Part shown: positions 1 through 64,000 of the stretch, piece by piece
How the letters are laid out: every line of letters starts with the position of its first letter
Position numbering within the stretch: position 1 is the stretch's first letter
Sequence record: ON286972
Reading direction: 5' to 3' (one strand)
Length of the DNA: 64,000 bases
Source of the DNA: Escherichia phage A4
Translations under genes and position numbers: made by a program
The notes under the pieces: generated by a model
Told to the model about the DNA's origin: nothing
The model's input: the letters and a program-made list of their open reading frames with translations, nothing else
The model's database searches: none

Positions 1-2
1 AG

Positions 3-239
3 TTGTTGGATGTTGAAATTGCATCATATACTGTCACAAATCAATACGTTATCGAAGATGAACTTCGCAACAAATTTGATATAACACTGTACAGTACTGA
101 AGAAGAGTTGTTTCAGTTAAGTACTATCAGTGATGTGTGCACAACTGTCGAAGAGTTAGCAGACGTTAAGAAAATTATTGACACTGTGTACAACAAGATA
201 TACAATACATTCCATATCGAGAAACAATTGAAAGGGTAA
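3..239 (+). CDS. hypothetical protein, EE-x-Y-F-Q motif family (probably 5'-truncated at window edge)
   Basis: ORF runs from window start; C-terminal TEEELFQLS motif shared with many paralogs. Confidence 0.5.
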   Translation: MLDVEIASYTVTNQYVIEDELRNKFDITLYSTEEELFQLSTISDVCTTVEELADVKKIIDTVYNKIYNTFHIEKQLKG

Positions 240-243
240 CACA

Positions 244-504
244 GTGACTACAGTAGTTCGTAAACGCCACATGATGAACATGGATGAATTCCGTACATTT
301 GACAAATATCGCACTATGTTTCGTATGCTGACACAGGGGCGACCAATTGTCATTGTAACAGAAAATTACATGTCACCGGAAATCATGTTTGGTAATTATG
401 AAAAGGTTTTCATGTTGTATGTGAAGCGTGGATTATTAACTATCAAGACCTTAGCAGAAGCAACTGATGAAGACATGGATGGTGATAACACATTCACTAT
501 GTGA
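244..504 (+). CDS. hypothetical protein
   Basis: ORF (GTG start in track) in same-strand gene train. Confidence 0.4.
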   Translation: MTTVVRKRHMMNMDEFRTFDKYRTMFRMLTQGRPIVIVTENYMSPEIMFGNYEKVFMLYVKRGLLTIKTLAEATDEDMDGDNTFTM

Positions 505-580
505 GGAACTATGAGCGAAAAACCAAAAGAACCATTAGACCGTGATGATGATTACTACGACGAACGTTATGGTGATAAAG

Positions 581-832
581 ATGAGTGAACATAGTGCAGT
601 ACTAAAAAAGATTTTAAATGATATGGGTAGTGAATTTGAAGTTTCAGACGAAGAATATGAATTTTGGAAAAAGGATTTTGAACAACTGTCCGAGAGTGAT
701 AAAGTGTTCAATATGATTGGTGTGGTCAGTCAGTACATATTAGGCGGTGGTCGTGCTAGTGCTTCAATCCTTGCATCGGCAATCATCTGTACTGCCCGAT
801 GGTGTCAAGAAAAAAGTATTGACGATTTCTAA
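581..832 (+). CDS. hypothetical protein
   Basis: ORF 542..832 trimmed to in-frame ATG (MSEHSAVLKK); start uncertain. Confidence 0.4.
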   Translation: MSEHSAVLKKILNDMGSEFEVSDEEYEFWKKDFEQLSESDKVFNMIGVVSQYILGGGRASASILASAIICTARWCQEKSIDDF

Positions 833-890
833 ATTAGGAGATATAATGTTTGTATCAGAGAGAAAGAATGTATAAGGAATTATATTTTGC

Positions 891-919
891 TTGACAATGG
901 AGCAATAATATTATACAAT
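891..919 (+). promoter_or_regulatory. sigma70-type promoter (TTGACA-N17-TACAAT)
   Basis: -35/-10 hexamers with 17-nt spacer about 200 nt upstream of methyltransferase gene. Confidence 0.4.
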
Positions 920-1066
920 TAATCAATCTTATACAACGAGGAAACTCCAATTGAAATATGTAATGATCCTTATCCCAGTGGGGTCATTCCATGAAATTCT
1001 ACCTACTGATGTACTGGATGGTCTTAAAAAGAGAAATCCACATAAGTTTTAAATAGTATTAAAAAG

Positions 1067-1094
1067 GACAATACTGGGCGAATATTCGTCCAGT
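1067..1094. promoter_or_regulatory. 28-bp near-perfect palindrome AATACTGGGCGAATATTCGTCCAGTATT (operator or leader hairpin)
   Basis: dyad symmetry followed by T-rich run, immediately upstream of the methyltransferase SD. Confidence 0.4.
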
Positions 1095-1118
1095 ATTTTA
1101 TTTTATAAAGGATTATAG

Positions 1119-3017
1119 ATGGAACCGATACGTGTACTATCACTATTCAATGGGATGAGTGTTGGGTATATGGCCTTGCAAAGTGCAGGAATACCAGTTG
1201 AAAAGTACTACTCATCTGAAATTGATAAATTTGCTATAGCTGAATCCCAGGCTAACTTTCCTGATATCATCCAATTGGGTGATGTAACTAGATGGAAAGA
1301 ATGGGATATCGAATGGGACAAGATAGATCTTCTGATGGGTGGTTTTCCTTGCTTCCCAGCAGGAACCATGATCATGACAAATGAAGGTCATAAAGATATA
1401 AAAGATATAAAAATTGGTGATATGGTTCTTACACACACTGGACAATACCAAAAAGTATTGAGTATTGGTAGCAAGATTGCACCAACAAGAATCATCACAG
1501 GTCAGGGACATATACCAATTGAATGCACTGATAATCATCCATTTTATGCGAGAAAAATGAGCAAGAAGTGGGATAATGAAAAACGACAATATGTTCGTGA
1601 ATATACAGAACCTACATGGATCGATGCACATGAACTCACAGAAGAACATGCTATATGTAATGTTCGTTGTAATGTGAATTTTCAACATAACAAGAGTGAA
1701 AGCTTTTGGTATTTCATGGGTAGATTTATGGGTGATGGATGGACTTACAAAGTAAAACGACAAAATAGAAAAAATAGTTATCAATATCGTGTTTTTATTT
1801 GCTGTGCTCATGATGAATTTGATGAATTGGTTTCATGTTTTGATGGTATGAATATGAAATATAATTTTGTTAAAGAAAGAACATCTTATAAATTCTATAT
1901 TTGTTCAAAAGAACTAGTTGAATTTTGTGAACAAATGGGTAAGGGTGCTTCAAATAAACAAGTACACCCCACACTTTTCACTGAAAGTATCGCTAATCAG
2001 AAAGCATTCATTGATGGTTATTTTGACGCAGATGGTCACCATGACAAGAAAGATGATTGTTTAAAATTTACATCAACATCAAAGAATGTTATTCTTGGTA
2101 TACAACAACTAATTATGAATGTGTATGGTCGTCATTCTAACATAACATACTTTAAACCGTCTGAAACAAAAGTTATAGAAGAACGTGTTGTTAATCAGAA
2201 GCCGTATTACGTATTAACATACAAAAAAGAAAAGCACCGAAAAGATGAAGCATTCTATGATGATGGGTCATATTCATGGGTAAAAGGTGTTAAATCGAAC
2301 ACCACAACCGGAGAATGGAAAACCGTTTACAATATTGAAGTTGCAGTAGATAACACATATACGGCGAACAATATTGTAGTTCATAACTGCCAAGCGTGGT
2401 CAGTTGCTGGGAAACAAGGCGGTGTGAATGATCCTCGTGGTATGTTATTCCATACAATGGTTGATATTTACCAGCACATAAAAAGTCTCAATCCTAACTT
2501 GAAAGTTCTTTTTGAGAATGTTAAGATGAAGGAAGATTTCAAGGATTATATCAATGGCGTGTTGGAAATGACACCAATTTTGATAAATTCACAAAATTAT
2601 ACAGCACATTATCGCCAACGTTACTACTGGTATAGCTCGGATAAGTTGTTTATTCCAAAACCTCTTATTTTAGCACCAAAATTACAAGATATACTAACTG
2701 GTAATTGGTATACTGATCGTGATAAATCATATTGCATTGACGCAAACTACTTCAAGGGTGGAGATCCGAATCAGTACTTCAATAAGTCAAGAAGACAAAT
2801 CGTTTTCAAAGACCCTGATATCAACAGGAACTTCCTGATTGAGAAGGGTAAACGAAATGTGGACTATCGTCATTTAACAGTACAAGAGTGTTGCATGTTG
2901 CAAGGAATTGATGTAAACTACTTCAAAGTTAGTAGTTCAACACAAGCGTACAAAATGCTTGGTAATGGCTGGACAGCACCTGTTATAGAACATTTACTAC
3001 GTGATATATTCTTTTAA
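1119..3017 (+). CDS. DNA (cytosine-5)-methyltransferase precursor interrupted by an intein
   Basis: N-extein ends ...LLMGGFP, C-extein starts CQAWSVAG (together motif IV GGFPCQ); ENV, RHLTVQECCMLQG and GNGW motifs in C-extein; SD AAGGA upstream. Confidence 0.85.
   Translation: MEPIRVLSLFNGMSVGYMALQSAGIPVEKYYSSEIDKFAIAESQANFPDIIQLGDVTRWKEWDIEWDKIDLLMGGFPCFPAGTMIMTNEGHKDIKDIKIGDMVLTHTGQYQKVLSIGSKIAPTRIITGQGHIPIECTDNHPFYARKMSKKWDNEKRQYVREYTEPTWIDAHELTEEHAICNVRCNVNFQHNKSESFWYFMGRFMGDGWTYKVKRQNRKNSYQYRVFICCAHDEFDELVSCFDGMNMKYNFVKERTSYKFYICSKELVEFCEQMGKGASNKQVHPTLFTESIANQKAFIDGYFDADGHHDKKDDCLKFTSTSKNVILGIQQLIMNVYGRHSNITYFKPSETKVIEERVVNQKPYYVLTYKKEKHRKDEAFYDDGSYSWVKGVKSNTTTGEWKTVYNIEVAVDNTYTANNIVVHNCQAWSVAGKQGGVNDPRGMLFHTMVDIYQHIKSLNPNLKVLFENVKMKEDFKDYINGVLEMTPILINSQNYTAHYRQRYYWYSSDKLFIPKPLILAPKLQDILTGNWYTDRDKSYCIDANYFKGGDPNQYFNKSRRQIVFKDPDINRNFLIEKGKRNVDYRHLTVQECCMLQGIDVNYFKVSSSTQAYKMLGNGWTAPVIEHLLRDIFF
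1350..2387 (+). mobile_element. intein (346 aa) with LAGLIDADG homing-endonuclease domain
   Basis: starts CFPAGTMIM, TDNHPF (block B), two LAGLIDADG-like motifs (FMGRFMGDGW, FIDGYFDADGH), ends NNIVVHN followed by Cys +1. Confidence 0.8.
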
Positions 3018-3032
3018 CCATCAGAGGCACAA

Positions 3033-4417
<1,385 letters not shown>

Positions 4418-4421
<4 letters not shown>

Positions 4422-4861
4422 CAGTACTGCACCAATTAAAGAAAGTTAAACATCCGGTAGTTTATAATGATTGGCTACGCCAGAAGGAGATGGGGGACTT
4501 TTACTACCCAAAGTCTAAAGTACTGGCAACGTCAAAAACTATATACCTGAAATATAACGATGAAGATTGTTTGTGTATTCAAATGGGATTCCATCCTAAA
4601 GTTGGATTGTTTACATCAAATCAAACATTTTATAAATTTAGAATTCAAAAAGATACATTTAGTATTCACATTGAAAAGCATGACGTAGAAGATACAATAT
4701 ATCGTGTGGAAAGTGAGCCTTTGAATCTTGTTGGGATTCCGTACAATAATTTAGAAGAAATGTACTTTCAGCAGTTGACAATACAAGAAGACTTTGGTAT
4801 GATAGGACTTCAAGAGTTAGAGATGATTAAACAAATTCGTGATATCTACTTTAAGGAGTAA
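4418..4861 (+). CDS. hypothetical protein, EE-x-Y-F-Q family (EEMYFQQ)
   Basis: track ORF starts with TTG; ATG at 4418 overlaps upstream stop (ATGA). Confidence 0.55.
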
Positions 4862-4862
4862 T

Positions 4863-5006
4863 TATGCCAGTGCGTAACAGTACATCACGCTTTACACTTC
4901 AACAGAAAGCAGATCTTCTGAATATGGCTAATAAAGATTCTAATTTTTACTATCTAGTACTTGGTGGTTCAGTTGAAAAGATTGATCTACGCGAGTGTAT
5001 GAAATA
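4863..5006 (+). CDS. small hypothetical protein (about 47 aa)
   Basis: short ORF with AAGGAG SD, not in track (<60 aa); coordinates approximate. Confidence 0.4.
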
Positions 5007-5019
5007 ATAAGGGGACAAA

Positions 5020-5190
5020 ATGAGTCTGAGTGAATCCTGGAAACAGTTCAAAGAAGAGATTGGTTATCGTGGTGTATCGAGTGAACCAATCAATCGTACT
5101 GAAAGCATTAAGGCCAGTACTAACGGTACTACCTATGACCGATATGACCCACGTTACGGGTTACATGAAGAAGTCAAAAAAGAAGATTGA
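5020..5190 (+). CDS. small hypothetical protein (about 56 aa)
   Basis: short ORF with AAGGGG SD; preferred over overlapping track ORF 5030..5230; coordinates approximate. Confidence 0.35.
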   Translation: MSLSESWKQFKEEIGYRGVSSEPINRTESIKASTNGTTYDRYDPRYGLHEEVKKED

Positions 5191-5253
5191 CAATATATCG
5201 AGAGTGTGTGATAATACTCTCGTCTTTTAATTAAACAAAAAGGTAAAATAAAA

Positions 5254-5820
5254 ATGGCTGGATGTGAAAAGATTTGTGAATACAGTGATGAATATGTTGG
5301 ACATGAAATGTATCACCATAAACGCAATCATATTCAAGTACTATCTAAGCACAGAAAACATTTCCGTGGTAAAGAGGCAACTCTTTTTGTTTTTGAAAAT
5401 GGTTTGAAAGAAGTTTGGAAATCAGGTGGTCAATCCGACGCATCATTGGAATGTGTGAATCCCAATCCAACAGAAGAGAATTGGGATAATTATGAATACT
5501 TCCGCATGTTTAAACGTACACCGTGGGGTAAATCCGAATGCTATGCTGTGTTTTTTGAAAACCTCGATGAATACAAAGCTGCACTGAAACAGTTCCAGCA
5601 ACGACTGGTAATGGAATATGCATATTACCTGTACGTACCAGATGTACCAGGTAAAGTCGGTGGTATGTATCTTAACTTCTCAACTGATCTGAGTGCAGTT
5701 AAGCGTCGTTTGCGTCGTCTGGTAGGAACACGCAATCTTAAAATCAAATACATGAAAGGTGATTTCTGCGATTTCTATAATGAACAGAAATTGATTAGAA
5801 TCGGTTCAGAGGACATGTAA
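5254..5820 (+). CDS. hypothetical protein
   Basis: ATG ORF with AAAGG SD. Confidence 0.6.
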   Translation: MAGCEKICEYSDEYVGHEMYHHKRNHIQVLSKHRKHFRGKEATLFVFENGLKEVWKSGGQSDASLECVNPNPTEENWDNYEYFRMFKRTPWGKSECYAVFFENLDEYKAALKQFQQRLVMEYAYYLYVPDVPGKVGGMYLNFSTDLSAVKRRLRRLVGTRNLKIKYMKGDFCDFYNEQKLIRIGSEDM

Positions 5821-6074
5821 TGGAACATCTTAAAACTATATGGGAACAAGTGAAAATCATCGTTGAAGGTGTTGTATTCGCTCTTATGACCTTAATCACA
5901 ATTGTAGTTGCTTTGATTCCATCCATCATTTATCAATATAATGGTGGAACTAACACTGATATTGACTTAGCATTGCGTATATTAGGTTTTGTGATTTGGT
6001 TACTATTTGTTGTTTGGGTGATGAACCGCAAAAGTCCATATGAGCAAGATGAGAAATCGGATAATGAGTATTGA
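5820..6074 (+). CDS. small membrane protein
   Basis: ATG overlapping upstream stop (TAATG); two hydrophobic segments. Confidence 0.55.
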   Translation: MEHLKTIWEQVKIIVEGVVFALMTLITIVVALIPSIIYQYNGGTNTDIDLALRILGFVIWLLFVVWVMNRKSPYEQDEKSDNEY

Positions 6075-6858
6075 AAAGATATTAAAAGATAACTTAACAA
6101 AGTACTTGATGAATTGCGACCGTGATGTACGCCGTAAATTTAACGGGTACTTAAAACGTTATCCTTACATCATGTTTTGTCCTATTAAAATTAATAACGA
6201 GGAAGAACACGATTGTCTTCACATTGGATTCACAAATCGTGTACTGAAAAAAAGTGAATTGTCTGAATCGGACGTATGGATTGAAACAGATGCACATGAG
6301 ACTAATGTTTTCTATCTGTATACTCCATATGCAGAGATTGTACATAACATATGTGATGCTGTATTCATTAGTACTGATGAGTTTCCAAAACTTTATATAA
6401 AGCCAGCACCACTTAAAGTTGCTATCAATGCACCATCTGTCGGGGAGGATGTATTTGGTACAATACAGTACTGTGTAGAAGAACATTTGGATCGTGAGAT
6501 TTCAATTGAAATGGCAGACATGCTTGCTGATGCTGTATCTGAATGTACGGCCCTTGAAAGTTACCTTATATATGATAAATCGTATTATAATTTGAATAAC
6601 ATTGTTGAAGGTGAAATCACAGTATGTATCAAATACAACAGTGAAGTTATTGGGTTTGTTCATTGTAAAGGGCATGATTTGTACCGTAAAAACATATCAG
6701 TGGTTGATCTACAGAAATGGAATCAGGTGATGGATTTAATCATTGACAACAGCGGTGTAAATGATATACTCGTTAAACAATATAGAGTAATCAACCCTAA
6801 AGATGACTGTGATTTGTACTTCCCAGTACAAGGTGTAACTGACGAGGATAAGCGATGA
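6064..6858 (+). CDS. hypothetical protein
   Basis: track ORF 6040..6858; start placed at in-frame ATG 6064 (6040 also possible). Confidence 0.5.
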   Translation: MSIEKILKDNLTKYLMNCDRDVRRKFNGYLKRYPYIMFCPIKINNEEEHDCLHIGFTNRVLKKSELSESDVWIETDAHETNVFYLYTPYAEIVHNICDAVFISTDEFPKLYIKPAPLKVAINAPSVGEDVFGTIQYCVEEHLDREISIEMADMLADAVSECTALESYLIYDKSYYNLNNIVEGEITVCIKYNSEVIGFVHCKGHDLYRKNISVVDLQKWNQVMDLIIDNSGVNDILVKQYRVINPKDDCDLYFPVQGVTDEDKR

Positions 6859-7118
6859 AAATTTTAGAATACGTATATGGCAGTGAACATCAAAGCACTC
6901 TTTATGTTGGTAATGAATTCAGTCCAGACCCTCTGGATATGTTACAACGCATTCAAGGGTTGAAGAAAGATATCAGTACTAAGGAACCGTTTGTTAAGCG
7001 TGTTGACGTTCAATCACGCAATCCAGAAGAATATATTACCACAGATGCTGATATTAAAAAACTTCTTGCAAAGAATGGTTATGTTGAGTATAATCCTCAC
7101 ATCGTCAATCTTCAATAA
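6855..7118 (+). CDS. hypothetical protein
   Basis: ATG with GAGGA SD, ATGA overlap with upstream stop. Confidence 0.5.
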   Translation: MKILEYVYGSEHQSTLYVGNEFSPDPLDMLQRIQGLKKDISTKEPFVKRVDVQSRNPEEYITTDADIKKLLAKNGYVEYNPHIVNLQ

Positions 7119-7128
7119 GGGAAAGCGA

Positions 7129-7404
7129 ATGACCGAATCAACAGAAGTACTGAAAGAACGCCTATCTAAACTCCGTGAAGAACGCCGCATTGTTCGTCTG
7201 GATTGGGATATTCTTAACCGCAAGGATGAACAATCCTATGCCAACTGGAGTTCAGATAAAGTTCGTAACGAACGTTCTAAAGAAGATGCTAAACAATTTT
7301 CAGCACTGTCCAAGCGTCTATCATGTCTGAATAGTGAGATTACTGGAATTCAAAAAGAAATCACTGAGCGTTTACTATCTGAACTGAGATCAATGTATGA
7401 ATAA
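7129..7404 (+). CDS. hypothetical charged/coiled-coil protein
   Basis: track ORF 6991..7404 trimmed to ATG after upstream stop, SD AGGGAAAG. Confidence 0.5.
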   Translation: MTESTEVLKERLSKLREERRIVRLDWDILNRKDEQSYANWSSDKVRNERSKEDAKQFSALSKRLSCLNSEITGIQKEITERLLSELRSMYE

Positions 7405-7693
7405 ACATGAAGTTCTAGTTTTTGATAATAAGTTCTATGTACCAACATGTGGAAGTACTGAATCATATTATCTAATTAATAATATCATGTCAGCAACCCA
7501 AACGTGTTGCCGTCAACGTCCAGGTGAGTACGAGTTCAGCCAGACTATCGGGTATTACCGTTATACTGAGTTGGAAAGTTTCACAATTGATTCTAAAAAA
7601 GTTATTGACGTTCTTATCAGTAACGGTTACAATGAACAAGAATCAAATAACACTGATTTACCTGTAGTTGAGATTGTTCTAAAAAATTCTTAA
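7397..7693 (+). CDS. hypothetical protein
   Basis: ATG ORF overlapping upstream stop. Confidence 0.5.
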   Translation: MNKHEVLVFDNKFYVPTCGSTESYYLINNIMSATQTCCRQRPGEYEFSQTIGYYRYTELESFTIDSKKVIDVLISNGYNEQESNNTDLPVVEIVLKNS

Positions 7694-7812
7694 GAAGTTG
7701 TGGAACAATTTCGAATCCAATGATATAATGTTTTCATCGGCAGATGTTAAAATGCAAATCACTTCCTCAATGATTGAGGGTTCTATAAAAAAGAAATAAA
7801 AGGGTATTAACA

Positions 7813-8022
7813 ATGGCACAAGAAATTAAAGCACAAGTACTAGACGTAACTGATTTTGACCGCACTGTAAACTACATTCAGTTCCAAATTCACCAAGCGG
7901 AAGAAGCACTTGCTCAATTCCACGGTACTGGTGCTAAGCCAATCATGTTCGCTCATCTCATCACTTGGAAGAAAAATCTCCAAGAAGAACTACACGAACT
8001 GCGTAAAGCAAATCGTAAGTAA
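7813..8022 (+). CDS. hypothetical protein
   Basis: ATG ORF, SD-like AAAGGG, extended -10 (TGATATAAT) upstream, terminator downstream. Confidence 0.55.
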   Translation: MAQEIKAQVLDVTDFDRTVNYIQFQIHQAEEALAQFHGTGAKPIMFAHLITWKKNLQEELHELRKANRK

Positions 8023-8028
8023 TTAGGG

Positions 8029-8058
8029 TTTATGCCCTGTCCATATGGATGGGGCTTT
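8029..8058 (+). terminator. rho-independent terminator
   Basis: GC-rich hairpin around CCATATGG followed by CTTTTT. Confidence 0.5.
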
Positions 8059-8087
8059 TTAATCAAAAGTATAGAGGAAAAAAGAAA

Positions 8088-8627
8088 ATGGGTGTAGAAT
8101 ATTATTTTTTATTTGGATGCCTTAGTGTTCTGGTGTTGATAACAGTAGGATTAATTATTAATACATGCATAAGTGGTTCTAAATATTTTCGTTCTTTCCA
8201 GTTTCTTATGTCAGCTATGTCATATAATAAAGAAGCTGATACAGCCATTAATCTATTACTAGATAAGACTGAAGCTGGAATACTTATTGCGAAATTATCA
8301 CCATCTGATGACACGATTATGTTTGTCAATCCAAACGATGAAGAAACAACACTTGTAGCAAATCAATATCGCACTAGTCATGCAGATCCACGTTATGTTA
8401 AAGTTCTTAATTCAGAAGGTGAAATCTGGATTGGTTCTAAATACTATGCTTATGGATACATCCATCGTTACTACGGTCAACGAAAGGAAGAATTTTATAA
8501 GAAACGTCCAAGTTTAAATACATTTAAACGTATTCTAAAACTTGAACACGAGTTAAAGAAACCAAGTTCAGAAAACGCAGCACCAAATCATGTGCATAAG
8601 CGTGATAGTGATATCGTGGAGTTATAA
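8088..8627 (+). CDS. membrane-anchored hypothetical protein
   Basis: track ORF 8049..8627 trimmed to ATG after AGAGGA SD; N-terminal hydrophobic helix. Confidence 0.55.
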   Translation: MGVEYYFLFGCLSVLVLITVGLIINTCISGSKYFRSFQFLMSAMSYNKEADTAINLLLDKTEAGILIAKLSPSDDTIMFVNPNDEETTLVANQYRTSHADPRYVKVLNSEGEIWIGSKYYAYGYIHRYYGQRKEEFYKKRPSLNTFKRILKLEHELKKPSSENAAPNHVHKRDSDIVEL

Positions 8628-8923
8628 TGTCACCAGATGAAGCAAGTAAAGTCCTCGTTGAAGTTCAAAATCGACTTCTACACGTAATGGACGCAGTAAA
8701 AGATTTACCACAAGGATATCAGTATAAGGTTCGCGAAATGCTTTCTTGTGCTGAAACCGTAGTCTCGATGTATTGTGATGTTCAACACGGAATTATCCCT
8801 GAAGTTCTGAAGAAAGATGTAACAGAAGAACGAGAAATCCCTGAAGAAGTTCAGGTAACACAAGTTGTTAAACAAAAAACAATCCTTGATATTAGTGATA
8901 TCAATCTAGACTTAGGAGATTAA
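8627..8923 (+). CDS. hypothetical protein
   Basis: ATG ORF, SD GGAG. Confidence 0.5.
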   Translation: MSPDEASKVLVEVQNRLLHVMDAVKDLPQGYQYKVREMLSCAETVVSMYCDVQHGIIPEVLKKDVTEEREIPEEVQVTQVVKQKTILDISDINLDLGD

Positions 8924-8926
8924 AAA

Positions 8927-9069
8927 TGAGTTCACAGAAAGTTGATTTGGTTTTAAAACTCCAAGAGATTCAAGCACTTGCAAAAAATCTCGATGAAAAA
9001 AGTACTAAAATGGTAGACGACCTCTGTGCATCTATTTTAGTAGTGTTTGCTGAAGCAGAAAAGAAATAA
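8927..9069 (+). CDS. small hypothetical protein (about 47 aa)
   Basis: short ORF with AGGAG SD followed by terminator; coordinates approximate. Confidence 0.4.
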
Positions 9070-9080
9070 AATATATTACC

Positions 9081-9107
9081 CAGTACTTAGATACTGGGTA
9101 TTTTTTT
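9081..9107 (+). terminator. rho-independent terminator
   Basis: hairpin CCCAGTACT-TAG-ATACTGGG followed by TATTTTTTT. Confidence 0.6.
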
Positions 9108-9118
9108 AAGGAAAATTC

Positions 9119-9511
9119 ATGACTGATACTGACTTACAAAAACTCATTGATTACATCTATGAAATGGTTCAAGATAAAAACAATATAAATTACATAGCTT
9201 CCGGCTCAAAACCAATTGGAAATGTAATGACATATTCTTTGTCTTTGTGGTTACATCAGTACTATAAGGTTGATTGTGTGTATTATCGCCCAGATATCAA
9301 TGCATTTTATTTTGTGAACCCAGCAGTATTGTTTGACCGAACAAAGAAGCTTCCAGATGATGAATCATTTATACCTAGTCCATTCTATGTATCCGAATCA
9401 GACGAAGACGAGTTCCAAAAAAATACTTCTTTAGAGCGTGATGCGGGATGTATCCCTTATAAACTCAAAGATAAAATTGATTTCATTGTAGAAGTTATGA
9501 AAACATGTTGA
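9119..9511 (+). CDS. hypothetical protein (DEDEFQK variant motif)
   Basis: ATG ORF with AAGGA SD. Confidence 0.55.
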   Translation: MTDTDLQKLIDYIYEMVQDKNNINYIASGSKPIGNVMTYSLSLWLHQYYKVDCVYYRPDINAFYFVNPAVLFDRTKKLPDDESFIPSPFYVSESDEDEFQKNTSLERDAGCIPYKLKDKIDFIVEVMKTC

Positions 9512-9537
9512 TAAGTACAGTGAAACTCTGATATAAT
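9508..9537 (+). promoter_or_regulatory. sigma70-type promoter (TTGATA-N18-TATAAT)
   Basis: hexamers upstream of gene 9562. Confidence 0.4.
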
Positions 9538-9561
9538 ACTATGACTTACTAAGGAGAACAT

Positions 9562-10131
9562 ATGAACTTTATTAAATTCAACACATATGAGTCAGAAGCA
9601 TACTTTAATACAAATAATAAATTTAATATTATTCTTAAAGACGGAACGGTTGTTATCGGAGTATCATTGCTTTCATTTGATGGCGAAAAACTCAAAACTG
9701 TTTATAAATTCACCAATCTTGATGGTGATTACTGGGATACGTCAGATGTATCTAAAATTTGCACACATTATGTATTTGAATCTATTGAAGTTGGTGATGG
9801 CTGGGCATTGACCTGTAATGGTAATAAAGTATTTTCTGGTAACATATTTGGAGTAATTTCCAGTAAAGAAATCGTAGACCATCATCTTCATGTTCTCAAT
9901 AATAACGCCAACACTTATACACCTGATAATATCAAAATTCACGATATTGTAACATACACTGATTATAATGGTTTCAGACATAAAGCAATCGTAACTGAAG
10001 TTAAAAAACCAAAAAATTATTTCGACCACGGTTTAATTGAAGTATATATGGTAGGTGGCGAAAAACAATACTTTGATCATTTCACTTATACTGGTTGGGA
10101 TAGATTCCTAACCGTTATTGAGGAATACTAA
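9562..10131 (+). CDS. hypothetical protein
   Basis: ATG ORF with AAGGAG SD. Confidence 0.6.
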   Translation: MNFIKFNTYESEAYFNTNNKFNIILKDGTVVIGVSLLSFDGEKLKTVYKFTNLDGDYWDTSDVSKICTHYVFESIEVGDGWALTCNGNKVFSGNIFGVISSKEIVDHHLHVLNNNANTYTPDNIKIHDIVTYTDYNGFRHKAIVTEVKKPKNYFDHGLIEVYMVGGEKQYFDHFTYTGWDRFLTVIEEY

Positions 10132-10132
10132 C

Positions 10133-10609
10133 ATGCCGATTCGTGGTGTGCCAGAACCATTAAGTGAAGTTCTTAAGAATGTCAATGTTGGAACACGAGA
10201 AGTTAATCAGCGACGTGGTAATATATATTACTTTAAAACTACAGGAATGAGTTCTATACAGGTTGTTATTGGCACATCTATTACGGTCACGCGTGTTCTT
10301 GATGGTAGTACTGACTTCGTTGGATACAATGTACTTACTAATAAAGTAACACATACATATAAATGGAGTGGTTATAAAACCATCACATATGAGTTTGACT
10401 TAGCTAGAACTGAAGAAGAACGATTTATGTTGAGTACTATTAATCCAGCAAACTATCCTGACCTTGATGCATTTTTGCTAATTTTAAAATTGTATAATGA
10501 AGCAAATGAGAAAGCTAAAGAGTATGATAGAATCATGTATGAACGTAGAAAAGAACGTTCTCAAAAAAGTTATGATCTGTATGAAAGTTACATTCATAGA
10601 TCCAAATGA
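10133..10609 (+). CDS. hypothetical protein
   Basis: track ORF starts TTG; ATG at 10133 after GAGGAA SD. Confidence 0.5.
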   Translation: MPIRGVPEPLSEVLKNVNVGTREVNQRRGNIYYFKTTGMSSIQVVIGTSITVTRVLDGSTDFVGYNVLTNKVTHTYKWSGYKTITYEFDLARTEEERFMLSTINPANYPDLDAFLLILKLYNEANEKAKEYDRIMYERRKERSQKSYDLYESYIHRSK

Positions 10610-10647
10610 AATAAATAGTTACCTATAGATTAATCTAAGGAGTAACT

Positions 10648-10998
10648 ATGTTTAAAAGTAATCTTAAAGTAGAATTAATTAATAACGAAGGTCAACGTTG
10701 GAAAGTTCTAGAAGATCTAGAATACGAGTATAACGGTATTAAAATTGTTGTTCCCGCAGGTTTCAAAACTGATTTTGCAAGCGTCCCACGTATTCGTGGT
10801 ATATTTGAACTAGTCGGTAATATGGGTCACGCCGCAGCAACAATACATGACTACTTGTATAGTACTGGTATGCTATCCCGTAAAGATAGTGATAAGGTGC
10901 TACTACAGGCTCTACGTGCTACTGAAGTTGGTAAGCCACGTAGTATGATTATGTATGCTGGTGTTCGTGTATTCGGTTGGTTGTTTTACAAAAAATAA
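10648..10998 (+). CDS. conserved phage protein with GFKTDFASVP motif (resembles DUF1353-type proteins; from memory)
   Basis: ATG ORF, SD AAGGAG; motif recalled from memory, not searched. Confidence 0.5.
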   Translation: MFKSNLKVELINNEGQRWKVLEDLEYEYNGIKIVVPAGFKTDFASVPRIRGIFELVGNMGHAAATIHDYLYSTGMLSRKDSDKVLLQALRATEVGKPRSMIMYAGVRVFGWLFYKK

Positions 10999-11007
10999 AA
11001 CTATTTA

Positions 11008-11037
11008 TGAGTACTGCTTGCAGTACTCATATTTTTA
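11008..11037 (+). terminator. rho-independent terminator
   Basis: hairpin TGAGTACTG-CTTG-CAGTACTCA followed by TATTTTT. Confidence 0.55.
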
Positions 11038-11050
11038 CTCCGAGGTACAT

Positions 11051-11266
11051 ATGAAAGTTATTATTAATCCAGCATCAAACTTTTTTGGTGAGGTTTTCGG
11101 TGCAGACAGTATTGTGCATAATTTTCCACGAATTGAAATCGACGGAATTGAAGTCCAACGATATGGCAACCTGTACTATGTAATAGATGAAAATGGTTCT
11201 ATTGTACACGACAGTGCATTCTTTACTGAAGAAGAGATGAAACACTTGATAGTACTGGACAAATAA
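11051..11266 (+). CDS. hypothetical protein
   Basis: track ORF 10955..11266 trimmed to ATG after CGAGG SD. Confidence 0.45.
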   Translation: MKVIINPASNFFGEVFGADSIVHNFPRIEIDGIEVQRYGNLYYVIDENGSIVHDSAFFTEEEMKHLIVLDK

Positions 11267-11267
11267 A

Positions 11268-11453
11268 ATGACACTAGATGAATGGCATAAAAGAAACGAT
11301 AAACTGTATGAAAATGATATTTTCTTCTTCGCATTCGGTGGTCTTGGAAGTATTTTACGTGATAGTGATGATTATTACAATTCGATCATTAGCTATTATG
11401 ATTGCTATGGGACTATGTACGCTATAGCACGAACAACGGGATGTTACACATGA
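11268..11453 (+). CDS. small protein, MT-x-x-EW family (MTLDEWHK)
   Basis: ATG ORF; N-terminus related to MTHEEWL paralogs. Confidence 0.45.
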   Translation: MTLDEWHKRNDKLYENDIFFFAFGGLGSILRDSDDYYNSIISYYDCYGTMYAIARTTGCYT

Positions 11454-11632
11454 CACATCAAGAATGGTTAGATGAATTAAAATTCAAACATGATCATTTT
11501 GGCTTTGGTGTACGCCAGGGTCATTATGATATTTTAAAAGATAAGAACAAGTTCAAATCATTTGTCTTGGATGAGGATAGTAATCGCTGGTTCATCTATG
11601 AGCTTGCGGTTAGAGGTAAAAAAATTGACTAG
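11450..11632 (+). CDS. small protein, MTHEEWL family
   Basis: ATG overlapping upstream stop (ATGA); MTHQEWLDELKFKHDHFG...GHYDIL. Confidence 0.5.
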   Translation: MTHQEWLDELKFKHDHFGFGVRQGHYDILKDKNKFKSFVLDEDSNRWFIYELAVRGKKID

Positions 11633-11677
11633 TACTGATATATATGCTATTCTTTTGTTTTAAACAGGAGTTCAATA

Positions 11678-12177
11678 ATGCTCATTACGCATGTACCGGA
11701 AAGTATTACTGAAATTTTAAATAAAATTAATGTTAATGAGTTTGAACGAACAGTTCGAAAACAGGGTACTTATCACTATAAGCACAAAGATGGTGATCAT
11801 CAAATAAGCTTAGATCAGAATTATCAAACTCTAACAATTAAAATGGTTACTCGTTGGAATTTTGTTCGTAAAGACACTATTATCTGTGATTTTGGTAAAA
11901 GTCTACTTAGAAAATGTTTCTCTGAAACAAATGGTATCTATCCAAACCCGAATAGAATTTTTACATATCGATACATCACAGATGAAGATGCACATTTCCA
12001 AGAGAGCTTGGTATGCGATAATAAGTACTTTCCCGCATTTTCTGATAATTTGAAATTAAAAGAACTATATGACTATTTCTTGAATGACAATATCCTGTGG
12101 GATGAAGAATTAAAAAAACGACAGATAGAACGTGAAAAGAAAAAAGTATGGACTGGCTCACATTGGATGCAACGTAA

Positions 12178-12181
<4 letters not shown>
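11678..12181 (+). CDS. hypothetical protein (DEDAHFQES variant motif)
   Basis: ATG ORF with CAGGAG SD. Confidence 0.55.
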
Positions 12182-12671
<490 letters not shown>

Positions 12672-12688
12672 TAATTAAAGGTTAAACC

Positions 12689-13067
<379 letters not shown>

Positions 13068-13068
13068 C

Positions 13069-14083
<1,015 letters not shown>

Positions 14084-14086
14084 TTC

Positions 14087-14242
<156 letters not shown>

Positions 14243-14270
14243 CAAAACGAAATGATAATAGGAAATTAAA

Positions 14271-14456
14271 ATGCAACTTTTAATTCTTTCAATATTGTAT
14301 ATTATTATAATGGTTCCTATATCAATACGTTTAATTATACTTGAACGATTTTTATCGAAACATGGAAATAGATCTATGATATTTGTACCAATCGGGCTTA
14401 TATTGTTTGGTATATTTGCATTTATAATGGGAATTAACGCTACATTCATTTCATAG
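14271..14456 (+). CDS. small membrane protein
   Basis: ATG ORF with AGGAAA SD; two hydrophobic helices. Confidence 0.5.
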   Translation: MQLLILSILYIIIMVPISIRLIILERFLSKHGNRSMIFVPIGLILFGIFAFIMGINATFIS

Positions 14457-14465
14457 GAAACAAAT

Positions 14466-14947
<482 letters not shown>

Positions 14948-14954
14948 AAGAACG

Positions 14955-14987
<33 letters not shown>

Positions 14988-14988
14988 C

Positions 14989-15044
<56 letters not shown>

Positions 15045-15045
15045 T

Positions 15046-15231
<186 letters not shown>

Positions 15232-15295
15232 TCATTGAATGGGGTGTATTATGGTTCAAGAAGAAAACTGGGGTTTTTAACCTAACGAGGTCAAT

Positions 15296-15438
<143 letters not shown>

Positions 15439-15439
15439 A

Positions 15440-15570
<131 letters not shown>

Positions 15571-15571
15571 T

Positions 15572-16006
<435 letters not shown>

Positions 16007-16014
<8 letters not shown>

Positions 16015-16378
16015 TCTAATAGTACGTATAATGCAAGATGTTCGAAAGAACCTTTATACAGGCAATTTTGACGATTCGAACATTAAACTATTATGTTATG
16101 ATGGTTTTACCTTGGTACATCCATCTGAATCAAATAATATATACATATCATATACTTCCAAAAATCAATTATATCAATTATATCAATTTGATATATATAG
16201 CACAATGGCTAAAATAACTTTGGACGTATCCAAGCAGCCTATCCTTATCGCTGTACCAGAATGCAATTACACTGAAGAATCACTGTTTCAGTACTCAATG
16301 ATAAATGACATTGGCGACTTGACATTAGAAGAGATTAACGCTATACTAGATGTATCACGTTTGATTAATGCCTACTAA
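16007..16378 (+). CDS. hypothetical protein, EE-x-Y-F-Q family (TEESLFQYS)
   Basis: ATG ORF overlapping upstream stop; C-terminal tail similar to 15577 gene. Confidence 0.5.
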
Positions 16379-16391
16379 TTTGGAGATTAAT

Positions 16392-16583
16392 ATGTTCTGG
16401 AATTTGTTATGTCTTTTTGGTCGTACCTTTGTTCTTGCAATTATCCATACACCAGGTATTCGTAATTTTGTTTCTTATGAATTTAAGAAAAATTATCACA
16501 ACAATACTGAAGTTCGTGCCACTAAAATGTGCAAAGACTTCAATGTAACAGTACCACCATTTAAGAAGTACGAGGATGAATAA
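16392..16583 (+). CDS. small hypothetical protein
   Basis: track ORF 16368..16583 trimmed to ATG after GGAG SD. Confidence 0.4.
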   Translation: MFWNLLCLFGRTFVLAIIHTPGIRNFVSYEFKKNYHNNTEVRATKMCKDFNVTVPPFKKYEDE

Positions 16584-16861
16584 TGGAATTCATTGTAGCT
16601 CCTGAAGAACTCAAGACCTTTAAGTTCAAAGATAATTATACGTATTCAAATCATTCCTTGAATTCAATTCATGTAATTGCAATGGTTGCATCTGAATATA
16701 AAGATAACCCGTGTATTGATTTTAAAACCACTGATGGTGAATATACATGGGTGATCCCACGAGATAAATATAGTTATCAAGGGGCAGTAGAAATTCGTGA
16801 CTCGATTCTAAAACAAATCGAAGATGGACATACTCATCCTAAACTAAACATTCAGTACTGA
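16583..16861 (+). CDS. hypothetical protein
   Basis: ATG overlapping upstream stop, SD GAGGA. Confidence 0.5.
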   Translation: MEFIVAPEELKTFKFKDNYTYSNHSLNSIHVIAMVASEYKDNPCIDFKTTDGEYTWVIPRDKYSYQGAVEIRDSILKQIEDGHTHPKLNIQY

Positions 16862-17111
16862 AAATGTTATACCGATAGCTTCTGGAGCAGTACTGAATCC
16901 TCCTTTTTCTTTCAGAAGCTATCACATATTTTGTCGTAAAATGGTACTGTGAGTGGTTTGTCTTTCCATTCTCTCCAGGTCCAGTACCTATCATTGTAGT
17001 TCTGGAGAGATATAACATGTATAATGTTTTTTACCTCCTGTTTATCATTATATATGTCACTAAACGAGTAATAACTACCCTCCCTCTAGGTTATTACTTT
17101 TGATTTTGGTA

Positions 17112-17140
17112 TTGACTTTCAATGCCGCAAATGTTATACT
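17112..17140 (+). promoter_or_regulatory. sigma70-type promoter (TTGACT-N17-TATACT)
   Basis: hexamers in 330-bp noncoding region upstream of gene 17191. Confidence 0.45.
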
Positions 17141-17143
17141 TAA

Positions 17144-17172
17144 GGCTGATTCAAATTGAATCGGCCTTTTTT
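17144..17172 (+). terminator. terminator-like hairpin in 5' leader (GGCTGATTCAAATTGAATCGGCC + T-run), possible attenuator
   Basis: hairpin plus TTTTTTCTTTTT between promoter -10 and the SD of gene 17191. Confidence 0.4.
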
Positions 17173-17190
17173 CTTTTTAAGGAGAACACC

Positions 17191-17586
17191 ATGAATTTGG
17201 TTGTAGAAGACGATATCTTTTCCGATGCTATTGAGTATATGTACAATCTTGTTAGACTTAATGAATTTGTACAACGTCATACATTGACACATAAGGATGG
17301 GATTATTACTGTTGGTGCATACATTAATGGATACTTAACCGAGTTTTACAATTGTGATAACATTTTTATAACCATTGATAACATCACTACGACTAATGAC
17401 ATATCCATTGATTTATTCAAAGATCATATTGAAATTGATATAGACAAGATGATTGCCATCGATATCGATCCTGTAATGTATGAGTTACAAGAAGAAATGT
17501 ATGAGCAATTATGCTTTGTGTATGATTTGAGTAAAATTTCATTCTTTGACTTACGCAGAATCTGTTACGTAGTAGGTAAGTTATGA
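17191..17586 (+). CDS. hypothetical protein
   Basis: track ORF 17122..17586 trimmed to ATG after AAGGAG SD. Confidence 0.5.
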   Translation: MNLVVEDDIFSDAIEYMYNLVRLNEFVQRHTLTHKDGIITVGAYINGYLTEFYNCDNIFITIDNITTTNDISIDLFKDHIEIDIDKMIAIDIDPVMYELQEEMYEQLCFVYDLSKISFFDLRRICYVVGKL

Positions 17587-18056
17587 CAAATATACGTGAT
17601 GTATTAATGCAGTACGGTATCAGTGCTGAAATGCTTTCAGATGAAATTATTAAAAACTCTAAGATAGAATTTATGTTTAATAGACACCGTTATCCAGGTG
17701 TTTATATTAATCGATCCTGTTCATTAATTTACTTTGAATACATGGATGAATATGTTATCATTGAAGAAATCAAACTCAATGGATGGCACTGTACAATTGA
17801 GTTAACGAAACCAAGAACCAAGAACAAAATAGTGATTAGTATTAATATCTATTACGATATTAGTACTGAAGATGGAGCCTCACACTTTGTTCGAGTTTTG
17901 TCATCTGATGATAATTTAAAGTTAGATTATAAATCAGAAGAAGAATACTTTCAGGAAAGTTTAATCAATGATTTAGTTTTTGATTATAACTTTTATAAAG
18001 AACTATCAAAAAACTTCGTTGAATGTATCAAACTATATGAGGAAGAGGACGAATGA
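17583..18056 (+). CDS. hypothetical protein, EE-x-Y-F-Q family (SEEEYFQES)
   Basis: ATG overlapping upstream stop (ATGA). Confidence 0.55.
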   Translation: MTNIRDVLMQYGISAEMLSDEIIKNSKIEFMFNRHRYPGVYINRSCSLIYFEYMDEYVIIEEIKLNGWHCTIELTKPRTKNKIVISINIYYDISTEDGASHFVRVLSSDDNLKLDYKSEEEYFQESLINDLVFDYNFYKELSKNFVECIKLYEEEDE

Positions 18057-18472
18057 AAAATTATAAGTTAAGTACAGAATACAATGAAATGATCATCAAT
18101 GCACTTGATAATCATGGTGAGTTTCGTTATCCAGGTGAAGGATTGAACGTTTACTTCGGAGATGAAAACTGGTGCTATCTGAATAATGGTGTTCTGACTA
18201 TCCATATTCAGGATATTAAAAGTGATGTATCATTTGGAATTCACCTAGTTCCCGGTACATTGGTTAATGACGCACGTATCAATGTTATTGTCAATGAGAA
18301 CGAATTCTTTCATGATGATTTTGAAGATGTTAAAATGGCAGCTAGTAAGTTGTATACTACTGAAGAAGAGTACTTTCAGGATAGCACTGTGAAAGATATG
18401 CGAATCCCTTATGAGTTGATGGTTTCAGTACAGAAATTTATTGAGGATTTCAGATGCGATTTGATCAAGTAG
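18053..18472 (+). CDS. hypothetical protein, EE-x-Y-F-Q family (TEEEYFQDS)
   Basis: ATG overlapping upstream stop. Confidence 0.55.
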   Translation: MKNYKLSTEYNEMIINALDNHGEFRYPGEGLNVYFGDENWCYLNNGVLTIHIQDIKSDVSFGIHLVPGTLVNDARINVIVNENEFFHDDFEDVKMAASKLYTTEEEYFQDSTVKDMRIPYELMVSVQKFIEDFRCDLIK

Positions 18473-18921
18473 TTAATCGTGAGTACTTGGGTCGTATGGT
18501 GGGTGCTGCAATTGACATGATGGTAAAAAAGATGTGCCGTTATCATCCATCACAATGGAATGCTTCATATAGCATTGAGATATATGCATATAAACTTCAT
18601 GGGGCTGCAACTTCATTTGAGAAAATTCACTCATTGAGGCTTCACATGTACAGGGGAACCGAACGTACATACACTGTAATTGTGAATTCCGGTGGTGTTA
18701 CATTACATTTAACACCATTTAATGCTGTTAATTTGGATTTAAGTTCAGTTATTGAGAGCACAGAAATCTGTCACATTGAAGTTGGTGCTAATTATCATCC
18801 ATTAACCGAAGAACAGTACTTCCAGATTCAAACTCTACATGATATCCATGACTTGACATATGAAGAAATTCGTGATTTAATAAGATTAAGTGCAATGATT
18901 CCAAATAAGGGTACAGTGTGA
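18454..18921 (+). CDS. hypothetical protein, EE-x-Y-F-Q family (TEEQYFQIQ)
   Basis: ATG with GAGGA SD. Confidence 0.5.
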   Translation: MRFDQVVNREYLGRMVGAAIDMMVKKMCRYHPSQWNASYSIEIYAYKLHGAATSFEKIHSLRLHMYRGTERTYTVIVNSGGVTLHLTPFNAVNLDLSSVIESTEICHIEVGANYHPLTEEQYFQIQTLHDIHDLTYEEIRDLIRLSAMIPNKGTV

Positions 18922-19024
18922 ACGACCACATAACTGTCTGATTTGAATGGGTTGACATTTAACCAATGTAAAAGAATTGTTTCTATATGTAATCGAATTA
19001 CATATGAGTACACGGAGATATAAA

Positions 19025-19471
19025 ATGGCATTTGGTAACATTGAAGAAGTACAACTAGTATTTGAAAACTGTGAAGTTCAAAACTTCAAGTTCACTGACA
19101 TTCTGTACATGTATGTTGGTGATGAATCGCAACGTGCATATCGTTATGCTAATGGTTTGTCAATTGAATCAGTACTGAAGAAGTTTGCTATTGTCTTTAA
19201 GAAAGACACGGAGGCTGATTTTTACAACGGAACTTCATTGGTAGATCGCCTGTCAGAGCGTGATGTTACTCATGTTGTGTTCTTCGGTGCAAATGACAAA
19301 ATGGCATCATATGTCATTGACTGGGGTGAATATGATTCATGTAATATGCAGTACTCAATCAATCAGAGGTTGCAATTTACACCTGATGGACATATCATCT
19401 TCACAAGCAGTACAGAAGATATGATTAAGATTGATGCAGAAGAGATTGATTCTTTTGCGAGGTACATGTAA
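19025..19471 (+). CDS. hypothetical protein
   Basis: track ORF 18977..19471 trimmed to ATG after GGAGAT SD. Confidence 0.5.
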   Translation: MAFGNIEEVQLVFENCEVQNFKFTDILYMYVGDESQRAYRYANGLSIESVLKKFAIVFKKDTEADFYNGTSLVDRLSERDVTHVVFFGANDKMASYVIDWGEYDSCNMQYSINQRLQFTPDGHIIFTSSTEDMIKIDAEEIDSFARYM

Positions 19472-19935
19472 TGCGTCCAGTACTGAAAGATATTAAATCC
19501 AGGAAATATTTTCCTGGGTTTATGGAGTACATCATTGGGTTAGCTGAATCCAAGACTGGACAGAAAGTTGATATCCAACTCGGTGATGTACTGATTTGTG
19601 CAAGATCTTATCGTAATAATTTCATGGACATTTTTGAAAGATCCAATTCGATTCTTGCCTCTCTTGATTTAGAGGGCTATTTAAATGCTAAATTCGTATT
19701 GGATATATACAGTCATGGGTTTTCAATAAGACCTTATAATTCACATTACAATGATGATCCCAAAAACTTCTTTGTGCATGTAGAAAATGTTGACCAATTC
19801 ACTGACCTTAGTGATGAAAGTTACTTTCAGATGCAGGTGGCATATGACCTACAGGACTTGACACGTCAAGAAATCAATGCTATCCTCTATGTATGTTCTA
19901 AATTGAAAGAAAATGAGGTAAGCGGTCGTGTCTAA
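19471..19935 (+). CDS. hypothetical protein, EE-x-Y-F-Q family (SDESYFQMQ)
   Basis: ATG overlapping upstream stop (TAATG). Confidence 0.55.
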   Translation: MRPVLKDIKSRKYFPGFMEYIIGLAESKTGQKVDIQLGDVLICARSYRNNFMDIFERSNSILASLDLEGYLNAKFVLDIYSHGFSIRPYNSHYNDDPKNFFVHVENVDQFTDLSDESYFQMQVAYDLQDLTRQEINAILYVCSKLKENEVSGRV

Positions 19936-20356
19936 TACAGCAAAGATTAAAGTTCATTTTCGTGACACATGGAAAGACGTAGATACTGGTAACGTACTAA
20001 ATGTAGAATACAGTACAGAAACAGTTCATGCCGATGATATGGGAACGGCTAAAGCTCAAGCACAGAAACTGAAAGAAACCGAAGGTGTTGCCATTTTTGA
20101 AGGTGTTGAGCATACTCGTGAATGTATCAATGTAGATGTGATTACTGAAAATGTCACAGTACTATCAAAGGAACAGATGTTTGATTTCATTTTAAATCAC
20201 ACTGTATCTATTACACCAGACAACACACTTTGGACCAAAACTGATGGCACAAAGGTACGTAATAAGTACAAAGTTATAATTGATGGTATTAACTATCAGG
20301 GTTATGACCTGGTAGATGCAATAAATGAACATACTAGTAAGAGTAGAGGTTATTGA
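19928..20356 (+). CDS. hypothetical protein
   Basis: GTG start after GAGGTAAG SD. Confidence 0.5.
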   Translation: MSNTAKIKVHFRDTWKDVDTGNVLNVEYSTETVHADDMGTAKAQAQKLKETEGVAIFEGVEHTRECINVDVITENVTVLSKEQMFDFILNHTVSITPDNTLWTKTDGTKVRNKYKVIIDGINYQGYDLVDAINEHTSKSRGY

Positions 20357-20359
20357 AAA

Positions 20360-20683
20360 ATGTATGCTATAATTATCACTGTAATTTGTTGTGCTACTAT
20401 AATCATCTGCCGTTGTATTGAAAAGAATGCACACATTCGTGGTATGGAAATTGAAAAAGACCTATATACTGAAAACATAGCAGAAAAGAAACCACAATCT
20501 CCATATAAACTTCAGAGAGATATGCATAATGAGTCAAAAACATGGGGTTATTGCATTACTCAAAACGGTAGTCGTCTAACATCAAGTTCTGGACATTATC
20601 AAATCATCCATAACATTGATGAAGCAAAAGAACTTGTTTGGGAACTAGAGGATCTTGGTGGCTATGAAAGAACGAAATTTTGA
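20360..20683 (+). CDS. small membrane-anchored protein
   Basis: ATG ORF; N-terminal hydrophobic segment. Confidence 0.5.
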   Translation: MYAIIITVICCATIIICRCIEKNAHIRGMEIEKDLYTENIAEKKPQSPYKLQRDMHNESKTWGYCITQNGSRLTSSSGHYQIIHNIDEAKELVWELEDLGGYERTKF

Positions 20684-20867
20684 AATTTACAAAACAATTC
20701 AGGAATTAAACGTAAAGCATGATATAATGCTAGATGTAGACAATAAGATTGCTTACATGAAAAAAGAAACTGTTTCAATGCTTCAGAGATTTTCACAAAA
20801 AGCATTTTTAATGAAGTTCTGTGCAGATGAGCATCTCACGGGACGAAAACTCTATAACGAGGCATAA
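20664..20867 (+). CDS. hypothetical protein
   Basis: track ORF starts TTG; trimmed to ATG. Confidence 0.45.
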   Translation: MKERNFEIYKTIQELNVKHDIMLDVDNKIAYMKKETVSMLQRFSQKAFLMKFCADEHLTGRKLYNEA

Positions 20868-20868
20868 T

Positions 20869-21210
20869 ATGGATTTAAGCTCAACAATTAATTTTTTGAG
20901 TGATAATTACGAAAAGGTCATATCAAGGGGTGGTATTATTATCCACCCTGTAACAAATGAAATGTTCATGGTTCGCTTTGATGCAAATTCATATGACCAA
21001 GTACTTGTAATATCACAATTTATCGATTATAATGAAGTTGTTCAATTTTGCTGTACTGAATTCGGAATCTATCTTAAAGATGCGGAAACTAATGAGATTG
21101 GTCATTACTTATATCAAACTCTGATGGTTACTCTAGATTTTGGACTTACTTTCGAAAATCTGGTACAATGTCACTATATGTTTAAAAACTTTCCCGCGTC
21201 TGGGAATTAA
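20869..21210 (+). CDS. hypothetical protein
   Basis: track ORF 20821..21210 trimmed to ATG after CGAGG SD. Confidence 0.5.
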   Translation: MDLSSTINFLSDNYEKVISRGGIIIHPVTNEMFMVRFDANSYDQVLVISQFIDYNEVVQFCCTEFGIYLKDAETNEIGHYLYQTLMVTLDFGLTFENLVQCHYMFKNFPASGN

Positions 21211-21220
21211 TGGAGTTCAA

Positions 21221-22063
21221 ATGTCAAACATTATCGTATTCAAAACTGTATCATTCAATAAAGATCTTTATTCTCATTCTTATGTGTCTTCCAATAATCT
21301 CATCATTGAGTTGACAAATGGGGCAACGTTGGCGGTAGAATTCGATTCTAGTATTGAATCTAACGCTGCACTAAAAGAACTAGCAATGGTATTAAATGGT
21401 GAACCAGTAAACAAATCCAAACCAACTGATGGGTTGGATATGTTGGTCAATAAGATCCTAAATGGCAAATCTTCTGAAATTGTTGAACTTCTTAAAAATT
21501 GTACTGATAAAATCACTGAAACTGTTAGTACTGCAAAATCTAAGGCTGAAGATAAGCTTTATGAAGAAGCATTTAAAGTCGTGGGGGCCGCAGCAGAATC
21601 TAAGTTAAATGGTATGATTAATAATCTTGACCAAGTGCTGTCTCATATGTTCACAAAAGAATATGAAACTGAAGAACCTGAATCCCAAGAACAACCTTCC
21701 AAAAAAGAAGATGTAAAATCTAAAGTGAAATCCGCATTTACTGGTGCTAAAAAGAAATTTGGTCTATCTGAAGATATCTTTGGATATTCTGATACCACAG
21801 CACAAACCGATGATGATTCACAGTCAGATGATATTCTGATTGGTGATATGCTTGATCGCCAGTTGCGTGCTGAAATTTCAGCATTCGTTGACAGTGTTGT
21901 TAGTTCTGAACGTGCACAAGATATGTTCGAAAGTATCAGTAAGAATTTTGGTGAAGAAGAATCGAAAGCTGCTATTGATGGATTTAAAAATCTAATTTAT
22001 TCCGTTGCAGTGCAGCACCAAGATAAAACATTAGAATATGTGATTCGCAATTACTTTATGTAA
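21221..22063 (+). CDS. hypothetical acidic protein
   Basis: track ORF 21140..22063 trimmed to ATG after GGAG SD; followed by bidirectional terminator. Confidence 0.55.
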   Translation: MSNIIVFKTVSFNKDLYSHSYVSSNNLIIELTNGATLAVEFDSSIESNAALKELAMVLNGEPVNKSKPTDGLDMLVNKILNGKSSEIVELLKNCTDKITETVSTAKSKAEDKLYEEAFKVVGAAAESKLNGMINNLDQVLSHMFTKEYETEEPESQEQPSKKEDVKSKVKSAFTGAKKKFGLSEDIFGYSDTTAQTDDDSQSDDILIGDMLDRQLRAEISAFVDSVVSSERAQDMFESISKNFGEEESKAAIDGFKNLIYSVAVQHQDKTLEYVIRNYFM

Positions 22064-22071
22064 TGAGAACG

Positions 22072-22100
22072 AAAAAGCCTCCATATGGAGGCTTTTTTTA
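22072..22100. terminator. bidirectional rho-independent terminator between convergent genes
   Basis: hairpin AAAGCCTCC-ATAT-GGAGGCTTT flanked by A-run and T-run. Confidence 0.65.
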
Positions 22101-23255
22101 TTGTTTGTCATAACCAATCACTACAATCTTAGCATCAAATGCTTCGACAGAAGTAATTGTAACATTCTCATCATCATCAAGCTGAATTTCACATTGAACT
22201 GCATCATTGTTAATATCATATACTTGAACAAAAACAAATTCTTTCAAGTGTCCAGTACTGGATATATTAATTTCATACATTTCACCATTGCGTGTCCATT
22301 CAGAAGAAGAGACATTTTGTACATATGGAGATGTTTGTAATGTACTACCCAATATACTTAGTTTTATAGGTGTATTATCATATATTGTTACTGTAATATC
22401 ACCAGTGGAGCTAACATTAATGCCAGCAGATACCAAATTATTATGATTATCATATACCTGAATAGCTAAGTTATTACCACGCCCATGTACATCACCAGGG
22501 ATTCTTGCACTATACACATCACCAGGCCCAGTACTGAATGTAGTTACTGATACAGTAGTGGTAAAGCCGTCATCATCACCAACATCTAATATATTAAAAT
22601 TAACGCTTTTTGTATTATAAAAATCAGACGTAAGAGTTATAGTTGCAGTTCCGGTTGACATAATTTCCGGTACTGTTATAATGAATTCATCATTGACTAT
22701 TGTACTCGTTGAATACTCGGACCCATCTGAAAATTTTACAGTAATTGTCATTCCTGTTGTGTTGATGGTTTGTCCAGCATTGAACAGTTTACCCGATATT
22801 TCAGTATCCCCAACATGAACCGGATTAACTAAAATATTATCTATATCACGATCAATAATTGAACAAGTTGGTGTGTACATATCAAAAGTAACATCGGAGT
22901 TTCCAAATATCGTTTTGTGTAATTGGAATTTAGTTACAAACCCTGTTGGATCTGTAGGTTTCAATTGATTAGTGTATCCACGAACAAAGAAAGTATTCTT
23001 TGCAATAACATCCAATAATTCATCATCGGATTTTTTATAGTTAAGTAAATTTCCTACCTTATCATAAGAAGTAATTTGTACGCGTCTATATATTTTGTTT
23101 GTTACAGGATCTATAATATCAAATAGTTTATAACTACGCTGTCTGTAAATTCTTATATTTTTTAATTTGGTTCCATCGATTAGTAAAGCACCATCCACGA
23201 TATAACCACATTCACCGAACTTGTATTCTCCGGCATCAGCTATGGTTCTAGACAT
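22098..23255 (-). CDS. beta-rich, Thr/Ser-rich protein (candidate virion/structural protein)
   Basis: 385-aa minus-strand ORF with GAGGGG SD, isolated among + strand genes; composition typical of fibre/Ig-like domains (inference). Confidence 0.6.
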   Translation of the reverse strand: MSRTIADAGEYKFGECGYIVDGALLIDGTKLKNIRIYRQRSYKLFDIIDPVTNKIYRRVQITSYDKVGNLLNYKKSDDELLDVIAKNTFFVRGYTNQLKPTDPTGFVTKFQLHKTIFGNSDVTFDMYTPTCSIIDRDIDNILVNPVHVGDTEISGKLFNAGQTINTTGMTITVKFSDGSEYSTSTIVNDEFIITVPEIMSTGTATITLTSDFYNTKSVNFNILDVGDDDGFTTTVSVTTFSTGPGDVYSARIPGDVHGRGNNLAIQVYDNHNNLVSAGINVSSTGDITVTIYDNTPIKLSILGSTLQTSPYVQNVSSSEWTRNGEMYEINISSTGHLKEFVFVQVYDINNDAVQCEIQLDDDENVTITSVEAFDAKIVVIGYDKQ

Positions 23256-23320
23256 AAAACAAACCCCTCATTGTTGAAATGCTTATAAAATATTTATGAT
23301 AAGGAGGGTGAAAATCGGCC

Positions 23321-23348
23321 TTGACAGACCTGTATTTTTGAGTATAAT
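23321..23348 (+). promoter_or_regulatory. sigma70-type promoter (TTGACA-N16-TATAAT)
   Basis: hexamers upstream of gene 23377. Confidence 0.5.
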
Positions 23349-23376
23349 GTACATTAATAGTGAAAAGGAGTATTTT

Positions 23377-23961
23377 ATGAATGTATTAGAAAATCGTTTA
23401 ATTGTTAAAAATGGCAAGATGACTGTGAAACTATACTCTGATGAAGCAGATTCTTTCATGGCTAAAGCAATCGAAAAGTCTGAGCGATATCAAGTTCTTG
23501 CACCTGAAAACAAATCACCTTATGGGTTTAATCACGCTCATAGTCATTTTGTTGGAATGGTTTGTGAACACGCATCGTTTGTATTGTTCTCTGAAATTGA
23601 AGCCAGTACTGGTATTAAGTTAAACATTGATCCAGCATTCCAATGTGATGGACGTGATGGTGAATGTGACATTAAAGTAAATGGGTTGCGTATAGAAGTA
23701 AAAGGTATTAAGTATAAATCATGGAAAGACTTTGGTCCATGTGTCAGTACTCGACAATTGAAAAACATTCAGAAAAAAGCTGATGTTATTCTGTGGGTCT
23801 TGTATAATGAGAAAAAACAAGAATTTACGTTTGAGGGATTCAATTACGTAAAAGACATTAGTTCGATTCCAGTAGTATTAACAGGTGTACCAGGTCGTCC
23901 ATTAATTGAGAATCACCCAGTTATTAGTATTCTTAAGCCACTACAGGAGCTACCACTATGA
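23377..23961 (+). CDS. hypothetical protein (weak D...EVK nuclease-like motif)
   Basis: track ORF 23296..23961 trimmed to ATG downstream of promoter, AAGGAG SD. Confidence 0.5.
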   Translation: MNVLENRLIVKNGKMTVKLYSDEADSFMAKAIEKSERYQVLAPENKSPYGFNHAHSHFVGMVCEHASFVLFSEIEASTGIKLNIDPAFQCDGRDGECDIKVNGLRIEVKGIKYKSWKDFGPCVSTRQLKNIQKKADVILWVLYNEKKQEFTFEGFNYVKDISSIPVVLTGVPGRPLIENHPVISILKPLQELPL

Positions 23962-24197
23962 TTAAATGTAATATTGAAGTAAATGAATACACTACTAATC
24001 AATATAACGGTGAGAAAGAGTTTTCATTTAGTACAGTACAACATGTATTGAATTTCCCAGTACTTCCATCTATTGGTTCAGTACTGACAATCACAAATAC
24101 GTATGATACCCAGTACGAGATCCTTGATATTGAGTACAGAGCAAATCTTAGTTCCAGTGCAGATGTTGAAATCTATATCATCGTAGAAGAGGTATAA
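23958..24197 (+). CDS. hypothetical protein
   Basis: ATGA overlap with upstream stop. Confidence 0.5.
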   Translation: MIKCNIEVNEYTTNQYNGEKEFSFSTVQHVLNFPVLPSIGSVLTITNTYDTQYEILDIEYRANLSSSADVEIYIIVEEV

Positions 24198-24523
24198 TGA
24201 TGTTCAAGAACTTCATTGCTATAGTAGCAGTACTATTCTTAACTACGTGCTTCATCAATCCAGTTTATGCTGATAAAGTGCGATGGAAGGATGTTAAATC
24301 ACCATCCTATTGTGCTGGTTATGCTAAGGTAAAGGATGAACAACACAATAAGCAGTACTATAAGGATATGTTTTCATTTTACAATTCTATGATTTCAGAA
24401 ACTGACTTGATGGCAAAGAGAGTTGATCGTGAAGATTTCCTTCAAGGCTATGACATGAATGATGATGAAAAAACATTAGAATGCGTAGAAGTTTTTAATT
24501 ACATACGAGGGTTTGATGAATGA
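24197..24523 (+). CDS. secreted small protein (signal peptide)
   Basis: N-terminal MMFKNFIAIVAVLFLTTCFINPVYA. Confidence 0.55.
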   Translation: MMFKNFIAIVAVLFLTTCFINPVYADKVRWKDVKSPSYCAGYAKVKDEQHNKQYYKDMFSFYNSMISETDLMAKRVDREDFLQGYDMNDDEKTLECVEVFNYIRGFDE

Positions 24524-24984
24524 CAGCACTGATATGTATTAGTCTATTTGTTATTGTATATCAATTGATTTTTTCTATCATTGATGATGTTGAACATATT
24601 GCATATAGTAAATCTATATCTAAGTTTGAGGGCAATCTTGCTTTTTTTAAATCATTATTTTGGACATATTTGTTACCAAAAGAATTTTTAGTTGTGTCTT
24701 CATATTATTCATCATATAATCTAAACTATAGTATTAGTGATTTAGCAAACATTGAACTGGTTTGTCGAAATGCTATCAACAATGTTAATGGATACAAAGT
24801 TGTGATGAAAAATCCAGGGGTGATCCATTTTATAGAACCAGGTAACAGCAGTTCTGAACTAAAACTTAGTGATATGTATCTTTCATATAACTCAATGGAA
24901 AGATTCGTTTTACCACCGTACTATATTCGTTTGATCCTAAAAGCACTACAAAATAAAACTACAGATGTTCTTGACAGGCTATAG
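24520..24984 (+). CDS. membrane-anchored protein
   Basis: ATGA overlap; N-terminal TM helix. Confidence 0.5.
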   Translation: MTALICISLFVIVYQLIFSIIDDVEHIAYSKSISKFEGNLAFFKSLFWTYLLPKEFLVVSSYYSSYNLNYSISDLANIELVCRNAINNVNGYKVVMKNPGVIHFIEPGNSSSELKLSDMYLSYNSMERFVLPPYYIRLILKALQNKTTDVLDRL

Positions 24985-25048
24985 GTGAAGTGATAAGATA
25001 GTACCAATGAAACACAACACTAATTTATAATCTAATGAGGAACCAACC

Positions 25049-25507
25049 ATGACAGTATTAGCTACCCAATTTAAACGAAATACAGAGCAACGTGAAGGTT
25101 ACTTGAGTATCAGTGAAGTGGTTGAAGGAAACTTCAAACAGTACATTTTCAATGCTTCTATTAAATTAAAAGCGACAAAATCTGATAAAGATCGTGGCTT
25201 TACTAAGTGGGTGGCTTACTGGGAAGATTCACCTGTTGCAATTGAAATGACAGTAATGACAACAGTACTGGAAACTGGATACATTAAAGCGACCATTGTA
25301 GATAAACAAGTACGAACCATTGATGAGATTGGTCCTTACCCAGCACGAAATTCTAAAGTATTTGGTAACTTGATTGATGGTAAGTTTATGTTGGATAAAG
25401 ATGCACAAGTTTATGTGATGGATAAGGTAGAAAAAGCGGCAGCTAAAAAAGAAGTTGTAAATCAAAGTCAAATTGACTTAATCAAACAAGCATGGGGTTT
25501 AAAATGA
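25049..25507 (+). CDS. hypothetical protein
   Basis: ATG ORF with GAGGAA SD. Confidence 0.55.
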   Translation: MTVLATQFKRNTEQREGYLSISEVVEGNFKQYIFNASIKLKATKSDKDRGFTKWVAYWEDSPVAIEMTVMTTVLETGYIKATIVDKQVRTIDEIGPYPARNSKVFGNLIDGKFMLDKDAQVYVMDKVEKAAAKKEVVNQSQIDLIKQAWGLK

Positions 25508-25947
25508 TTTCTATCAAATCCGTAAAATACATTTATCTTCTTGGTATTTTGTCTTGGTTTGCATTACCAGTACTGGACTTCTTTCAAGTCACAGATGATA
25601 ACAAGTACCAAACAGTAGTTTCAGTGTTTTCACTTTTATTTTTTCTTGGTGTCTTTTTTTCTAGTGCTTTTATGATCTTTAGTGATGAAGACGATGCAAG
25701 ACGTTTCTATGCAGTAGTTTTTGAATTTAAACACTATGGGTGGTATCTAACACTCCCGTTCATTCCATGTATCATTTATGCTTTCAACTATGAATACTAT
25801 TCATATATGGGCATGGCAATGATTTTGTTTATTATCCTTGAACGTATGCGAACGGTTCAAAACAAGTTTGCACAGGAGTACGAAGACATGCAAACTGCGG
25901 AAGAGATACGTAGGAAGTCAATTCCAACAACAAAGGTAGATTTATAA
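25504..25947 (+). CDS. multi-pass membrane protein
   Basis: ATG overlapping upstream stop; several hydrophobic helices. Confidence 0.5.
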   Translation: MISIKSVKYIYLLGILSWFALPVLDFFQVTDDNKYQTVVSVFSLLFFLGVFFSSAFMIFSDEDDARRFYAVVFEFKHYGWYLTLPFIPCIIYAFNYEYYSYMGMAMILFIILERMRTVQNKFAQEYEDMQTAEEIRRKSIPTTKVDL

Positions 25948-26372
25948 TGAGAACATACTATAAACTATTACTCGCTCCCTTTTCATTTGGTATTTTATGT
26001 CTAATCGACGTATTATGCACAAAGTATTCGATTAGTACAGTACTTAATCCAGCTTGGTTTACTATTGCTATTGTTGGATACTGCCTGTGTGCGGGTATGG
26101 CTGCTCTTATTACGTTACTAACAATTGCAATGGATAATGACGAGAAAGATAAAAACAGCTTTGCGAATGACTTTGGGTGGAAAACGATCAGTTCAGTAAC
26201 TATTGTACCATTTGCATTACTGACAGTTTATTTCATTCAAATGGGTGAGATCATTCCTGGTGTTGCATCATCAATACTTTTGTTAATGACAATAGTTGTT
26301 CGTTCACGACAAAATTCAATAATCCAAGAGTTTCTTGAACGAGAGGCAAGGGAAGGAACAAAAACATCTTGA
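25947..26372 (+). CDS. multi-pass membrane protein
   Basis: TAATG overlap; hydrophobic helices. Confidence 0.5.
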   Translation: MRTYYKLLLAPFSFGILCLIDVLCTKYSISTVLNPAWFTIAIVGYCLCAGMAALITLLTIAMDNDEKDKNSFANDFGWKTISSVTIVPFALLTVYFIQMGEIIPGVASSILLLMTIVVRSRQNSIIQEFLEREAREGTKTS

Positions 26373-26426
26373 CATAAAATGTGTTAAGGGATATAATTAT
26401 TTTATCAAAACAAAGGAGGGACACAT

Positions 26427-26678
26427 ATGAATCTCGAGGTGGTGAAATCATTAACTGAAGCTTTACAGAAAAATGAAGTCCAATGTCAAGAACTACGTGA
26501 CACTATTAAGGTTGAATACGCACGACTCCAAGGTATGCTTCAAGAATCAGAATGGGTAGTTACTAAAAGCATCGAAGGTATCTACAAAGATATCGAATCA
26601 ATGTTCAATAAGAAAAGTAAGATTGAATCAGATTCTTTTAACAAACGTAAAGAACTAAATGCAGTTTTAGGTATCTAA
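26427..26678 (+). CDS. hypothetical coiled-coil protein
   Basis: ATG ORF with AAGGAGG SD. Confidence 0.55.
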   Translation: MNLEVVKSLTEALQKNEVQCQELRDTIKVEYARLQGMLQESEWVVTKSIEGIYKDIESMFNKKSKIESDSFNKRKELNAVLGI

Positions 26679-26751
26679 GTACTTGACAGTACTGAAATAT
26701 AGGAGTACAATGTACTCCTACTTTAATTGAAAACCAAAAAGGAAAAACACA

Positions 26752-27027
26752 ATGAACTCTATTCTAGTAGCAGTAAACCTGGTTGCTTCTCCGTCTTTTG
26801 ATTTTAAAAAAGTTATTTCTAATAATCTTAAAAACATTTGCCCTGATACTGAACTTACTTTTTGTGTATTCGATTCTGAAAAAGTTACTAAAGTAGATCT
26901 TAATTATCTCATGAACGATGTTAAGAGTGTTCAAGGTAAAACTAATTTAGATGTAGTACGTTCTGTTGCTGACGACTACGATGATGCTCTGATCATTTCT
27001 GAATCTTTTGAAGAGGGTGTACTGTGA
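26752..27027 (+). CDS. hypothetical protein
   Basis: ATG ORF with AAAGG SD after TTGACA-N17-TACAAT. Confidence 0.55.
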   Translation: MNSILVAVNLVASPSFDFKKVISNNLKNICPDTELTFCVFDSEKVTKVDLNYLMNDVKSVQGKTNLDVVRSVADDYDDALIISESFEEGVL

Positions 27028-27491
27028 ATAAATTAGTTCAATGGGTAGAAAAAACTAAGGTCTATCCACCGTCTGAATTGTTTTTCCAAGCAGACTCTAA
27101 GCAAGCCAAGGCAGAAAAACGCGTTGTAGCCATTTGTGAAGACCTTTATAAACTTGAAGTACATACTCTTAGTGATATGCATACTGCGTTCACAGTGCTT
27201 GCCAACGCAGCTAAACGCGATATTCATAACATGAAGATGAAGTACATTGAAGAACTATGCGGTGTGCTTGCATTCCATGTTGAATATTCGGTTAATGCAT
27301 TAGATGCTATGCATAAGAAAGATCCCATCCTCCAAGCTTATTACAAAGGATGGTCAGTAAAAGCTAAAGAGCTAAAGGATGAAATCAAAGCATTACTTAT
27401 TGAATCATTCCCTGATATTGATAAGGCAATGTTACTTTCGGAGATGCAGTACTATTATGATTCTGAAAAAGATAAGGTACTTTCTAAGTAA
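27024..27491 (+). CDS. hypothetical protein
   Basis: GTG start overlapping upstream stop, SD GAGGG. Confidence 0.5.
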   Translation: MNKLVQWVEKTKVYPPSELFFQADSKQAKAEKRVVAICEDLYKLEVHTLSDMHTAFTVLANAAKRDIHNMKMKYIEELCGVLAFHVEYSVNALDAMHKKDPILQAYYKGWSVKAKELKDEIKALLIESFPDIDKAMLLSEMQYYYDSEKDKVLSK

Positions 27492-27888
27492 ACTAATTCT
27501 AAGTAAGCCCAAAGTACAAATACAAGCTCAAGAGGCTTTTGATATATACGAGGCATTGAATAATTGTAATTATGATTTACTCAATAAGCATTGTAGATCC
27601 AAAGTAGCTGTTGATTTGATATGTGAACAAATGGCAGTTAGTAACTTTTCAAAAAATTACAACATTCACTATTTTGGATTTGATGGTTCACCTACAAAAT
27701 TTGATTATAATTATGCTTATGCAGAATTGGTTAAGAGTAAGGAAAACATCAAAATAACTGAATTCATTGCCTTGTATTTTTTCACAAAACTTGGTATAGT
27801 AACTGGATGTAAAGATCCCTTCCCATTTGATAAGGTATTGAAAGGAAGAGAACTTGATATATATTCCGCATTCTTAGATAAGGTGTAG
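27457..27888 (+). CDS. hypothetical protein
   Basis: track ORF 27379..27888 trimmed to internal ATG; start uncertain. Confidence 0.4.
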   Translation: MILKKIRYFLSKLILSKPKVQIQAQEAFDIYEALNNCNYDLLNKHCRSKVAVDLICEQMAVSNFSKNYNIHYFGFDGSPTKFDYNYAYAELVKSKENIKITEFIALYFFTKLGIVTGCKDPFPFDKVLKGRELDIYSAFLDKV

Positions 27889-27889
27889 A

Positions 27890-28387
27890 ATGACTACAGT
27901 ATATGTTGACAAGCGTGTTGGATTATTGCTCACTGATTCACGAGTAACAACCACTACTGAGAGGTACTTTCTCGGATTATTCCCGTTAAAACCAAAAAAA
28001 CAATATGGTGTAGTTACTCAAAAATCATTATACATTCATGATCGTCTGTTTAGTGCCGCAGGTTCAGTGAATGAAATCAATAAAGTCTTGATGTATTTGA
28101 TATATGGTGATATAGTACTGCCCAGTAGAAAAGAGAACTGCCATTGTGTCTTGTTGTCCAAAGATTATTGTATTCACTTAGGAACAAAGAACGGGAAGTT
28201 TTTTAAGTACCTTGAGTTCATGCATGAGGAATATGTGTTCTTCATGGGGAGTGGTGGAGAGTACATGGTTGATGCTGCTGTGCATGAGAACCAAGACACA
28301 CTACTTCAAAAAATATTCAGTACTTTCAAAGAGGTAAAAAACCACGATGAATATACTGACGACAATATTAATGTATACCAATTTTGA
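27890..28387 (+). CDS. hypothetical protein
   Basis: ATG ORF. Confidence 0.55.
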   Translation: MTTVYVDKRVGLLLTDSRVTTTTERYFLGLFPLKPKKQYGVVTQKSLYIHDRLFSAAGSVNEINKVLMYLIYGDIVLPSRKENCHCVLLSKDYCIHLGTKNGKFFKYLEFMHEEYVFFMGSGGEYMVDAAVHENQDTLLQKIFSTFKEVKNHDEYTDDNINVYQF

Positions 28388-28408
28388 TTTTTTCATTAGG
28401 AGAAGTAA

Positions 28409-29371
28409 GTGAAGAAACTAGACTTAAACGCAATTTCCGAAGAAGTACTGGATGAATGTTTTGCGAATGAAGAAGTCAATCCATTGGAAGCAATTGAACC
28501 ATCAGAAGTTATTGAAGATGATATTCCACATAAAGTTCGTAGTAAAAGTAACATTAGTCTCAAGCGTCCAGTAGGTGTGACTAATGAATCCATCATCGAA
28601 GAGATTCGTGCTGGAATTAATGTAAAAAAGAACACTGACCTATTACTTCGTTATAACTATGGTATGATCGTTGATGTTGCTTCAAAGTGTACATGTTATA
28701 TTCCGTTTGAAGATAAAATTGCATATGGTGTAGAAGGTTTTATGCGAGCACTTAAAACCTTTGATCTTAGTAAGAATGTCAAATTCATTACATATGCAAC
28801 AACGTCCGTTTATATGACTATGTATAATGAAAGTTCAGATGCAAATTACATGGTGTACTTACCACGTTATATGAGCGTTCATAACATCCAAGTACGTCGA
28901 TTTAATGAATCATATCAACGTGAACACGGTAAGCGACCTACACCAGAATTAATCTCTGAGAGTACTGGTATCGAGCTTCAGCACGTTAAGAACTGTTTGT
29001 TATACCAGAATGCATATACGACTCTTGATGCACAACTGGGTTCAGATTCAGACGGAACCCTTGGGGATATTCTGAGTTCATCTGCTCGTGATTATAACCT
29101 TAATGTTGATAGCATTTGTAATCCATTACGTTATGCAATCACAGAAATCATTGACGAATTGAGTACTAAAGAACGAGAAATTATCATGCGTGTTCATGGT
29201 CTTGGGGATTACAAAGCAGAAACCCTTCGTGAAATTTCTGATAATGGATATGTTGATGATAAAGGAAACATTGTTAAGTCCCGTTCATCTGTGCACCGAA
29301 AATATAGTGAAGCTATTCAAAAGCTTAAAAAAATAGTACTTGAAAAAGGGTACGAATACGAAGATTTCTAA
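28409..29371 (+). CDS. sigma-70 family RNA polymerase sigma factor
   Basis: region 2-like LLLRYNYGMIVDVA...GVEGFMRALKTFD...KFITYATTSVYM and region 4-like HTH TKEREIIMRVHGLG...TLREIS; GTG start after AGGAG SD. Confidence 0.75.
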   Translation: MKKLDLNAISEEVLDECFANEEVNPLEAIEPSEVIEDDIPHKVRSKSNISLKRPVGVTNESIIEEIRAGINVKKNTDLLLRYNYGMIVDVASKCTCYIPFEDKIAYGVEGFMRALKTFDLSKNVKFITYATTSVYMTMYNESSDANYMVYLPRYMSVHNIQVRRFNESYQREHGKRPTPELISESTGIELQHVKNCLLYQNAYTTLDAQLGSDSDGTLGDILSSSARDYNLNVDSICNPLRYAITEIIDELSTKEREIIMRVHGLGDYKAETLREISDNGYVDDKGNIVKSRSSVHRKYSEAIQKLKKIVLEKGYEYEDF

Positions 29372-29378
29372 AGAAAAA

Positions 29379-29406
29379 GGGTTGACTTAGGTCAGCCCTT
29401 TTTTTA
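29379..29406 (+). terminator. rho-independent terminator (GGGTTGAC-TTAG-GTCAGCCC + T7), same stem family as downstream cassettes
   Basis: hairpin plus T-run right after sigma-factor stop. Confidence 0.65.
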
Positions 29407-29929
29407 TGGGACAAAATGGATGTTCATGATACAATGATATTGTACAATTCTGTTGGCATGGATGACATGAACCTGATCCACTCGAAAATGTAGAGGGCAG
29501 TTGAGCAGTCCAGCAGTGCGAAGTGCAGAAGAAACCCGTCAGATGTGGGCATATTATGAACCCCTCACGGCAATGCGGCACTATAAAGAACCACGTTAGG
29601 ATGGCTGGTGGTTCCTCGATAGACATATAAGGATAACACCTTACGAATTATCTAAGGGAGAGTTATCAAATTTTGTACAGGAAAGTTGCGTCCAAAATTT
29701 GAGTACTCACATTAAGTATTTGATTGCATAGATACTTAATGAAGATACACTATGTTTAAAAGTGTAGACCGTCATATGAAACTGAAGTAGAGAGAAACAG
29801 GATGACCCGCTTTCGTACTCATTAAGAGTAATCTTCAATGCAATAGCTCTGATACCATCAGCGTCAAATTCCCCTCCCAGCGGGGGGAAGAAAAATCCCT
29901 TCCTCAAATCCCGTCAATATTAAAAGTCC

Positions 29930-29958
29930 TTGACAGTTATTAATCATTCGCGTAGAAT
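29930..29958 (+). promoter_or_regulatory. sigma70-type promoter (TTGACA-N17-TAGAAT)
   Basis: hexamers upstream of gene 30023. Confidence 0.5.
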
Positions 29959-30022
29959 ACGTAGTATTAGAAGCGAACAGACATCTCGAAGAGATGGATG
30001 ACTAACTATTAAGGAACATTCA

Positions 30023-30232
30023 ATGAATACTACAATCTTTTTAATTGTTGCTCTTTCAATGCAATCCGGTGTACAAATTACCCCTATGAATTCATTAAAC
30101 CAATGTTTTTCTGTACGTGATAGTACATACGAACAAGTAAACAAAAATTCTTGGATGACAGTTAGTGAAGAACAAATGTGGTGTTACAAAAGTGATATTA
30201 AAGCGAAATTTATTGTAGGACAAACTCAATGA
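30023..30232 (+). CDS. secreted small protein (signal peptide)
   Basis: ATG ORF with AAGGAA SD; N-terminal hydrophobic signal. Confidence 0.55.
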   Translation: MNTTIFLIVALSMQSGVQITPMNSLNQCFSVRDSTYEQVNKNSWMTVSEEQMWCYKSDIKAKFIVGQTQ

Positions 30233-30423
30233 TTTATCGAGTGAGGTTTGAAGTTTGTAAAATTGTTTTCAATAGCAAAGGTGAAGCCTCACTAGATGAA
30301 ACTATGCACATATATAATCTCCAATTTAGGGCAAAAACAGAAGCTGATGCATTAGTAAACATGTTTAATTTCAACCATAGGTGCGGGTATCATTTAGTAA
30401 GAGTTATAGAGGTTAAAAAGTAA
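30229..30423 (+). CDS. hypothetical protein
   Basis: ATGA overlap with upstream stop. Confidence 0.5.
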   Translation: MIYRVRFEVCKIVFNSKGEASLDETMHIYNLQFRAKTEADALVNMFNFNHRCGYHLVRVIEVKK

Positions 30424-30453
30424 TCACCGAATGCAGTGAAGAGGAAATCTAAA

Positions 30454-30717
30454 ATGAGTACTATCAATGCATTCAAGCACTTAGACAAAGGTATCAAACA
30501 CTTTGATGTTGAATGTTTAAATTCAGGTATGAATCGTTTAGTACAAATTTACATGAAATCGTTTATAGGTATTGACAGTGCACGACTACCAGTATATAAT
30601 TACTTTATTGAAAGCGTAGAAGGTGAATCACTTCGTGATTATGGTGAAAGATTTAATAAGAAAGTTTTCACTGCAATAGCAAATGAGATTCATTACTATA
30701 AACCCTATGTAATTTAA
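30454..30717 (+). CDS. hypothetical protein
   Basis: track ORF 30436..30717 trimmed to ATG after GAGGAA SD. Confidence 0.5.
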   Translation: MSTINAFKHLDKGIKHFDVECLNSGMNRLVQIYMKSFIGIDSARLPVYNYFIESVEGESLRDYGERFNKKVFTAIANEIHYYKPYVI

Positions 30718-30731
30718 TTAGAGGAACTATC

Positions 30732-30899
30732 ATGCAAATCATTATCTTAATCGTTGGTATCGGTTTGGGCATCTATGGACATTCATGGGTAACTGAGAAG
30801 TTTCCTGACACCCGTCCAGATTACTGTACAACTAAAACAGAAAGTACTGAAAGTATTGGAACTAAGATCGATAAAGTAATCGAGGTGATTAAACAATGA
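30732..30899 (+). CDS. small membrane protein (about 55 aa)
   Basis: short ORF with AGAGGAA SD, N-terminal TM helix; not in track; coordinates approximate. Confidence 0.4.
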   Translation: MQIIILIVGIGLGIYGHSWVTEKFPDTRPDYCTTKTESTESIGTKIDKVIEVIKQ

Positions 30900-30987
30900 T
30901 GAAACTTAATATATTTCTGGTTGTATTCACTGTCGTTGTTATCGGTATTGGTGCACTGGCATATATCCAACCTTAAAGGAAAAATAA

Positions 30988-31188
30988 ATGTTTAAATCGA
31001 ATACAAATGTTGGTAAGCAGGTTCAATTACTTGAAGACGTATCCACTATGAGTGGAACCTTCACTAAAGGTCACATCATGACTATTATTGCCGAAACATC
31101 CCGTGGCTGGGACTTGGAAGATGCTGATGGTAATCGCATCCTTGAGGCTGGCTTCTATGGTCATCGTGAATATAAAATTATCGATTAA
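30988..31188 (+). CDS. hypothetical protein
   Basis: ATG ORF with AAAGGAAA SD. Confidence 0.55.
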   Translation: MFKSNTNVGKQVQLLEDVSTMSGTFTKGHIMTIIAETSRGWDLEDADGNRILEAGFYGHREYKIID

Positions 31189-31284
31189 GGATATAACATG
31201 ATGTTAGAGGCTATCGTTGGTATTATTAGTTTAGTCGTCTGTGTAGGTTGGTTTGGGTATCTGATGATTTTTGGCGATTAATAC

Positions 31285-31312
31285 TTGACATAAGATATCA
31301 GTACTGTATAAT
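31285..31312 (+). promoter_or_regulatory. sigma70-type promoter (TTGACA-N16-TATAAT, CAGTACTG before -10)
   Basis: shares CAGTACTGTATAATGTTTAT with promoters at 13025, 13435, 42875. Confidence 0.55.
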
Positions 31313-31356
31313 GTTTATATCAACGACACCCACTTTAACAAATAATAGGAAATATT

Positions 31357-31635
31357 ATGTCTTTTACCAAAGAAGAACGTGACCTTATTAAAAAAGCAAT
31401 CTGGTTTTATGCTAATGAAGGGGAGTGCGATGAAGAAAAAGCACGTGAACTGTGTAATATCCTTGAGCAGAAACAAGAACTGAAAGTTTATCGTATCCGT
31501 GTTTTGGATGACGGGGATCGTATTGTCCTAGCTGAAACAAAAGAAGAAGCAGAACAAATCTTCACTGATAAAAACGAAAATCCACATTGGATGGAAGAAG
31601 TCTGTGAAGTAAAAAAAGGTACTTATATCGATTGA
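31357..31635 (+). CDS. hypothetical acidic protein
   Basis: ATG ORF with AGGAAA SD. Confidence 0.55.
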   Translation: MSFTKEERDLIKKAIWFYANEGECDEEKARELCNILEQKQELKVYRIRVLDDGDRIVLAETKEEAEQIFTDKNENPHWMEEVCEVKKGTYID

Positions 31636-31660
31636 CTGTACTGAATAATAGCAGTATAAT
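31632..31660 (+). promoter_or_regulatory. sigma70-type promoter (TTGACT-N17-TATAAT)
   Basis: -35 overlaps the stop codon of the upstream gene. Confidence 0.5.
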
Positions 31661-31672
31661 GTTTATATCAAA

Positions 31673-31723
31673 GGGAATGCAGTGAAAGGAAAGACAGCAT
31701 AATCGTACTCGTCACTGCGTTCC
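31673..31723 (+). promoter_or_regulatory. long 5'-leader hairpin (13-bp stem GGGAATGCAGTGA / TCACTGCGTTCCC)
   Basis: inverted repeat between promoter -10 and SD of gene 31754. Confidence 0.4.
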
Positions 31724-31753
31724 CGCCCTTTTAAATTAAATGAGGAATTAACT

Positions 31754-32062
31754 ATGTTTCAAACTAACACTCAAGGTTTTGTAATCATCGATTTGAATCA
31801 AAACAGCGGTTATTGGATGAAACCTACTGACGCATGTATGCAGTTTGATTTCTTAGGTTACAGAATTAGTGTAAGTACTGGTGCTTCTGTACTGCGTGGT
31901 GGTTGTATCGTTGAACATCTGGTAACTGATCCAGAAGGTCGTGAGTATGAAATCGCAGGTTCAGTACAAGATGCCATTATGTTTGTATGTCAGCGTGAAA
32001 TGAATGGTTCGAATTCAAATGCACTGACTCATGCTCTTTCTCAAGAAGTGGAGGTTCGTTAA
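31754..32062 (+). CDS. hypothetical protein
   Basis: ATG ORF with GAGGAA SD. Confidence 0.55.
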   Translation: MFQTNTQGFVIIDLNQNSGYWMKPTDACMQFDFLGYRISVSTGASVLRGGCIVEHLVTDPEGREYEIAGSVQDAIMFVCQREMNGSNSNALTHALSQEVEVR

Positions 32063-32307
32063 TGAAATATATTGTAGCAGTACTAATTGCTTTCCTACTC
32101 ACTGCATGTGATGCTTCAACAAAAGAACGAACTGGTGAGTTTGTTTTACCAACTGAACTCAAAGAAGCAGGGTGTAAGATTTATCGTATGCAACAGGAAG
32201 GTGCAGGTGCAACTTTGTACACTGTTTACTGTCCTAATGCAAACACTACTACGTCTTATATGAGTGGTAAAGTTCGCGTGGATACATCTGTGGTTCATGG
32301 AGAATAA
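32062..32307 (+). CDS. putative lipoprotein
   Basis: signal peptide with lipobox-like LTAC (MKYIVAVLIAFLLTAC). Confidence 0.55.
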   Translation: MKYIVAVLIAFLLTACDASTKERTGEFVLPTELKEAGCKIYRMQQEGAGATLYTVYCPNANTTTSYMSGKVRVDTSVVHGE

Positions 32308-32309
32308 CA

Positions 32310-32678
32310 ATGAGTCTTGATACTACTCGTTCGGCAAATATCTTGGAACGTTTGAATGATGAAGAATATCTTGCTAATGCAAAATATCAGCTTGAAAAAC
32401 TCATTCGAAATGTAAAATATGTTGATATCACTACACAGCTTCCACTAGATGAATATCACAAGTTAAACGAAGATATTGTATATCACCCAAATGAAATTTG
32501 GATTGAGTGGGAATCATGGACTCATTCGGTTCTCCGTATCGAAGGATATTGTGTGAAATATGAAAGTTCACCAGGTGATTTTACAAAAAAACTGTCGATA
32601 TTGTGCACTGACACACATGAAATAGTTGAGGTGAATTTGAATCATATGAAGGGTTGCCGTTGGGGAGATGTTAAATGA
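32310..32678 (+). CDS. hypothetical protein
   Basis: ATG ORF with GGAGAA SD. Confidence 0.5.
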   Translation: MSLDTTRSANILERLNDEEYLANAKYQLEKLIRNVKYVDITTQLPLDEYHKLNEDIVYHPNEIWIEWESWTHSVLRIEGYCVKYESSPGDFTKKLSILCTDTHEIVEVNLNHMKGCRWGDVK

Positions 32679-32950
32679 TTAAAAAACTCTTGACGGTGTT
32701 TGTTGTATTCTGTACAATGTTTCTTACAGCATGTAATGATGACGGCAGGTTCAGTGCAAAAGACTTAGTTCGTCAGGATTGTACATTCACAGGTAAGTCT
32801 TTTATTAACGAATATGAAATATGTACACAAGCAGGACGTATTTGTGGGGGTTGGGAAAAACGTCAGGAGCGTCTGTATGTATATGATTGTCCAGGACACC
32901 TCAACAAAGTACTAAGCACACACAAACTTGTTTATGATAAGGTTGAATAA
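32675..32950 (+). CDS. putative lipoprotein
   Basis: signal peptide with LTAC lipobox (MIKKLLTVFVVFCTMFLTAC). Confidence 0.55.
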   Translation: MIKKLLTVFVVFCTMFLTACNDDGRFSAKDLVRQDCTFTGKSFINEYEICTQAGRICGGWEKRQERLYVYDCPGHLNKVLSTHKLVYDKVE

Positions 32951-33159
32951 TGACTACCAATGAAATGATGCAGGTTATTTGGAATAAAGGTTGTGATATT
33001 AAAATCACTAGTACTGATGTTCGTGTATTCAAAACTGAATACATGGAATACTTGGACCTTGATACTTATAATAATATTGTATCAATTGAACACAAAGGTG
33101 CAGTACTGGAAACAATTGACGTTGTTCTCAAGAAAGCAACGGATTTATTGGGAGCATAA
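32950..33159 (+). CDS. hypothetical protein
   Basis: TAATG overlap with upstream stop. Confidence 0.5.
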   Translation: MTTNEMMQVIWNKGCDIKITSTDVRVFKTEYMEYLDLDTYNNIVSIEHKGAVLETIDVVLKKATDLLGA

Positions 33160-33160
33160 G

Positions 33161-33307
33161 GTGAACAATAAAGAATGGGAAGAGTACCGCAAGAAGTGCC
33201 GAGAGTTTGATAAAGAACTCACTGGTACTGTGAACGCAGTAATGTGGGTATCTGCAATAATTGCAGTACTGGGACTGTTTGCAGTTATCATTAATAAGTT
33301 TTTTTGA
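33161..33307 (+). CDS. small membrane protein (about 48 aa)
   Basis: track ORF 32993..33307 trimmed to GTG after GGGAG SD; C-terminal TM helix. Confidence 0.4.
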   Translation: MNNKEWEEYRKKCREFDKELTGTVNAVMWVSAIIAVLGLFAVIINKFF

Positions 33308-33316
33308 GGAATACAC

Positions 33317-33517
33317 ATGTTTACTTTATATCTAGCTGTAGTACTAACAAATGGTGAAATCACACGTACATTCGGTGATGGTGTATATAAAACACCTGAG
33401 CAGTGTTATTCTGCGACACACTGGCCTCGTGATGCTGGTGACGAAACTCGTACCGAATACAAATGTATGAAGGTCAAAGGTGACTTTGTTAACCTTAAGG
33501 TCATTGAGGTGAAGTAG
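33317..33517 (+). CDS. small secreted/membrane protein
   Basis: ATG ORF, N-terminal hydrophobic stretch. Confidence 0.5.
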   Translation: MFTLYLAVVLTNGEITRTFGDGVYKTPEQCYSATHWPRDAGDETRTEYKCMKVKGDFVNLKVIEVK

Positions 33518-34023
33518 TGAATCTTAGTACTGATAAGTTTGTAAAGTTCATAGAGTTTATCAATTTCAATGAGAGCTACAATGGTACGTACAATACTATG
33601 AATATTGTATCTGATAAAGTATTTGATAGTACAATGTTCTATTTGTATGATACAAACGGTGATAAGCTGTGTGATGTTACATTCGGTATTGGTGATCTTT
33701 TTGAATCTGCGGTTTATCTATCTAAACCAACGGTGCGTGATACATATGAAATTCACTTTCATAATAGACCGAATCACAAAAACATTGTAGAATATGATAT
33801 ACCATCATCACACGAACTGTTCATTGTAGATTACAGTACTGAAGAGGGTGTATTTCAAAGTTCATTGCTATACAACTTTGAACTACACGATCCTGATATT
33901 CCTAAAGTACTGGCAATTTCGAATAAGGTATGTGAATTGCCATATAACATATACATGTCAGTTCCTGGTAAAAGAGTAGGTAATTTCTGTAAAGCCTTTG
34001 ACATACAAGCGGATGATAAATGA
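33517..34023 (+). CDS. hypothetical protein, EE-x-Y-F-Q family (TEEGVFQSS)
   Basis: GTG start after GAGGTGAAG SD. Confidence 0.5.
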   Translation: MNLSTDKFVKFIEFINFNESYNGTYNTMNIVSDKVFDSTMFYLYDTNGDKLCDVTFGIGDLFESAVYLSKPTVRDTYEIHFHNRPNHKNIVEYDIPSSHELFIVDYSTEEGVFQSSLLYNFELHDPDIPKVLAISNKVCELPYNIYMSVPGKRVGNFCKAFDIQADDK

Positions 34024-34244
34024 ACAGATACGTGATTGAATACGTGGGTATATCTGAATTTGATAACATTCGTGGCTATGAAAAGGTCATGAGTGAACGC
34101 ACGATATATGTTAGGGGTCGCGATGAAGCCCATGTTCTCTCTTTACTGTTAAATGACCTGACAAAGTTCAATACAACAAAGACACAACGTTATATTGAAA
34201 CAATTAAATCTATTAAACTTTTAGACGAGGATGATGAAGAATGA
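34020..34244 (+). CDS. hypothetical protein
   Basis: ATGA overlap. Confidence 0.5.
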   Translation: MNRYVIEYVGISEFDNIRGYEKVMSERTIYVRGRDEAHVLSLLLNDLTKFNTTKTQRYIETIKSIKLLDEDDEE

Positions 34245-34453
34245 ATTTATATCTAGTAGAAGGTACAGTGCAGGTTTTCCGTTTTGATGGTGATCGTGGT
34301 ATGCGTTTCTCACATGTTGAAGAATTTAAATTTGTCGTACATGCAGAAGGTGAGTACGAAGCTGAGATTAAAGTATCTGAATCCTTTGATAAGAAAGAAA
34401 CCGTAGATGTACAGTATCAGCAACTACAATTTAAAGTGTGGCCTACGCTTTAA
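34241..34453 (+). CDS. hypothetical protein
   Basis: ATGA overlap. Confidence 0.5.
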   Translation: MNLYLVEGTVQVFRFDGDRGMRFSHVEEFKFVVHAEGEYEAEIKVSESFDKKETVDVQYQQLQFKVWPTL

Positions 34454-34457
34454 AAAC

Positions 34458-34486
34458 TTGACACGCATGTAAAAAGCGAGTATTAT
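34458..34486 (+). promoter_or_regulatory. sigma70-type promoter (TTGACA-N17-TATTAT)
   Basis: hexamers upstream of gene 34518. Confidence 0.5.
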
Positions 34487-34517
34487 ATCTGTATTATGAA
34501 TTAACTGAGGAATACGT

Positions 34518-35183
34518 ATGCTCGCCAATTTAAGTTACATTATTAGTGATGATATGGTACAAAGTCGTGGGATGTATCTTGAGAAAGTTCCATACGATAG
34601 CGATGGTATCAAAGGAACTTTATACGAAAGTCGTTTTGACAGAAAGCATCCATTCTGGGAAAAGGCTAATCTAACGGAAGAAGATAGTAATCGTTTATTT
34701 TGTGCTGTGCAGACACCTACACCTGGTATATTAGCGGGTTATGGTATAGATAAAGTCATTAACTTTATGACAGACTATGAAGTTATTGAACGTCTTCAAT
34801 ATATTAATACGAACAATGGTGAGTTCTATAATTCTGATGATTTTCTTGCTATGTGTAGTGCTTCATATGAGAGTGAATTATTGCCAAGTGGTAGACCATT
34901 CCCATTGTCAACACATTGTAATTCCCCTTACGGTGTAGCTGACAACTTACAGCAGATCCTTAAGAAACATAAGAATGTTCTTACATCTGAAATGGAAGTT
35001 GTTATTGGATTTCATCCAGTGTACAAGGAAGATCAACCTGAACATGGTGGGTGGCGTTGGCATAAGCACGGCACATACATTGGTACTCATAAGAAAAAGC
35101 ATGAGTACTTGTATGATGAAGAAGGTATTGATGTTGTTTATTGTTACGAACTAATCCCAGTAAAGAAAAAGGAAACACTATAA
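34518..35183 (+). CDS. hypothetical protein
   Basis: ATG ORF with TGAGGAA SD. Confidence 0.6.
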   Translation: MLANLSYIISDDMVQSRGMYLEKVPYDSDGIKGTLYESRFDRKHPFWEKANLTEEDSNRLFCAVQTPTPGILAGYGIDKVINFMTDYEVIERLQYINTNNGEFYNSDDFLAMCSASYESELLPSGRPFPLSTHCNSPYGVADNLQQILKKHKNVLTSEMEVVIGFHPVYKEDQPEHGGWRWHKHGTYIGTHKKKHEYLYDEEGIDVVYCYELIPVKKKETL

Positions 35184-35425
35184 TGTTAATTTTATACGTT
35201 GTACTGATTTTATTAGTTAACTTTTCTCCAACTATTTTAACTTTAGTATGGGGTAAATTTTATGATGCTGTAAAAGTATTTCTCTTGAATACTGCATGGG
35301 TATTGGTAAGTCTGACTCTTTATTGGTCTACTGATTGGATGATGATTGTGAGTCATATACTACTATATATTTCATTCCTAATGTTGTTCCAAGAAAAAGA
35401 AGTACTTGACAAACTTGAAGGTTAG
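35183..35425 (+). CDS. small membrane protein
   Basis: track ORF 35141..35425 trimmed to ATG after AAGGAAA SD; hydrophobic helices. Confidence 0.5.
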   Translation: MLILYVVLILLVNFSPTILTLVWGKFYDAVKVFLLNTAWVLVSLTLYWSTDWMMIVSHILLYISFLMLFQEKEVLDKLEG

Positions 35426-35434
35426 ACCTATAAT
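35406..35434 (+). promoter_or_regulatory. sigma70-type promoter (TTGACA-N17-TATAAT)
   Basis: overlaps 3' end of upstream gene, precedes gene 35458. Confidence 0.5.
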
Positions 35435-35457
35435 ATCCTTCTACTAAGGGGGATATT

Positions 35458-35718
35458 ATGGCAGTAGGTTTTGGTTCACCTGATAACCACCAAGAAACAA
35501 TACAAGCAACAATTGATAATGCTATTGACTTTGCTCGCTCAAATCTGTATAGTGGTGAGTCTGAAGAGTACTGCATCGACTGTGACTGTGAGATACCAGA
35601 GAAGCGGAGGTTAGTACTGAAGGGTGTAAAACGATGTGTTCAGTGTCAATCAAAGGTTGACAAGGTATATCAAGAGCGTTATAATAGACGTGGAAGTAAA
35701 GACAGCCAACTCCGTTAA
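35458..35718 (+). CDS. DksA/TraR-family C4 zinc-finger protein
   Basis: C-x2-C...C-x2-C-Q pattern CIDCDCEIPEKRR...RCVQCQ typical of TraR/DksA; SD AGGGGG. Confidence 0.6.
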   Translation: MAVGFGSPDNHQETIQATIDNAIDFARSNLYSGESEEYCIDCDCEIPEKRRLVLKGVKRCVQCQSKVDKVYQERYNRRGSKDSQLR

Positions 35719-35738
35719 ATTAATATGAGGAACTACTA

Positions 35739-36071
35739 ATGTTATCATTTATTCTTTCTATCCCTTGTTTTGTTCTTCTTTTTGTATTACTTTTTGAAGC
35801 ATTCCAGAAAGATGAAGAAGTTAAAAATGACCTACGTAAACTATTCAATCTGGATAGTCCAGTAGTTAGGATCTTTTATGTTTTAGTATGTGTGTATGCG
35901 GTTGTGTGGCTATTGGGCTTTTTATTACCACTATCTACTGTACTTGCATGGATTTCCGTTGTTGAAAATTTAGTAGCTATTGTATGGTTTATTCAATGTT
36001 TGTTTAGTGGTTTGGTTTCTGATTGGATTTTCTTACTTAAAATGAAGTTTAAATCAAAATCTGATAAGTAA
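35739..36071 (+). CDS. multi-pass membrane protein
   Basis: ATG ORF with GAGGAA SD; hydrophobic. Confidence 0.5.
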   Translation: MLSFILSIPCFVLLFVLLFEAFQKDEEVKNDLRKLFNLDSPVVRIFYVLVCVYAVVWLLGFLLPLSTVLAWISVVENLVAIVWFIQCLFSGLVSDWIFLLKMKFKSKSDK

Positions 36072-36109
36072 TAACCAAGTACTCATATAAAATACAGAAT
36101 AGTATTAAA

Positions 36110-36145
36110 TACTTGTGTACTAGTTAAGTACGCAAGTATTTTTTT
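36110..36145 (+). terminator. rho-independent terminator
   Basis: hairpin ACTTGTGTAC...GTACGCAAGT followed by TTTTTTT. Confidence 0.5.
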
Positions 36146-36162
36146 ATTATTTTGAGGTTAAT

Positions 36163-36528
36163 ATGGGAAAGCTTACAATTATAATAGCCATGATAATGGC
36201 ACTTAATGTTATGCCAGTTGAAGCTAACGAGGACGTTGCGTGGTTCGATTGCATAGGAAATGATGGACAGTGGCATACGTTTTCCAGTGATCCATATAAT
36301 GGTACTGATATACTAATAGATGGTGAAAATTATCGTTTTGTTAGTGAAAGTAAAATTGGCAACAAAAAGGTATCGACATTTAGAACTGATTCTGGTATAA
36401 TTGCTAATGTCATAATGATAGTTGATCCTGAAAATAATACAGGGGATATATATGTAGTGGTTTACCGTGATCATTCCAATAAAAGAAGTCTGGATCTTGA
36501 TAAACTTCATTTACATTGTCAAATATAA
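36163..36528 (+). CDS. secreted protein (signal peptide)
   Basis: N-terminal MGKLTIIIAMIMALNVMPVEA; SD GAGG. Confidence 0.55.
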   Translation: MGKLTIIIAMIMALNVMPVEANEDVAWFDCIGNDGQWHTFSSDPYNGTDILIDGENYRFVSESKIGNKKVSTFRTDSGIIANVIMIVDPENNTGDIYVVVYRDHSNKRSLDLDKLHLHCQI

Positions 36529-36542
36529 TTTAAGGTAAATCT

Positions 36543-36917
36543 ATGTTCAATAGTATCATTGGGTTCTCATTAGTACTTCCACAAATCATTTTTGGTATTT
36601 GTTTTGTAACTTTTATGATGGGGTCAATCTATGGTATATGGTATTACATTTTAAAACAATCAGATGGAATCATTTTAAAAATAACAATGCATTTTGATGT
36701 GGATTCACCAGCATGGAATTCATCTATTATTACCAATACATTGTATTTTATGATGATCATTTTGGAACAATTGGGATTTGTATCTAATAGTAATGTTTCT
36801 ATGACCGCAGGTATGGCAAGTATTTGTTGTTTGTGGTATATTGTTTATAAGATTGATGTGTTGTATAATATGTATCGTGAAATGGTATTGAACAGAGATA
36901 TGCAGAGGAAAAAATGA
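36543..36917 (+). CDS. multi-pass membrane protein
   Basis: ATG ORF; hydrophobic helices. Confidence 0.5.
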   Translation: MFNSIIGFSLVLPQIIFGICFVTFMMGSIYGIWYYILKQSDGIILKITMHFDVDSPAWNSSIITNTLYFMMIILEQLGFVSNSNVSMTAGMASICCLWYIVYKIDVLYNMYREMVLNRDMQRKK

Positions 36918-37267
36918 TGAAAGTTATATTATTTTTTATGTGTATTATTATGTGTGGTGTCTCTTATGCTGCACCCTTAGCCGGATTGCTTTGTAAAGAG
37001 AATTCTGAACAACACATATTCCAAGGGGATTCAGATGACCTTGATATCATTTACATCGATGGTACTGAATATACATACGTTAAAGACCATACTGTTGGTG
37101 ATATCAGTTTCACTGAATATGCAAAAACAGGTGACACTGATTATAGAGCCTACCTTCAAGTGAATATGATAGAGGGTGAAGACGGAACACAAGAAGTCAA
37201 ACTCGTACTTAAACGTATTGGAGATAAGGAGGCTGATTTTGGAGGTGAGTGTACATATGATGATTGA
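36914..37267 (+). CDS. secreted protein (signal peptide)
   Basis: ATGA overlap; N-terminal MMKVILFFMCIIMCGVSYA. Confidence 0.55.
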   Translation: MMKVILFFMCIIMCGVSYAAPLAGLLCKENSEQHIFQGDSDDLDIIYIDGTEYTYVKDHTVGDISFTEYAKTGDTDYRAYLQVNMIEGEDGTQEVKLVLKRIGDKEADFGGECTYDD

Positions 37268-37275
37268 TTAAAAAA

Positions 37276-37308
37276 GGTTGACTAACGTCAGCCTTTTTTG
37301 TTATACTG
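37276..37308 (+). terminator. terminator-promoter stem-loop cassette (stem contains TTGACT; T-run; then TATACT)
   Basis: GGTTGAC-TAAC-GTCAGCC TTTTTTG TTATACT; TTGACT to TATACT spacing 18. Confidence 0.6.
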
Positions 37309-37316
37309 ATCCCAAT

Positions 37317-37442
37317 ATGCTTGCATTTCTTCAAGTTGATGTATATGAAGAAAGTAATGGCGAACAGTATGTTAAACTTGTGATGATGCGTAAGGCAGCA
37401 AAACAGGCAACATTCGGTGGCTTGTGTAAATATGAGGACTAA
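37317..37442 (+). pseudogene. 41-codon ORF paralogous to the C-terminus of gene 36914..37267 (partial duplicate)
   Basis: LQVDVYEESNGEQYVKLVMMRKAAKQATFGGLCKYED vs LQVNMIEGEDGTQEVKLVLKRIGDKEADFGGECTYDD; directly after cassette. Confidence 0.45.
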
Positions 37443-37446
37443 ACAT

Positions 37447-37638
37447 ATGTTGATTTATCAATGTGATAACATTCGTGTTATACAGCATCCCTACTTACAA
37501 ATCTTTGATGTGCAGCAGTATATGGAAGGTGATGACCCAAGAACCTATGGTCGTAAGTATGATTACTTCACTGTAAAGCAGTGTCGTAACATCAAAGAAG
37601 TACGACAATTAGTTCAAGAACTTCAAAATAAAGGTTGA
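37447..37638 (+). CDS. hypothetical protein
   Basis: track ORF 37417..37638 (GTG) trimmed to ATG after GAGGA SD. Confidence 0.5.
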   Translation: MLIYQCDNIRVIQHPYLQIFDVQQYMEGDDPRTYGRKYDYFTVKQCRNIKEVRQLVQELQNKG

Positions 37639-37664
37639 CTTCGGTCAGCCTTTTTTGTTATAAT
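37633..37664 (+). terminator. terminator-promoter stem-loop cassette
   Basis: GGTTGAC-TTCG-GTCAGCC TTTTTTG TTATAATCATTTCATC. Confidence 0.65.
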
Positions 37665-37693
37665 CATTTCATCTACTACTGGGGATTTTAATT

Positions 37694-38134
37694 ATGTATG
37701 TATATCGTTTTGAACTTAAATTCAGTTATATTGAACCTAACTTAGATCCTGCAAAAACAGTAGGACCGTTCGCACGGTACTCTTCGCGATACAGTACTAA
37801 AAATGGATTTGAACGTTTGTGTATGACTACACCTTCGCAATTCCAACCTGAGCCAACTGAAGATGGGATATATTCAATCAAACGTGGCTGGGTATTTGGT
37901 TGTCAGAGTTTGAATGATTTGTTTAAGTTCTTTACTATGGACTTGGGTAAATTACATCGTGCAGGGTTCGCTGTATCAGTATATGAAGTTCCTGATAACC
38001 ATGTAGACATTGGACATAACCAAGTGCAGTACTATTGTGGTAGTGCAAAACTACTTCGTATTATGTCAGTAAAGGAAGCTAAAGAAGAATTTCGTGCTAC
38101 AAGATTTAATAAGGAAGAGATGGCATATGAATAA
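37694..38134 (+). CDS. hypothetical protein
   Basis: ATG ORF downstream of cassette. Confidence 0.55.
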   Translation: MYVYRFELKFSYIEPNLDPAKTVGPFARYSSRYSTKNGFERLCMTTPSQFQPEPTEDGIYSIKRGWVFGCQSLNDLFKFFTMDLGKLHRAGFAVSVYEVPDNHVDIGHNQVQYYCGSAKLLRIMSVKEAKEEFRATRFNKEEMAYE

Positions 38135-38483
38135 AACATCAACACGATTTGCAAAGTACTTGAGTTATGAAATACCACAAGATCCGTATTTCGACCAACG
38201 TGACGATGAAGATTACATAAAGTTAACTCGTGAACTACGAAATAAGTTCCAACAGATTTTAAGTTCATACACTAATACACATCCACATTTAAAGTACTTC
38301 ATTAAGGCAGATATAGATTCAGATGATTCTGAACTATCATTCCTTGAATACACAGTTGAGTGTGTTGGGTATGTACCTGATAATAGTGTAATTAATCACA
38401 ACAAAATAAAGTTCGACTTGTACGTTATTTGTGTTATAATGAACTTAATTGCACAAATGAACAACTATTCAATAGGGGATTAA
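38127..38483 (+). CDS. hypothetical protein
   Basis: track ORF 38094..38483 trimmed to ATG after AAGGAAGAG SD. Confidence 0.5.
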   Translation: MNKTSTRFAKYLSYEIPQDPYFDQRDDEDYIKLTRELRNKFQQILSSYTNTHPHLKYFIKADIDSDDSELSFLEYTVECVGYVPDNSVINHNKIKFDLYVICVIMNLIAQMNNYSIGD

Positions 38484-38747
38484 ATGAAACTGAAATTGAA
38501 CTATCATGGTTTTCGTCTGCGTGATGATGTGGAGTTCCTTCGTCGCACACCAGGTGCTGAATTGTTTTTAACTGAAATGGGTGTCCCATTTAAAGTCGAG
38601 CACATTGGTGACAATGACTGCCTGGTATATGATAATCAACCAGATATCAACGTTCCGTGGTATTCTGAACATATGTACATTGATATGGCGGCTCGCTACA
38701 ACTGTACGTTTGAAATTACATCTAAAGGTATTGCTATTCAATTCTAA
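38484..38747 (+). CDS. hypothetical protein
   Basis: ATG ORF with AGGGGA SD. Confidence 0.5.
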   Translation: MKLKLNYHGFRLRDDVEFLRRTPGAELFLTEMGVPFKVEHIGDNDCLVYDNQPDINVPWYSEHMYIDMAARYNCTFEITSKGIAIQF

Positions 38748-38768
38748 TAGTCTGATGGACACGAGTAA

Positions 38769-38993
38769 ATGAAATACATGCTGGTGGCATTAATGTTTGT
38801 GAGCACTATAGTACAGGCCAGAATCAAGTACTTTGTGAAGTGTACAAACGTTAGCGGTGGCTACACAGAGACATATCAGGGTAAGTCGGTTAAGATGGCA
38901 ATACACAATGATAGAGGAACAGTGATTTTCCTTGTGAATGATATAATCATTTTGTACAAACCAGATGTACCATGTGAAGTAAAAAGATATTAA
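38769..38993 (+). CDS. secreted small protein (signal peptide)
   Basis: N-terminal MKYMLVALMFVSTIVQA. Confidence 0.55.
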   Translation: MKYMLVALMFVSTIVQARIKYFVKCTNVSGGYTETYQGKSVKMAIHNDRGTVIFLVNDIIILYKPDVPCEVKRY

Positions 38994-38999
38994 ACTACG

Positions 39000-39030
39000 G
39001 GGTTGACATAAGTCAGCCCTTTTGTATAAT
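39000..39030 (+). terminator. terminator-promoter stem-loop cassette
   Basis: GGGTTGAC-ATAA-GTCAGCCC TTTTG TATAAT. Confidence 0.6.
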
Positions 39031-39038
39031 GGTGACTT

Positions 39039-39617
39039 ATGAACCGTAAAGGTAAGTTTAAAGTATCAAAGAAGAATAAAAGTGGAAGGTTCAATGATAT
39101 ATGCTTAGGTTTTATCAAAGCACACAATAAACTTTCTGCCCTGAGTAGAAAGATAGTATCTAACAAGATTGATATTAGATATATAAGTACTAACAATAGT
39201 ACAGGGAAAGATGCACATCCAACTGAAAATATTATTTCAGTATCCTTCGTATACGATGGTCTGGACATTACGATAGATGATTACAGACGATACGGTACTG
39301 GGTTTATACGTATCTATTGCAGAGATGCATCTGATAAGCCGGAACGTATTCGTATTATCGGTACATTGAGTGCTGGTATATTTGAGTGGGAGATTGTTCA
39401 ACTTAAAACTATCGATGAGTACACCACAAGTTCTAATATTATTGAGTTGAATTGCAATGTGAAAGACCTCCCAAACTTGAGCGAAGAAGAATATTTTCAA
39501 GAAAGCTTGCTAACGCCAAATTTGGATGATATAATTAAACAATATAAGACGATGGTGTACTTCTTCAAATGTATCAAACCTAAGACTTGTTTGATGAATA
39601 TTGTCCGTGATCTATAA
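39039..39617 (+). CDS. hypothetical protein, EE-x-Y-F-Q family (SEEEYFQES)
   Basis: ATG ORF just downstream of cassette. Confidence 0.55.
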   Translation: MNRKGKFKVSKKNKSGRFNDICLGFIKAHNKLSALSRKIVSNKIDIRYISTNNSTGKDAHPTENIISVSFVYDGLDITIDDYRRYGTGFIRIYCRDASDKPERIRIIGTLSAGIFEWEIVQLKTIDEYTTSSNIIELNCNVKDLPNLSEEEYFQESLLTPNLDDIIKQYKTMVYFFKCIKPKTCLMNIVRDL

Positions 39618-39628
39618 CAGGAAAAAAT

Positions 39629-40060
39629 ATGTGGGTTAACGTTAATAGTACTGAACTTAATGAAATTGATATCTTTGCATTTGTTAATCTGGAAACTGAT
39701 ACCTTTGTTCGTGGACGTTTGTTCATGAGTTCTGCCTGTGTTCGCAGTATTGCAGTTATGGATGAACTCGGTCAGGTAATTGAGTGCCTACCATTACCTG
39801 CATGGGCATATAGCAGTACTGAAGAAGATGTAATGCAAAAGATCTTTGAAGGGATCAATAAGCTACCAGGTGCAGATGTGAAGAATAAGATATTCAACAT
39901 TGAGAATAAGAACTACAGTGCAGATGTATTGCGTCCTTTAGTGGATTCAGTACTACAAGCTGCATTAGCTAAACCTAAGTGCATTATTTTAAAGTACATT
40001 CCAGAACTTTCCCTAACTAAAGAGGATATGAAAGGATTTATATTCTCATCGGAGTTGTGA
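39629..40060 (+). CDS. hypothetical protein
   Basis: ATG ORF. Confidence 0.55.
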   Translation: MWVNVNSTELNEIDIFAFVNLETDTFVRGRLFMSSACVRSIAVMDELGQVIECLPLPAWAYSSTEEDVMQKIFEGINKLPGADVKNKIFNIENKNYSADVLRPLVDSVLQAALAKPKCIILKYIPELSLTKEDMKGFIFSSEL

Positions 40061-40284
40061 TGAAAAGGTATAAAATTGAATACCTACTTAAAGTAAGAGA
40101 GAAAAGTATTAGTAGTGAGAAATACACCAGTGAGATATTCGTCAGAGATGAGTATTACATTGGTGAAAATGAAGTTGAAGTACTGTTACAATGCATAGAA
40201 AATGAATTTCAAGATATGACACGTTATATGTCATTTGAGATATCGTGTGCAAAAGTTACATTCTTGAACAATACTTCATATTAA
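40057..40284 (+). CDS. hypothetical protein
   Basis: ATGA overlap. Confidence 0.5.
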   Translation: MMKRYKIEYLLKVREKSISSEKYTSEIFVRDEYYIGENEVEVLLQCIENEFQDMTRYMSFEISCAKVTFLNNTSY

Positions 40285-40288
40285 AAAA

Positions 40289-40313
40289 GGGTTGACTTTT
40301 GTTGACCCTTTTT
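40289..40313 (+). terminator. terminator stem-loop of the cassette family (GGGTTGAC-TTTT-GTTGACCC + T-run)
   Basis: hairpin with wobble pairs followed by TTTTT. Confidence 0.55.
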
Positions 40314-40320
40314 GCTATTC

Positions 40321-40328
40321 TATAAATA
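40321..40328 (+). promoter_or_regulatory. TATAAATA box (exact T4-type late-promoter consensus)
   Basis: TATAAATA about 47 nt upstream of the ATG of gene 40375, no -35 element. Confidence 0.4.
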
Positions 40329-40374
40329 TAGACATAGAGAATATATAACATGAAATCTATGGAGAGAAATCAAA

Positions 40375-41913
40375 ATGCCAGGTAAATTCACTGACAAAAA
40401 CGGCGGCAATATGGCTGGACACTCTGATAAATGGAGTGATGAGAATCGTCGCAAAAATAGTTTCCAAGCGGGGCAAGGTTCCCGTGGCTCTCGCAACCAA
40501 GGAACGGGAGAAGCTGGGAAAGCAAACACAGTTGCATCACAGGGTCTTGATACTTCAAACATGTCCCAGCATGAAAAATTGAAGTACTTCAATAGTCTTG
40601 GTCTTTTAAATCCGCAGCAGAAGCAACAACTTGCTGCACTGGATAAAGCACAAGAACAACCTAAAGCAGCACCAGAAGCACCTGCACAGCCTAAAGCGGC
40701 TAATCCGGTAAAAGAACTAAGTGATAAACTTGGGAAGATCTTTGCTAACAAACCACAACTAATTCAAGGTATCGTAAAAGCACTTCAAGCGGTTCCTAAA
40801 GAACAACTCAAGGATAAAGCACAAGCTGTTCTTGATAGTATGAAAGGGAATACCAGTACTGAACCAACTGAAGTATTCAGTACTATCATGCGTGCACTTG
40901 AAGGTAAGCCACAGGCTGATGATGATATTGAGTTTGATGAACCTGCACAAGAAGTAGCAAATCTTGACTCAATCGTTTCTACATTTGGAAAAATTGGTGC
41001 AGAAGATAAGACTAATGCACAACAAGTTAAGAATGTACAAGCTAAGTTACAAAATCGTCTTGAAGGTAAAGATGAAAAGATTAAACTTGCAGCAGATGCG
41101 TTGAAGAAAGCATTAGAATCATATAAACCTGGTGAGAAATCTCGCTTCATTACTGCAATGAATGCAGTATTCGGTGCAATGAAGAAGTATGAAGCTGAAC
41201 ACGGTGAGAAAGTAACTCCTGATGGATATCTCCTTCGCAAAGATGAAGAAGGTGCTGTTGACCAGAAGGACGCTGAACCAGACTATGGTAATTTACCAGA
41301 TACAGTTGATATGGATGGTTACATTCATCGTCCTGATATGCAAGAATTTGGTTCAGACAAAGAAGGTTTTGAACATGCTATGGCTGTGTACAAAGCATTA
41401 GTCGATAATCCACAATATGCAAATAGTTTTGTAGATGAGTTTGATAGTGCATGGAACAACTACCAAGACAAAGGATATGATTTCCCAGCAGAAGCAGCAT
41501 TCTTTGAACTAGGTAAACTTCTTGCTAAAAATGGTATTAATGTTGGTTCTAATGGTGAAGCAAACACTTCAGAAATGGACGCTGAATTGGCTAAAGATCG
41601 TGAAATGACTGATAAGTCAATTCATGAACTACAAAAGCTAATGATGTGGATTGCTGAAATTGGCAAGAAAGCTGGTGCAGATCCTAAGAGCATTAACAGC
41701 AATATTAGTTGGATTAAACATAAGGTTGATAACAATGCCCGTAAATTACAAAAGGCATGGACCGACCTAGTGAATGGTGCAGACGATGTTGATATCGATT
41801 CACCAGAAGCATACGAGTACGCATTGAACACACTTGATAACTCTTTCAAGGATTACGAAAATGGTAACGTAACTGATTGGGAAAAGGATATCATGCATAA
41901 GTACGGTAAATGA
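40375..41913 (+). CDS. large low-complexity Lys/Glu/Ala-rich protein (candidate late/internal virion protein)
   Basis: 512-aa ORF with GGAGA SD; Gly/Gln-rich N-terminus, PKAAPEAPAQPKAA linker; function inferred only. Confidence 0.6.
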   Translation: MPGKFTDKNGGNMAGHSDKWSDENRRKNSFQAGQGSRGSRNQGTGEAGKANTVASQGLDTSNMSQHEKLKYFNSLGLLNPQQKQQLAALDKAQEQPKAAPEAPAQPKAANPVKELSDKLGKIFANKPQLIQGIVKALQAVPKEQLKDKAQAVLDSMKGNTSTEPTEVFSTIMRALEGKPQADDDIEFDEPAQEVANLDSIVSTFGKIGAEDKTNAQQVKNVQAKLQNRLEGKDEKIKLAADALKKALESYKPGEKSRFITAMNAVFGAMKKYEAEHGEKVTPDGYLLRKDEEGAVDQKDAEPDYGNLPDTVDMDGYIHRPDMQEFGSDKEGFEHAMAVYKALVDNPQYANSFVDEFDSAWNNYQDKGYDFPAEAAFFELGKLLAKNGINVGSNGEANTSEMDAELAKDREMTDKSIHELQKLMMWIAEIGKKAGADPKSINSNISWIKHKVDNNARKLQKAWTDLVNGADDVDIDSPEAYEYALNTLDNSFKDYENGNVTDWEKDIMHKYGK

Positions 41914-41923
41914 TAAAAAAAGA

Positions 41924-41955
41924 GGTTGACTTCGGTCAGCCTTTTTTGCTATAAT
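41924..41955 (+). terminator. terminator-promoter stem-loop cassette
   Basis: GGTTGAC-TTCG-GTCAGCC TTTTTTG CTATAAT. Confidence 0.65.
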
Positions 41956-41983
41956 ACTCTCATAACCTAAAAGGAGAAACTCT

Positions 41984-42259
41984 ATGAACACATACGAACG
42001 TTTAGTTGGCTCAATGCGTTATGAAGAAATTTTAAGTGATATTGAAGAACTGAAAGACTCTAAAAGTTACATCCACTTAGATGAACTTATCGTGAAGTAT
42101 GGGGAGGTTGGTGCAAAAGAATTAATTTGCTTTATGGTTCATGTTCGAAATTTAAATTACTTTGATCTTTCATCGAAGAACGGTGAACCGAATCTTTATT
42201 ATCTATATTATTTGAAACATAAAGATGCATGTAATAAATTATTCTTAGAACTTTTATAA
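41984..42259 (+). CDS. hypothetical protein
   Basis: ATG ORF with AAGGAG SD. Confidence 0.55.
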   Translation: MNTYERLVGSMRYEEILSDIEELKDSKSYIHLDELIVKYGEVGAKELICFMVHVRNLNYFDLSSKNGEPNLYYLYYLKHKDACNKLFLELL

Positions 42260-42272
42260 CTGGAGATATCTA

Positions 42273-42533
42273 ATGCAAAACCCTGAATTGAAAATGTTTA
42301 CACAAATCCGTCTTGCTCGTGTTGAACATGACACTAACTATGTACTGAACGATGGTCCTCCACAACGCGTTGAAGTTGGTTATATTGACGTTGATAATTC
42401 ACAATCTCTTCTGATTACCATTGGTTCTAACTCTTACAGTGTTGCTACACTGGAGAGTGTATTGTCCCTGGCACAATCCGCAAGGATTGCCCGTAACGCT
42501 CTTATGAACTGTGATGAACCTGATAATGAATGA
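42273..42533 (+). CDS. hypothetical protein
   Basis: ATG ORF with TGGAGA SD. Confidence 0.55.
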   Translation: MQNPELKMFTQIRLARVEHDTNYVLNDGPPQRVEVGYIDVDNSQSLLITIGSNSYSVATLESVLSLAQSARIARNALMNCDEPDNE

Positions 42534-42537
42534 TTAT

Positions 42538-42864
42538 ATGTATGAATTAAACCTGGTATCGTTTATCGTATCAGGACTAGGATGGATGTACTATATGCTT
42601 GGGTATATTTTATTATTCTTCCGATACAATACATTCTACAAACGCTATTGGGATGATGCACCAATTCACTTCTTCGCATTTGTATTCTTAACTATGGCAG
42701 TGGGTGAAGTACTGCTAACTGGTATCCAAAGTACTGGTGGAATGATGTGCACACTAACAACATTCTTTGTTGTTTTTGGGACTGTAGTTTGGTTTTTCGC
42801 GTGGGGACTCTTCTCTTTGATTATGAAACTTGAGAAACTCCGAGACAAATTACCAGAGCGTTGA
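42538..42864 (+). CDS. multi-pass membrane protein
   Basis: track ORF 42511..42864; several in-frame starts (GTG 42511, ATG 42514/42526/42538); start uncertain. Confidence 0.4.
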   Translation: MYELNLVSFIVSGLGWMYYMLGYILLFFRYNTFYKRYWDDAPIHFFAFVFLTMAVGEVLLTGIQSTGGMMCTLTTFFVVFGTVVWFFAWGLFSLIMKLEKLRDKLPER

Positions 42865-42874
42865 TGAAAAGTAT

Positions 42875-42902
42875 TTGACAAACTCAACTAGTACTGTATA
42901 AT
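42875..42902 (+). promoter_or_regulatory. sigma70-type promoter (TTGACA-N16-TATAAT with CTAGTACTG before -10)
   Basis: same family as 13025 and 31285. Confidence 0.55.
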
Positions 42903-42949
42903 GTTTATCAAGGGGATGAACTTCTCATCCCTACAATCGAGGAACTACC

Positions 42950-43501
42950 ATGATTACTTTTAAGAAAACTGCCAACCACATCCATGAAATTTACATTAAC
43001 GGTCACAAAGCTGGCCTTCTTCGTTTACTCGCCCATCATCCTGATGTTACCGTATCTGATAATGAACCTAAAGATTGGCGTGTATTTTTCTTTGGAAAGT
43101 ACAGTGATTTTCAAGTATCAAACCTGAAGAACATTCGTTCAGTATGCACGTTAACTGAAATTAAAGAAAAGTTAACCAAAGCATTGAAAACTAATCCAGA
43201 TGGTGTTCTTCCACCTGATAACTTTGTAGAGAAAGGATATGCCTTAGCTCATTTCAAAGATGGTACTATTCAATCTATCAGTACTGAATATGAATACCAA
43301 TGGACTGAGTACTTCACTTATGGCTCCCGTAATACTTTGATGGCTTCACGTAGTAAATTGGAAGAAGTACTGACTCGTATGAATGAACGCGAGCGTCAGT
43401 ACTATGAACCAGAAATGTGGAGTTCAACTTACATTGACCGTATTGACTATGTTATGATGACTCCAATCTTTGACACTGCTTACTATGATTCTTTGAAATA
43501 A
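42950..43501 (+). CDS. hypothetical protein
   Basis: ATG ORF with GAGGAA SD. Confidence 0.6.
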   Translation: MITFKKTANHIHEIYINGHKAGLLRLLAHHPDVTVSDNEPKDWRVFFFGKYSDFQVSNLKNIRSVCTLTEIKEKLTKALKTNPDGVLPPDNFVEKGYALAHFKDGTIQSISTEYEYQWTEYFTYGSRNTLMASRSKLEEVLTRMNERERQYYEPEMWSSTYIDRIDYVMMTPIFDTAYYDSLK

Positions 43502-43512
43502 GGATAACTTAT

Positions 43513-43689
43513 ATGAAACTACGTACTCGCAATCGACTGATGGATGCCCTATATCATGAACAGTGTTCATTAAATGAAGTAAAGCGTCAGTTAATGTACA
43601 CATATCAGTTACCCGCTCGTGTTGCAAAACAACGTGCTAACGAATTGCTGAAAGAAGCAATCGAGTACTGGGAATCTGATTCGTACTAA
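43513..43689 (+). CDS. small basic protein (about 58 aa)
   Basis: short ORF with AAGGA SD; not in track; coordinates approximate. Confidence 0.4.
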   Translation: MKLRTRNRLMDALYHEQCSLNEVKRQLMYTYQLPARVAKQRANELLKEAIEYWESDSY

Positions 43690-43728
43690 TATTACGTGAT
43701 ATGTCACGTTAATTAAGTGAGGCGATAA

Positions 43729-43980
43729 ATGAAAATATTATTAGTTCTAATACTACTAATTGTTTTACCATTTACTTTAGTATCCCCTGAACTTGCATGG
43801 AATGTGTTTGTGTACTTAGTATGTACTATTGTAGTAAATGGTATCTTGTTCTTAGTTCTATTCATAAATGGAATAGGACACGGTGGAGGATGGACCAGTA
43901 CTGCTGATATTGTACATAAAACCACTATGTCTTTATTTGTAGTGTGGAATTTATTCTGGACTTGGTTTGTGTTCTTCTAA
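43729..43980 (+). CDS. small membrane protein
   Basis: ATG ORF with GAGG SD; hydrophobic helices. Confidence 0.5.
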   Translation: MKILLVLILLIVLPFTLVSPELAWNVFVYLVCTIVVNGILFLVLFINGIGHGGGWTSTADIVHKTTMSLFVVWNLFWTWFVFF

Positions 43981-43989
43981 TTAAAAAAT

Positions 43990-44361
43990 ATGAATATAGA
44001 TTTGAAAGGTGCAACACGAACTGTCATACTCATTGGGGAATATGCTATCAAGATTCCAACCTTCAAAAGCTGGAAGTTATTCCTAACTGGAATGATAGCT
44101 AACCTCAATGAACGCTCATGGATGCAGTACTCCAAGCGTAGTGACAGTGGGATATGTCCTACTCTGTGGTCATCGCGAACTGGCTTAATAACAGTACAGA
44201 AACGTTGTAAGCCAGTACAACATAGGGGTTTGTTTTGGGTGGAGTTGAGTGCATTAGCATTGAATTCAGAGTTGAGTACTGACTTCTTCTATTCAGATGC
44301 GAAGCCAGAAAACTTTGGATATTTGAATGGTAAGTTAGTTAAGCTTGATTATGGAGATTAA
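43990..44361 (+). CDS. protein-kinase-like mini protein (catalytic-loop DAKPEN and DYG motifs)
   Basis: AIKIP (beta3 Lys-like), YSDAKPENFG (HRDLKPEN-like), KLVKLDYGD (DFG-like) with kinase-like spacing; ORF ends right after the DYG motif. Confidence 0.45.
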   Translation: MNIDLKGATRTVILIGEYAIKIPTFKSWKLFLTGMIANLNERSWMQYSKRSDSGICPTLWSSRTGLITVQKRCKPVQHRGLFWVELSALALNSELSTDFFYSDAKPENFGYLNGKLVKLDYGD

Positions 44362-44388
44362 TATGTACGCATTGTATAATAAAGAAAA

Positions 44389-44422
44389 GGATTGACTTCA
44401 GTCAGCCCTTTTTTCTATAATC
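44389..44422 (+). terminator. terminator-promoter stem-loop cassette
   Basis: GGATTGAC-TTCA-GTCAGCCC TTTTTT CTATAATCATTTCATC. Confidence 0.6.
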
Positions 44423-44449
44423 ATTTCATCGAAACGAGAGGATGAATAC

Positions 44450-44887
44450 ATGACACGCATTAACTTAGTACATGTTAAAGAACTTGCTGACCAACATCTG
44501 ATGGCTGAATATCGTGAACTTCCACGTGTGTTTGGTGCTGTACAAAAACATGTTCAAGCACGTAAGCGTGTACGTGATTTCAAAATTAACAGTACTTATC
44601 TGTTAGGTTCAGGTCATGTAACATTCTTCTACGACAAGTTACTATACTTACAGAAGCGTCATATTGATATTGTTAACGAATGTTTGCGTCGTGGTATGAA
44701 GATTCAAAACACTGAAGTAAACGACATTAGCGGCTTCCCTGCTGAGTTTTGTAATGACTACGTACCATCGGAGTCCGAGATTAAAACATCACGCGAGCGT
44801 TTGATTGAGAAGCTTCAGATGAAGCCTAAGTGGTATAAGTTTACTGATGTTGAGCTACCTATATATTATGTTGATATGATACAATGA
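44450..44887 (+). CDS. denV: pyrimidine-dimer DNA glycosylase (T4 endonuclease V homologue)
   Basis: N-terminus [31 protein letters not shown] closely matches T4 endonuclease V as I recall it; SD GAGAGG. Confidence 0.9.
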
Positions 44888-45111
44888 ATGATGAAGAATT
44901 CAAAAAATATGCGATTGCGAAGCTTGATTCATACAAGTCACGCGAAACGTATAAATTTAATCCTGATAAAACAAAAGCATCTATAAGATGGATGATTAAT
45001 TCACCCAAATATACATTTGACGAAAAATATTCATGGATAGTGCAATGTAGTGATTATGAGGATTTGGTATATAATATTAAACTGTGTTGGTATGAATACA
45101 ACAATAAATGA
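44884..45111 (+). CDS. hypothetical protein
   Basis: ATGA overlap with denV stop. Confidence 0.5.
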
Positions 45112-45116
45112 TATAA

Positions 45117-45150
45117 GGGGTTGACTTCGGTCAGCCCTTTTTGCTATAAT
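45117..45150 (+). terminator. terminator-promoter stem-loop cassette
   Basis: GGGGTTGAC-TTCG-GTCAGCCC TTTTTG CTATAATCATTTCATC. Confidence 0.65.
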
Positions 45151-45176
45151 CATTTCATCAAATTAAGAGGTGATAC

Positions 45177-45416
45177 ATGAAACTATCTTTTATACGTTTA
45201 GCAGAATTCTTCGGTACTGATATAATTACTTTACAACAAATTGCAGACAATACTTCATTAAGTACACAAGAAGTACTTGACTTAGATGTGATAGAGTGTG
45301 ATAATACTTCTATCGATTATAAAGAAGGTCTTGTCGAAAAAGATAAGATTCAGGCTAAGATTAATGGTGCTGGACGGGTTCAGTACTGGAAAGGAGTTTT
45401 AAGTCATGCCAGCTAA
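45177..45416 (+). CDS. hypothetical protein
   Basis: ATG ORF with AGAGG SD. Confidence 0.55.
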   Translation: MKLSFIRLAEFFGTDIITLQQIADNTSLSTQEVLDLDVIECDNTSIDYKEGLVEKDKIQAKINGAGRVQYWKGVLSHAS

Positions 45417-47103
45417 ATTAACCCCTAAACAAGCAAAAGAAAAATTCAACAAAAAAGTATTAGAACATAACGTTCCAATTGAAGCTGATTATAGTAAGTA
45501 TGAAAATGCCAAATTAAAAAACATCCAAGTAGTTTGCAATGATGTATTAAAACACAAATCAGGCATATCACAAATATATCTTATGGATCACGCAAACCTC
45601 ACACACCCATCCAAAAAATTTGGTTGTCCTGAATGTGAAGACTGGTATAATGGTCATGCTAAAAGTTTAGATATTTTAATTGTTAGGGAAAGAATTAATT
45701 CTTGGATTAGTACTTATGGCGGGATTATTGATACGGTTAGTGGTGAAGTTGAAGTTTATAAAAATAATTCATCCAAAATACCATATATTTGTAAAAATGG
45801 AACTAAAAAAACGCTTACTATTTCTTCACTTGGCGATGAAATCGGTTGTAATTGTTCTAAATGTAAAGCTGAATTAATATCAGAAATCGAAGATAACAAT
45901 GAATATACATCCATGACTACTGTTGATGATTGTGTTACAATTTCCCATTTTAAATTTGGGGATGATGTTGCATTCTCGTGGATTTCACCATTGGAAATGA
46001 AAAAACATGGTTACTGTCTTGCCGAAAAAATGAAAGAAAAAGCATTGTCGGTTGGTAAAAATATTATTGGATATGCAATATCATCTCTTAGTGAATGGAA
46101 AAATGAAAAAACTCCTGTAATAACCGAACACGAAGGAGTATTATATCGTATTTCCAAAGCATCATATTTGATCAATAATAATATAGTACATAGACCACAT
46201 TATACAAAAAATAATTTTTTATATTATTTTTACAAATGTTCACCTAACAATCAACTTATTACACCAATCCTAATACCTGATGATATTGGTACAAAAAAGA
46301 AAATTAAAGTATGTTATAAATCATGTGGGTGTGAATATGATATATCTGTGGACGTTATAATGAACAGAAATTTAAAAACTTGTGGAAACTGTAAAAATAT
46401 AGATACTAATAAATTTATAGAACAGTGCTTGGAGTTCACTTCAAGTGGAGATTATATCTATGATAGAGTAAACTATATAAATCAAAGTACACCTGTAACT
46501 ATAGTTCATAAAATTTACGGCGAATTCAAAAGTACACCACAAAATCACTTAATACATTTAAAAAACGGTTTGAAATATGATACAGCTAACTTTAAAATAA
46601 AAAATTTAACTCAATTTAAAATTAAAGCAAATGAAGTTCATAATAACTTATATAATTATGATAAAGTTGATTATGTAAATTCTTCAACGAAAGTATTAAT
46701 AACTCATCCAGTATATGGAGACTTTTGGCAAACTCCAGCAAGTCACCTTGGTGGGTGTGGTCATCCACTTGCGGCTGGTCATTCTCAGCAATATGCATAT
46801 ATTCATAATATTTTGGATGGTGTTTTATCTGTAGCATTGAAATATGGGATTGAAAAGCAGAAAGGTAAGAGGGTGATGCAGCAAAATAAAAAATCCATGT
46901 TTCAAGTTCAATCTCTGTATACTTATTTTTTTCCATCTGTATACGAATGTAAGCAAGCTGAAAAAGAATGTAAGAAACTATTTGGTAAAGGTGTTTTAAC
47001 TAAACAAGAAATGCCAGACGGGTATACTGAAACAACTACACCAAACAACATAGATAAAATTATTGCCATCTATGAAAAATGGGGTGGGGTGAAACAAAAC
47101 TAA
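45406..47103 (+). CDS. Cys-rich protein with tandem internal repeats (candidate zinc-binding/DNA-binding protein)
   Basis: 565-aa ORF; multiple C-x2-C pairs (CPECEDW, CNCSKCKAE, CGCEYD, CGNCKN); repeated Y-D-x-V-x-Y-x-N-x-S-T-x-V-x-I-x-H-x-x-Y-G-x-F module. Confidence 0.6.
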   Translation: MPAKLTPKQAKEKFNKKVLEHNVPIEADYSKYENAKLKNIQVVCNDVLKHKSGISQIYLMDHANLTHPSKKFGCPECEDWYNGHAKSLDILIVRERINSWISTYGGIIDTVSGEVEVYKNNSSKIPYICKNGTKKTLTISSLGDEIGCNCSKCKAELISEIEDNNEYTSMTTVDDCVTISHFKFGDDVAFSWISPLEMKKHGYCLAEKMKEKALSVGKNIIGYAISSLSEWKNEKTPVITEHEGVLYRISKASYLINNNIVHRPHYTKNNFLYYFYKCSPNNQLITPILIPDDIGTKKKIKVCYKSCGCEYDISVDVIMNRNLKTCGNCKNIDTNKFIEQCLEFTSSGDYIYDRVNYINQSTPVTIVHKIYGEFKSTPQNHLIHLKNGLKYDTANFKIKNLTQFKIKANEVHNNLYNYDKVDYVNSSTKVLITHPVYGDFWQTPASHLGGCGHPLAAGHSQQYAYIHNILDGVLSVALKYGIEKQKGKRVMQQNKKSMFQVQSLYTYFFPSVYECKQAEKECKKLFGKGVLTKQEMPDGYTETTTPNNIDKIIAIYEKWGGVKQN

Positions 47104-47109
47104 ACAAAA

Positions 47110-47143
47110 GGGTTGACTTCGGTCAGCCCTTTTTGCTATAATT
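47110..47143 (+). terminator. terminator-promoter stem-loop cassette
   Basis: GGGTTGAC-TTCG-GTCAGCCC TTTTTG CTATAATTATTTCATC. Confidence 0.65.
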
Positions 47144-47170
47144 ATTTCATCAACTGATGAGGACAACGAA

Positions 47171-47941
47171 ATGACCAGAGAAGCACGCAGCATTCAAATT
47201 CAGAAAAACTTCAACTCCATGATGGTTGCTCTTGAGTGTTTGCTCGATGATAGCAGTACTGTAAAAAGTATGGTTGTCAGCGGTGCTCCTGGTGTTGGTA
47301 AGACTTACACCCTCTCTAAACGCCTCCAGAAAGCACATGACGCGGCAGAATGGAACGTAGCTACCATCAGTGGTAAAATGACCACTCTGGCTCTGTACGA
47401 AGTTCTGTACAAGAATCGTCATAGCACCAACGTGTTAGTACTGGATGATATGGACAGCATCTTTGATTCAGAAGACGGTATGAACCTGCTCAAAGCAGTA
47501 CTGGATAGTGGCAAGCGTACTGTTTCTTATATGACTAGCTCGAAGTATCTGAGCAGCAACGGTATCCCTAACAGCTTTGATTTTAATGGTCGCATCGTAT
47601 TCATTACTAACAAAGATTTAGCACTGAATGCTAAAGCTAAAACTAAAATGTCTGCTCACTATGCTGCTCTTATGTCTCGCTCTGTATACGTTGACTTACA
47701 GATCCAGACCAAAAGCGATATCATGATTCACATTGAGAACGTGATGAACCAGACCAACATTCTGGAATCTAAGGGTATTAACAGTAATGGTAGTAAAGCA
47801 ATCCTGAACTGGATGTTGAAGCACGAAGATTCACTTCGTTCACCTTCACTGCGTATGCCACTGTTGATTTCGGCAGTATATAACAACAACCCATACGATT
47901 GGGAAGAGCAATGTGAAAACTTGTTCCTGGAGAAAAATTAA
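47171..47941 (+). CDS. P-loop NTPase (AAA-like ATPase)
   Basis: Walker A GAPGVGKT, Walker B-like VLVLDDMD; ATG with GAGGA SD. Confidence 0.7.
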   Translation: MTREARSIQIQKNFNSMMVALECLLDDSSTVKSMVVSGAPGVGKTYTLSKRLQKAHDAAEWNVATISGKMTTLALYEVLYKNRHSTNVLVLDDMDSIFDSEDGMNLLKAVLDSGKRTVSYMTSSKYLSSNGIPNSFDFNGRIVFITNKDLALNAKAKTKMSAHYAALMSRSVYVDLQIQTKSDIMIHIENVMNQTNILESKGINSNGSKAILNWMLKHEDSLRSPSLRMPLLISAVYNNNPYDWEEQCENLFLEKN

Positions 47942-47968
47942 TTGATAACACATAACATCGATAAGGTC

Positions 47969-48160
47969 ATGTTATTATATGCATGTATTAACATGATTGT
48001 CGTTTTAGTTAAAGTTTATGGATGGTTTCATACACTTGATATTGATACTGAAAAGGAGTATAATCCTCAAGAAGCATCTCTTGGATTAAAAATTATTGTT
48101 TTAATTAGCGTAGTATCCGTATACATGGTATTACTATCAACTATGATTAAGTTCACTTAA
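47969..48160 (+). CDS. small membrane protein
   Basis: track ORF 47942..48160 (TTG) trimmed to ATG after AAGG; two TM helices. Confidence 0.45.
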   Translation: MLLYACINMIVVLVKVYGWFHTLDIDTEKEYNPQEASLGLKIIVLISVVSVYMVLLSTMIKFT

Positions 48161-48170
48161 CGAGGAACAT

Positions 48171-48503
48171 ATGATTAATTTATTTTCAACTGAGGTTATG
48201 ATTAAAATTACATTAGTATACATATGTCTATTCGTATACTACCACGCTCTCATCGGAATCTTGTGGTTCTTTAAGAAAGGTCGTATTCTTGAGAAATTGT
48301 ACCCAGACTATATGATATTGTATACAATTGTCCAGGGTGTAGGAATAGTACTGGGAATTCTAGTGCACTTGATATATTTGTTTGAACCACACCTTCCGTG
48401 TATTACACAATACATTGTATTCGGAACTACTATTATGTGGCTTGTAATGATGGGTGTGTATGGTCTGTATTTGTACAGGAAACGTATAGTGGGAGATTTC
48501 TAA
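48171..48503 (+). CDS. small multi-pass membrane protein, tandem array member 1
   Basis: ATG with GAGGAA SD; 3-4 hydrophobic helices. Confidence 0.55.
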   Translation: MINLFSTEVMIKITLVYICLFVYYHALIGILWFFKKGRILEKLYPDYMILYTIVQGVGIVLGILVHLIYLFEPHLPCITQYIVFGTTIMWLVMMGVYGLYLYRKRIVGDF

Positions 48504-48856
48504 TGCAAGAGGTTATTAAATGGTTGACAACCAGTGATATTGCTAGTACACTGAACTATGTACTCATTATCTTATATCCGTTTTTGATGGTTCTAAACTT
48601 CATTGGATGGTATTTCAAACGTCCAATTTACTACAAGATTAATAATTCAGAGTACTATGAAAGTGTTGTAATTGCAACCTCAATCACGTATACTATGGGT
48701 GCGGTTCTTACAGTCATAGGATTAGGTCAAGGTGATAATCTTAACTTTATGCTATGTACCTTTGTTATGATATGTATTCCAACACTAATTGTAATTCTAT
48801 CGAATATTGTGTGGAAAAAAATGTTATTTGCACGCAACAAAATACCGGAGGCATAA
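48503..48856 (+). CDS. small multi-pass membrane protein, tandem array member 2
   Basis: track ORF 48398..48856 trimmed to ATG overlapping upstream stop (TAATG). Confidence 0.5.
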   Translation: MQEVIKWLTTSDIASTLNYVLIILYPFLMVLNFIGWYFKRPIYYKINNSEYYESVVIATSITYTMGAVLTVIGLGQGDNLNFMLCTFVMICIPTLIVILSNIVWKKMLFARNKIPEA

Positions 48857-49191
48857 TGGAGTACTTTATCAGTTTACTACCGTGGTACTTGAAAGTAAGT
48901 ACAATTTACTACATCATTTCCGCTGGGTTTTATTTCTTGATGTGGTTCTTTAAACGTCCAATCAGTGAATTCATCGATAATCATATGATGAGTTTTAAAC
49001 TTCACTGCTGGTTTTGGTCATCGTCAGTGATGCCATTCATCCATTACGGAATTATCAGTACTGGTAAACGTTCTAATGGTGAAATCATTTCCTTGGGTTT
49101 TTACTGGATATCGACTATTGTTTACATTGGTGTGCTTTTGTATCCATTTGTAGTTAAACTACGAAACTCTATCCCAGATCACAGGAAATAA
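48856..49191 (+). CDS. small multi-pass membrane protein, tandem array member 3
   Basis: track ORF 48754..49191 trimmed to ATG overlapping upstream stop; FKRPI motif shared with member 2. Confidence 0.5.
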   Translation: MEYFISLLPWYLKVSTIYYIISAGFYFLMWFFKRPISEFIDNHMMSFKLHCWFWSSSVMPFIHYGIISTGKRSNGEIISLGFYWISTIVYIGVLLYPFVVKLRNSIPDHRK

Positions 49192-49192
49192 T

Positions 49193-49513
49193 ATGAAGAT
49201 TCAATTTATTCTTTTCACAGTAAGTGCATTCTACTTTTGGGTTTGCTGGATTGGTTTTCTCTTTGCACTAAAACCATTTGACTTCTATGCAAAGCAGTGT
49301 AAAAATGCTGCTGTTGGTAATGTAGCTTTTACATTGCTTAGTACATTATGGGTAGTACTGATTATATTCAATCCACCTGATAATGATTTGGAAATGTCAT
49401 TGTGTACATTATTTGCAGGACTGTGTGTATTCGCAGCATTCTGTAGTTATATTGGAAAGTTATGTTCTTTGGTATCAAATTTCCATCGTAAACAAAAAGA
49501 TAAGAGGGTATAA
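49193..49513 (+). CDS. small multi-pass membrane protein, tandem array member 4
   Basis: ATG ORF, hydrophobic. Confidence 0.5.
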   Translation: MKIQFILFTVSAFYFWVCWIGFLFALKPFDFYAKQCKNAAVGNVAFTLLSTLWVVLIIFNPPDNDLEMSLCTLFAGLCVFAAFCSYIGKLCSLVSNFHRKQKDKRV

Positions 49514-49896
49514 TGTACACAACAATATATGTTATTCTTAATATCCTAAGTGCATGTCTAACAATAGGTGCATTAATATACATTGGAAAGTTCTTTTGTG
49601 TAAAGTTCGTCGAAGATGTGTATGAGGATATTGAATCCGACTACGAATCTAAGTGCTTCTTCCATGTTGGATATATCATTTGCTTAGTAACCACTATCTT
49701 CACATGGATTGTATACGTATTCGGGATTGGAATCACTTCAATTGGTGAACCAGTACTGTGCATTATTGGATTAGTGTTTTCTTCAATATTCGGGTTATTG
49801 TTCATGATTATTCTTATGTATAATTTAATCTGTACTGCTATTGTTCCTTTCTTTTATGAAATTCACAATAACATTAAACGTAAGAAACGAGGTTAA
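49513..49896 (+). CDS. small multi-pass membrane protein, tandem array member 5
   Basis: TAATG overlap, hydrophobic. Confidence 0.5.
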   Translation: MYTTIYVILNILSACLTIGALIYIGKFFCVKFVEDVYEDIESDYESKCFFHVGYIICLVTTIFTWIVYVFGIGITSIGEPVLCIIGLVFSSIFGLLFMIILMYNLICTAIVPFFYEIHNNIKRKKRG

Positions 49897-49898
49897 TT

Positions 49899-50252
49899 AT
49901 GTTTTCTCCTGCTGGACAAGTTATATTCATGGTATGTACACTGGTATTCTTTATGTTGTCTGTACTATTTGTGATGAAATTCTTTCACATGAAACCATTC
50001 AGTACTTGGTATGATAATATTGTGTACTATATTGGTAATGCTATAACACTCTTTTCAGTTGCATACTATTTCGGTTATTTTGCAATGCTATTTGGGTTAT
50101 TACTTGAAGCTCGTGCATTGCTTGTAGCTGGTATGGTGGCAGATTTAATGTGTCTAACACTAGCTTGTATTGGATTTACTGTATGTATGTCGTTAACCAT
50201 TTTTGACAAATTATGTAAACTACACAAACGTTTAGGTGAGAGGATGAAATAA
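49899..50252 (+). CDS. small multi-pass membrane protein, tandem array member 6
   Basis: ATG ORF, hydrophobic. Confidence 0.5.
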   Translation: MFSPAGQVIFMVCTLVFFMLSVLFVMKFFHMKPFSTWYDNIVYYIGNAITLFSVAYYFGYFAMLFGLLLEARALLVAGMVADLMCLTLACIGFTVCMSLTIFDKLCKLHKRLGERMK

Positions 50253-50635
50253 TGACTTACCGTGATTACTTTTGTATTTTTGAAATTGCAGTATTCGCTT
50301 TAGGTTCAGTCTGGTTACTTCTATACTACTTCTGTATTAATCCAGTATTCAATTGGGTTCGTCGTGCTGAACAAAGTAGTGCTGGACAAATAGCAGTTGT
50401 TATGGGTATGACATATTATATGTTCGCCGTGGCTTCTGTTGTTATTGAAGTAATATTTGGTGGCATGAATGGTGATGATGGGGCAACGTTCTATGGATTC
50501 GTAACATTCTTTAGTGTGCTGATTCCGTGTGGTGCTCTTATTATTACTGCGTTCTATTGGCTATATCGTGGTGTTAAGAAGCTGGAATCAATTCACGTAG
50601 ATATGCGTTCAAAACGAATGGGGATTGACAAATAA
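50252..50635 (+). CDS. small multi-pass membrane protein, tandem array member 7
   Basis: TAATG overlap, hydrophobic. Confidence 0.5.
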   Translation: MTYRDYFCIFEIAVFALGSVWLLLYYFCINPVFNWVRRAEQSSAGQIAVVMGMTYYMFAVASVVIEVIFGGMNGDDGATFYGFVTFFSVLIPCGALIITAFYWLYRGVKKLESIHVDMRSKRMGIDK

Positions 50636-51186
50636 TGAAACGAAGTTCTAATGTCATTCGCGAACGATTTCGTAAAGTAAAAACTATTAAGTACGGGACT
50701 ATTGCTCTTGTACTTAGTAGTACTTTTATTATGACAGGATGTGAACGCTCTGAAGATATTTCTGTATATCAGAATGTGGACCAATGTAAAAGAAGTGGTA
50801 GCAATCCGGTACAGTGTGAAGATGATTATAAAAAAGCACTAACTGAATCGGAAAAGGTAGCACCAAAATATAGTTCACAAAGTGATTGCTCTAGTGATTT
50901 TGGTAATCAGTGTCAACAGCATAGCTCTGGATTCTTTTGGATGCCAATTATGAGTGGATTCCATAGTAGTGGTAATGGGTTTGCTAGTCAACCACTATAC
51001 AACTCTAAAGGGAACTACTATGATGCTGGTGGTAACTCCTACGGTAGCAGTACTGCAAAAGGTACAACACGTACTGTATCAAGTTCCGCATTAGCTCCAA
51101 AACCTCCTACAACGACCACAATCACCCGCAATGGGTTTGGGTCTTCAGTAGCCAGAAGTGCCGCTCACACGAGTTCTGGTGGATAA
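50635..51186 (+). CDS. putative lipoprotein with Gly/Ser/Thr-rich C-terminus
   Basis: signal peptide ...ALVLSSTFIMTGC with lipobox-like MTGC; ATGA overlap. Confidence 0.55.
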   Translation: MKRSSNVIRERFRKVKTIKYGTIALVLSSTFIMTGCERSEDISVYQNVDQCKRSGSNPVQCEDDYKKALTESEKVAPKYSSQSDCSSDFGNQCQQHSSGFFWMPIMSGFHSSGNGFASQPLYNSKGNYYDAGGNSYGSSTAKGTTRTVSSSALAPKPPTTTTITRNGFGSSVARSAAHTSSGG

Positions 51187-51189
51187 TAA

Positions 51190-51216
51190 AAAAGCCCACA
51201 TTAAGTGGGCTTTTTG
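51190..51216. terminator. bidirectional rho-independent terminator between convergent gene blocks
   Basis: hairpin AGCCCAC-ATTA-GTGGGCT flanked by AAAAA and TTTTT. Confidence 0.65.
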
Positions 51217-53241
51217 TTATTTGTGTTTTATGTGTAAAGTGTCTAATATTGTATTGAACAATGATTTAGCAGAAATCATGATTACTTGATCAAAATCTTT
51301 AGTATAAGAAATATTAGCAGTACTGGAAGAATCTTTCACCTCATCCGGTAATGCATCAAACTCTTCTTTTTCCATAATCTTTTCAAGTTCTTCACGAGAA
51401 ATGGCTTTTACGTTTTCAATAGTCCTTAGTTGTATATTATAATCTTTATAATACGAAACTAAGTTCGTTGCGTATGAACCATCTTTAGATGCTGTTCCAG
51501 TAAAATCATAACATCCTGTATCAGTACTAACCCAATCGATTTTCCCTGAACTACCACTATATACACCTTTGTTGAACTTAATGTTAACAACATCACCAAT
51601 AGTTTTCAATATACCACCTTTACATTCATTAAATGCGTTTAATTGATAACTTGTAGTCATATAGAATTTCGGTTCTAATGTAACAGTATCACCTACAGTT
51701 GCTTTCATATCAGAAACACTTAAGAACAATTCATTAAATCCTTTTGAATAAGTCTTGGTAATTGTTGTTCCATCCCTGTTAGTTACTGTGTATTCTAAGT
51801 CCAATTCACAAATACTATTCAATGATAAGTAAGGGATATCAAATTTATCAGTACTAGCATCATAAGGACATCTTGAGGATGGTAGTATACCAGTAGGGTT
51901 TGGTACGTATTGAACTTTTGTTAACTCATACCCGCTTGCATTCGCTGGTGTAACTGTAATAGACGGTGTAGATATTCCTTTCATTCCACAGAAGTATATG
52001 TTATCTGGAAAATCATTTATTACGAAGTCAGTGACAGGAATATCATAAGTATCTTTATCAGTCCAATTAAGAACAACATTAGAACTGGTTGGATCAACAA
52101 TATGTTCACTAGAACCACAGAAATATACTGATTTGGTATTAGTAATCATTAGTAATGTTTTGGATGATGAGTTCAATTCAAGAACATCTTTCACTTCAAG
52201 ACCAGATGGTAATGTCAATGGTAACTTCGTAAATGATGTTAAATCTTGTTCATCTTTAACACCACTAGTCCCCGCCGGAAACTTACCTGAACCATAGAAA
52301 ACACCTTTATTCGTCATGAAATACATGAACGGGGTTGATGTTCCTTTGTCAAATAGTTGAATGTCATCACATGTTAAACCATCAGGTAAATCCACTTTAG
52401 ATGGAGTTCTATAAACACCAGGCTTAATACCACCTTCACCATTACTTACATCACCTAGTACATATAAATCTTTACCTAGTTTCAAGAACATTGATTTATT
52501 TTTAGCACACAAGAATGTATCATATGATTTATCATCAATTGGTAGCTTGGTATATTCGGTGTATGTAGGCATTGAATCATCAATCCACGAACTATCACCA
52601 CTAATGTAAATGTGATTGTTTCTGTCAATATAATATGAATACACATCAGTACTGTTCATATATAAAGCATTTAGTGCATTTGTTTTCACTAAGTGATTGA
52701 ACTTAAGAACTTGTTTTCCATCGTACTTATGGGAGTTGACACCAATATCACCATTTAGGCTACTACCAATTGAATATATATGACCACGTGGTAATAGAAC
52801 TTGAACACCACTTTTGGTTAAATTATATTTGGAGTGCAAGAGATCGTTATATACAACTCTAACTTTCTTAAAGATATCAGTACATTCAATCCACGATTTA
52901 GATGGTGTACCATCCATTCCTATTATTGCCGGATCACCATAATAATAAGCTTTATTTTCATATGATATTTTAAAAGATGATTTACCATCTTTTGTATTAG
53001 CACTGAAGTACACATCTTTACTATCTTTAATTGGATAAGTACTATTCTCTACAAAAGTATTATATGAGATATCGTTGTTAGCACTATTAAGAACAAAAGA
53101 AGTAGATGTACTATTGGACTTATAGACTGCTACGGAAGATGTATCACTGAAATCAATTTTAGTGAACGTATCTTTGTATGTTTCGTTTAATAATCCTACA
53201 TAAAAAACATCAGTGCCATCCATCAGTAACGAATATAGCAT
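51217..53241 (-). CDS. large beta-propeller-like protein with RCC1-type motifs (array member 10, no MLPFVRM leader)
   Basis: 674-aa ORF; motifs such as KDLYVLGDVSNGEGG; start may be the in-frame ATG at 53223. Confidence 0.6.
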   Translation of the reverse strand: MLYSLLMDGTDVFYVGLLNETYKDTFTKIDFSDTSSVAVYKSNSTSTSFVLNSANNDISYNTFVENSTYPIKDSKDVYFSANTKDGKSSFKISYENKAYYYGDPAIIGMDGTPSKSWIECTDIFKKVRVVYNDLLHSKYNLTKSGVQVLLPRGHIYSIGSSLNGDIGVNSHKYDGKQVLKFNHLVKTNALNALYMNSTDVYSYYIDRNNHIYISGDSSWIDDSMPTYTEYTKLPIDDKSYDTFLCAKNKSMFLKLGKDLYVLGDVSNGEGGIKPGVYRTPSKVDLPDGLTCDDIQLFDKGTSTPFMYFMTNKGVFYGSGKFPAGTSGVKDEQDLTSFTKLPLTLPSGLEVKDVLELNSSSKTLLMITNTKSVYFCGSSEHIVDPTSSNVVLNWTDKDTYDIPVTDFVINDFPDNIYFCGMKGISTPSITVTPANASGYELTKVQYVPNPTGILPSSRCPYDASTDKFDIPYLSLNSICELDLEYTVTNRDGTTITKTYSKGFNELFLSVSDMKATVGDTVTLEPKFYMTTSYQLNAFNECKGGILKTIGDVVNIKFNKGVYSGSSGKIDWVSTDTGCYDFTGTASKDGSYATNLVSYYKDYNIQLRTIENVKAISREELEKIMEKEEFDALPDEVKDSSSTANISYTKDFDQVIMISAKSLFNTILDTLHIKHK

Positions 53242-54154
53242 TTCTATTATTACATAAAGAAGTAATATTTTTTACTACTTTATTTGAATTATAGTTTGGT
53301 AACTTCTTTAATCCACGAACAAAATTATCACAAATAATACCAGTACCATAGAAGTTATAATCTTTATCACAGTATATAAATGCTGTATCATATGGTGAAG
53401 TACTTAAATTCTTATAGAATGGGAATGGAGTGAATGTGAATTGTAGAACCTTACGCAATTCCCCTACTGTCTCTGTTGGGAATTGTCTGTTTTTATTATT
53501 ACCAATAAAAACAACTCTATCTGTTAGGAATGTGTACATAATTCCATATGGTTTTACGTACAAATCATTATATCCCAATGATAATTTAGTTGGTGATGTT
53601 AGTGGTCCTGAGTTTATTTTGGTTTGATTAATTGAAAACTCATTAGAATTATAACCAGCCCCATATGTATTACCATTAGTACTTAAATAATATACAGTAG
53701 CTTCCCCTGCTCCAAGAAAAGTCTTTACATCAGTTGCTAACGTTTTTTGGAAAGTTGGATAAAATTTATTATATGTTCCCGTTCCCATCATCAGTTCACC
53801 ATTGCGGTTATGACCACGAGCATATAGAATACCTTTGTCTGTATCTAAGAAGAACATACCATTATATGTTTTGTAAATCTTACCTTTTGTAATATCGAAA
53901 TTGGAAAAATCATCACTAATATCAATGAATATTGTCTCAAGATTATCTTCAAGGGAGTTTAGAGATTTACCACAATACCATACTGAGTTATCTTTTTTAA
54001 CAGCAACACAACCACACGGACTGGCATCAAAATATGTTACATCGGAAAGAACCAGAGATAAGTTCTTTGTACTGCAATAGTTATCCATTGCATATAAATC
54101 GGAATCTTTAAGTATATATACGGAATTCCCAACCGCTTTAATCGAATTTATCAT
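53210..54154 (-). CDS. RCC1-like beta-propeller protein (array member 9, no MLPFVRM leader)
   Basis: track ORF starts TTG at 54244; trimmed to ATG (MINSIK) after GAGGA SD; motif GILYARGHNRNGELMMG. Confidence 0.55.
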   Translation of the reverse strand: MINSIKAVGNSVYILKDSDLYAMDNYCSTKNLSLVLSDVTYFDASPCGCVAVKKDNSVWYCGKSLNSLEDNLETIFIDISDDFSNFDITKGKIYKTYNGMFFLDTDKGILYARGHNRNGELMMGTGTYNKFYPTFQKTLATDVKTFLGAGEATVYYLSTNGNTYGAGYNSNEFSINQTKINSGPLTSPTKLSLGYNDLYVKPYGIMYTFLTDRVVFIGNNKNRQFPTETVGELRKVLQFTFTPFPFYKNLSTSPYDTAFIYCDKDYNFYGTGIICDNFVRGLKKLPNYNSNKVVKNITSLCNNRNAIFVTDGWH

Positions 54155-54373
54155 GTTTATATCCTCATAAATTGATACCAATTCTAATGTATTTACCCAC
54201 TTAAAGTACAAAAAATGATCAATTAAATGGGGAATCTTTAACAAATGAATTCATGATGTACTTGATGAATTGCCCATACCAACGGATTCCTCAGTCCCAG
54301 CATACCACATGGTATTATCGAACTTTTTATCATTGTAGTATCATAACCACACCAAACATCATCAACATTAGTA

Positions 54374-55726
54374 TTACAACAATTGTATTTCTGTGAGTGT
54401 TTGATATGTTGTACCGTTGTACACACCTCTCCAATATACCCTACCTTCAGTACTAACCACTAATAATCCATATGTTGTAAACCCAAGAGTACCACCAACA
54501 TACATAGCATCTTTAATTCGAATACCAATGTCTTCATATGTAAATGAAGCGACTGCTCCCGCTTGCCACGAAGGACTAGCGTAGTAATCACTATAAACAC
54601 CATGTGCTTTATATATTGATGTTGTTCCTGGTTCAAAAATTACAGTTCCACAGTAGTTCATTCGTATTTTAGTACTGGATGAAGTCGGTACATTTATACC
54701 TATGCCATCTTTTATCCCTGTAGTTAGGACGTTAAAACCACCCGCCACACGGTTGACGTCATTCTCACCGATTAAAAACATACCAACGTTGTAGCCCATA
54801 TAATATACACTGCTACTGCCATTCCAGAAAGAAAAACCACCACCATTACCACAGCGATATAGTTGTGAATTTGAGCAGTACATCATACCTTCGTTTGTCG
54901 CATCAAATTCATCTGCTGTTCCTATTGTAGCTACAGTAGTCCACGTTTTAATCACTTGGTTTGTACTAGCTGGTGTTTGTATACCATATCGTATATTATA
55001 TCCCTTACCAACGATTGTACCATCTTCTAATTTAGCATAAAGTACAGGTCTATTACCAACAAAATACATATTATTGTGTGACATGTCTATTGTGCATCTT
55101 AATGAAACTACTTTTTGTGTCAATTGATTATCTTTAGTAAAAGAAGTAAAGTAGTAATCCGATGTTGAGTTGTTTATTAAACCTTGTATTGACAATCCCA
55201 TATACCAGATTTCACCATTGCTGTTTAATGCTGCCAAAATACAACTATATTTTGAAGTGTATGCTGGTGATGTTGTTGAAGTTGCTGGTCCTTTATCATA
55301 TCCACCACAGAATACCATCTCCACAACTTCACCTACGTTCGAAAAATAAGAAGATACATTGATAAAACCATTTGTTATAAAAGGTGCTGTATTCATACTT
55401 GAATGTGTGAATATCCCATTTGCATATACACCACAAAAATGATATGAACCATCATTATCTTGGACTATTATTCCATTTGATAGTAACCAAAAATTGTTTA
55501 CATTTTTTCTTACTAATTCAACTCCTGCACCATTGGTTGGTGTTATACCAAAAGAAACATATTTTGTTTGACCAATACCATATAAATTTCCATTAGTTGC
55601 TAGTATTGCACCAAACCAGTTCCCACCACCATTCCTATCATGACCCATACCAATGGAGTCAAATTTCTTCACAGTAGGGACTTCAACTTTATTCCCATAC
55701 TCTAGCATTCTAACAAAAGGTAACAT
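54374..55726 (-). CDS. RCC1-like beta-propeller protein with MLPFVRMLEYGN leader (array member 8)
   Basis: SD AGGAGG then ATG MLPFVRMLEYGNKVEVP; motif GNLYGIGQTKYVSFG. Confidence 0.7.
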   Translation of the reverse strand: MLPFVRMLEYGNKVEVPTVKKFDSIGMGHDRNGGGNWFGAILATNGNLYGIGQTKYVSFGITPTNGAGVELVRKNVNNFWLLSNGIIVQDNDGSYHFCGVYANGIFTHSSMNTAPFITNGFINVSSYFSNVGEVVEMVFCGGYDKGPATSTTSPAYTSKYSCILAALNSNGEIWYMGLSIQGLINNSTSDYYFTSFTKDNQLTQKVVSLRCTIDMSHNNMYFVGNRPVLYAKLEDGTIVGKGYNIRYGIQTPASTNQVIKTWTTVATIGTADEFDATNEGMMYCSNSQLYRCGNGGGFSFWNGSSSVYYMGYNVGMFLIGENDVNRVAGGFNVLTTGIKDGIGINVPTSSSTKIRMNYCGTVIFEPGTTSIYKAHGVYSDYYASPSWQAGAVASFTYEDIGIRIKDAMYVGGTLGFTTYGLLVVSTEGRVYWRGVYNGTTYQTLTEIQLL

Positions 55727-55801
55727 ATATCCTCCTTTATTCATTATATTATATTTAATCAAAAAAGAAAAGCCAGTACAGAGTACTGGCATTTAAAATA
55801 A
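55727..55801 (-). repeat. conserved intergenic cassette (terminator hairpin GCCAGTAC...GTACTGGC + T-run, AT-rich TATAAT-containing promoter-like segment, AGGAGG SD)
   Basis: minus-strand reading TTTAAATGCCAGTACTCTGTACTGGCTTTTCTTTTTTGATTAAATATAATATAATGAATAAAGGAGGATAT-ATG; recurs 6 times. Confidence 0.65.
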
Positions 55802-56977
55802 TCAAAATGTAGGAAGTTTGAATTCTCTCATAACAGATGAACTGCTTGCAGATACATTATCTGGTGATTTCCCTGCGTAGTATAATTTATTATCAATGAA
55901 CATATACAATGTTGCATCATTTCCTGCTACAAGTGATTCACTTTTCTTAAATTTAACACCACTAGGTAAAATTGCTTCAACAAATGAACCTGATTCTCTT
56001 GTAGTATTATTTGCCAATTGACCATTGTTATTATAACCAGTACTATAAATTTTACCTGAACTATAATATACGAGTCCACGAGTACTAGTGTTTTCTATTC
56101 GAATGAATTCACTATCATCTGGGACTGTAGTTGATAGAACTGGGTTTAACTTATAAGCAGATGATACATTATTATTACCCAATTGACCATAACCTTGAAA
56201 GCCTAGTGTATACATAGGACATGATTCTGGTGTGCCTTTTGTTATAATACCAATATAATTCACACTACAAAAAATGTCTATTGCTTCTGTAATAGGTGTA
56301 CCCTTATATTGAACCCAAGGGAATACATACGATTGTTGCTTACCATTTCCCAAAGTACCGGAAGTTGTTGTCCCAGTACGCCACATTGTATCATCAAGTT
56401 TAATAATCCAGTTAGCTGTCGTTATCGATGAACAGAATTTTTTAACATTATCCACTAAAAATGTAAATTGATTATAATATGATGCAGTGTTTATACCAAA
56501 CTTAGCACCAGTATTATCACCTAACAAATATAAACTATTATCTGTACCTAAAATCAAAGCATAATCATAACCCACGTATATATCTTTAATTCTTGAAATT
56601 CCAAATTGTGTAAAATAGCTTGTACATTCTGTGAATGTTGTTATATTATTGGTTGTATTATTACCTAGCCATTTATCTAAACCACTATAAAAGAATCTAT
56701 CATCATTTGTGCGTATTAGACAAAAAGCGTTCATTGTACTGCACCAAAAATCTTTAACATTGCTATATATTTTTGTCCATTCAGTTACTGCATTAGTATG
56801 ACCTAAACCAAAAATTCCACCATTCTGAAGACCAATAGCCCATATTGAACCATTTTTATCAAGCATCATTGTACATGTATGTGAATAACCACCCGATGGT
56901 GTAACTAATTTAACAAAATTGGGAATATATGGTAAAACTTTATTTCCATAATCCAACATTCTAACAAAAGGTAACAT
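55802..56977 (-). CDS. RCC1-like beta-propeller protein with MLPFVRMLDYGN leader (array member 7)
   Basis: SD AGGAGG + ATG; motifs GSIWAIGLQNGGIFGLG, GKIYSTGYNNNGQLANNT. Confidence 0.7.
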   Translation of the reverse strand: MLPFVRMLDYGNKVLPYIPNFVKLVTPSGGYSHTCTMMLDKNGSIWAIGLQNGGIFGLGHTNAVTEWTKIYSNVKDFWCSTMNAFCLIRTNDDRFFYSGLDKWLGNNTTNNITTFTECTSYFTQFGISRIKDIYVGYDYALILGTDNSLYLLGDNTGAKFGINTASYYNQFTFLVDNVKKFCSSITTANWIIKLDDTMWRTGTTTSGTLGNGKQQSYVFPWVQYKGTPITEAIDIFCSVNYIGIITKGTPESCPMYTLGFQGYGQLGNNNVSSAYKLNPVLSTTVPDDSEFIRIENTSTRGLVYYSSGKIYSTGYNNNGQLANNTTRESGSFVEAILPSGVKFKKSESLVAGNDATLYMFIDNKLYYAGKSPDNVSASSSSVMREFKLPTF

Positions 56978-57048
56978 AATTCCTCCTTTATTCATTATAC
57001 TATATTTAATCAAAAAAGAAATGCCAGCATCAAGTACTGGCATTATTG
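56978..57048 (-). repeat. conserved intergenic terminator/promoter/SD cassette
   Basis: hairpin ATGCCAG...CTGGCAT + T-run + ATATAGTATAATGAATAAAGGAGG. Confidence 0.6.
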
Positions 57049-58239
57049 TTATAGTTGTCTTGGTGTATCAAGTACATATCTATTTGTACTAGGACCACCA
57101 TCATCATACGTTCCGGTTGAATATATATTTTTCATATCAGCAGTTAGAAAAGTACGATACGAACCGCGATATATTTTTATTTTATCATACATAGAATATG
57201 ATATTTCTGCTGGCATTGGACATATAGTAAATCTACCAATAGTAACATTAGAACCAACACCCAACGAACCAGCATAACTACTCGCATTTAAACCAGTTGC
57301 ATATACACCAGTACTCGTAACTAGTATACTAGATTGTGTTGGGTATCCTGTATGAATTGAATACAAAGTTCCAGTTGGTAATGTCGTACTATTGCTCCCT
57401 AATACAGCAAGTGCCGAACTGGTTGTGGTATTGTTACCCCATGCACCATTACTCGCTAAACCACCAACTAGAAACTGACGTGCACCAGTACTTGGATTCT
57501 CAACCAAAGCACTGACTGCACCACTTGAGCATCCAGTGTATTGTAACGTTTTTGTGTATGTTGTACTTGGTTTATATAAAGTATATTCATTAAATGGTGT
57601 CCATGTGGTACTGGTACTTATACCTGACGTACCACCACCAATATATAAATTATTTTGTGTATCAAAAAACATTACACAGTTATTTGTTGACTGTATTTGT
57701 GCAATATCAACATTAGGCGTGACAGCTTTTACAAATGATCCATCTGTTATTTGTTGAGTACTACCAGTACCATCAGCGAATTGTCTAGCCCCACTCCAAC
57801 CAGTACTCCATATTGTATTATTATCCATTAATACCGTAAACCACGTAGTACCTCCATACATCTGTTTAATTGAAGTACTTGAACTTTGCGTGTACAAATT
57901 TTCAATATATTGGTTATAACTTAAAAACGTAGTAGTACTAGTTGGTAAACCAATATGATCACCATATCCACAATAAAAATAATTTGAGTCATTATCTTGT
58001 ACTAACAAAGTTCCTTGTGACACCCAGAAATCTTTAACATTTTCTCTAATTAAGGTCCATGACTTTACTGCATTACTATTTCCTATACCAAACTTCCCAA
58101 AACTATTATTTCCACGTGCGTATAGTTGACCATCCGTATAAAGAACGACAACATCTAAATCAGTTGGTGTTATTTTCTTAATTTGAATAGGGACTGGTGT
58201 TATATTCCCATAATCAAACATTCTAACAAAAGGTAACAT
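57049..58239 (-). CDS. RCC1-like beta-propeller protein with MLPFVRMFDYGN leader (array member 6)
   Basis: SD GGAGGG + ATG; motif GQLYARGNNSFGKFGIG. Confidence 0.7.
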   Translation of the reverse strand: MLPFVRMFDYGNITPVPIQIKKITPTDLDVVVLYTDGQLYARGNNSFGKFGIGNSNAVKSWTLIRENVKDFWVSQGTLLVQDNDSNYFYCGYGDHIGLPTSTTTFLSYNQYIENLYTQSSSTSIKQMYGGTTWFTVLMDNNTIWSTGWSGARQFADGTGSTQQITDGSFVKAVTPNVDIAQIQSTNNCVMFFDTQNNLYIGGGTSGISTSTTWTPFNEYTLYKPSTTYTKTLQYTGCSSGAVSALVENPSTGARQFLVGGLASNGAWGNNTTTSSALAVLGSNSTTLPTGTLYSIHTGYPTQSSILVTSTGVYATGLNASSYAGSLGVGSNVTIGRFTICPMPAEISYSMYDKIKIYRGSYRTFLTADMKNIYSTGTYDDGGPSTNRYVLDTPRQL

Positions 58240-58310
58240 ATTTCCCTCCTTTATTCATTATACTATATTTAATCAAAAAAGAAAAGCCAGTATCAAGTAC
58301 TGGCCTATAT
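58240..58310 (-). repeat. conserved intergenic terminator/promoter/SD cassette
   Basis: same cassette family (GCCAGTACTTGATACTGGC hairpin). Confidence 0.6.
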
Positions 58311-59480
58311 TTAAACTGGTGAATCTAATACAAATTCTAAACTACTAATGCCACCATATGTGACATTTGTCCCTGTGCTATATACAAAATTACCATCAGT
58401 TATATAAGTTCGGTTATACCCACCTGCCATCTGCGACTTACTATAATCAAACCCATCAGGAACGATTGCTTTGGTATATACTAATGCATTATTAGATGTA
58501 CCAATACCTAACATACCAGCTCCTGAAGATTTATTGTAGCCGCAACAATATATACCATCTGTTGTAGCAATAACTTGGTTATAATATGAAGTAATGTTAG
58601 CAATGCTTACTACATCACCGGGTGGCATTAGTGAAGCAGTTTGAACCTCAAATGCTCTATAATCACTGAGAGAACCATTTATCCCATCTGCTTGTGCACC
58701 AAATATTCTCGAACCGCCATTTGCGATGATGGTTTTACCAGTGGGATCAGTACCAATTGCCATTGCCATTGAAGTACTATTCTCCATATAGTACTTGATA
58801 TTAATTGTATTTCTTAAGCTGGTAGGAGCACCATAATATATAGTATATAACTTACCTCCTGAACTTGTAACTGCATTTACTCTTCCTGTATAAAATAGCC
58901 ATCCTTGGTTTGTAACATAACCGTGCATTAAATTACTTGCAAACAATTTAACAGGTAATTGATCTGCTGCGGTCGGAACAGTACTTTTGACGAATTTTCT
59001 AGCAACATTGTTAGTTGTTGTCCCATCACCCAACTGACCATCACCCCCTGCTCCAGTACTCCATATTGTTTGGTCTGTTAGTAATACACTTGTAGTCTGA
59101 TAACTAACTGCTATATCTAATATTGGTAATGTTAACGTATCGAATGTTGGCATAGCAGAAGTCCATATTGATACTGCTGCCCCTGGCATACCAACAGTTG
59201 TTGAACTTCCACTGTACCATATTTCATCATTGCTTTTCTTAATAACTATCGACGTGGCTCCCATCCAAAAATCTTGAACATCAGAAGTGCTAAAAGTCCA
59301 TGTAGTAACAATATTTTTGTGACCTAAACCCAAAAGACCATTTGTATTCTCACCACGCACATATAAATCACCACTGTTTGTTAAAACAGCAACATTATAG
59401 TTGTTAGCTAGTATTTTTTTAATATTTGGTTTAGCAGGTGCAATATTCCCATACTCTAACATTCTTACAAAAGGTAACAT
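58311..59480 (-). CDS. RCC1-like beta-propeller protein with MLPFVRMLEYGN leader (array member 5)
   Basis: track ORF extends upstream into cassette; trimmed to SD-proximal ATG; motif GDLYVRGENTNGLLGLG. Confidence 0.7.
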   Translation of the reverse strand: MLPFVRMLEYGNIAPAKPNIKKILANNYNVAVLTNSGDLYVRGENTNGLLGLGHKNIVTTWTFSTSDVQDFWMGATSIVIKKSNDEIWYSGSSTTVGMPGAAVSIWTSAMPTFDTLTLPILDIAVSYQTTSVLLTDQTIWSTGAGGDGQLGDGTTTNNVARKFVKSTVPTAADQLPVKLFASNLMHGYVTNQGWLFYTGRVNAVTSSGGKLYTIYYGAPTSLRNTINIKYYMENSTSMAMAIGTDPTGKTIIANGGSRIFGAQADGINGSLSDYRAFEVQTASLMPPGDVVSIANITSYYNQVIATTDGIYCCGYNKSSGAGMLGIGTSNNALVYTKAIVPDGFDYSKSQMAGGYNRTYITDGNFVYSTGTNVTYGGISSLEFVLDSPV

Positions 59481-59550
59481 AATTCCTCCTTTATTCATTA
59501 TATTATATTTAATCCAAATAAGAAAGCCAGTATCAAGTACTGGCATTGTG
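59481..59550 (-). repeat. conserved intergenic terminator/promoter/SD cassette
   Basis: same cassette family. Confidence 0.6.
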
Positions 59551-60660
59551 TTATTTCGGTAAATCAATTTTAGTAAAGACTGCAACATCCTCGCTTGCAC
59601 CGGGAATGGCGTAATACGTTCCAGTACTATATACATCTCCATTTTTGGTTAATATTGAAGTCAAACCATCACTAAAAAGAACATCCCTAATCTCACTAAC
59701 TTCAACGGGTAATTGTAAATTTGTAGCACTATATATAGCACCAGTTTGAGAATTGTTTAATCCCAAACCACGGTTCGCCCCAACACCCTTCTGATATGTA
59801 CTGGTAATTACCATTTGTGTAGCAGTATTTAATGCAGGTGAATTCGTCATAAACAACGGAGAACTATTAGGCAAAGTACTTACAGGAACTGCACGGAATG
59901 TAGTCGTACCTGAACTAAGAAAGTTTGGAGTTTGACCACATACGAAATATGATGTACCATTATAGTAATTAAATGCATTACCACCAATCGCTGCATCGAT
60001 TACACCAGAACTACGTAATCCCCAAGTGTTAATTTGTGTTTGGTCCCCTGTACCATGCTGCCCACTGCTATTCCATCCAGAACTATATAGCTTATTATCT
60101 AATGTAATATACATACTATCATTTGCATTAGTCATTACTTTACGCACGTTAGTAGCACATTGAGTTAATGTGTAAATCGATGATGAGCCAATACCTAAAG
60201 AACCACGATATCCATTATCTCCTGCACCATAGAGTACTGAACTAGTGCTAAGTACAAATATTAAACCATTTGTACATACAATATTAGCAATTTCACTCAC
60301 TGGTATAGCATTGGTAAACCAATTAGTCCTTTCAACTAATATAGTACTGTAAGAAGTAGTTGTAGAAGATGAGAACCAGTACGTTTCACCCGATGTCCAT
60401 ATCGTATTATCATTTTTAATAATAACAAGTGTACGACCACCCACGAAAAAATTAGAAACATCTGAACTTACTAATATCCATGAAGATACCGTGTTGTTAT
60501 TACCATTTCCAGATTCACCACCTTGATTTCTACCTATGTAATATAAATCATGTGAATCAGTCAATAAGAATTGACCCTGTGTAGAAGCACCAACTTTAAT
60601 TATATTTTTAGGACCGGGTACAATATTCCCGTACACTAACATTCTTCCAAAAGGTAACAT
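59551..60660 (-). CDS. RCC1-like beta-propeller protein with MLPFGRMLVYGN leader (array member 4)
   Basis: SD AGGAGG + ATG; motifs HDLYYIGRNQGGESGNG, NKLYSSGWNSSGQHGTG. Confidence 0.7.
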   Translation of the reverse strand: MLPFGRMLVYGNIVPGPKNIIKVGASTQGQFLLTDSHDLYYIGRNQGGESGNGNNNTVSSWILVSSDVSNFFVGGRTLVIIKNDNTIWTSGETYWFSSSTTTSYSTILVERTNWFTNAIPVSEIANIVCTNGLIFVLSTSSVLYGAGDNGYRGSLGIGSSSIYTLTQCATNVRKVMTNANDSMYITLDNKLYSSGWNSSGQHGTGDQTQINTWGLRSSGVIDAAIGGNAFNYYNGTSYFVCGQTPNFLSSGTTTFRAVPVSTLPNSSPLFMTNSPALNTATQMVITSTYQKGVGANRGLGLNNSQTGAIYSATNLQLPVEVSEIRDVLFSDGLTSILTKNGDVYSTGTYYAIPGASEDVAVFTKIDLPK

Positions 60661-60733
60661 AATTCCTCCTTTATTCATTATACTATATTTAATACAAAAA
60701 AGAAAAGCCAGTACTCTGTACTGGCATATTACA
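60661..60733 (-). repeat. conserved intergenic terminator/promoter/SD cassette
   Basis: same cassette family (GCCAGTACAGAGTACTGGC hairpin). Confidence 0.6.
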
Positions 60734-61876
60734 TTATTTCCACGGTAGAAGTGAATCAGGAACTCTGGTTGGTACTCTAACGGCTGGAACATTTCCAAGT
60801 TCAGGTAAACCACTCATATACAAATTGTTATTTTCATCAATTATCATTGAATAGAAATTATCAATTACGAAGCCTGAAATTCGTCTTCCTTCTAATGCAT
60901 CAAGAACCATTTCGGTGAAAGTTAGTATATTTTCGGATGTTTGATTAACACCACATGCACCATAGGTATTTCGACCACAAGTATATAACTTATTATTATT
61001 TTTAACAACACATCCATTCCCTTCGTTGTTGGATAAACCACCCACCAACTCTATTTCACCTTGGAATGATAAATTGGGAATTAATGTACTCATTGGTACT
61101 GCTGATACTGTACCTACACCAGCTTGACCATATGCATTTGGTGAAGCAACCTTCACTGAACCATCATTAAGAAATATATATGAAGTACGGTATGTATTTA
61201 CAGCTTGTATAGCATTGGTGATAGTATTGTCTTTTGTAAAACTTAATATATTTGATGTTTTTGTACTACCAGGAGCAACAGTATTTCCTGCATACCAATA
61301 GGAGCCATCATCAAGTACTAACCCAGTACTGAGCAAAGAACAGCCATAACTTTTAACATTTTCTATAGTGCTGTATCTGAACGATGTGACATTAGCTGTT
61401 GACGCGTTACCAAATACACCACCTTCGCCAGAACCACAGTAGAACCATTTTCCATTTTTTAAAAATACACGCAAATTCTGCCCAACAGCAATACCATCAA
61501 TATCATCAGCACTGACACCAAAATCAGTGAAGTACTGGGTTACATCAATCCAAACCCCATTTGTATTTGTTCCGATTTGTGGCATTACTATACTAGCACC
61601 TGTGAACCAAATAGTTCCATCATTCTTAATGGCAATGGAACCAAGAACACCACCCCAGTAACGTTCAATATTATTATTCACACGGGTCCATACGGTGGAT
61701 GATTGTAATGAACCATTACCACCTTGTCCAAATGAAGATGAACCATACCAGTACAAGTCACCATTAACATGCAAATAAAAACGAGTATTATAATTTGCTT
61801 GTAATCTATTTTTAAATAGAGGTTTTGGTTCCGGTGCAATATTCCCGTACTCTAACATTCTAACAAAAGGTAACAT
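60734..61876 (-). CDS. RCC1-like beta-propeller protein with MLPFVRMLEYGN leader (array member 3; near-duplicate of member 2)
   Basis: 380 aa; N-terminus MLPFVRMLEYGNIAPEPKP and C-terminus ...VPTRVPDSLLPWK shared with 61949..63091. Confidence 0.75.
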   Translation of the reverse strand: MLPFVRMLEYGNIAPEPKPLFKNRLQANYNTRFYLHVNGDLYWYGSSSFGQGGNGSLQSSTVWTRVNNNIERYWGGVLGSIAIKNDGTIWFTGASIVMPQIGTNTNGVWIDVTQYFTDFGVSADDIDGIAVGQNLRVFLKNGKWFYCGSGEGGVFGNASTANVTSFRYSTIENVKSYGCSLLSTGLVLDDGSYWYAGNTVAPGSTKTSNILSFTKDNTITNAIQAVNTYRTSYIFLNDGSVKVASPNAYGQAGVGTVSAVPMSTLIPNLSFQGEIELVGGLSNNEGNGCVVKNNNKLYTCGRNTYGACGVNQTSENILTFTEMVLDALEGRRISGFVIDNFYSMIIDENNNLYMSGLPELGNVPAVRVPTRVPDSLLPWK

Positions 61877-61948
61877 AATTTCCTCCTTTATTCATTATAC
61901 TATATTTAATACAAATAAGAAATGCCAGTACTCTGTACTGGCATTATA
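61877..61948 (-). repeat. conserved intergenic terminator/promoter/SD cassette
   Basis: same cassette family. Confidence 0.6.
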
Positions 61949-63091
61949 TTATTTCCACGGTAGAAGTGAATCAGGAACCCTTGTCGGTACATTTGTAGTA
62001 GACACCCCATCAAGATTTGGTACACCGCATGTATATAAATTATCAGCATCGTCAACTAACATCGTATAGTTATATCCCCTACAAAAACTACTAACATTAC
62101 GACCTTCTAATGCAGTAAGAATCATTTCAGTGAATGTTGTTATATTTGTCGAGGTTGAACCAACACCACATTGTCCATTTGAATTAAGACCACATAAAAA
62201 TAACTTATTATCATTTTTAATTATACAGGATGGTCCAGTAAGGTTTGTACCAAGCTCACCCACTAACTCTATTTCACCTTGGAATGCTAAATTTGGAATT
62301 AATGTACTCATAGGGGCTGGTGTTGTATTCCCAGTACCTGCTTGACCACGTTCGTTGGAAGATGCAACTTTAACTGTTCCATCACTAAGAAATATATAGG
62401 AAGTTTCAATTGTATTGACTGCTTTAATTGCAGTGCTGATAGAAGTTTCTTGTGTAAATCTTAGCACGTTTTGTGCTGACGTTCCCGATATAAACGTATT
62501 ACCTGCATACCAATATGTACCATCATTGAGTACTAATGCAGTACTTCGAATTGCACAACCAGCACTTCGAACATTTTCTATAGTACTGTACGTGAATTGT
62601 GAAACGCTTGCCGATGAACCATTTCCGAATACACCACCACTCCCAGCACCACAGAAGAACCACTTTCCATTTTTCAAAAATACACGCATACACGCAGATA
62701 TAACAATACTATCAATATCATCAGCACTGACACCGAAATCAGCAAAGTGCGATGTCACATCAACCCAAACACCGTTAGTGTTTGATGCAATTACTGGAAT
62801 AACAGAACTTGTACCAGTGTACCAAATAGTACCATCTTTCTTTATCGCTATTGTTCCTTGAACACCACCCCAATATCGTACAACATTTGTATTGACGAGA
62901 GTCCATGCGGTTGAAGAGTTCAATGAACCATTACCACCTTGACCATATGATGAAGAACCAAACCAATATAGATTACCATTGGTGTGTAAATAAAATTTGG
63001 CATCTGCCGAGCATTGTAACCTATTTTTTAATCGTGGTGCGGGTTCCGGTGCAATATTCCCGTACTCTAACATTCTAACAAAAGGTAACAT
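61949..63091 (-). CDS. RCC1-like beta-propeller protein with MLPFVRMLEYGN leader (array member 2)
   Basis: 380 aa; motifs GNLYWFGSSSYGQGGNG, NKLFLCGLNSNGQCGVG; only 12 bp (GGAGG SD) after upstream gene. Confidence 0.75.
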   Translation of the reverse strand: MLPFVRMLEYGNIAPEPAPRLKNRLQCSADAKFYLHTNGNLYWFGSSSYGQGGNGSLNSSTAWTLVNTNVVRYWGGVQGTIAIKKDGTIWYTGTSSVIPVIASNTNGVWVDVTSHFADFGVSADDIDSIVISACMRVFLKNGKWFFCGAGSGGVFGNGSSASVSQFTYSTIENVRSAGCAIRSTALVLNDGTYWYAGNTFISGTSAQNVLRFTQETSISTAIKAVNTIETSYIFLSDGTVKVASSNERGQAGTGNTTPAPMSTLIPNLAFQGEIELVGELGTNLTGPSCIIKNDNKLFLCGLNSNGQCGVGSTSTNITTFTEMILTALEGRNVSSFCRGYNYTMLVDDADNLYTCGVPNLDGVSTTNVPTRVPDSLLPWK

Positions 63092-63103
63092 AATTCCTCC
63101 ATA

Positions 63104-64000
63104 TTATTTAAAAACATACTGCGTATTAACACGAGTGCCATTGTCAAAACCAAGTACATAAAATATCTCAGCACTATTCTTAGAACCAAATAACGCACCA
63201 GTACTACTACTCAAAGTAGTATTAACCGCTAAGGGAATCCATATGTCTTCTTCTGCATCGTATCTCAATAAATTTAATGCACCATACGACACTGCATATA
63301 TATTTTTATCATATGTACTGTAACATATTTTACTAGGGTTATTACCACCAACTGGTGCTATGTTAGACCACACCGCACTTTGTATATGATATTTTTGTGC
63401 AGTACTAGTACCTTGACCAGTAATATATATGTAAGTACCATCCGTACACATATCACCACCTCCATTGTTATTTGTTCCATCACTTGTACCTAATGATGAC
63501 CATGTATTAGTACTTGGAGTATAACTGTATAACGAATTATTAGTAGGCGAACCCCACAAATATATCTTATCCCCAGCAGTAATCATCTTACTATACGCCA
63601 GTTGACTAGGCTTCCCAATACTGTTAGTGTTCAGAATCCATGTATTTGTACTTATATTATATACATAAAAATTATTACTACTATTACCTGAACCACCAAA
63701 CAAATATATTTTTCCCTGATAAGCACATAACGCACTACCAAATGTAGATACAGGTGCATTGGCTAATTGTGACCACGTTCTTGTAGTTAAATTAAAACTC
63801 CATAACTGATTATCCGTCTGCACCGCATTCTGTATACCACCAAATATATAAGCAATATTACTTTCCGCATCATACGTATAACCAAAGTTATTTCGTGCTG
63901 AAGGTACTGGTGATGTAGTAAATTGTGTTCGTACTCCACCATTTGGGCCAGGTAATGGACCTACATTCCCGAACTCAAACATTCTTACAAAAGGTAACAT
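63104..64000 (-). CDS. Kelch-like beta-propeller protein with MLPFVRMFEFGN leader (array member 1)
   Basis: start codon is the last 3 nt of the window; repeated ...TNTW/TRTW... blade motifs (STNTWILNT, STNTWSSLG, TRTWSQLA). Confidence 0.7.
   Translation of the reverse strand: MLPFVRMFEFGNVGPLPGPNGGVRTQFTTSPVPSARNNFGYTYDAESNIAYIFGGIQNAVQTDNQLWSFNLTTRTWSQLANAPVSTFGSALCAYQGKIYLFGGSGNSSNNFYVYNISTNTWILNTNSIGKPSQLAYSKMITAGDKIYLWGSPTNNSLYSYTPSTNTWSSLGTSDGTNNNGGGDMCTDGTYIYITGQGTSTAQKYHIQSAVWSNIAPVGGNNPSKICYSTYDKNIYAVSYGALNLLRYDAEEDIWIPLAVNTTLSSSTGALFGSKNSAEIFYVLGFDNGTRVNTQYVFK

Follow-up and report, generated by a model that had tools for sequence, protein, structure and literature searches.

Promoter choice by a phage-encoded sigma factor

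A 320-aa open reading frame (ORF) in Escherichia phage A4 (record ON286972) raises the question of which promoters a phage-encoded sigma factor would read. The analysis covered a 64,000-nt stretch of this phage, here called the window. The most likely answer is that, once the early phage genes have been read, the factor directs host RNA polymerase to the middle genes, and not to the array of beta-propeller genes to which the initial annotation had linked it.

The sigma gene and its early operon

The peptides first quoted from the ORF (DVASK, GVEGFMRALKTFD, KFITYATTSVYM, TKEREIIMRVHGLG, and TLREIS) are all found in the translation, and the reported length and coordinates are exact. The ORF and its surroundings comprise the following features.

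26369-26397, plus strand: perfect host sigma-70 promoter TTGACA-N17-TATAAT at the operon head (consensus scan)
26427-28387, plus strand: five small early ORFs, all in the same direction and 5' of the sigma gene, in synteny with 121Q genes 163-166 / G17_00150-147
26683-26711, plus strand: second early-type promoter TTGACA-N17-TACAAT, within the operon (consensus scan)
28398-28402, plus strand: ribosome-binding site AGGAG, 6 nt 5' of the GTG (sequence read)
28409-29371, plus strand: gene for a sigma-70-family sigma factor, 320 aa, from a GTG start to a TAA stop (ORF listing)
29379-29405, plus strand: intrinsic terminator ending the sigma operon, 8-bp stem GGGTTGAC/GTCAGCCC, loop TTAG, T7 (sequence read)

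The ORF at 28409-29371 is a genuine gene, with evidence well past chance level. Homologs whose alignments begin at residue 1 (MKKLDLN...) back the start codon, and comparison with the G17 ortholog yields a dN/dS of 0.15, which indicates purifying selection. A pseudogene or chance ORF is ruled out by this ratio together with conservation over the full length.

The sigma gene comes last in an early operon, which has perfect host-type promoters. A generic promoter/terminator scan returned 56 sites against 56.2 expected, and the informative promoter signal is confined to the perfect-consensus subset and the strand bias: 21 TTGAC[AT]-type sites occur in the window versus 0.73 expected, all on the plus strand. 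Consensus promoters likewise cluster in the early region that holds the sigma gene of ECO103, a complete relative whose sigma is 73% identical. The G17 record annotates the same terminator 3' of its sigma gene. Pfam gave no match for any of the three small upstream ORFs that were searched.

Domain composition and family membership

The initial assignment to the sigma-70 family, based on regions 2 and 4, is borne out by Pfam, NCBIfam, PHROG 351, a PDB profile, and an AlphaFold model, which together identify a member of this family that has domains sigma2, sigma3, and sigma4. All three regions were recognized with the family models (Pfam Sigma70_r2/r3/r4; TIGR02937): region 3 scores above the Pfam cut-off (43.7 bits against 25.3, residues 161-225), and regions 2 and 4 were found, each below its cut-off when taken singly (Sigma70_r2, 23.4 bits, slightly under the 24-bit cut-off; Sigma70_r4, 17.8 bits against 24.1, covering region 4.1). 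Most homologs carry precomputed PF04542 matches. NCBIfam RpoD_Cterm matches from residue 79 (E 2.3e-26), the RpoS, SigB, and FliA models match too, and PHROG 351, "RNA polymerase sigma factor", matches with E 2.4e-50. A 17-sequence family profile retrieved SigA, RpoD, RpoS, and SigB from the PDB at E ~1e-27; most of these alignments end around residue 278, the start of region 4.2, and those to Pseudomonas RpoS entries extend to residues 314-315. The AlphaFold model is confident for the sigma1.2/2, sigma3, and sigma4 domains, and its best Foldseek matches in the PDB are all sigma factors (probability 1.0).

With the equivalog models of RpoD, SigA, and RpoS, all scores fall between 50 and 93 bits, far short of cut-offs that range from 354 to 1020 (RpoD_Cterm, 92.8 versus 354), so that the GenBank name "rpoD" is a family label rather than a statement of orthology. 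No profile match to region 1.1 was obtained in the N-terminal 48 residues, a stretch that is acidic and predicted to be disordered. The protein is a divergent, partial sigma1.2 + sigma2 + sigma3 + sigma4 factor without a folded region 1.1. It shares the sigma1.2-2-3-4 order with E. coli RpoD and RpoS and with SigA, which give the best profile and fold matches, is similar in size to RpoS, and conserves the FxTYA motif of group 1/2 sigmas, from which it differs in lacking a region 1.1 domain and NCR and in having an 8-residue insertion in the helix-turn-helix (HTH) turn. Its predicted parts are as follows.

28409-28552, plus strand: acidic N-terminal segment, aa 1-48, with predicted disorder (pLDDT <50; 13 D/E versus 5 K/R)
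28556-28834, plus strand: sigma region 1.2-like helix and sigma2, aa 50-142 (pLDDT 75-90; RpoD and HMM alignments)
28865-29008, plus strand: sigma3, aa 153-200 (Pfam Sigma70_r3; alignment to E. coli RpoD)
29132-29359, plus strand: sigma4 HTH, aa 242-317 (pLDDT 82-88; hand alignment to sigma70 582-599)
29240-29278, plus strand: family-specific insertion of ~8 residues in the HTH turn, modeled as a beta-hairpin, aa 278-290 (AlphaFold model)

The N-terminal region opens with the family-conserved motif MKKLDLNxIxEEVLDECF, in which L4 is invariant and L6, I9, L14, and F18 are almost so. Conserved residues of region 2 are N83, D102, G107, G110, F126, and Y129. Family membership suggests that the protein binds host core RNA polymerase and confers promoter-specific initiation; several region 2.2 residues that differ from those of sigma70 (Q406A, E407Y, N409V) weigh against the predicted core binding.

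Of the residues by which sigma70 recognizes TTGACA, TGn, and TATAAT (W433, W434, Q437, T440, H455, E458, R584, E585, R588, and Q589), the equivalent of R584 (R292) alone is kept, and the other nine read, in order, T, S, M, Y, Y, V, S, H, R. In the alignment to E. coli RpoD the W433/W434 dyad becomes T132/S133 and Q437/T440 become M136/Y139; the extended -10 readers H455 and E458 become Y154 and V157; and E585, R586, R588, and Q589 are replaced by S, S, H, and R. F118, D119, Y129, and N83, which we take to line the -11A pocket, are retained. In the sigma4 model, helices span residues 253-263, 273-279, and 292-312 (pLDDT 82-88), DSSP places strands of the insertion at 281-282 and 288-289, and the recognition helix reads S291-R-S-S-V-H-R-K-Y299. 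D283, G286, R297, and Y299 are invariant across the sigma4 family alignment.

Orthologs in RaK2-like jumbo phages

The window belongs to a jumbo myovirus related to Asteriusvirus, with ~80% nucleotide identity to the phages 121Q, PBECO4, and G17 of this genus. A complete sigma-70-type factor was at first thought unusual in a T4-like context; it is in fact ordinary there, as orthologs occur across the RaK2-like clade, in every phage of this type. The protein was found in 83 phage records, many of which label it "RNA polymerase sigma factor", and named orthologs include 121Q gp167, PBECO4, G17_00146, Sharanji "RpoD", RaK2_00244, GAP32, and CBB_513. At 100% coverage, the 121Q-type protein is 73% identical, that of RaK2 42%, and that of CBB 34%, with the most distant orthologs, in Eneladusvirus and Xanthomonas jumbo phages, at 33% amino acid identity. 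The best match among named phages is 73%, and a 99% match is present in assemblies.

The window protein has the hallmarks of the RaK2-like sigmas, being collinear over its full length and having the MKKLDLN motif, the loss of the WW dyad, and the turn insertion with D283/G286. Its place in the early region is conserved as well, as the upstream ORFs, the terminator, and the downstream noncoding element are arranged as in G17 and ECO103, and the gene sits amid a cluster of early promoters. By these comparisons, it is an ortholog of the already annotated and published RaK2/121Q-type jumbo-phage sigma, like its relatives in early-region position, neighbors, sigma4 insertion, and dyad loss, and differing as a new sequence variant. 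A literature search for transcriptome or in vitro work on a RaK2-like sigma found none.

The contrast drawn earlier with T4, which uses gp55, is moot, as a complete 121Q-like genome encodes both a sigma of the window type and a gp55-like late sigma. The latter is a 279-aa ORF in ECO103 that matches PHROG 12791 (E 2.7e-154) and PHROG 234, the T4 gp55 family (E 8.4e-18); phmmer with T4 gp55 against all ECO103 ORFs reached only E = 0.1, and the PHROG profiles then confirmed the candidate. A tblastn search with T4 gp55 matched 2026 records of the phage collection. The window protein matches PHROG 351 only and neither of the gp55 families (PHROG 234/12791). CBB likewise encodes a gp55-like protein (PMC5259590).

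Candidate target promoters

Promoter classes were defined in ECO103 and spot-checked in the window. Three were found in ECO103: early TTGACA...TATAAT, late TAAATA, and a class T-G(G/A)GACA-N13-TGn-TATAAT, here called class b. Class b has 19 strict sites in ECO103 against 0.13 expected, 19/19 of them on the coding strand, and these numbers support it as a real promoter class. The genes 3' of the sites encode topoisomerase II, exonuclease, primase, SSB, a Dda-like helicase, and a Nudix hydrolase; other sites precede tRNAs and a structured RNA, and the gene for the gp55-like sigma starts 58 nt downstream of the site at 134559. In CBB and GAP32, a promoter class TGAAACG...TATA has been described close to the gp55-like gene and to genes for DNA synthesis (PMC5259590). 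This is the same class as class b. A search of the window with the CBB-type pattern TGAAACG...TATA gave nothing meaningful, as the equivalent class in the clade of the window has a different box. The class-b candidates of the window are listed below.

7702-7729, plus strand: weaker class-b-like site GGAACA-N13-TGA-TATAAT, in the intergenic gap 7694-7812 (PWM 20.6)
12453-12480, plus strand: top-scoring candidate class-b promoter TGGACA-N13-TGA-TATAAT, 11 nt 5' of tRNA-Ser (PWM 33.0)
12491-12580: tRNA-Ser, 3' of the class-b promoter at 12453-12480
29408-29435, plus strand: candidate class-b promoter GGGACA-N13-TGA-TACAAT (PWM 29.6 versus a shuffle maximum of 10.8)

The site at 29408-29435 is the sole strict match in the window (0 expected), and relatives have GGGATG..TGATATAAT or TGAAACC..TGGTATAAT at this position. 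The ECO103 site at 34114, the equivalent of the one at 12453-12480, also lies upstream of tRNA-Ser.

Upstream of orthologous copies of the structured RNA, Asteriusvirus and 7t3 have GGGACA as the -35 box, and CBB, GAP32, BF, and Yen9 have GAAACC. Such a clade-specific box at homologous positions is hard to explain with the invariant host sigma-70 as the reader. In the window, G17, and Munch, the recognition helix of the phage sigma reads S-R-x-S-x-H-R; CBB and BF have S-K-A-T-L-S-R. The differences between the clades fall at the positions equivalent to sigma70 R584 and R588, which in classical genetics contact -31 and -33. All box variants share -32A and -31C, and the 584-equivalent is always basic (R or K); E585, R586, R588, and Q589 are replaced, and the box has GG in place of TT in its 5' half. 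This covariation of helix and box is based on two clades, and RaK2, which combines an R..H helix with a cTGAACG box at the one promoter examined, does not agree neatly and provides no clean third point. The phage sigma is the best candidate reader of class b.

The alternative that survives best, although we hold it to be unlikely, is that host sigma-70 reads class b through the extended -10 element, with a separate phage activator bound to GGGACA/GAAACC and the phage sigma acting on other targets. Host sigma-70 is able to use an extended -10 without a -35 element, and T4 middle promoters work in a similar way, by MotA/AsiA-style sigma appropriation. Class b has a perfect TGnTATAAT, for which host sigma-70 has the TG-reading residues and the phage sigma lacks equivalents of H455 and E458, which counts against the proposed pairing; the box also keeps GACA, four of the six bases of TTGACA, and a 109-aa "transcriptional regulator" (phrog_639) is present along with other small proteins. 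Against this, phmmer searches of ECO103 and the window with T4 AsiA and MotA detected no homolog, a weak negative given that such proteins are small and fast-evolving. No further conserved promoter-like class was seen by eye among 89 upstream regions with neither an early nor a late motif, which would leave the phage sigma promoterless. The box moreover lies at the exact sigma-type -35 distance, with a spacer of 16-17 nt, and from one clade to the other its sequence varies in step with the sigma4 helix.

Beta-propeller boxes and late promoters

The initial annotation proposed that the sigma directs AT-rich boxes in front of beta-propeller genes, in which an RCC1-like domain was detected.

55731-61909, minus strand: six cassette boxes TTAAATATAGTATAATGAATAAAGGAGG before RCC1-like beta-propeller genes (6 matches versus 0 expected), at 55731-55758, 56982-57009, 58245-58272, 59485-59512, 60665-60692, and 61882-61909

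The boxes point elsewhere, as all six (TATTAAATATAGTATAATG) carry the TAAATA late-promoter core and the class-b PWM finds no match on their strand. They do hold an exact TATAAT, and with the pocket residues for -11A kept, a -10-only mode of reading by the window sigma is conceivable; we regard it as very doubtful. The hexamer is preceded by TAG (TAG-TATAAT) and not by an extended -10 TGn, and at the two boxes whose upstream sequence was read (58245 and 61882) a terminator hairpin lies immediately upstream, with its T-run occupying the -35 position in place of a -35-type box. A gp55-like late sigma also exists for such motifs. In ECO103, TAAATA is 3.2-fold counter-selected genome-wide (223 versus 716 expected), 69/223 sites lie 5-80 nt upstream of genes, and the motif is enriched directly upstream of large genes in the 65-225 kb region. 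The boxes are best assigned to this putative late class.

A structured RNA next to the sigma gene

The class-b candidate behind the sigma terminator is followed by a conserved element.

29442-29921 (ends approximate), plus strand: conserved structured RNA of ~480 nt, 3' of the class-b promoter at 29408-29435 (comparative analysis)

This RNA is a candidate transcript of that promoter. The family has 3-5 copies per RaK2-like genome. Across 29436-29935, identity to 121Q-type phages is ~94%, and pS at synonymous sites of the sigma gene is 0.59; in CBB, GAP32, BF, and Yersinia phages the RNA is ~70% identical. Covariation analysis gave 75 pairs, 38/75 with compensatory changes, and 98.2% of alignment cells are paired, against 41-48% in slid controls. 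The structure is visible through comparative analysis only, single-sequence folding being nonsignificant (z = -1.41). Rfam searches at the gathering and E <= 5 thresholds returned no family, and the multi-copy RNA is apparently previously undescribed.

Proposed cascade and its counterparts in other phages

Taken as a whole, the best explanation is a sigma factor that is made early, reads the class-b/middle promoters, and is followed by a gp55-like late step; we give this a probability of roughly 0.55. The sigma would be made early from an operon under perfect host sigma-70 promoters, the part of the scheme visible in the DNA, and, as family membership suggests, would bind host core RNA polymerase. 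The polymerase would then be redirected to T-G(G/A)GACA-N13-TGn-TATAAT promoters which, if this class belongs to this sigma, would by analogy with the relative serve DNA-replication genes, the gp55-like late sigma gene, tRNAs, and the multi-copy structured RNA. Finally, the gp55-like sigma would read TAAATA late promoters, including the boxes of the RCC1 array, giving a cascade from host sigma-70 (early) through the phage sigma (middle) to the gp55-like sigma (late).

Least probable of the readings is that the sigma mainly competes for core polymerase in host shut-off, or replaces sigma-70 at TTGACA early promoters, with no class of its own: its overall proximity to group 1/2 sigmas, its early expression, and an acidic N-terminus reminiscent of region 1.1 would fit, but the TTGACA- and TG-specificity residues are replaced, and purifying selection has kept both the recognition helix of sigma4 and the insertion peculiar to the family, as would be expected of a protein that reads specific DNA.

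The proposed sequential scheme resembles the phage sigma cascades of SPO1 (gp28, then gp33/34), phiEco32 (gp36), and Salmonella phage 7-11 (gp47), in which the host primary sigma acts first and a phage sigma then serves middle/late promoters (PMC13401047, PMC8948821). The 7-11 gp47 promoter is bipartite with a 16-nt spacer, a layout like that proposed here. Those factors have experimental proof behind them and are either smaller or far more divergent, and the promoter proposed for the window sigma, unlike theirs, retains a canonical TATAAT. phiEco32 gp36 lacks region 4 and uses a single promoter element (PMC8948821), whereas the window sigma keeps all three DNA-/core-binding domains. T4 gp55 is likewise a specificity factor that the phage supplies to host core polymerase, but it lacks the sigma3 and sigma4 that the window sigma has, and its C-terminal clamp-binding SLDFLY motif is absent from the window sigma. 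With the T4 gp55/gp33/gp45 system, RaK2-like phages share a gp55-like protein and TAAATA-type promoters resembling the TATAAATA of T4 (PMC5259590).

Implications for RaK2-like phages

The gene call by itself adds little, as dozens of genomes already have the family annotated and several papers mention it. The RNA family, which is large, supported by covariation, clade-wide, and absent from Rfam, may prove more interesting than the sigma gene. For the sigma, the analysis provides a testable pairing, with a promoter class of exact coordinates and a three-step cascade, and it names R292 and H296 (versus K and S) as candidates for swaps against specific box bases. If the pair works on E. coli core polymerase, it would be an orthogonal sigma/promoter part useful in synthetic biology. 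More tentatively, and at somewhat less than even odds, the sigma and its clade-specific -35 box (GGGACA of the 121Q/Munch type; GAAACC of the CBB/GAP32/BF type) may be a co-evolving pair that defines the middle regulon throughout the RaK2-like jumbo phages, including the replication genes, the gp55-like late sigma, tRNAs, and the ~480-nt RNA.

Identity and distribution of the phage sigma factor

The ORF described in the initial annotation as a full-length sigma-70-family factor was recovered exactly in the ORF listing, and all peptides quoted for it occur in its translation. The gene and the signals read around it in the sequence are as follows.

28409..29371 (+): sigma gene, GTG start, 320 aa
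6 nt 5' of the GTG (+): ribosome-binding site AGGAG
29379-29405, 3' of the sigma gene: intrinsic terminator, 8-bp hairpin and T7 run

In Pfam, Sigma70_r3 scored above its curated cut-off (43.7 vs 25.3 bits), region 2 slightly under (23.4 vs 24 bits) and region 4.1 weakly (17.8 bits, cut-off 24.1). The top NCBIfam model was RpoD_Cterm (E 2.3e-26), ahead of those for RpoS, SigB and FliA/SigF, all far under their equivalog cut-offs, and PHROG 351, “RNA polymerase sigma factor”, matched at E 2.4e-50. Against solved structures, a 17-homolog profile found SigA, RpoD, RpoS and SigB at E about 1e-27; most alignments end near residue 278, the start of region 4.2, and Pseudomonas RpoS entries align to residues 314-315. 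An AlphaFold model built from the same 17-homolog alignment is confident for sigma1.2/sigma2 (aa 50-142), sigma3 (aa 153-200) and sigma4 (aa 242-317), with the acidic N-terminus (aa 1-48) and the 3.2 linker disordered. Its best Foldseek PDB matches are sigma factors only (probability 1.0), with the low TM-scores expected for a free multi-domain sigma. Versus the G17 ortholog, the gene has a dN/dS of 0.15 and a pS of 0.59. Membership of the sigma-70 family, with regions 2, 3 and 4, is borne out by Pfam, NCBIfam, PHROG, the structure profile and the model, and the basic identification was right.

An alignment to E. coli RpoD, which agrees with the HMM alignments, shows a retained sigma2 scaffold: N83 (N383 in RpoD), D102 (D403), F118 (F419), D119 (E420) and Y129 (Y430), likewise G107, G110, F126, T128 and A130. 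The retained residues presumably include those lining the -11A pocket. The residues giving sigma-70 its particular specificity are, in contrast, replaced: W433 and W434 by T132 and S133, Q437 and T440 by M136 and Y139, the extended -10 readers H455 and E458 by Y154 and V157, and the sigma4 recognition helix T583-R-E-R-I-R-Q589 by S291-R-S-S-V-H-R297. The turn of the HTH holds an insertion of about 8 residues, a predicted beta-hairpin with invariant D283 and G286, found in all members of the phage family. The protein is a genuine sigma-70-family member and no RpoD equivalog, despite that label in some GenBank records.

Two further conserved motifs fall outside the canonical domains, the family-conserved N-terminal MKKLDLNxIxEEVLDECF (28409-28470, aa 1-20) and an acidic-aromatic C-terminal tail, GYE(Y/F)EDF (29339-29368, aa 311-320). 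Both could be partner-binding peptides; T4 gp55, by comparison, terminates in the clamp-binding SLDFLYEAND.

By megablast, the window is nearest to Asteriusvirus jumbo phages such as 121Q, PBECO4, G17, phAPEC6 and Sharanji; nucleotide identity is about 80% around the sigma gene and 85-88% elsewhere. The protein is present in 83 phage records (tblastn). Identity falls from 73% for 121Q-type phages through about 61% (Ecwhy_1/fEgEco12 type), 42% (RaK2, K64-1) and 38% (Munch, SE_PL) to 33-36% for EJP2, GAP32, CBB and jumbo phages of Erwinia, Serratia, Yersinia and Xanthomonas. A 99% identical match is known from assemblies only, and the closest cellular sigmas are 25-29% identical. The complete 121Q-type genome ECO103 (OR844650.1, 351,992 bp) carries a single ortholog (18823-19788) and a separate 279-aa gp55-like ORF with matches to two PHROG families, 12791 (“sigma factor for late transcription”, E 2.7e-154) and 234 (that of T4 gp55, E 8.4e-18).

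“RNA polymerase sigma factor” is the existing annotation in many of the 83 records. CBB_513 was described as an early-region gene with regions 2, 3 and 4 in a phage that also has a gp55-like protein (PMC5259590), phage-encoded sigmas, minimal and RpoD-like, are the trait by which Iyer et al. define “group 2” jumbo phages (PMC7824862), and the gene is mentioned in the Sharanji, phAPEC6 and fEgEco12 papers. Given these orthologs and descriptions, the idea that a complete sigma is unusual in a T4-like context fails; the gene belongs to the usual gene set of these phages and had been annotated before. A literature search found no functional study of the RaK2/121Q-type sigma.

Early expression of the sigma gene

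The sigma gene is the final gene in a co-directional run of small ORFs with two early promoters.

26369-26397 (+): perfect TTGACA-N17-TATAAT promoter, heading the run
26683-26711 (+): second early promoter, 11/12 match, in the same run

Consensus promoters of the TTGAC[AT] type number 21 in the window (0.73 expected), 21/21 on the + strand and many with A-rich UP-like tracts. ECO103 has 42 (3.7 expected), clustered at 0-63 kb and 300-322 kb, around its sigma gene, in agreement with the early region described for CBB (PMC5259590). By sequence, the consensus promoters heading the operon and this clustering mark the sigma factor as an early product of the host sigma-70 holoenzyme.

Downstream of the -10, one set of window early promoters shares TATAAT-GTTT(A/G)TATCAA and another TATAAT-(C/T)ATTTCATC; some have GTAC directly 5' of the -35. 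Conserved sequence after the -10 is seen, for example, at 13025, 13434, 31285, 31632 and 42875, and further at 37635, 44392, 45121 and 47113 (all +). It appears that promoter cassettes were duplicated, initial transcribed region included, or are under selection. The ORF directly 5' of the sigma gene (27890-28387, +) begins MTTVYVDKRVG... and had no Pfam match; its Thr at position 2 is reminiscent of N-terminal-nucleophile (HslV/proteasome-like) hydrolases.

Class-b promoters and a conserved structured RNA

Motif analysis of ECO103 upstream regions defined a late class and class b, a candidate middle promoter type. The class-b pattern, G[GA]GAC[AG]-N13/14-[TG]Gn-TA[TC]AAT (consensus T-GGGACA-N12-G-TGA-TATAAT), occurs 19 times in ECO103 (0.13 expected), 19/19 on the coding strand. 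Genes directly 3' encode topoisomerase II large subunit, exonuclease, DNA primase, SSB, a Dda-like helicase, a Nudix hydrolase and a 109-aa “transcriptional regulator”, and the gp55-like sigma gene starts 58 nt 3' of the site at 134559. Class b is clearly the same class as the “divergent RpoD-like” promoter TGAAACG...TATA, which the CBB/GAP32 authors reported close to genes for DNA synthesis and to the gp55-like gene (PMC5259590).

Two class-b-driven ECO103 genes in a replication/late-transcription neighbourhood, L006:109927-110658(-) (243 aa, phrog_12062) and L006:114295-114624(-) (the 109-aa regulator, phrog_639), resemble in size the T4 gp45 clamp and gp33 co-activator. Homologs of gp33 and gp45 were not found in the CBB paper (PMC5259590), and a gp33 ortholog is reported in group 2 phages by Iyer et al. 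(PMC7824862).

The class-b PWM has three matches in the window (shuffle maximum 10.8), one of them before a structured RNA.

12453-12480 (+): best class-b site, TGGACA-N13-TGATATAAT, PWM score 33.0
29408-29435 (+): class-b site before the structured RNA, PWM score 29.6
7702 (+): class-b site, PWM score 20.6
29442-29921 (+): conserved structured RNA, ~480 nt, directly 3' of the sigma gene

The best site lies 11 nt 5' of tRNA-Ser (12491-12580), which opens a cluster of six phage tRNA genes reaching to 15560, and has an equivalent in ECO103, so the phage tRNAs may belong to the same (middle) regulon.

The RNA lies in a 650-nt “gap” (29372-30022) that is unannotated in G17 and 121Q. Mean column identity across the gap is 97%, and 29436-29935 matches 121Q-type phages at about 94% identity, in contrast to the pS of 0.59 in the adjacent sigma gene. 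By blastn, the element occurs in 70 records spanning the whole RaK2-like clade, about 70% identical between phages whose proteins share about 33%. Most genomes have 3-5 copies (four in ECO103), against 1-2 where the match is only partial, as in RaK2 and XaC1; RaK2 does have a full-length copy. Copies inspected lie in stretches without annotation or with very short hypothetical ORFs only, and every copy examined has a class-b promoter 5' of it.

RNAalifold on nine sequences gave 75 pairs in 12 helices, with compensatory changes in 38/75. Paired cells reached 98.2% vs 41-48% in slid controls, where pairing partners were shifted, and compensatory cells 103 vs 5-14; 0/500 shuffles reached the observed values. 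Rfam gave no match, even at E <= 5. A conserved 17-base signature was found at 36 IMG/VR loci; most are on contigs of 350-378 kb, the remainder on contigs of 4-174 kb, and no contig has more than three. In the relative PA5oct, ncRNAs of comparable size are highly expressed (PMC7318152).

The phage sigma as candidate reader of class b

We favor the phage sigma as the reader of class-b promoters, with a probability of about 0.55 on sequence grounds. Before the conserved RNA, the -35 box is GGGACA in Asteriusvirus and 7t3 (GGGATG in 121Q, GGGAAG in one paralog) and GAAACC at the homologous position in CBB, GAP32, Serratia BF and Yersinia Yen9-03, with identical spacing and TG(A/G)TATAAT in all promoters compared. 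Such a clade-changing box makes reading by the invariant enterobacterial sigma-70 unlikely. The sigmas of the window, G17 and Munch have the recognition helix S-R-x-S-x-H-R and those of CBB and BF have S-K-A-T-L-S-R, and the differences fall at the equivalents of sigma-70 R584 and R588, which contact -31 and -33 in classical suppressor genetics. This covariation covers two clades only, and RaK2 fits it imperfectly, combining an R..H helix with a cTGAACG box at its single inspected promoter. After removal of early, class-b and late motifs from ECO103 upstream regions, no further conserved promoter-like class was left for the phage sigma.

Host sigma-70 aided by an activator is a less probable reader. 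The extended -10 of class b is perfect, and host sigma-70 can work from such an element with no -35; the phage sigma lacks the canonical residues for reading TG. Both points count against the link between the phage sigma and class b. On the other side stand the variation of the -35 box with phage clade and the lack of any detected AsiA or MotA homolog in ECO103 or the window.

Late promoters and the RCC1-like array

The AT-rich boxes before the beta-propeller genes, proposed as targets of the phage sigma in the initial annotation, probably belong to a different promoter type. The late core TAAATA occurs 223 times in ECO103 vs 716 expected (first-order model), a strong counter-selection, and 69/223 fall within 5-80 nt 5' of a gene start, mostly before large genes at 65-225 kb. 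The window has 37 TAAATA vs 121 expected, 8 ATAAATA vs 39, and 1 TATAAATA vs 11-12, all three being strongly under-represented in ECO103 too. Depletion with survivors just upstream of genes is the signature of a late-promoter core selected against elsewhere.

51217-64000 (-): tandem array of paralogous RCC1-like beta-propeller genes

The genes match PF25390 (E 1e-14 to 1e-19), with RCC1_2 above cut-off in one protein; eleven such genes were reported in phAPEC6 (PMC7247149). Six cassettes share an identical 28-nt box (late-type core, TATAAT and RBS), and TTAAATATAGTATAATGAATAAAGGAGG matches six times vs 0 expected. At the two boxes read, 58245 and 61882, the box is directly 3' of a GCCAGTACTTGATACTGGC-type terminator hairpin and T-run; the cassette looks like it was duplicated together with its regulatory signals.

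The box has the counter-selected TAAATA 27 nt 5' of the ATG, like the ECO103 late promoters, with neither a -35-type box nor TGn, and the class-b PWM has zero matches on the array strand (window -). The proposed target is thus probably wrong, and the array is most simply read as late genes served by the gp55-like factor. Use of the TATAAT of these boxes by the phage sigma in a -10-only mode is improbable. An early-to-middle switch, in which the phage sigma would act inside a three-sigma cascade, is the better-supported role from promoter and protein comparisons.

Follow-up and report, generated by a model that had tools for sequence, protein, structure and literature searches.

Putative PeSL-type terminator-promoter cassettes among the early genes of a jumbo coliphage (Asteriusvirus)

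PeSL elements were described in the coliphages RB49 and phi1 by Arbiol et al. 2010 (PMC2839356) and in the Vibrio phages KVP40 and nt-1 by Comeau, Arbiol and Krisch 2014 (PMC4122927). The RB49 and phi1 elements each contain an early promoter close to the sigma-70 consensus, with an AT-rich tract upstream, together with a G/C-clamped stem-loop and a Shine-Dalgarno sequence plus ATG, and they insulate cassettes of ORFan genes (PMC2839356). On reporter plasmids, RB49 PeSLs drove lacZ and termination was assayed for one stem-loop; inverse PCR revealed mini-circles arising from PeSL-PeSL exchange (PMC2839356). The KVP40/nt-1 elements follow the plan A3-4 G3 - loop - C3 T3-4 with the -35 within the 5' arm, a -10 lying 17-18 nt further on, a short leader, a Shine-Dalgarno sequence and ATG; they are repeated among small ORFan genes and adjoin indels (PMC4122927). 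The cassettes described herein are built alike, are also repeated among small ORFan genes next to indels, and would likewise insulate ORFan genes; for RB49, experimental support comes from lacZ fusions, for promoter and terminator activity, and from inverse-PCR mini-circles. Cassette units also recall the morons of lambdoid phages (Hendrix 2000, cited in PMC2839356), that is, genes added to a genome with their own promoter and terminator; in morons, however, these two parts are separate, non-repeated and not thought to mediate insertion (PMC2839356).

The window, meaning the whole 64-kb stretch of DNA that was analysed, comes from an Asteriusvirus, 121Q/PBECO4/slurp01-like and related to the RaK2 jumbo phages. 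It carries nine copies of a ~50-base cassette, all on the + strand. An exact-match query with TTGACNNNNGTCA over both strands of the 64 kb, with 100 shuffles as a control, gave eight matches, + strand only, against a shuffle expectation of 0.91, and none of the 100 shuffles reached eight. The ninth copy is a variant in which the stem pairing is kept. A covariance model of 20 copies, scanned without filters across the 64 kb, returned the same nine (40.7-72.5 bits), the runner-up on the + strand being an ordinary terminator at 51189 (18 bits). The nine positions of the original prediction are thereby confirmed: they mark the G with which each stem opens, to within 1-3 nt. All nine cassettes are strictly intergenic and lie on the coding strand (Table 1).

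Table 1. Cassettes and neighbouring genes in the window
Feature	Coordinates	Strand	Hairpin match	Composition or annotation	Bits	kcal/mol
Sigma-70-family sigma factor gene, phage-encoded	28409..29371	+		Pfam Sigma70 r3, r2, r4; phrog_351 2.4e-50		
Cassette 1	29374..29405	+	29382	A-tract, GGGTTGAC-TTAG-GTCAGCCC, T7 run	48.5	-18.2
Cassette 2	37270..37307	+	37278	AGGTTGAC-TAAC-GTCAGCCT, T-run, TG-extended TATACT, 18-nt spacer	52.9	-15.7
Truncated second copy of 121Q gp190 homologue, 3' end (aa 63-108)	37305..37442	+		Directly 3' of cassette 2		
Cassette 3	37627..37664	+	37635	AGGTTGAC-TTCG-GTCAGCCT, T-run, TG-extended TATAAT, 18-nt spacer, CATTTCATC	67.8	
Cassette 4	38995..39030	+	39003	GGGGTTGAC-ATAA-GTCAGCCC(T); TTGACA-16-TATAAT, perfect 12/12 promoter	40.7	
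Cassette 5	40284..40328	+	40292	Variant GGGTTGAC-TTTT-GTTGACCC, T-run, weak TATTCT (4/6), TATAAATA	50.3	-15.7
Virion structural protein gene, 121Q gp201 homologue	40375..41913	+		phrog_20398 1.8e-201; tblastn 74% to gp201		
Cassette 6	41918..41955	+	41926	AGGTTGAC-TTCG-GTCAGCCT, T-run, TG-extended TATAAT, 18-nt spacer	66.7	
Cassette 7	44384..44421	+	44392	GGATTGAC-TTCA-GTCAGCCC, T-run, TATAAT, 18-nt spacer, leader CATTTCATCGAAACGAGAGG	61.5	-10.5
denV-like pyrimidine dimer DNA glycosylase gene	44450..44887	+		Pfam Pyr_excise 8.8e-15; phrog_1183 4.1e-59		
Cassette 8	45113..45150	+	45121	GGGGTTGAC-TTCG-GTCAGCCC(T), T-run, TG-extended TATAAT, 18-nt spacer, CATTTCATC	71	
Endonuclease-like ORF, 565 aa	45406..47103	+		phrog_681 endonuclease 7e-48; phrog_559 HNH endonuclease 5e-19		
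Cassette 9	47105..47142	+	47113	GGGTTGAC-TTCG-GTCAGCCC, T-run, TG-extended TATAAT, 18-nt spacer, TATTTCATC	72.5	-17.6
AAA-ATPase-like gene	47171-47941			3' of cassette 9; Pfam AAA-family matches; phrog_1250		

In the hairpin half, a G+C-rich stem of 8 bp, capped by a tetraloop that is usually UUCG, stands between an A-tract and a T-run. Minimum free energies of the nine hairpins range from -10.5 to -18.2 kcal/mol (z-scores -2.7 to -6.6), cassette 7 having one A.C mismatch in its stem. In alignments of copies, pairing is found in 98.7-99.4% of stem cells, with covariation at the basal pair (G-C 12, A-U 7). The + strand RNA folds better than the - strand (-17.6 vs -12.9 kcal/mol) because of U.G wobbles.

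As for the promoter half, the 5' arm and loop of the hairpin contain the -35 hexamer, TTGAC(T/A), and a -10 follows at a 16-18-nt spacer in seven of the nine copies (six TATAAT, one TATACT), as had been predicted. Six of the nine promoters are within one mismatch of consensus. The -10 is followed by CATTTCATC in three copies and by TATTTCATC in a fourth. The same link between hairpin and -10 extends well beyond the window: among 178 distinct hairpins from IMG/VR viral contigs, retrieved with a pattern blind to the -10, a -10 (scored at >=5/6, 16-19 nt away) was in register in 75%, whereas the rate at other TTGAC sites was 12%. The window has 36 near-consensus sigma-70 promoters, every one of them on the + strand. 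Since many of its early promoters are just as strong but lack a hairpin, early expression does not require the fusion. RpoD-like promoters are also grouped in a presumed early region in the related phage CBB (PMC5259590), and the related phage PA5oct relies on host RNA polymerase (PMC7318152).

Such an architecture supports the view that the cassettes are intrinsic-terminator hairpins fused to a sigma-70-type promoter and would be equivalent to PeSL, since a published KVP40 PeSL is built alike and is almost identical in sequence. The KVP40 ORF231/ORF232 element, discussed by the PeSL authors, reads AAAGGGTTGAC-TACG-GTCAACCC-TTTCTTG-TATTAT-AGCTTCATCGAAAC (PMC4122927); over 46 nt, the KVP40 copy 5' of ORF232 and the window consensus agree at 80%, and the match takes in TTCATCGAAAC of the leader. 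The suspected PeSL resemblance is thus borne out, both by KVP40 and by the hairpin/-10 link in the viral contigs, whereas the phage itself is not a T4-type one: KVP40 and nt-1 are T4-like Straboviridae, and our phage is a RaK2-like jumbo phage. There are other differences. The cassette -10, TATAAT, is nearer to consensus than the TAWWAT of KVP40/nt-1, and KVP40 copies are spread over ~140 kb, while in 121Q the pattern-matching copies are all confined to ~14 kb of the 348-kb genome. In RB49, the position of the stem varies, mostly between -35 and -10 or over the -10, and only one of the five RB49/phi1 subclasses has the stem over the -35, where the cassettes always have it (PMC2839356).

Overall, judging from sequence, the nine elements are very probably composite regulatory cassettes of the PeSL type, KVP40/nt-1 subtype, within an early, hyperplastic gene region of this phage. 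Transcripts arriving from upstream would fold into G(G)GUUGAC-tetraloop-GUCAGCC(C) and end in the U-run, as at intrinsic terminators. At the DNA level, the 5' arm and first loop base would serve as the -35 hexamer, and the 3' arm and T-run would occupy the 16-18-bp spacer before the TG-extended TATAAT. With these parts in register, host sigma-70 RNA polymerase could start ~7 nt beyond the -10; with the hairpin left behind, the transcript begun there would not terminate itself. Since the phage has its own sigma-70-family factor, host sigma-70 should be regarded as the presumed reader. The short leader would hold the Shine-Dalgarno sequence of the next gene. Terminator, promoter and leader together fill the 45-90-nt intergenic space, which might therefore be seen as one element, insulating a unit of one to four genes and supplying it with its own early promoter.

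Two copies deviate, so that the claim that each element both stops and restarts transcription stands for most copies and fails for cassettes 1 and 5. In cassette 1, no -10 was found at 16-18 nt, and it therefore reads as a terminator only, the half that it would have retained. It begins 3 nt past the stop of the sigma factor gene (annotated as RNA polymerase sigma factor in slurp01, 121Q, Turkey3, Turkey5 and vB_Ec-M-J), whose transcript would stop there. Its orthologue in slurp01 and 121Q is GGTTGGC-TTAT-GCCAACC, where a compensatory A-U to G-C change destroys the -35 and keeps the stem. Such a change where the -10 is absent suggests that stem and -35 are separately constrained. Cassette 5 has no early -10; instead, it carries the T4-type late promoter motif TATAAATA at 40321-40328, its sole occurrence in 64 kb (11.3 +/- 3.5 expected), kept 3' of the hairpin in five of five relatives. 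The cassette sits 47 nt 5' of the virion structural gene, which cassettes 5 and 6 bracket. By coupling a terminator to a late motif, cassette 5 would block early read-through and leave the lone virion gene of the early region to late expression; cassette 6 would then terminate the late transcript and restart early transcription. The nt-1 PmSL, a stem-loop with a middle-mode Mot-box promoter (PMC4122927), is likewise a hairpin with a non-early promoter, although its Mot-box differs from the late motif. The PeSL papers do not name a hairpin plus late-promoter form (PMC4122927, PMC2839356).

The remaining cassettes differ in how far relatives share them. Cassette 3, in which the TGA stop of the preceding ORF falls within TTGAC, has orthologues in five of five relatives. 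Cassette 4 lies 5' of a 192-aa gp197 homologue at a junction without a copy in slurp01 and 121Q. Relatives also have no copy at the position of cassette 2; the gp190 fragment behind it is 73.9% identical to 121Q gp190 by tblastn, against 55.6% for the full-length copy (36944-37267), and nucleotide homology to slurp01 and 121Q restarts at 37323. This duplicated fragment appears to be a recombination scar. Slurp01 homology stops at 41957, by cassette 6. Between denV, which follows cassette 7, and cassette 8, the ORF 44884-45111 is replaced, and homology to slurp01 and 121Q returns at 45107. The ORF directly 5' of cassette 9 is a variable segment, with other genes there in 121Q, Turkey3 and vB_Ec-M-J, and probably encodes a free-standing homing-type endonuclease. 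Among the neighbours named in the original prediction, denV and the ATPase hold, the "Cys-rich protein" is this endonuclease-like ORF, and the kinase-like ORF was not found: every window ORF tested lacks a kinase domain, and orthologues of 121Q gp202-204 and of the gp205 kinase are absent from the window and thus missing after cassette 6.

Could the cassettes be ordinary terminators, whose stem TTGAC goes back to one duplicated ancestor and plays no part in a promoter, the TATAAT being unused or paired with other -35s? The G17 record, using an ARNold-based annotation, labels the orthologous hairpins as terminators only, cassette 1 is a terminator without a -10, and the optimal -35/-10 spacer is 17 bp, so that the 18 bp of most cassettes is suboptimal. 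However, the -10 register is fixed both here and in copies from many unrelated phages, TGn (extended -10) is present in five copies, and TTGAC is kept wherever there is a -10. Furthermore, the ordinary Rho-independent terminators of the window (~22070-22098 and 51189-51216) share the A-tract, G+C stem, tetraloop and T-run, but their stems are unrelated and they have no TTGAC and no in-register -10. We therefore regard this explanation as very unlikely. One might also suppose that the inverted repeat is a DNA operator over the -35 for a dimeric phage or host repressor of early promoters, or that the phage sigma reads the promoters, an idea to which we attach very little probability. The palindrome does overlap the -35, a phage sigma-70-family gene lies directly 5' of cassette 1, and the PeSL authors speculated on a protein binding the GGGG...CCCC stem (PMC2839356). 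Yet the half-sites differ in most copies (TTGAC vs CTGAC), U.G outnumbers U-A in the stem 98 to 18, which suits pairing in RNA better than a symmetric site in DNA, loops in the viral-contig copies are mostly the RNA-stabilising tetraloops UUCG and GAAA, and a T-run follows the stem in every copy. Hosts of the phages that carry the cassette are also very diverse, Brochothrix among them, which favours the universal primary sigma factor over a lineage-specific protein.

A more serious question is whether the cassettes are also sites of gene exchange, a secondary and less certain role that the sequence may suggest. Homology blocks shared with slurp01/121Q start at 40283, 44381, 45107 and 47106, each within 6 nt of a cassette 5' edge; Turkey3 and vB_Ec-M-J, 99% identical, show the same pattern at 22368/22065 and 25120/23469, and in at least six independent cases a block ends 1-6 nt from a cassette edge. 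Gene adjacency is lost more often at cassette junctions than at others in 30 of 30 ordered genome pairs, which are not independent (for example, 8/9 vs 19/42, p=0.019; 3/9 vs 3/56, p=0.03), with p-values mostly 0.05-0.4 across them. The predicted role as module boundaries thus has nucleotide-level support for six copies and only moderate statistical enrichment. Being near-identical over 45-75 nt, the copies could act as homology patches for exchange of gene blocks, and 121Q encodes RecA/UvsX-like and UvsY-like proteins. Alternatively, the cassettes may be regulatory only, their edges being variable through tolerated insertions at transcription-unit ends and turnover of homing-type endonucleases, without cassette-mediated recombination; we hold this to be quite possible, though not the favoured reading. 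In most cases a variable segment adjoins a cassette at one end only, the other end being the stop codon of a conserved gene (e.g. denV, gp220), so simple cassette-to-cassette mini-circle exchange does not fit. Several segments are HNH or endonuclease genes (45406-47103 here, EcMJ_557 and EcMJ_562 in vB_Ec-M-J, gp221 in 121Q). Endonuclease genes are able to spread by themselves, and their turnover is a competing cause of these edges. A homology block also starts at a hairpin-less promoter (42875), and the junction enrichment is modest. Against a purely regulatory role stand the closeness of block ends to cassette edges and the demonstrated RB49 mini-circles (PMC2839356). In addition, at the cassette 6 site after the structural gene, relatives have the hairpin half in common, whereas the downstream genes differ and the -10/leader halves are of three kinds, which suggests crossovers inside the element. 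In vB_Ec-M-J, the cassette at 22063 has a leader matching that of a paralogous cassette and not that of its orthologue in 121Q, which suggests conversion between copies.

We might conclude that a design known as PeSL from T4-like phages is, very probably, now met in another phage lineage.

The core TTGACNNNNGTCA of the fused terminator-promoter cassette occurs eight times in the 64-kb window, always on the + strand, against 0.91 occurrences expected, and 0/100 shuffles got to eight. A ninth site, at 40292, carries a variant 3' arm, GTTGACCC, in which pairing is kept via two wobbles. A covariance model built from 20 copies (from the window, slurp01, 121Q, KVP40 and Vibrio phage D481) and run unfiltered over the whole 64 kb returned exactly nine copies, scoring 40.7-72.5 bits; the next-best + strand match, at 18 bits, was an unrelated terminator at 51189, and no further or degenerate copies were found in the window by this search. 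All nine lie within 17.8 kb, and the model found none in the remaining 46 kb. The original prediction of nine copies was therefore right in number, with eight exact copies plus the variant at 40292, and right to a few bases in its coordinates.

The part of the window between 36.5 and 47.5 kb matches Asteriusvirus jumbo coliphages such as vB_Eco_slurp01 (slurp01), 121Q, PBECO4 and G17. No relative covers more than 58% of it, the best one matching at 91% identity and in seven pieces, and we therefore consider the window to represent a new RaK2-like jumbo phage, and not a T4-type one. The cassette-bearing region is mosaic, and most of its ORFs have no match in Pfam. Two gene assignments proposed earlier have to be withdrawn: no kinase-like ORF was detected (tblastn with 121Q gp205 gave no match in the window, and none of the 20 ORFs of the 28.4-48 kb interval has a Pfam kinase domain), and the supposed Cys-rich protein is an endonuclease-like ORF.

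Positions of the cassettes and of accompanying features in the window
Feature	Position	Strand	Remarks
Cassettes (copies 1-9)	29382, 37278, 37635, 39003, 40292, 41926, 44392, 45121, 47113	+	Fused terminator-promoter elements
Phage sigma-70-family sigma factor gene	28409-29371	+	Pfam Sigma70 r2, r3, r4
Extended -10 TGATACAAT	29427-29435		Near the ~480-nt ORF-free stretch
ORF-free stretch, ~480 nt	~29440-29925	+	Between cassette 1 and a promoter at 29930
Late promoter motif TATAAATA	40321-40328		After the hairpin of copy 5
Structural gene	40375..41913		121Q gp201 homologue
Recurrent leader	44422-44449		Also in slurp01, Turkey5, KVP40, RaK2 and several IMG/VR contigs
Hairpin-less promoter class	13025, 13434, 22655, 31285, 31632, 42875	+	Near-consensus, early type
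Six tRNA genes	12491-15560	+	Ser-TGA, Gly-TCC, Ser-GCT, Met-CAT, Asn-GTT, Thr-TGT
Stretch of 955 nt	22341-23295		No ORF >= 60 aa on the coding strand
Plain terminator	~22070-22098		

The consensus cassette reads AAAA-GGGTTGAC-TTCG-GTCAGCCC-TTTTTGC-TATAAT-CATTTCATC. Its hairpin has the make-up of an intrinsic (Rho-independent) terminator: a stem of 8-9 bp with 5-6 G-C pairs, a loop of 4 nt and 4-7 T directly after. The RNA hairpins have minimum free energies of -10.5 to -18.2 kcal/mol and z-scores of -2.7 to -6.6, with a U-run following each stem. Alignment of the nine copies with those of other phages (20 copies in all) upheld the stem, 99.4% of its cells being paired, as were 98.7% in 125 distinct viral-contig copies among the matches listed; the basal pair covaries, alternating between G-C (12) and A-U (7) across the 20 copies. 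One stem position is mostly a U.G wobble (98 U.G vs 18 U-A), as a result of which the + strand RNA folds better than that of the - strand (-17.6 vs -12.9 kcal/mol). The most frequent loops among the matches listed, UUCG (51/178) and GAAA (19/178), are both RNA-stabilising tetraloops, and orthologues carry an ARNold terminator annotation in the GenBank record of G17. Such evidence points to selection on an RNA hairpin with its U-run, that is, on a predicted intrinsic terminator.

The promoter half shares bases with this hairpin. In 9/9 copies TTGAC and the first loop base form a -35, TTGAC(T/A), the 3' arm and the T-run serving as spacer. TATAAT follows at 18 nt in five copies and at 16 nt in one, TATACT at 18 nt in another, and an extended-10 TG(n) is present in five; the cassette at 39003 is a perfect 12/12 promoter with a 16-nt spacer. 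A good early -10 is missing at 29382 and 40292. The suggestion that each element both terminates and re-initiates transcription is thus a fair prediction for most copies, early re-initiation being absent from the two just named. Ahead of the stem stands an A-tract of 3-6 nt, a GAGG-like Shine-Dalgarno sequence with ATG lies 20-35 nt past the -10, and the intergenic spaces measure 45-90 nt. The association of the two halves recurs in IMG/VR contigs, where a pattern consisting of the hairpin and three T's only, with the -10 left unspecified, matched at least 120 stretches: a -10 hexamer of at least 5/6 stands at 16-19 nt in 75% of the 178 distinct matches listed, and in 12% of other TTGAC sites from the same loci. 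Among these 178, spacers of 17 nt (81) and 18 nt (68) are the commonest.

The window as a whole holds 36 promoters matching at least 11/12 of the consensus, all of them on the + strand, with no such promoter on the - strand, so that the whole + strand block is early-type; many of the 36 have no hairpin, which makes the fused form a subclass among them. A second class, near-consensus and early in type but hairpin-less, has a common spacer and flank, ...(C)AGTACTG-TATAAT-GTTT(A/G)TATC; its first two members are identical over ~35 nt, and the second lies just upstream of tRNA-Gly. The 955-nt stretch listed in the table sits between the plain terminator and perfect 12/12 promoters at 22655 and 23321. 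At cassette 3, the TGA stop of the gp191 homologue (37636-37638) falls inside TTGAC, so that coding sequence, -35 and terminator stem share bases, likewise in 121Q and slurp01. We also observed that cassettes of unrelated phages have in common the first transcribed bases after the -10, (C)ATCGAAAC(G/A)A..AGG, a likeness beyond what a promoter and a Shine-Dalgarno sequence alone would need.

Composite elements of this kind are known as PeSLs (promoter-early stem-loops). As defined in RB49 and phi1, they join a sigma-70 promoter to an AT-rich tract and a G/C stem-loop, and also include a Shine-Dalgarno sequence with its ATG. They fall into five subclasses by stem position, in one of which the stem overlaps the -35 (PMC2839356). 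Promoter and terminator activities of RB49 PeSLs were examined by lacZ fusions, and exchange between copies was reported to yield mini-circles (PMC2839356). In nt-1 and KVP40, the stem follows the formula A3-4 G3 - loop - C3 T3-4 (PMC4122927). Our 46-nt consensus matches KVP40 over its full length by BLAST; the element concerned, AAAGGGTTGACTACGGTCAACCCTTTCTTGTATTATAGCTTCATCGAAAC, lies between ORF231 and ORF232, is 80% identical over the 46 nt in the same register, and occupies a location discussed as a PeSL site (PMC4122927). KVP40-like and nt-1-like contigs bear an identical hairpin. The match to a KVP40 PeSL, together with the shared stem formula, therefore places the window cassettes among PeSLs of the KVP40/nt-1 subtype, and the suggested resemblance to the PeSLs of T4-type phages is upheld. 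The remaining PeSL traits can likewise be read from the sequence: a sigma-70-like early promoter with -35, ~17-bp spacer and -10, the stem-loop, the AT tract with Shine-Dalgarno and ATG, repetition in a hyperplastic region, and relatedness. Membership of the kind is well supported, and what we say of function is predicted from the sequence and from the experiments with RB49. Papers on CBB and PA5oct contain no mention of PeSLs, giving promoters and terminators separately, and the RaK2 paper mentions neither promoters nor terminators; for Asteriusvirus, we found no transcript-end data in the literature. We also considered a transposon or MITE and rejected it: the copies lack target duplications and, apart from the hairpin, terminal repeats, and they stand in a single orientation at gene ends.

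The two copies lacking an early -10 deserve separate comment. Copy 1 adjoins the 3' side of the phage sigma-factor gene and has no -10 in register. Its orthologue in slurp01 and 121Q is GGTTGGC-TTAT-GCCAACC, a compensatory change from A-U to G-C that retains the stem and abolishes the -35. Stem and -35 thus appear to be under separate constraints, and the -35 is apparently retained only where a -10 accompanies it.

Directly downstream of copy 1 lies the ORF-free stretch of ~480 nt. It is 97-100% identical among five Asteriusvirus genomes, the flanking genes differing by ~18%. Homologues of 68-71% identity occur in CBB, GAP32, XbC2 and Yersinia fHe-Yen9-04, where almost the whole stretch is matched, in Salmonella phage Munch, where ~85% of the query is, and in further phages; they lie in mostly unannotated gaps of those records. 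RNAalifold on 8 sequences predicted 80 pairs, of which 29 show compensatory double changes. No match was returned by Rfam, and nhmmer detected no similarity to PA5oct lncRNA002. The stretch looks like a candidate undescribed structured RNA beside the phage sigma-factor gene.

In copy 5, the hairpin is followed by a weak TATTCT and then by TATAAATA, the T4-type late promoter motif. This is the motif's only occurrence on either strand of the 64 kb, against 11.3 +/- 3.5 expected, and it appears to be strongly avoided across the early region. A virion structural gene (phrog_20398, 1.8e-201) begins 47 nt downstream of it, and the motif is kept after the hairpin in 5/5 relatives. Placement before a virion gene and avoidance elsewhere are what a T4-type late promoter would show, and in CBB and GAP32 structural genes have been reported to be preceded by ATAAATA (PMC5259590). 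The sequence thus suggests a lone late gene with its own late promoter, bracketed by the hairpins at 40292 and 41926, which would explain how a late virion gene can reside inside an early region.

Outside the window, Asteriusvirus genomes have 6-9 BLAST places each, and 8-10 covariance-model hits inside a single syntenic locus. For 121Q, coverage comprised the first 50 kb, the syntenic 30 kb and IMG/VR pattern hits: all the pattern matches listed are confined to the 98.7-112.7 kb interval of its 348.5 kb, and no copies were found in the first 50 kb, with its replication and structural genes. The identical hairpin, again with its -10 in register, is present in RaK2, GAP32 and CBB (378-kb genome), in Serratia, Yersinia and Erwinia jumbo phages, and in KVP40-like phages, Aeromonas phage 65, ~150-kb contigs and Brochothrix phage A9. 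A host origin was discarded, since none of 5,426 complete E. coli genomes contains a match to the 46-nt consensus. It is tempting to suppose that the ~45-nt cassette (A-tract, GGGTTGAC-UUCG-GUCAGCCC, T-run, TGn-extended -10 and AUCGAAAC-type leader) moves horizontally as a plug-and-play module among unrelated large virulent phages, from RaK2-like jumbo, KVP40-like, Aeromonas T4-like and ~150-kb phages to Brochothrix A9 with its Gram-positive host, and that it is the common recombination linker assembling their early-gene regions. We regard this as unlikely; alternatively, each lineage might have converged separately on the same optimal design.

Within Asteriusvirus, the cassettes do coincide with many breaks in homology. 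When the window is compared with slurp01 and 121Q, homology blocks start at 40283, 44381, 45107 and 47106, each at most 6 nt from a cassette's 5' edge; one block stops at 41957, just beyond the -10 of cassette 6, and another starts at 37323, right after cassette 2. In at least six cases, block ends lie 1-6 nt from cassette edges. A block also starts at 42875, a promoter without hairpin. Between Turkey3 and vB_Ec-M-J, which are 99% identical, the ends of two replaced segments coincide exactly with cassettes (22368/22065 and 25120/23469). Relative to 121Q, the window lacks gp199-200, gp202-205 (kinase included), gp208-211, gp216, gp218-219 and gp221-222. Its cassettes at 37278 and 39003 are additional to those of 121Q, and cassette 2 is directly followed by a truncated duplicate of the 3' end of gp190. 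We scored adjacency by blastp on our own ORF chains in 30 ordered genome pairs, and its loss was commoner at cassette junctions than at others in 30/30 pairs, which are not independent, with p from 0.019 to 0.41 (e.g., 8/9 vs 19/42, p=0.019; 3/9 vs 3/56, p=0.03; many comparisons at p 0.1-0.4). The proposal that the cassettes mark module boundaries agrees with the positions of block ends for six copies; the enrichment at junctions points the same way but is modest.

Do the cassettes themselves guide recombination? After the structural gene, orthologous cassettes with a common hairpin half carry three different -10/leader halves, and one leader matches a paralogous cassette rather than its orthologue; 121Q moreover encodes RecA/UvsX-like and UvsY-like proteins. 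All of this favours exchange through the cassettes. Serious alternatives are that homing-type endonuclease genes turn over at these sites and that selection acts where transcription units end. Most variable segments have, at their opposite edge, simply the stop codon of a conserved gene, and several variable ORFs are HNH or endonuclease genes, a confounder for our comparison. Because of these two facts, a role of the cassettes in recombination, suggestive as the breakpoints are, must be called plausible but unproven. A simple mini-circle model was rejected, most variable segments not being flanked by cassettes on both sides. The predicted regulatory function of the cassettes is, by sequence and by analogy, well supported.

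Overall, our results support the view that the fused cassettes are PeSL-type elements, here of the RaK2-like lineage. Records of the Asteriusvirus group present the hairpins as terminators only, and the papers predict terminators and RpoD-like promoters apart; once they are read as fused units, early transcription units can be mapped in a group of 350-kb phages that have no known function for more than 80% of their genes. The PeSL concept is extended beyond T4-like phages: the pattern search of viral contigs matched at least 120 stretches, and three quarters of the matches listed have the -10 in register. The cassette may represent a compact natural part of ~50 nt that insulates and restarts transcription. 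If it is true that cassettes also guide recombination, for which the evidence is suggestive only, they would help to explain the mosaic early regions of jumbo phages.

Follow-up and report, generated by a model that had tools for sequence, protein, structure and literature searches.

Large non-coding RNAs with an intricate fold are, to our knowledge, rare. Little more than a dozen classes are known to us, and nearly every large-RNA class with a solved function is a ribozyme or a piece of the core cell machinery. RNA II of ColE1 is ~550 nt long and requires a specific fold, and its G-run forms a persistent hybrid. Bacteriophage T4 has several dispersed origins, which depend on transcripts made by the host polymerase, and T4-like phages carry group I introns. 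The put RNA of HK022 is ~70 nt long and has two stem-loops.

Two described groups of RNAs come closest to the subject of this work. GOLLD and ROOL are large “ornate” RNAs, often encoded by phages or prophages; they form Rfam families and have been studied by cryo-EM (PMC12286853). In the Pseudomonas jumbo phage PA5oct, RNA-seq defined four ORF-free + strand “lncRNAs” of 236–619 nt; two lncRNAs make up 2–5% of phage reads throughout infection, and two are located in the terminal repeat (PMC7318152). PA5oct is a distant relative, within the same phage group, of the phage considered here, and it is the only related phage with RNA-seq that we found. Thus phages of this group can express abundant long non-coding RNAs.

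The locus described below lies in a 64,000-nt stretch of the genome of Escherichia phage A4 (sequence record ON286972), hereafter called the window. The source phage is one of the RaK2-like jumbo myoviruses, and its close relatives include Escherichia phages 121Q and PBECO4 (genus Asteriusvirus). The ends of the window map to positions ~61.7 and ~127.6 kb of 121Q. The initial annotation of the window pointed to an ORF-free region with several hairpins at 29407–29929, downstream of a sigma-factor gene, and suggested that it could encode a regulatory RNA or serve as a site of replication or packaging. Our best reading is that this gap contains an independent + strand gene of a ~430–480-nt non-coding RNA, which would occupy 29442–29868 and possibly extend to ~29920; we infer both ends, as well as transcription, its early timing and the action of the RNA. 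It seems rather probable to us that the gene is transcribed early by the host RNA polymerase and that its product works in folded form, be it by binding other molecules or by catalysis.

Like GOLLD and ROOL, the element is phage-encoded, standalone and intergenic, with many covarying helices and conserved junctions. One of its pseudoknots (PK2) pairs a hairpin loop with a distant strand, which is the type of contact that holds subunits together in GOLLD and ROOL. Unlike them, this RNA is smaller (~450 nt), is present as four conserved paralogs per genome and belongs to enterobacterial jumbo myoviruses; it lies ~14 kb from the tRNA cluster of the window, and in the 121Q flanking regions inspected no tRNA gene adjoins a copy. 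The Rfam models of GOLLD and ROOL do not match the element. Two of the PA5oct RNAs map to the terminal repeat of that phage; in contrast, searches of the terminal repeat of the relative fEgEco12 detected no copy of the present element. Homology to PA5oct ncRNA001–004 was considered and rejected: an unfiltered nhmmer search gave a marginal 47-nt match (E 0.11), and the covariance models R1 and R2, which we built for the domains of the element, found nothing. Several motifs of PA5oct ncRNA001 (L090, ~560–650), namely GAUAGAC, a UAAGG...CCUUAG hairpin, UAUAAAG and GUAAGGGG, resemble those of the 5' domain in a different order, which may be a coincidence.

The Rfam/Infernal scan proposed in the initial annotation was performed. 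With gathering thresholds, the 4227 covariance models of Rfam 15 found only six tRNAs in the whole window, at 12.5–15.6 kb, and no family that matches the gap. A relaxed search of 29200–30200 (E up to 10) produced only sub-threshold chance matches, mostly to the upstream terminator hairpin. No riboswitch family matched in either Rfam 15 search, and the RNase P models had no match in 29200–30200 even at E up to 10; the motif AAACAG..ACCCGCUU loosely resembles CR-V of RNase P. ARAGORN found no tRNA or tmRNA in 29400–29930, and full-text literature searches found no description of such an RNA family. The family therefore appears to be a new class with no detectable relative, a member of a loose group of large structured RNAs; we do not claim a new mechanism.

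The gap is real, and so are its borders. The coding sequence of the sigma factor ends at 29371 and is followed by the hairpin and T-run that had been called its terminator; we read this hairpin directly from the sequence, and a simple terminator scan left it unscored. The promoter reported at 29930 is near-consensus (Table 1), and the first + strand gene beyond the gap starts at 30023. All ORFs that overlap the gap are short (25–35 aa on the + strand, 79 and 66 aa on the − strand). None is conserved across 44 family members, among which the longest stop-free stretch drops to 39 aa on the + strand and 36 aa on the − strand. Each of the six frames of the window copy contains 7–11 stops. A mini-ORF from an AUG after the G-run of hairpin P16 was rejected: neither its frame nor its start codon is conserved, and the window has AAG.

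Some deposited genomes carry small “hypothetical proteins” over the RNA loci (OR699182, OR699282, PP886230, PQ330092, PV611058), with a maximum of 4–6 such calls in some records. An example is 121Q gp516 (51 aa, minus strand, 247799–247954, L009), which is called on copy D. Such calls are probably spurious, a practical point for several deposited genomes. The hairpin that follows the sigma-factor gene, AAAGGGTTGACTTAGGTCAGCCCTTTTT, recurs at least eight times elsewhere in the window with 80–97% identity (at about 37270, 37627, 39000, 40284, 41917, 44385, 45115 and 47106). This set looks like a family of near-identical terminators that separate small genes.

Region 29407–29929 is 92–94% identical to ~30 genomes of 121Q/PBECO4-like phages (blastn). 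In phages of distant genera the blastn alignment is confined to 29472–29919 of the window, with 68–72% identity; the matches are in Serratia phage BF, Erwinia pEa_SNUABM phages, Pectobacterium phage CBB, Cronobacter phage GAP32, Yersinia phage fHe-Yen9, Xanthomonas phage XbC2 and Salmonella phage Munch. The matched stretches were left empty by annotators, and the flanking genes have no alignment there. Absence of conservation in relatives had been named as evidence against a function of the gap; we observed ~70% DNA identity in distant genera, with helices that covary, which chance would by far not produce. The family has been kept, with four copies in each genome, across at least seven phage genera, and the hosts of its carriers include Escherichia, Klebsiella, Salmonella, Serratia, Erwinia, Pectobacterium, Cronobacter, Yersinia and Xanthomonas.

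Every record has 4–5 places that match in blastn. The assembled genome of 121Q contains four paralogs (at 90300, 192816, 247499 and 326680), all on the + strand, 55–112 kb apart, and each in an ORF-free gap of 0.6–0.85 kb; copy C is flanked by minus-strand genes. Nine further genome-size contigs have four copies each and an eleventh has three. The counts for the nine contigs were obtained from locus-to-contig tables together with profile matches; a few of the copies counted are truncated where a locus ends. Phages of different genera have neighbouring genes of the loci in common, and a comparison of neighbours found no protein family that accompanies all four loci.

The window contains one copy according to BLAST and both covariance models; the other BLAST matches, considered as extra copies, proved to be repeats of the upstream terminator hairpin. 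The window copy scores 107.9 bits with R1 and 180.8 bits with R2, both of which had this copy in their training alignments. By our provisional family criteria it is a member: it matches R1 and R2, its PK2 and P10 can pair, and it lies in an ORF-free gap behind a TGnTATAAT-type box. Klebsiella phage RaK2, which is barely detected by blastn, was outside the training set. Its counterpart, by synteny, of the 121Q copy B locus has a 740-bp ORF-free gap, and this gap matches both models (62 and 102 bits). A marginal match of the 3'-domain model to 121Q 277093–277228 (L010 27093–27228; 15.5 bits, E 0.47), between an HNH endonuclease gene and gp565, is probably noise.

Two pattern scans and a profile search of IMG/VR resulted in ~55 copies, 45 of them distinct and of full length; one of these (L035) was later rejected. 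L016, L026, L034, L035 and L044 had been regarded as distant members, but they have the search pattern only, and neither a clean profile nor the covariance model accepts them. A loose gapped-pattern scan added at least four true members from metagenomes (L229, L244, L296, L298), and for bacterial genomes it gave no member among the matches listed.

Table 1. Features of the window copy and its borders (window coordinates; pairing values refer to the alignment of family members)
Feature	Position	Strand	Remarks
Terminator-like hairpin and T-run	~29376–29406	+	Closes the sigma-factor transcription unit; upstream border, outside the RNA
Putative RNA promoter: GGGACA (−35-like), 16-nt spacer, extended −10 TGaTACAAT	29408–29435	+	Sigma-70 type
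Structured RNA element, conserved extent	29467–29919	+	nhmmer family-profile match, E 3e-99
5' domain, P1–P6	29473–29643	+	Invariant junctions UGAG, AGAAGAAACC, GCAAUGCG, UAUAAAG, GAUAGA, UAAGGGA
P1, apical loop GAAAAUGUA	29473–29500	+	86.5% of cells paired; 7/8 pairs change on both sides
Invariant junction UGAG	29502–29505	+	
Hairpin P2	29505–29519	+	100% paired; 2/3 pairs change on both sides
P3	29522–29526 with 29578–29582	+	100% paired; encloses P4 and variable hairpin P4b
P4	29536–29539 with 29567–29570	+	100% paired
P5, GAACCAC/GTGGTTC hairpin	29588–29614	+	7/7 pairs change on both sides; up to four standard pair types per position
Invariant single-stranded GAUAGA	29618–29623	+	From alignment columns
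Hairpin P6	29628–29631 with 29640–29643	+	98.9% paired
Invariant UAAGGGA	29653–29659	+	From alignment columns
P7, optional inserted module (..AUUUUGUACAGGAAAGUUGCGUCCAAAAUUUG..)	29660–29708	+	Missing from some copies
3' domain, P8–P13	29710–29844	+	Invariant GACCGU and AGAAAC.G....ACCCGCUU
P8, 13-bp hairpin	29710–29741	+	94.5% paired; 11/13 pairs change on both sides; also found by RNAalifold
PK2 pseudoknot, P8 loop AUUGCA with UGCAAU	29723–29728 with 29839–29844	+	99.6% paired; 6/6 pairs change on both sides
Hairpin P9	29745–29767	+	90.5% paired; 5/6 pairs change on both sides; also found by RNAalifold
Invariant GACCGU	29767–29772	+	Follows P9
P10 pseudoknot, GUCAU with AUGAC	29771–29775 with 29802–29806	+	100% paired; 3 pairs change on both sides; crosses P12
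P11	29783–29787 with 29833–29837	+	100% paired; 4 pairs change on both sides; contains P12 and P13
P12	29790–29794 with 29810–29814	+	100% paired; 2 pairs change on both sides
Hairpin P13	29816–29830	+	85% paired; 4 pairs change on both sides
Hairpin P15 (GAUAC..GCGUC)	29851–29867	+	Register-corrected: GACGA/UCGUC versus GAUGC/GCGUC, A-U to C-G compensation
Direct repeat site 1, AUCAGCGUCAA	29857–29867	+	Within P15
P16, CCCC/GGGG hairpin, UUCCCCUCCC-AGCG-GGGGGAAGAA	29869–29892	+	89% paired; only one-sided C-G to U-G changes
Direct repeat site 2, AUCCCGUCAA	29908–29917	+	Followed by an AT-rich box; co-varies with site 1
Promoter of downstream genes, TTGACA-17-TAGAAT	29930–29958	+	11/12 consensus matches; downstream border, outside the RNA

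Covariation supports an RNA. A model of ~20 helices was obtained from a column-pair scan and RNAalifold. For pair counting, the 44 distinct copies were aligned anew with MAFFT, which gave a mean column identity of 61%. As a control, the partners of each helix were displaced by 1–3 columns. Standard pairs occupy 88.3% of the cells in the 107-pair model versus 38–43% with slid partners. Changes on both sides were observed for 69 of the 107 pairs (29–33 in the control), the number of compensated cells is 701 (68–107), and the covariation score is 0.433 (0.06–0.10). None of 500 shuffles attained any of the values observed for the model. P2, P3, P4, P10, P11 and P12 are paired in 100% of cells.

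The structural model was built from the same sequences that were tested; this concern is addressed by the slid partners, by an independent RNAalifold run, which recovered P8, P9, P11, P12 and P13, and by RaK2. In RaK2, PK2 is formed by CUUGAA with UUCAAG, a new compensating variant that is absent from the training set. Cells with G-U outnumber those with A-C (300 vs 95), which indicates that the folded strand is the + strand, in agreement with the direction of the promoter. Single-sequence folding of the window copy is modestly better than that of shuffles (z = −1.78). Thus the evidence rests on the comparison between copies and not on folding energy. The folding program does not model pseudoknots, so z is expected to understate the stability of a pseudoknotted RNA.

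These data bear on two earlier suggestions. The two hairpins listed in the initial annotation exist: GAACCAC/GTGGTTC, placed there near 29575–29610, has its arms at 29588–29594 and 29608–29614, and the one near 29870–29890 is the CCCC/GGGG hairpin P16. Both turn out to be parts of something larger, a ~450-nt RNA with some 20 helices and two pseudoknots. The suggestion of a regulatory RNA thus holds in part: the RNA has strong support, and a regulatory role is a conjecture.

At the equivalent upstream place all four 121Q copies have a TGnTATAAT box and a GACA −35 element. Transcription of the window copy would start near 29442, and a variable leader of ~25 nt separates this presumed start from the 5' domain. 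The family has roughly 100 invariant positions. The internal loops of P3 and P4 (AGAAGAAACC, GCAAUGCG) are rich in A and hardly vary, P4b has two alternative forms, which are mixed among paralogs, and the loop of P12 holds the near-invariant AGAAAC.G....ACCCGCUU. Pairing support for P7 is weaker, for which gaps in the alignment are partly responsible, and P15 was under-scored in the fixed-column count because of a one-base register shift. A module of ~30 nt, UUUGUACAAUAUAGAUCCGUCCAAAAUU and its variants, occupies two insertion places, P7 and the P13 loop, and is absent in some copies; it was seen in L052, L039, L046, L029 and others (alignment A2, columns 125–160).

The direct repeats on the two sides of P16 are 10–11 nt long, with the consensus AYCA-K-CGUCAR for site 1 and AYC-Y-CGUCAR for site 2. 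For each variable position of site 2, the best mutual-information partner is the same position of site 1; the two sites agree in the final base in 43 of the 44 copies and in the Y in all 44, and rare variants such as UUGUC or GCGUC occur in both sites at once. No complementary column that co-varies with the sites was found in the 44-copy alignment. All four 121Q paralogs are in the GUCAA state at the repeats, which suggests either that both sites are recognized by a genome-specific factor or that the 3' module has a DNA-level role. The repeat motif is found almost nowhere else in the genome. Pairing of the GAUGAG junction (29500–29505) with site 1 or 2 is possible on paper, but it was rejected for want of compensating changes. 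About half of the copies, among them the C- and D-type paralogs, have a textbook intrinsic terminator inserted between site 1/P15 and P16. P16 and site 2 are almost invariant in spite of the upstream terminator in many copies, and their conservation equals that of the core. This suggests a DNA-level or read-through function, which a trans-acting RNA would not explain.

We propose the following sequence of events. Soon after infection, the sigma-70 form of the host RNA polymerase would initiate at the extended −10 promoter. Its transcript would fold into the 5' and 3' domains, and the 3' domain would be locked by two pseudoknots, one between the P8 loop and a strand 110 nt downstream and the other formed by P10, which crosses P12. 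The folded RNA would then either catalyse a reaction or be the scaffold on which a protein or RNA assembly forms, and its invariant junctions would make up the binding or active site. It would act neither as an mRNA leader nor as a bare DNA site. Against a trans-acting RNA stand the fixed positions of the copies and their single orientation, maintained through long evolution, which would be natural for a cis element and needless for a diffusible RNA. A bolder and rather unlikely version is that the family represents a new RNA machine (a ribozyme, or an RNA-only or RNA–protein assembly, made when infection begins) or the RNA half of a new kind of origin, where the folded transcript would cooperate with the co-evolving repeat-hairpin-repeat DNA, with non-redundant paralogs. 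If the RNA machine or the origin RNA were true, RaK2-like jumbo phages would be defined in part by this family. Several carrier phages grow on E. coli K-12 or other laboratory strains, so the RNA is directly testable.

The fixed positions and the single orientation, kept even inside a block of minus-strand genes, would be explained by the main alternative, a replication origin at which the transcript and the downstream repeat-hairpin-repeat DNA cooperate. The promoter, which is of sigma-70 type and hence early, would drive a structured primer precursor. This RNA would stay hybridised or be processed near the direct repeats, the G6/C4 inverted repeat and the AT-rich box, and would prime leading-strand synthesis near the 3' DNA module; a genome of 350 kb would thus have four origins, one at each of the dispersed copies. 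The element resembles ColE1 RNA II and the T4 origin transcripts in its length of several hundred nucleotides, its own host-polymerase promoter and its direction toward a G-run/AT-rich DNA module. The locus has a promoter, the G-run hairpin and an AT-rich box; the repeats, inverted repeat and AT-rich box are kept beyond the terminator, as would be expected of a DNA-level site, and the gene products of 121Q include a T4-type replisome, a UvsW-like helicase and RNase H. However, a fold with ~100 invariant positions and two covarying pseudoknots is more conserved and complex than a primer is known to need. In many copies a terminator intervenes, and release of the RNA just ahead of the supposed origin works against R-loop priming. 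The cumulative GC skew of 121Q follows gene orientation and has no feature at the four loci, which makes it uninformative as an origin marker, and the copies have no linked initiator gene. On balance we regard an origin as possible but unlikely.

A cis-acting leader is a still less probable explanation. Such a leader could act by antitermination, as put of HK022 does, or like a riboswitch, with the terminator after P15 as the regulated step. The element does lie directly behind a strong promoter, and in about half of the copies a terminator follows; A/B-type copies, which have no terminator, have + strand genes 100–160 nt downstream. Sites 1 and 2 are alike, as alternative pairing partners of an attenuator are. 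HK022 put is similar in being a structured RNA right behind an early promoter and ahead of terminators; it differs from the present RNA, which has ~450 nt and pseudoknots and in some copies no co-oriented downstream gene. In the window a leader role is unnecessary because the downstream gene has its own near-consensus promoter, and C-type copies, such as 121Q copy C between minus-strand genes, precede genes of the opposite strand. The absence of a neighbour protein family common to all four loci and of any riboswitch family match argues in the same direction. Moreover, the terminator stem overlaps none of site 1, site 2 and P15, so that no mutually exclusive fold is apparent, and no complementary column co-varies with the repeats.

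That the element is a self-splicing intron (degenerate or ORF-less) or some other mobile RNA or DNA element, with the repeats as target-site duplications or splice-site mimics, is very improbable. It would accord with the group I introns of T4-like phages, with HNH endonuclease genes at most ~1 kb from 121Q copies A and D, with the short direct repeats that flank the 3' module and with the ~30-nt module inserted at two positions. However, the element is located outside genes, behind a promoter of its own, and its loci are syntenic across genera, thus it has not been moving. The fold does not fit either: the 3' strands of P10 and P12 are separated by CCG only, where a group I intron needs its P8 hairpin, and the 5' strands of P10 and P12 are 14 nt apart, with no P4–P6 domain between the pseudoknot strands. 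No model of a group I or group II intron or of another ribozyme matched at E up to 10.

The least credible alternative is a site that acts only as DNA (for packaging or a terminus, for recombination, or as a protein-binding array): P16 with its flanking repeats, kept beyond the terminator, does resemble an inverted repeat between iterons, but the 3 to 1 excess of G-U over A-C is unexpected for duplex DNA or a cruciform, long-range and pseudoknot pairings 30–110 nt apart covary, and no copy lies within the mapped terminal repeat of fEgEco12. That 21-kb terminal repeat was defined experimentally (PMC13070987). Both covariance models found no copy in positions 1–24000 of fEgEco12, the sole terminus region examined, so the packaging role suggested initially is unsupported.

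Several other observations concern the genomes around the element. A second ORF-free stretch, ~1.7–2 kb long, was seen at 121Q 135194–137161 (L007) and fEgEco12 1–1689 (L333). It is matched by neither RNA model and, from gene order, appears to be located at the left end of the terminal repeat. The six tRNA genes of the window (Ser-tga, Gly-tcc, Ser-gct, Met-cat, Asn-gtt, Thr-tgt) are at 12491–15560, interleaved with small ORFs; the set is slightly unlike that annotated in 121Q, where Leu-taa is present and Ser-act is listed. Finally, window positions ~62500–64000 match many places in the array of RCC1-like “chromosome condensation” genes of 121Q (119–131 kb), and therefore the window ends within a tandem family of paralogous minus-strand genes.

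Follow-up and report, generated by a model that had tools for sequence, protein, structure and literature searches.

The question raised by this locus is whether Escherichia phage A4 encodes a DksA/TraR-type zinc-finger protein that acts on the RNA polymerase (RNAP) of its host. Host takeover by means of small RNAP-binding phage proteins is a recognised route; the F-plasmid protein TraR has phage homologs in lambda Orf73, P2 Orf82, VHML Orf8, and VP882 Gp61, and lambda Orf73 raises burst size 3–4 fold (PMC9239242). The DNA analysed here (the window, 64 kb at its full length) belongs to a phage, as the first-pass annotation had supposed. It matches 121Q and relatives (∼84% identity, ∼37% of a 24-kb stretch), and its relatives include the 348-kb Escherichia jumbo phage 121Q, PBECO4, SHEFM2K, and others.

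The ORF at 35458..35718 (+) begins with ATG, contains its stop codon within these coordinates, and is translated into 86 aa (MAVGFGSPDNHQETIQATIDNAIDFARSNLYSGESEEYCIDCDCEIPEKRRLVLKGVKRCVQCQSKVDKVYQERYNRRGSKDSQLR). The cysteines of the protein follow the pattern C39-x2-C42, x17, C60-x2-C63-Q64, and I46-P47-E48-K49-R50-R51 sits amid the 17 residues separating the cysteine pairs; the string CIDCDCEIPEKRRLVLKGVKRCVQCQ cited in the first-pass annotation corresponds to residues 39–64. When these elements were re-read from the sequence, the 86-aa length, the coordinates, the C-x2-C-x17-C-x2-C-Q signature, and the IPEKRR motif given there were all exact. All conservation counts below refer to one alignment of 121 sequences, comprising the 86-aa protein and 120 homologs. 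An N-terminal MAxG[F/W] was present in 118/121 of them, and this near-universal start in the homologs, together with the Shine–Dalgarno sequence (Table 1), makes the start codon of the ORF secure. The six-frame ORFs of 40 aa or longer in the 64-kb window contain three CxxC-x10-25-CxxC strings. No second DksA/TraR member was found within the window, where one CxxC...CxxC ORF had profile support, the profile searches having covered one of the three (that at 35458–35718).

Table 1 Features of the zinc-finger locus; coordinates are those of the window
Feature	Coordinates	Strand	Basis or remark
Perfect sigma-70 promoter, TTGACA-17 nt-TATAAT (12/12)	35406..35434	+	directly 5' of the gene
Shine–Dalgarno sequence AAGGGGGA	35446..35453	+	five nt 5' of the ATG, read from the sequence
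CDS, 86-aa YbiI-type DksA/TraR-family C4 zinc-finger protein	35458..35718	+	profile, homolog, and structure matches
Non-helical glycine-rich N-terminal tip MAVGFGSPD, in place of the TraR DxxDxA	35458..35484	+	residues 1–9
Acidic N-terminal helix, equivalent to the N-helix that TraR inserts into the secondary channel	35485..35541	+	residues 10–28, AlphaFold
C4 zinc knuckle (predicted ligands C39, C42, C60, C63) and I46–R51 surface, then Q64	35572..35649	+	residues 39–64, conservation
Second perfect sigma-70 promoter, inside the 3' end of the CDS	35657..35685	+	placed to drive ORF 35739–36071
Basic family-specific C-terminal tail YNRRGSKDSQLR	35680..35715	+	residues 75–86, conservation

The family of the protein was determined by profile searches. 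The Pfam search proposed as a check in the first-pass annotation returned PF01258 zf-dskA_traR with 31.7 bits against a gathering cutoff of 24.9 (E 1.5e-7, residues 37–67), and PHROG 54 'DksA-like zinc-finger protein' was matched with its entire profile covered (E 3.6e-20). The NCBIfam equivalog NF008243/PRK11019 (YbiI-type) scored 99.8 bits against a cutoff of 96, a small margin, with E 8.5e-29 and an alignment of residues 1–86 of the phage protein to 1–88 of 88. The TraR subfamily model TIGR02419 was not passed (50.2 vs a cutoff of 59.7), the TraR equivalog NF010268 fell far short (23 vs a cutoff of 108), and no DksA model was among the NCBIfam matches of the 86-aa protein. Among solved structures, E. 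coli YbiI (PDB 2KGO) was the best sequence match, aligning over both full lengths with 45% identity; the E-value was 2e-16 when the 86-aa protein alone served as query and 3.8e-36 when the family profile did. For TraR (5W1S, 6N57), the corresponding values were 1e-3 and 1.5e-11, and hhalign gave a 98.4% probability over residues 22–70, whereas DksA was matched with a profile E of 0.0066 over the zinc finger only (residues 33–72). The family comprises 1426 clusters of homologs in the protein database at E ≤ 1e-5, and taken together these matches lie well outside what chance would produce. By these sequence matches, the 86-aa protein is a YbiI-type member of the DksA/TraR C4 zinc-finger superfamily. 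The family label of the first-pass annotation thus holds at the level of Pfam and is refined to the YbiI type, neither the TraR models nor any DksA model having accepted the protein. It should not be filed as TraR, because it failed the TraR profile cutoffs and lacks the activity motif DxxDxA.

E. coli YbiI (88 aa) is collinear with the phage protein over its full length. Both proteins have a MAxG[F/W] start, an acidic helix, a C4 knuckle containing IPxxRR, and the same C-terminal YNRRGSKDSQLR. They differ in that the phage clade has 86 aa, F5, and D9-N-H, whereas the bacterial clade has W5 and D8-x-A10. More generally, bacterial members often carry W5-x-x-D8-x-A10, in which the second Asp and the Ala are kept, and the phage clade carries F5-G-x-x-D9-[NG]-[FH]. 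The nearest ∼50 homologs are 84–89 aa long and mostly start with MAVGFG, the named ones being from phages; after these come chromosomal bacterial proteins of 87–88 aa with a MAGGW start. Unlike the phage gene, which a consensus sigma-70 promoter precedes, host ybiI depends on sigma-S and is otherwise without an assigned function (PMC4447067). The sole functional observation on any YbiI-type protein comes from a 2009 report, in which overexpressed YbiI was said to rescue the amino-acid auxotrophy of a dksA deletion ('data not shown') and Blankschien et al. considered YbiI more likely tied to iron metabolism or an iron operon (PMC2613031). In the literature searched, neither a biochemical study nor a direct RNAP-binding experiment on any YbiI-type protein was found. 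The ybiI gene is also said to be mentioned in a Fur-regulon paper. The YbiI match therefore gives the phage protein a family name, not a mechanism.

To place the gene among those already known, its distribution was examined. The identical protein was present on 19 public contigs, including 352- and 359-kb ones inside NCBI bacterial assemblies, and a 99%-identical copy on a 358-kb contig carries the NCBI label 'DksA/TraR family C4-type zinc finger protein [Escherichia coli]'. A tblastn search found a homolog in 666 phage records, 663 of which cover at least 80% of the query. The phages bearing homologs are mostly T4-like and jumbo phages of Klebsiella, Escherichia, Acinetobacter, Erwinia, and Aeromonas, and many of the homologs are already annotated as DksA-like, DksA/TraR, or YbiI. 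All phage hosts named among the tblastn matches are Proteobacteria, the phylum with the RNAP Si1 and Si3 insertions that TraR uses. A further jumbo-phage relative is the Asteriusvirus 'DksA-like zinc-finger protein' (for example SHEFM2K M2K_0183; PHROG 54), an 85-aa protein with a MAVGF start and IPENRR. It is a paralog that is 40% identical, lies at a different locus, and ends in KRPPRNCWHRSMR rather than in the invariant tail; this C-terminus was considered as a frameshifted tail, and no tail remnant was seen in the other frames. The gene, its family name, and its occurrence in phages are already on record, since an identical sequence is public, the 99% copy is annotated, and PHROG 54 and hundreds of annotated homologs exist. 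In this respect, the finding is correct but ordinary.

The genomic surroundings were compared with those of related phages. The neighbouring ORFs are co-directional and small. A phage sigma factor that matches Pfam Sigma70_r3 and PHROG 351 is encoded at 28409–29371, 6 kb upstream, and is 73% identical to 121Q gp167; the phage thus does reprogram the host polymerase. In a search for partners among nine neighbouring ORFs (Pfam, PHROG), a function was assigned to none but the sigma factor. The flanks have counterparts in 121Q: 34518–35183 corresponds to gp185, the small ORF ending at 35425 to gp186, and 35739–36071 to gp187. At the gp186–gp187 site of 121Q, where the gap is ∼57 nt, no zinc-finger gene was found by tblastn. 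In the Klebsiella jumbo phage RCIP0023, the gene (71% identity) is in synteny, with homologs of these neighbours on either side, and in the Erwinia phage Kaldavass it is 73% identical and lies ∼2.5 kb downstream of the sigma factor. Because it is absent from this site in 121Q, syntenic in RCIP0023, and present in Kaldavass, the gene is an accessory cassette, present or absent at a conserved site.

The expression signals around the gene were then read. The −35 element of the promoter directly upstream falls within the final codons of the upstream ORF, and transcription is predicted to start at ∼35441, leaving a leader of ∼16 nt before the ATG. In the promoter embedded in the CDS, the −35 TTGACA derives from V67-D68-K69 (GTT GAC AAG) and the −10 TATAAT from Y75-N76; RCIP0023 retains an 11/12 version in the same codons. 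Perfect sigma-70 promoters number nine in the window, all on the + strand and between 22.6 and 42.9 kb, against an expected mean of 0.23 in dinucleotide-preserving shuffles, of which 0/100 reached nine. Since nine perfect host sigma-70 promoters cluster in this region, the array is presumably read early by unmodified host sigma-70 polymerase. The promoter at 35406..35434 is identical in five other contigs, which belong to the same near-identical lineage and are thus uninformative on conservation. 121Q, which is without the gene, has a comparable promoter in the gp186/gp187 gap. A dedicated promoter is absent upstream of the Kaldavass and RCIP0023 homologs, so that early expression cannot be claimed for the whole family.

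Small size, and the lack of the gene at the 121Q site, which makes it dispensable in that sense, could be taken to mean that the ORF arose by chance or is a pseudogene in decay, without function. Against this, the full-length protein scores above the curated thresholds of two libraries, and ten alignment columns are invariant between it and the 120 homologs. The same protein recurs on 19 independent contigs, and a consensus promoter and a Shine–Dalgarno sequence precede the gene. Conservation effectively refutes such a reading, which we consider hardly credible.

To characterize the fold, the protein was modelled with AlphaFold (mean pLDDT 76), which gave helices at residues 10–28, 48–53, and 61–67. 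The first of these had a block pLDDT of 78–85; no helix was modelled before residue 10, and the mean pLDDT of residues 1–10 was 58. The C-terminal region consists of the short helix 61–67 and then low-confidence coil, the TraR alignment stopping at residue 70–74; within it, the tail (residues 75–86) was modelled as coil with a low pLDDT of 50–61. Confidence in the model was moderate overall and low at both termini. Superposition of the model on TraR from the RNAP complex 5W1S gave a TM of 0.68 (TraR-normalised) and 2.3 Å over 62 columns. Foldseek matches to DksA were weak (TM 0.22–0.35), and the search of BFVD viral models returned solely other DksA-like phage zinc fingers, with modest scores. 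Superposition on the YbiI NMR model 2KGO gave an rmsd of 15 Å, presumably owing to flexible termini, so that the geometry of this comparison is uninformative.

The protein resembles F-plasmid TraR (73 aa; 5W1S, 6N57) in belonging to the same Pfam family, in having one N-terminal helix ahead of a C4 globular domain, in keeping the equivalents of I44-P45-E46-x-R48-R49, and in being carried on a mobile element of Proteobacteria. Its charge layout is also TraR-like, acidic in the N-terminal third and basic at the C-terminus; the net charge of phage residues 1–30 is −3, and that of TraR residues 1–28 is −2. Unlike TraR, it is without a DxxDxA tip, has an extra conserved 12-residue tail, and shows a shorter C-terminal helix in the model; its first 21 and last 16 residues (1–21 and 71–86) cannot be aligned to TraR by HMMER or hhalign, and the TraR profile cutoffs are not reached. 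The likeness to DksA (151 aa; PDB 1TJL) is distant and consists of the C4 zinc-finger globular domain. The phage protein is about half as long as DksA, has a single helix, and is without the coiled coil or the DxxDxA tip, and no segment of it aligned to the DksA C-terminal helix.

RNAP binding has been demonstrated experimentally for TraR-type proteins (PMC9239242). The TraR C4 globular domain touches the beta' rim helices and beta'Si3 via P43, P45, E46, R48, and R49 (PMC9239242, PMC6970531); P45, E46, R48, and R49 are needed for RNAP binding and the Si3 contact (PMC6970531, PMC9239242), and the C-terminal helix contacts betaSi1 (PMC9239242, PMC6970531). In the HMMER and hhalign alignments, phage I46-P47-E48-K49-R50-R51 aligns to TraR I44-P45-E46-A47-R48-R49. 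The equivalents of the four binding residues are P47 (119/121), E48 (91/121), R50 (121/121), and R51 (113/121). C39, C42, C60, C63, and R50 are invariant in 121/121, there being ten invariant columns in total, and I46, P47, R51, and Q64 are each at least 90% conserved. C44 (in CIDCDCE) was considered as an alternative zinc ligand and rejected, its column not being conserved and holding mostly E, A, or K. Because the rim/Si3 contact surface is conserved, the fold is TraR-like, and the protein belongs to the superfamily, docking on the secondary channel of host RNAP would be the best-supported mechanism as judged from sequence and model. We regard such docking as likely when a variant that acts by competition is counted in. 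Further support comes from the acidic N-terminal third, the consensus promoter and its co-directional array, the Proteobacteria as named hosts, the phage sigma factor, and the reported rescue of a dksA deletion by overexpressed YbiI (PMC2613031). Observations against docking of the TraR kind include the C-terminal helix, which is only partly matched, and the dedicated promoter, which is not kept in the Kaldavass and RCIP0023 homologs. The modulation of host RNAP proposed in the first-pass annotation is accordingly no more than plausible: a TraR-like fold and the P45/E46/R48/R49 equivalents speak for it, and the missing DxxDxA tip speaks against it.

The tip is where the phage protein departs most clearly from TraR. 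In TraR, the N-terminal helix (residues 2–27) places the DxxDxA tip only a few angstroms from the active-site Mg2+ (PMC9239242, PMC6970531). Both tip aspartates are required for the activity of TraR and lambda Orf73, not for binding (PMC9239242), and VP882 Gp61 also needs DxxDxA for activity (PMC9239242; bioRxiv 10.64898/2026.07.27.740977). The phage protein starts instead with M-A-V-G-F-G-S-P-D9-N-H-Q-E13 and has a conserved aromatic residue at position 5; Q12 is also a family feature. The canonical DxxDxA is absent from the phage protein and occurs in 2/121 sequences of the alignment, and the reading of the protein as a straightforward TraR mimic was rejected on these grounds. D20-x3-D24-x-A26 was rejected as an equivalent of the motif, since it is mid-helix rather than at the tip and its spacing is wrong. 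No alignment of the tip residues with TraR was obtained, the HMMER and hhalign alignments both ending at about residue 20–22, with hhalign pairing phage residue 22 onward with TraR residue 19 onward. If the register is extended without gaps, TraR D6 falls on either P8 or D9 according to how a one-residue indel is placed, which gives no firm equivalence.

A kept rim/Si3 surface combined with a missing active-site tip motif would suit a passive occupant of the secondary channel, which would exclude DksA/ppGpp and GreA/GreB and blunt the stringent response with no inhibition of rRNA promoters of its own. The separation of function from binding at the tip aspartates of TraR agrees with such a role, and Rnk provides a precedent as a secondary-channel binder that acts by competition only (PMC9239242). 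The strong conservation of the tip in the 121 sequences argues for an active role instead: besides the 118 with MAxG[F/W], an acidic residue is present at position 8 or 9 in 120/121 and at position 13 in 115/121. Perfect sigma-70 consensus promoters are expected to form stable open complexes and to be little affected by DksA-type regulation; the perfect sigma-70 promoters of the phage, expected to behave in this way, would fit a protein that merely occupies the channel. Overexpressed YbiI was nevertheless reported to replace DksA, not to antagonise it (PMC2613031), and overall we judge passive occupancy to be unlikely.

The other element that sets the family apart is the tail. All 121 sequences have a tail of the NRRGSKDSQLR type, with N76, R77, S80, K81, and D82 invariant; that of the phage protein, YNRRGSKDSQLR, is identical in E. 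coli YbiI and absent from TraR and DksA. The cysteines aside, no element of the family is better conserved than the tail, which TraR and DksA do without. It is predicted to be disordered alone, as is typical of motifs that become ordered on binding, and it could indicate a target other than RNAP. The zinc ribbon would then serve as a scaffold, and the tail and MAxG[F/W] would attach to nucleic acid or to a different host partner, in keeping with the stress or iron-linked role proposed for chromosomal YbiI. The sigma-S dependence of ybiI (PMC4447067) and its link to an iron operon (PMC2613031) point the same way, and some C4 zinc-finger homologs without DxxDxA are not DksA-like in action (PMC9239242). 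Against a different target, the residues by which TraR contacts RNAP are among the best conserved of the family, the fold matches the RNAP-bound conformation of TraR, and YbiI reportedly rescued a dksA deletion (PMC2613031); no alternative partner emerged from any search, and the neighbouring genes are without assigned function. We therefore hold a target other than RNAP to be improbable.

With these alternatives weighed, we read 35458–35718 as a genuine, expressed phage gene of the YbiI type and lean towards a product that docks on RNAP in a TraR-like manner and alters initiation. The analysis establishes the gene, the family and sub-family of its product, the fold, the pattern of conservation, and the promoter and Shine–Dalgarno sequences. 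The course of events that we infer, from early timing through RNAP binding to the transcriptional consequence, would begin with unmodified host sigma-70 RNAP transcribing the gene very early from the consensus promoter in front of it. Docking would come next, the zinc globular domain settling on the beta' rim helices and beta'Si3 via IPExRR and the acidic helix reaching into the secondary channel. Initiation would be altered without a need for ppGpp, and the takeover may thereby gain a means of redirecting host transcription. The phage protein and TraR probably differ in their effect on the polymerase, because the MAxG[F/W] tip replaces DxxDxA and an extra conserved tail is present. An extension of this reading, which we put forward tentatively and consider rather doubtful, is that the YbiI-type proteins form a mechanistically distinct class of secondary-channel proteins, in which the MAxG[F/W] tip lies at the active-site region and the basic tail adds a contact that neither TraR nor DksA has. 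If so, large lytic phages would use these proteins early for something other than mimicry of the stringent response; possibilities are that access of DksA and Gre factors is blocked or that the polymerase is locked in a state favouring consensus-type phage promoters.

Taken alone, a further member of so common a phage gene family changes little. The YbiI branch is biochemically uncharacterised, though E. coli itself and hundreds of jumbo and T4-like phages carry it, and it departs from TraR at the active-site tip and the C-terminal tail, the places expected to matter most. A phage copy with a consensus early promoter would offer a convenient handle on the function of the YbiI branch.

Comparison of the zinc-finger locus in the window (35425-35739) with the corresponding sites of phage 121Q (L003, 9650-9708) and the Klebsiella jumbo phage RCIP0023 (L002, 4001-4261) revealed that the zinc-finger gene differs by presence or absence at a conserved site. 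The gene was found in RCIP0023 in synteny with the window, whereas in 121Q no zinc-finger gene lies between gp186 and gp187. In the window, two TTGACAA...TATAAT promoters, 251 bp apart, flank the gene, and recombination between them could lead to deletion or insertion of the cassette. The perfect promoter at 35657-35685 is made of the coding sequence itself, and its TATAAT belongs to the conserved tail of the protein. The same codons of RCIP0023 hold an 11/12 version of this promoter, and 121Q, which is without the gene, carries a similar promoter within the short gp186/gp187 gap.

Features of the window around the zinc-finger gene
Feature	Position	Strand	Characteristics
Sigma-70-family sigma factor, phage-encoded, 320 aa	28409-29371	+	Pfam Sigma70_r3/r2; PHROG 351
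Perfect promoter made of coding sequence	35657-35685		-35, codons V67-D68-K69; -10 TATAAT, codon pair Y75-N76
ORF, ~120 aa, hydrophobic N-terminus	36163-36528	+	PHROG 27330; adjacent to next ORF
ORF, ~120 aa, hydrophobic N-terminus	36914-37267	+	PHROG 27330
Short ORF	37278-37442	+	ends ...QYVKLVMMRKAAKQATFGGLCKYED
Terminator-like hairpin	37630-37664		stem includes -35 TTGAC of strong promoter
ORF, 146 aa	37694-38134	+	PHROG 1106
Terminator-like hairpin	38999-39030		stem includes -35 TTGAC of strong promoter
Terminator-like hairpin	40284-40321		stem includes -35 TTGAC of strong promoter

A paralog of the zinc-finger protein, with 40% identity, was present at another locus in Asteriusvirus phages (Escherichia phage SHEFM2K, L009, 1501-1758). 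The SHEFM2K paralog and the window protein have the MAVGF start in common, and the paralog reads IPENRR, but its C-terminus is KRPPRNCWHRSMR in place of the invariant YNRRGSKDSQLR. A search of the other frames of the SHEFM2K paralog for a frameshifted remnant of the tail found none.

Between positions 22655 and 42902, the window contains nine perfect sigma-70 consensus promoters (TTGACA-N16-18-TATAAT), all on the + strand, compared with 0.23 expected from shuffles. This array marks the ~20-kb block of small co-directional genes as probably transcribed by the host polymerase, and thus as early genes. The sigma factor encoded by the phage itself shares 73% identity with 121Q gp167. In each of the three terminator-like hairpins, a T-run and a hexamer similar to a -10 element come after the stem; the clearest is that at 38999-39030 (GGGGTTGACATAAGTCAGCCCTTTTGTATAAT), where the -10 is a perfect TATAAT. 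In T4-type phages, composite promoter-terminator "PeSL" cassettes have been reported as mediators of the modular shuffling of genes (PMC2839356, PMC4122927), and the hairpins, here in a 121Q-like jumbo phage, resemble these cassettes.

The C-terminus of the second PHROG 27330 ORF (...QEVKLVLKRIGDKEADFGGECTYDD) is similar to the end of the short ORF that follows, and the three ORFs appear to be tandem paralogs, a small family whose third copy is truncated. For the 146-aa product, the precomputed annotation of identical contigs gives PF26820 (Phage_T4_Y00F), whereas the Pfam scan returned no match at E <= 0.01, a discrepancy that may reflect differing Pfam versions.

The phage lineage of the window was also found as single contigs of 352-359 kb within bacterial isolate assemblies (GCA_036253495.1, GCA_011911785.2, and GCA_012813795.2; L004, L005, and L008, respectively), at least one of which is labelled E. 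coli. Their occurrence as single contigs in isolate assemblies suggests that these phages either exist in a carrier or pseudolysogenic state or had contaminated the cultures that were sequenced.
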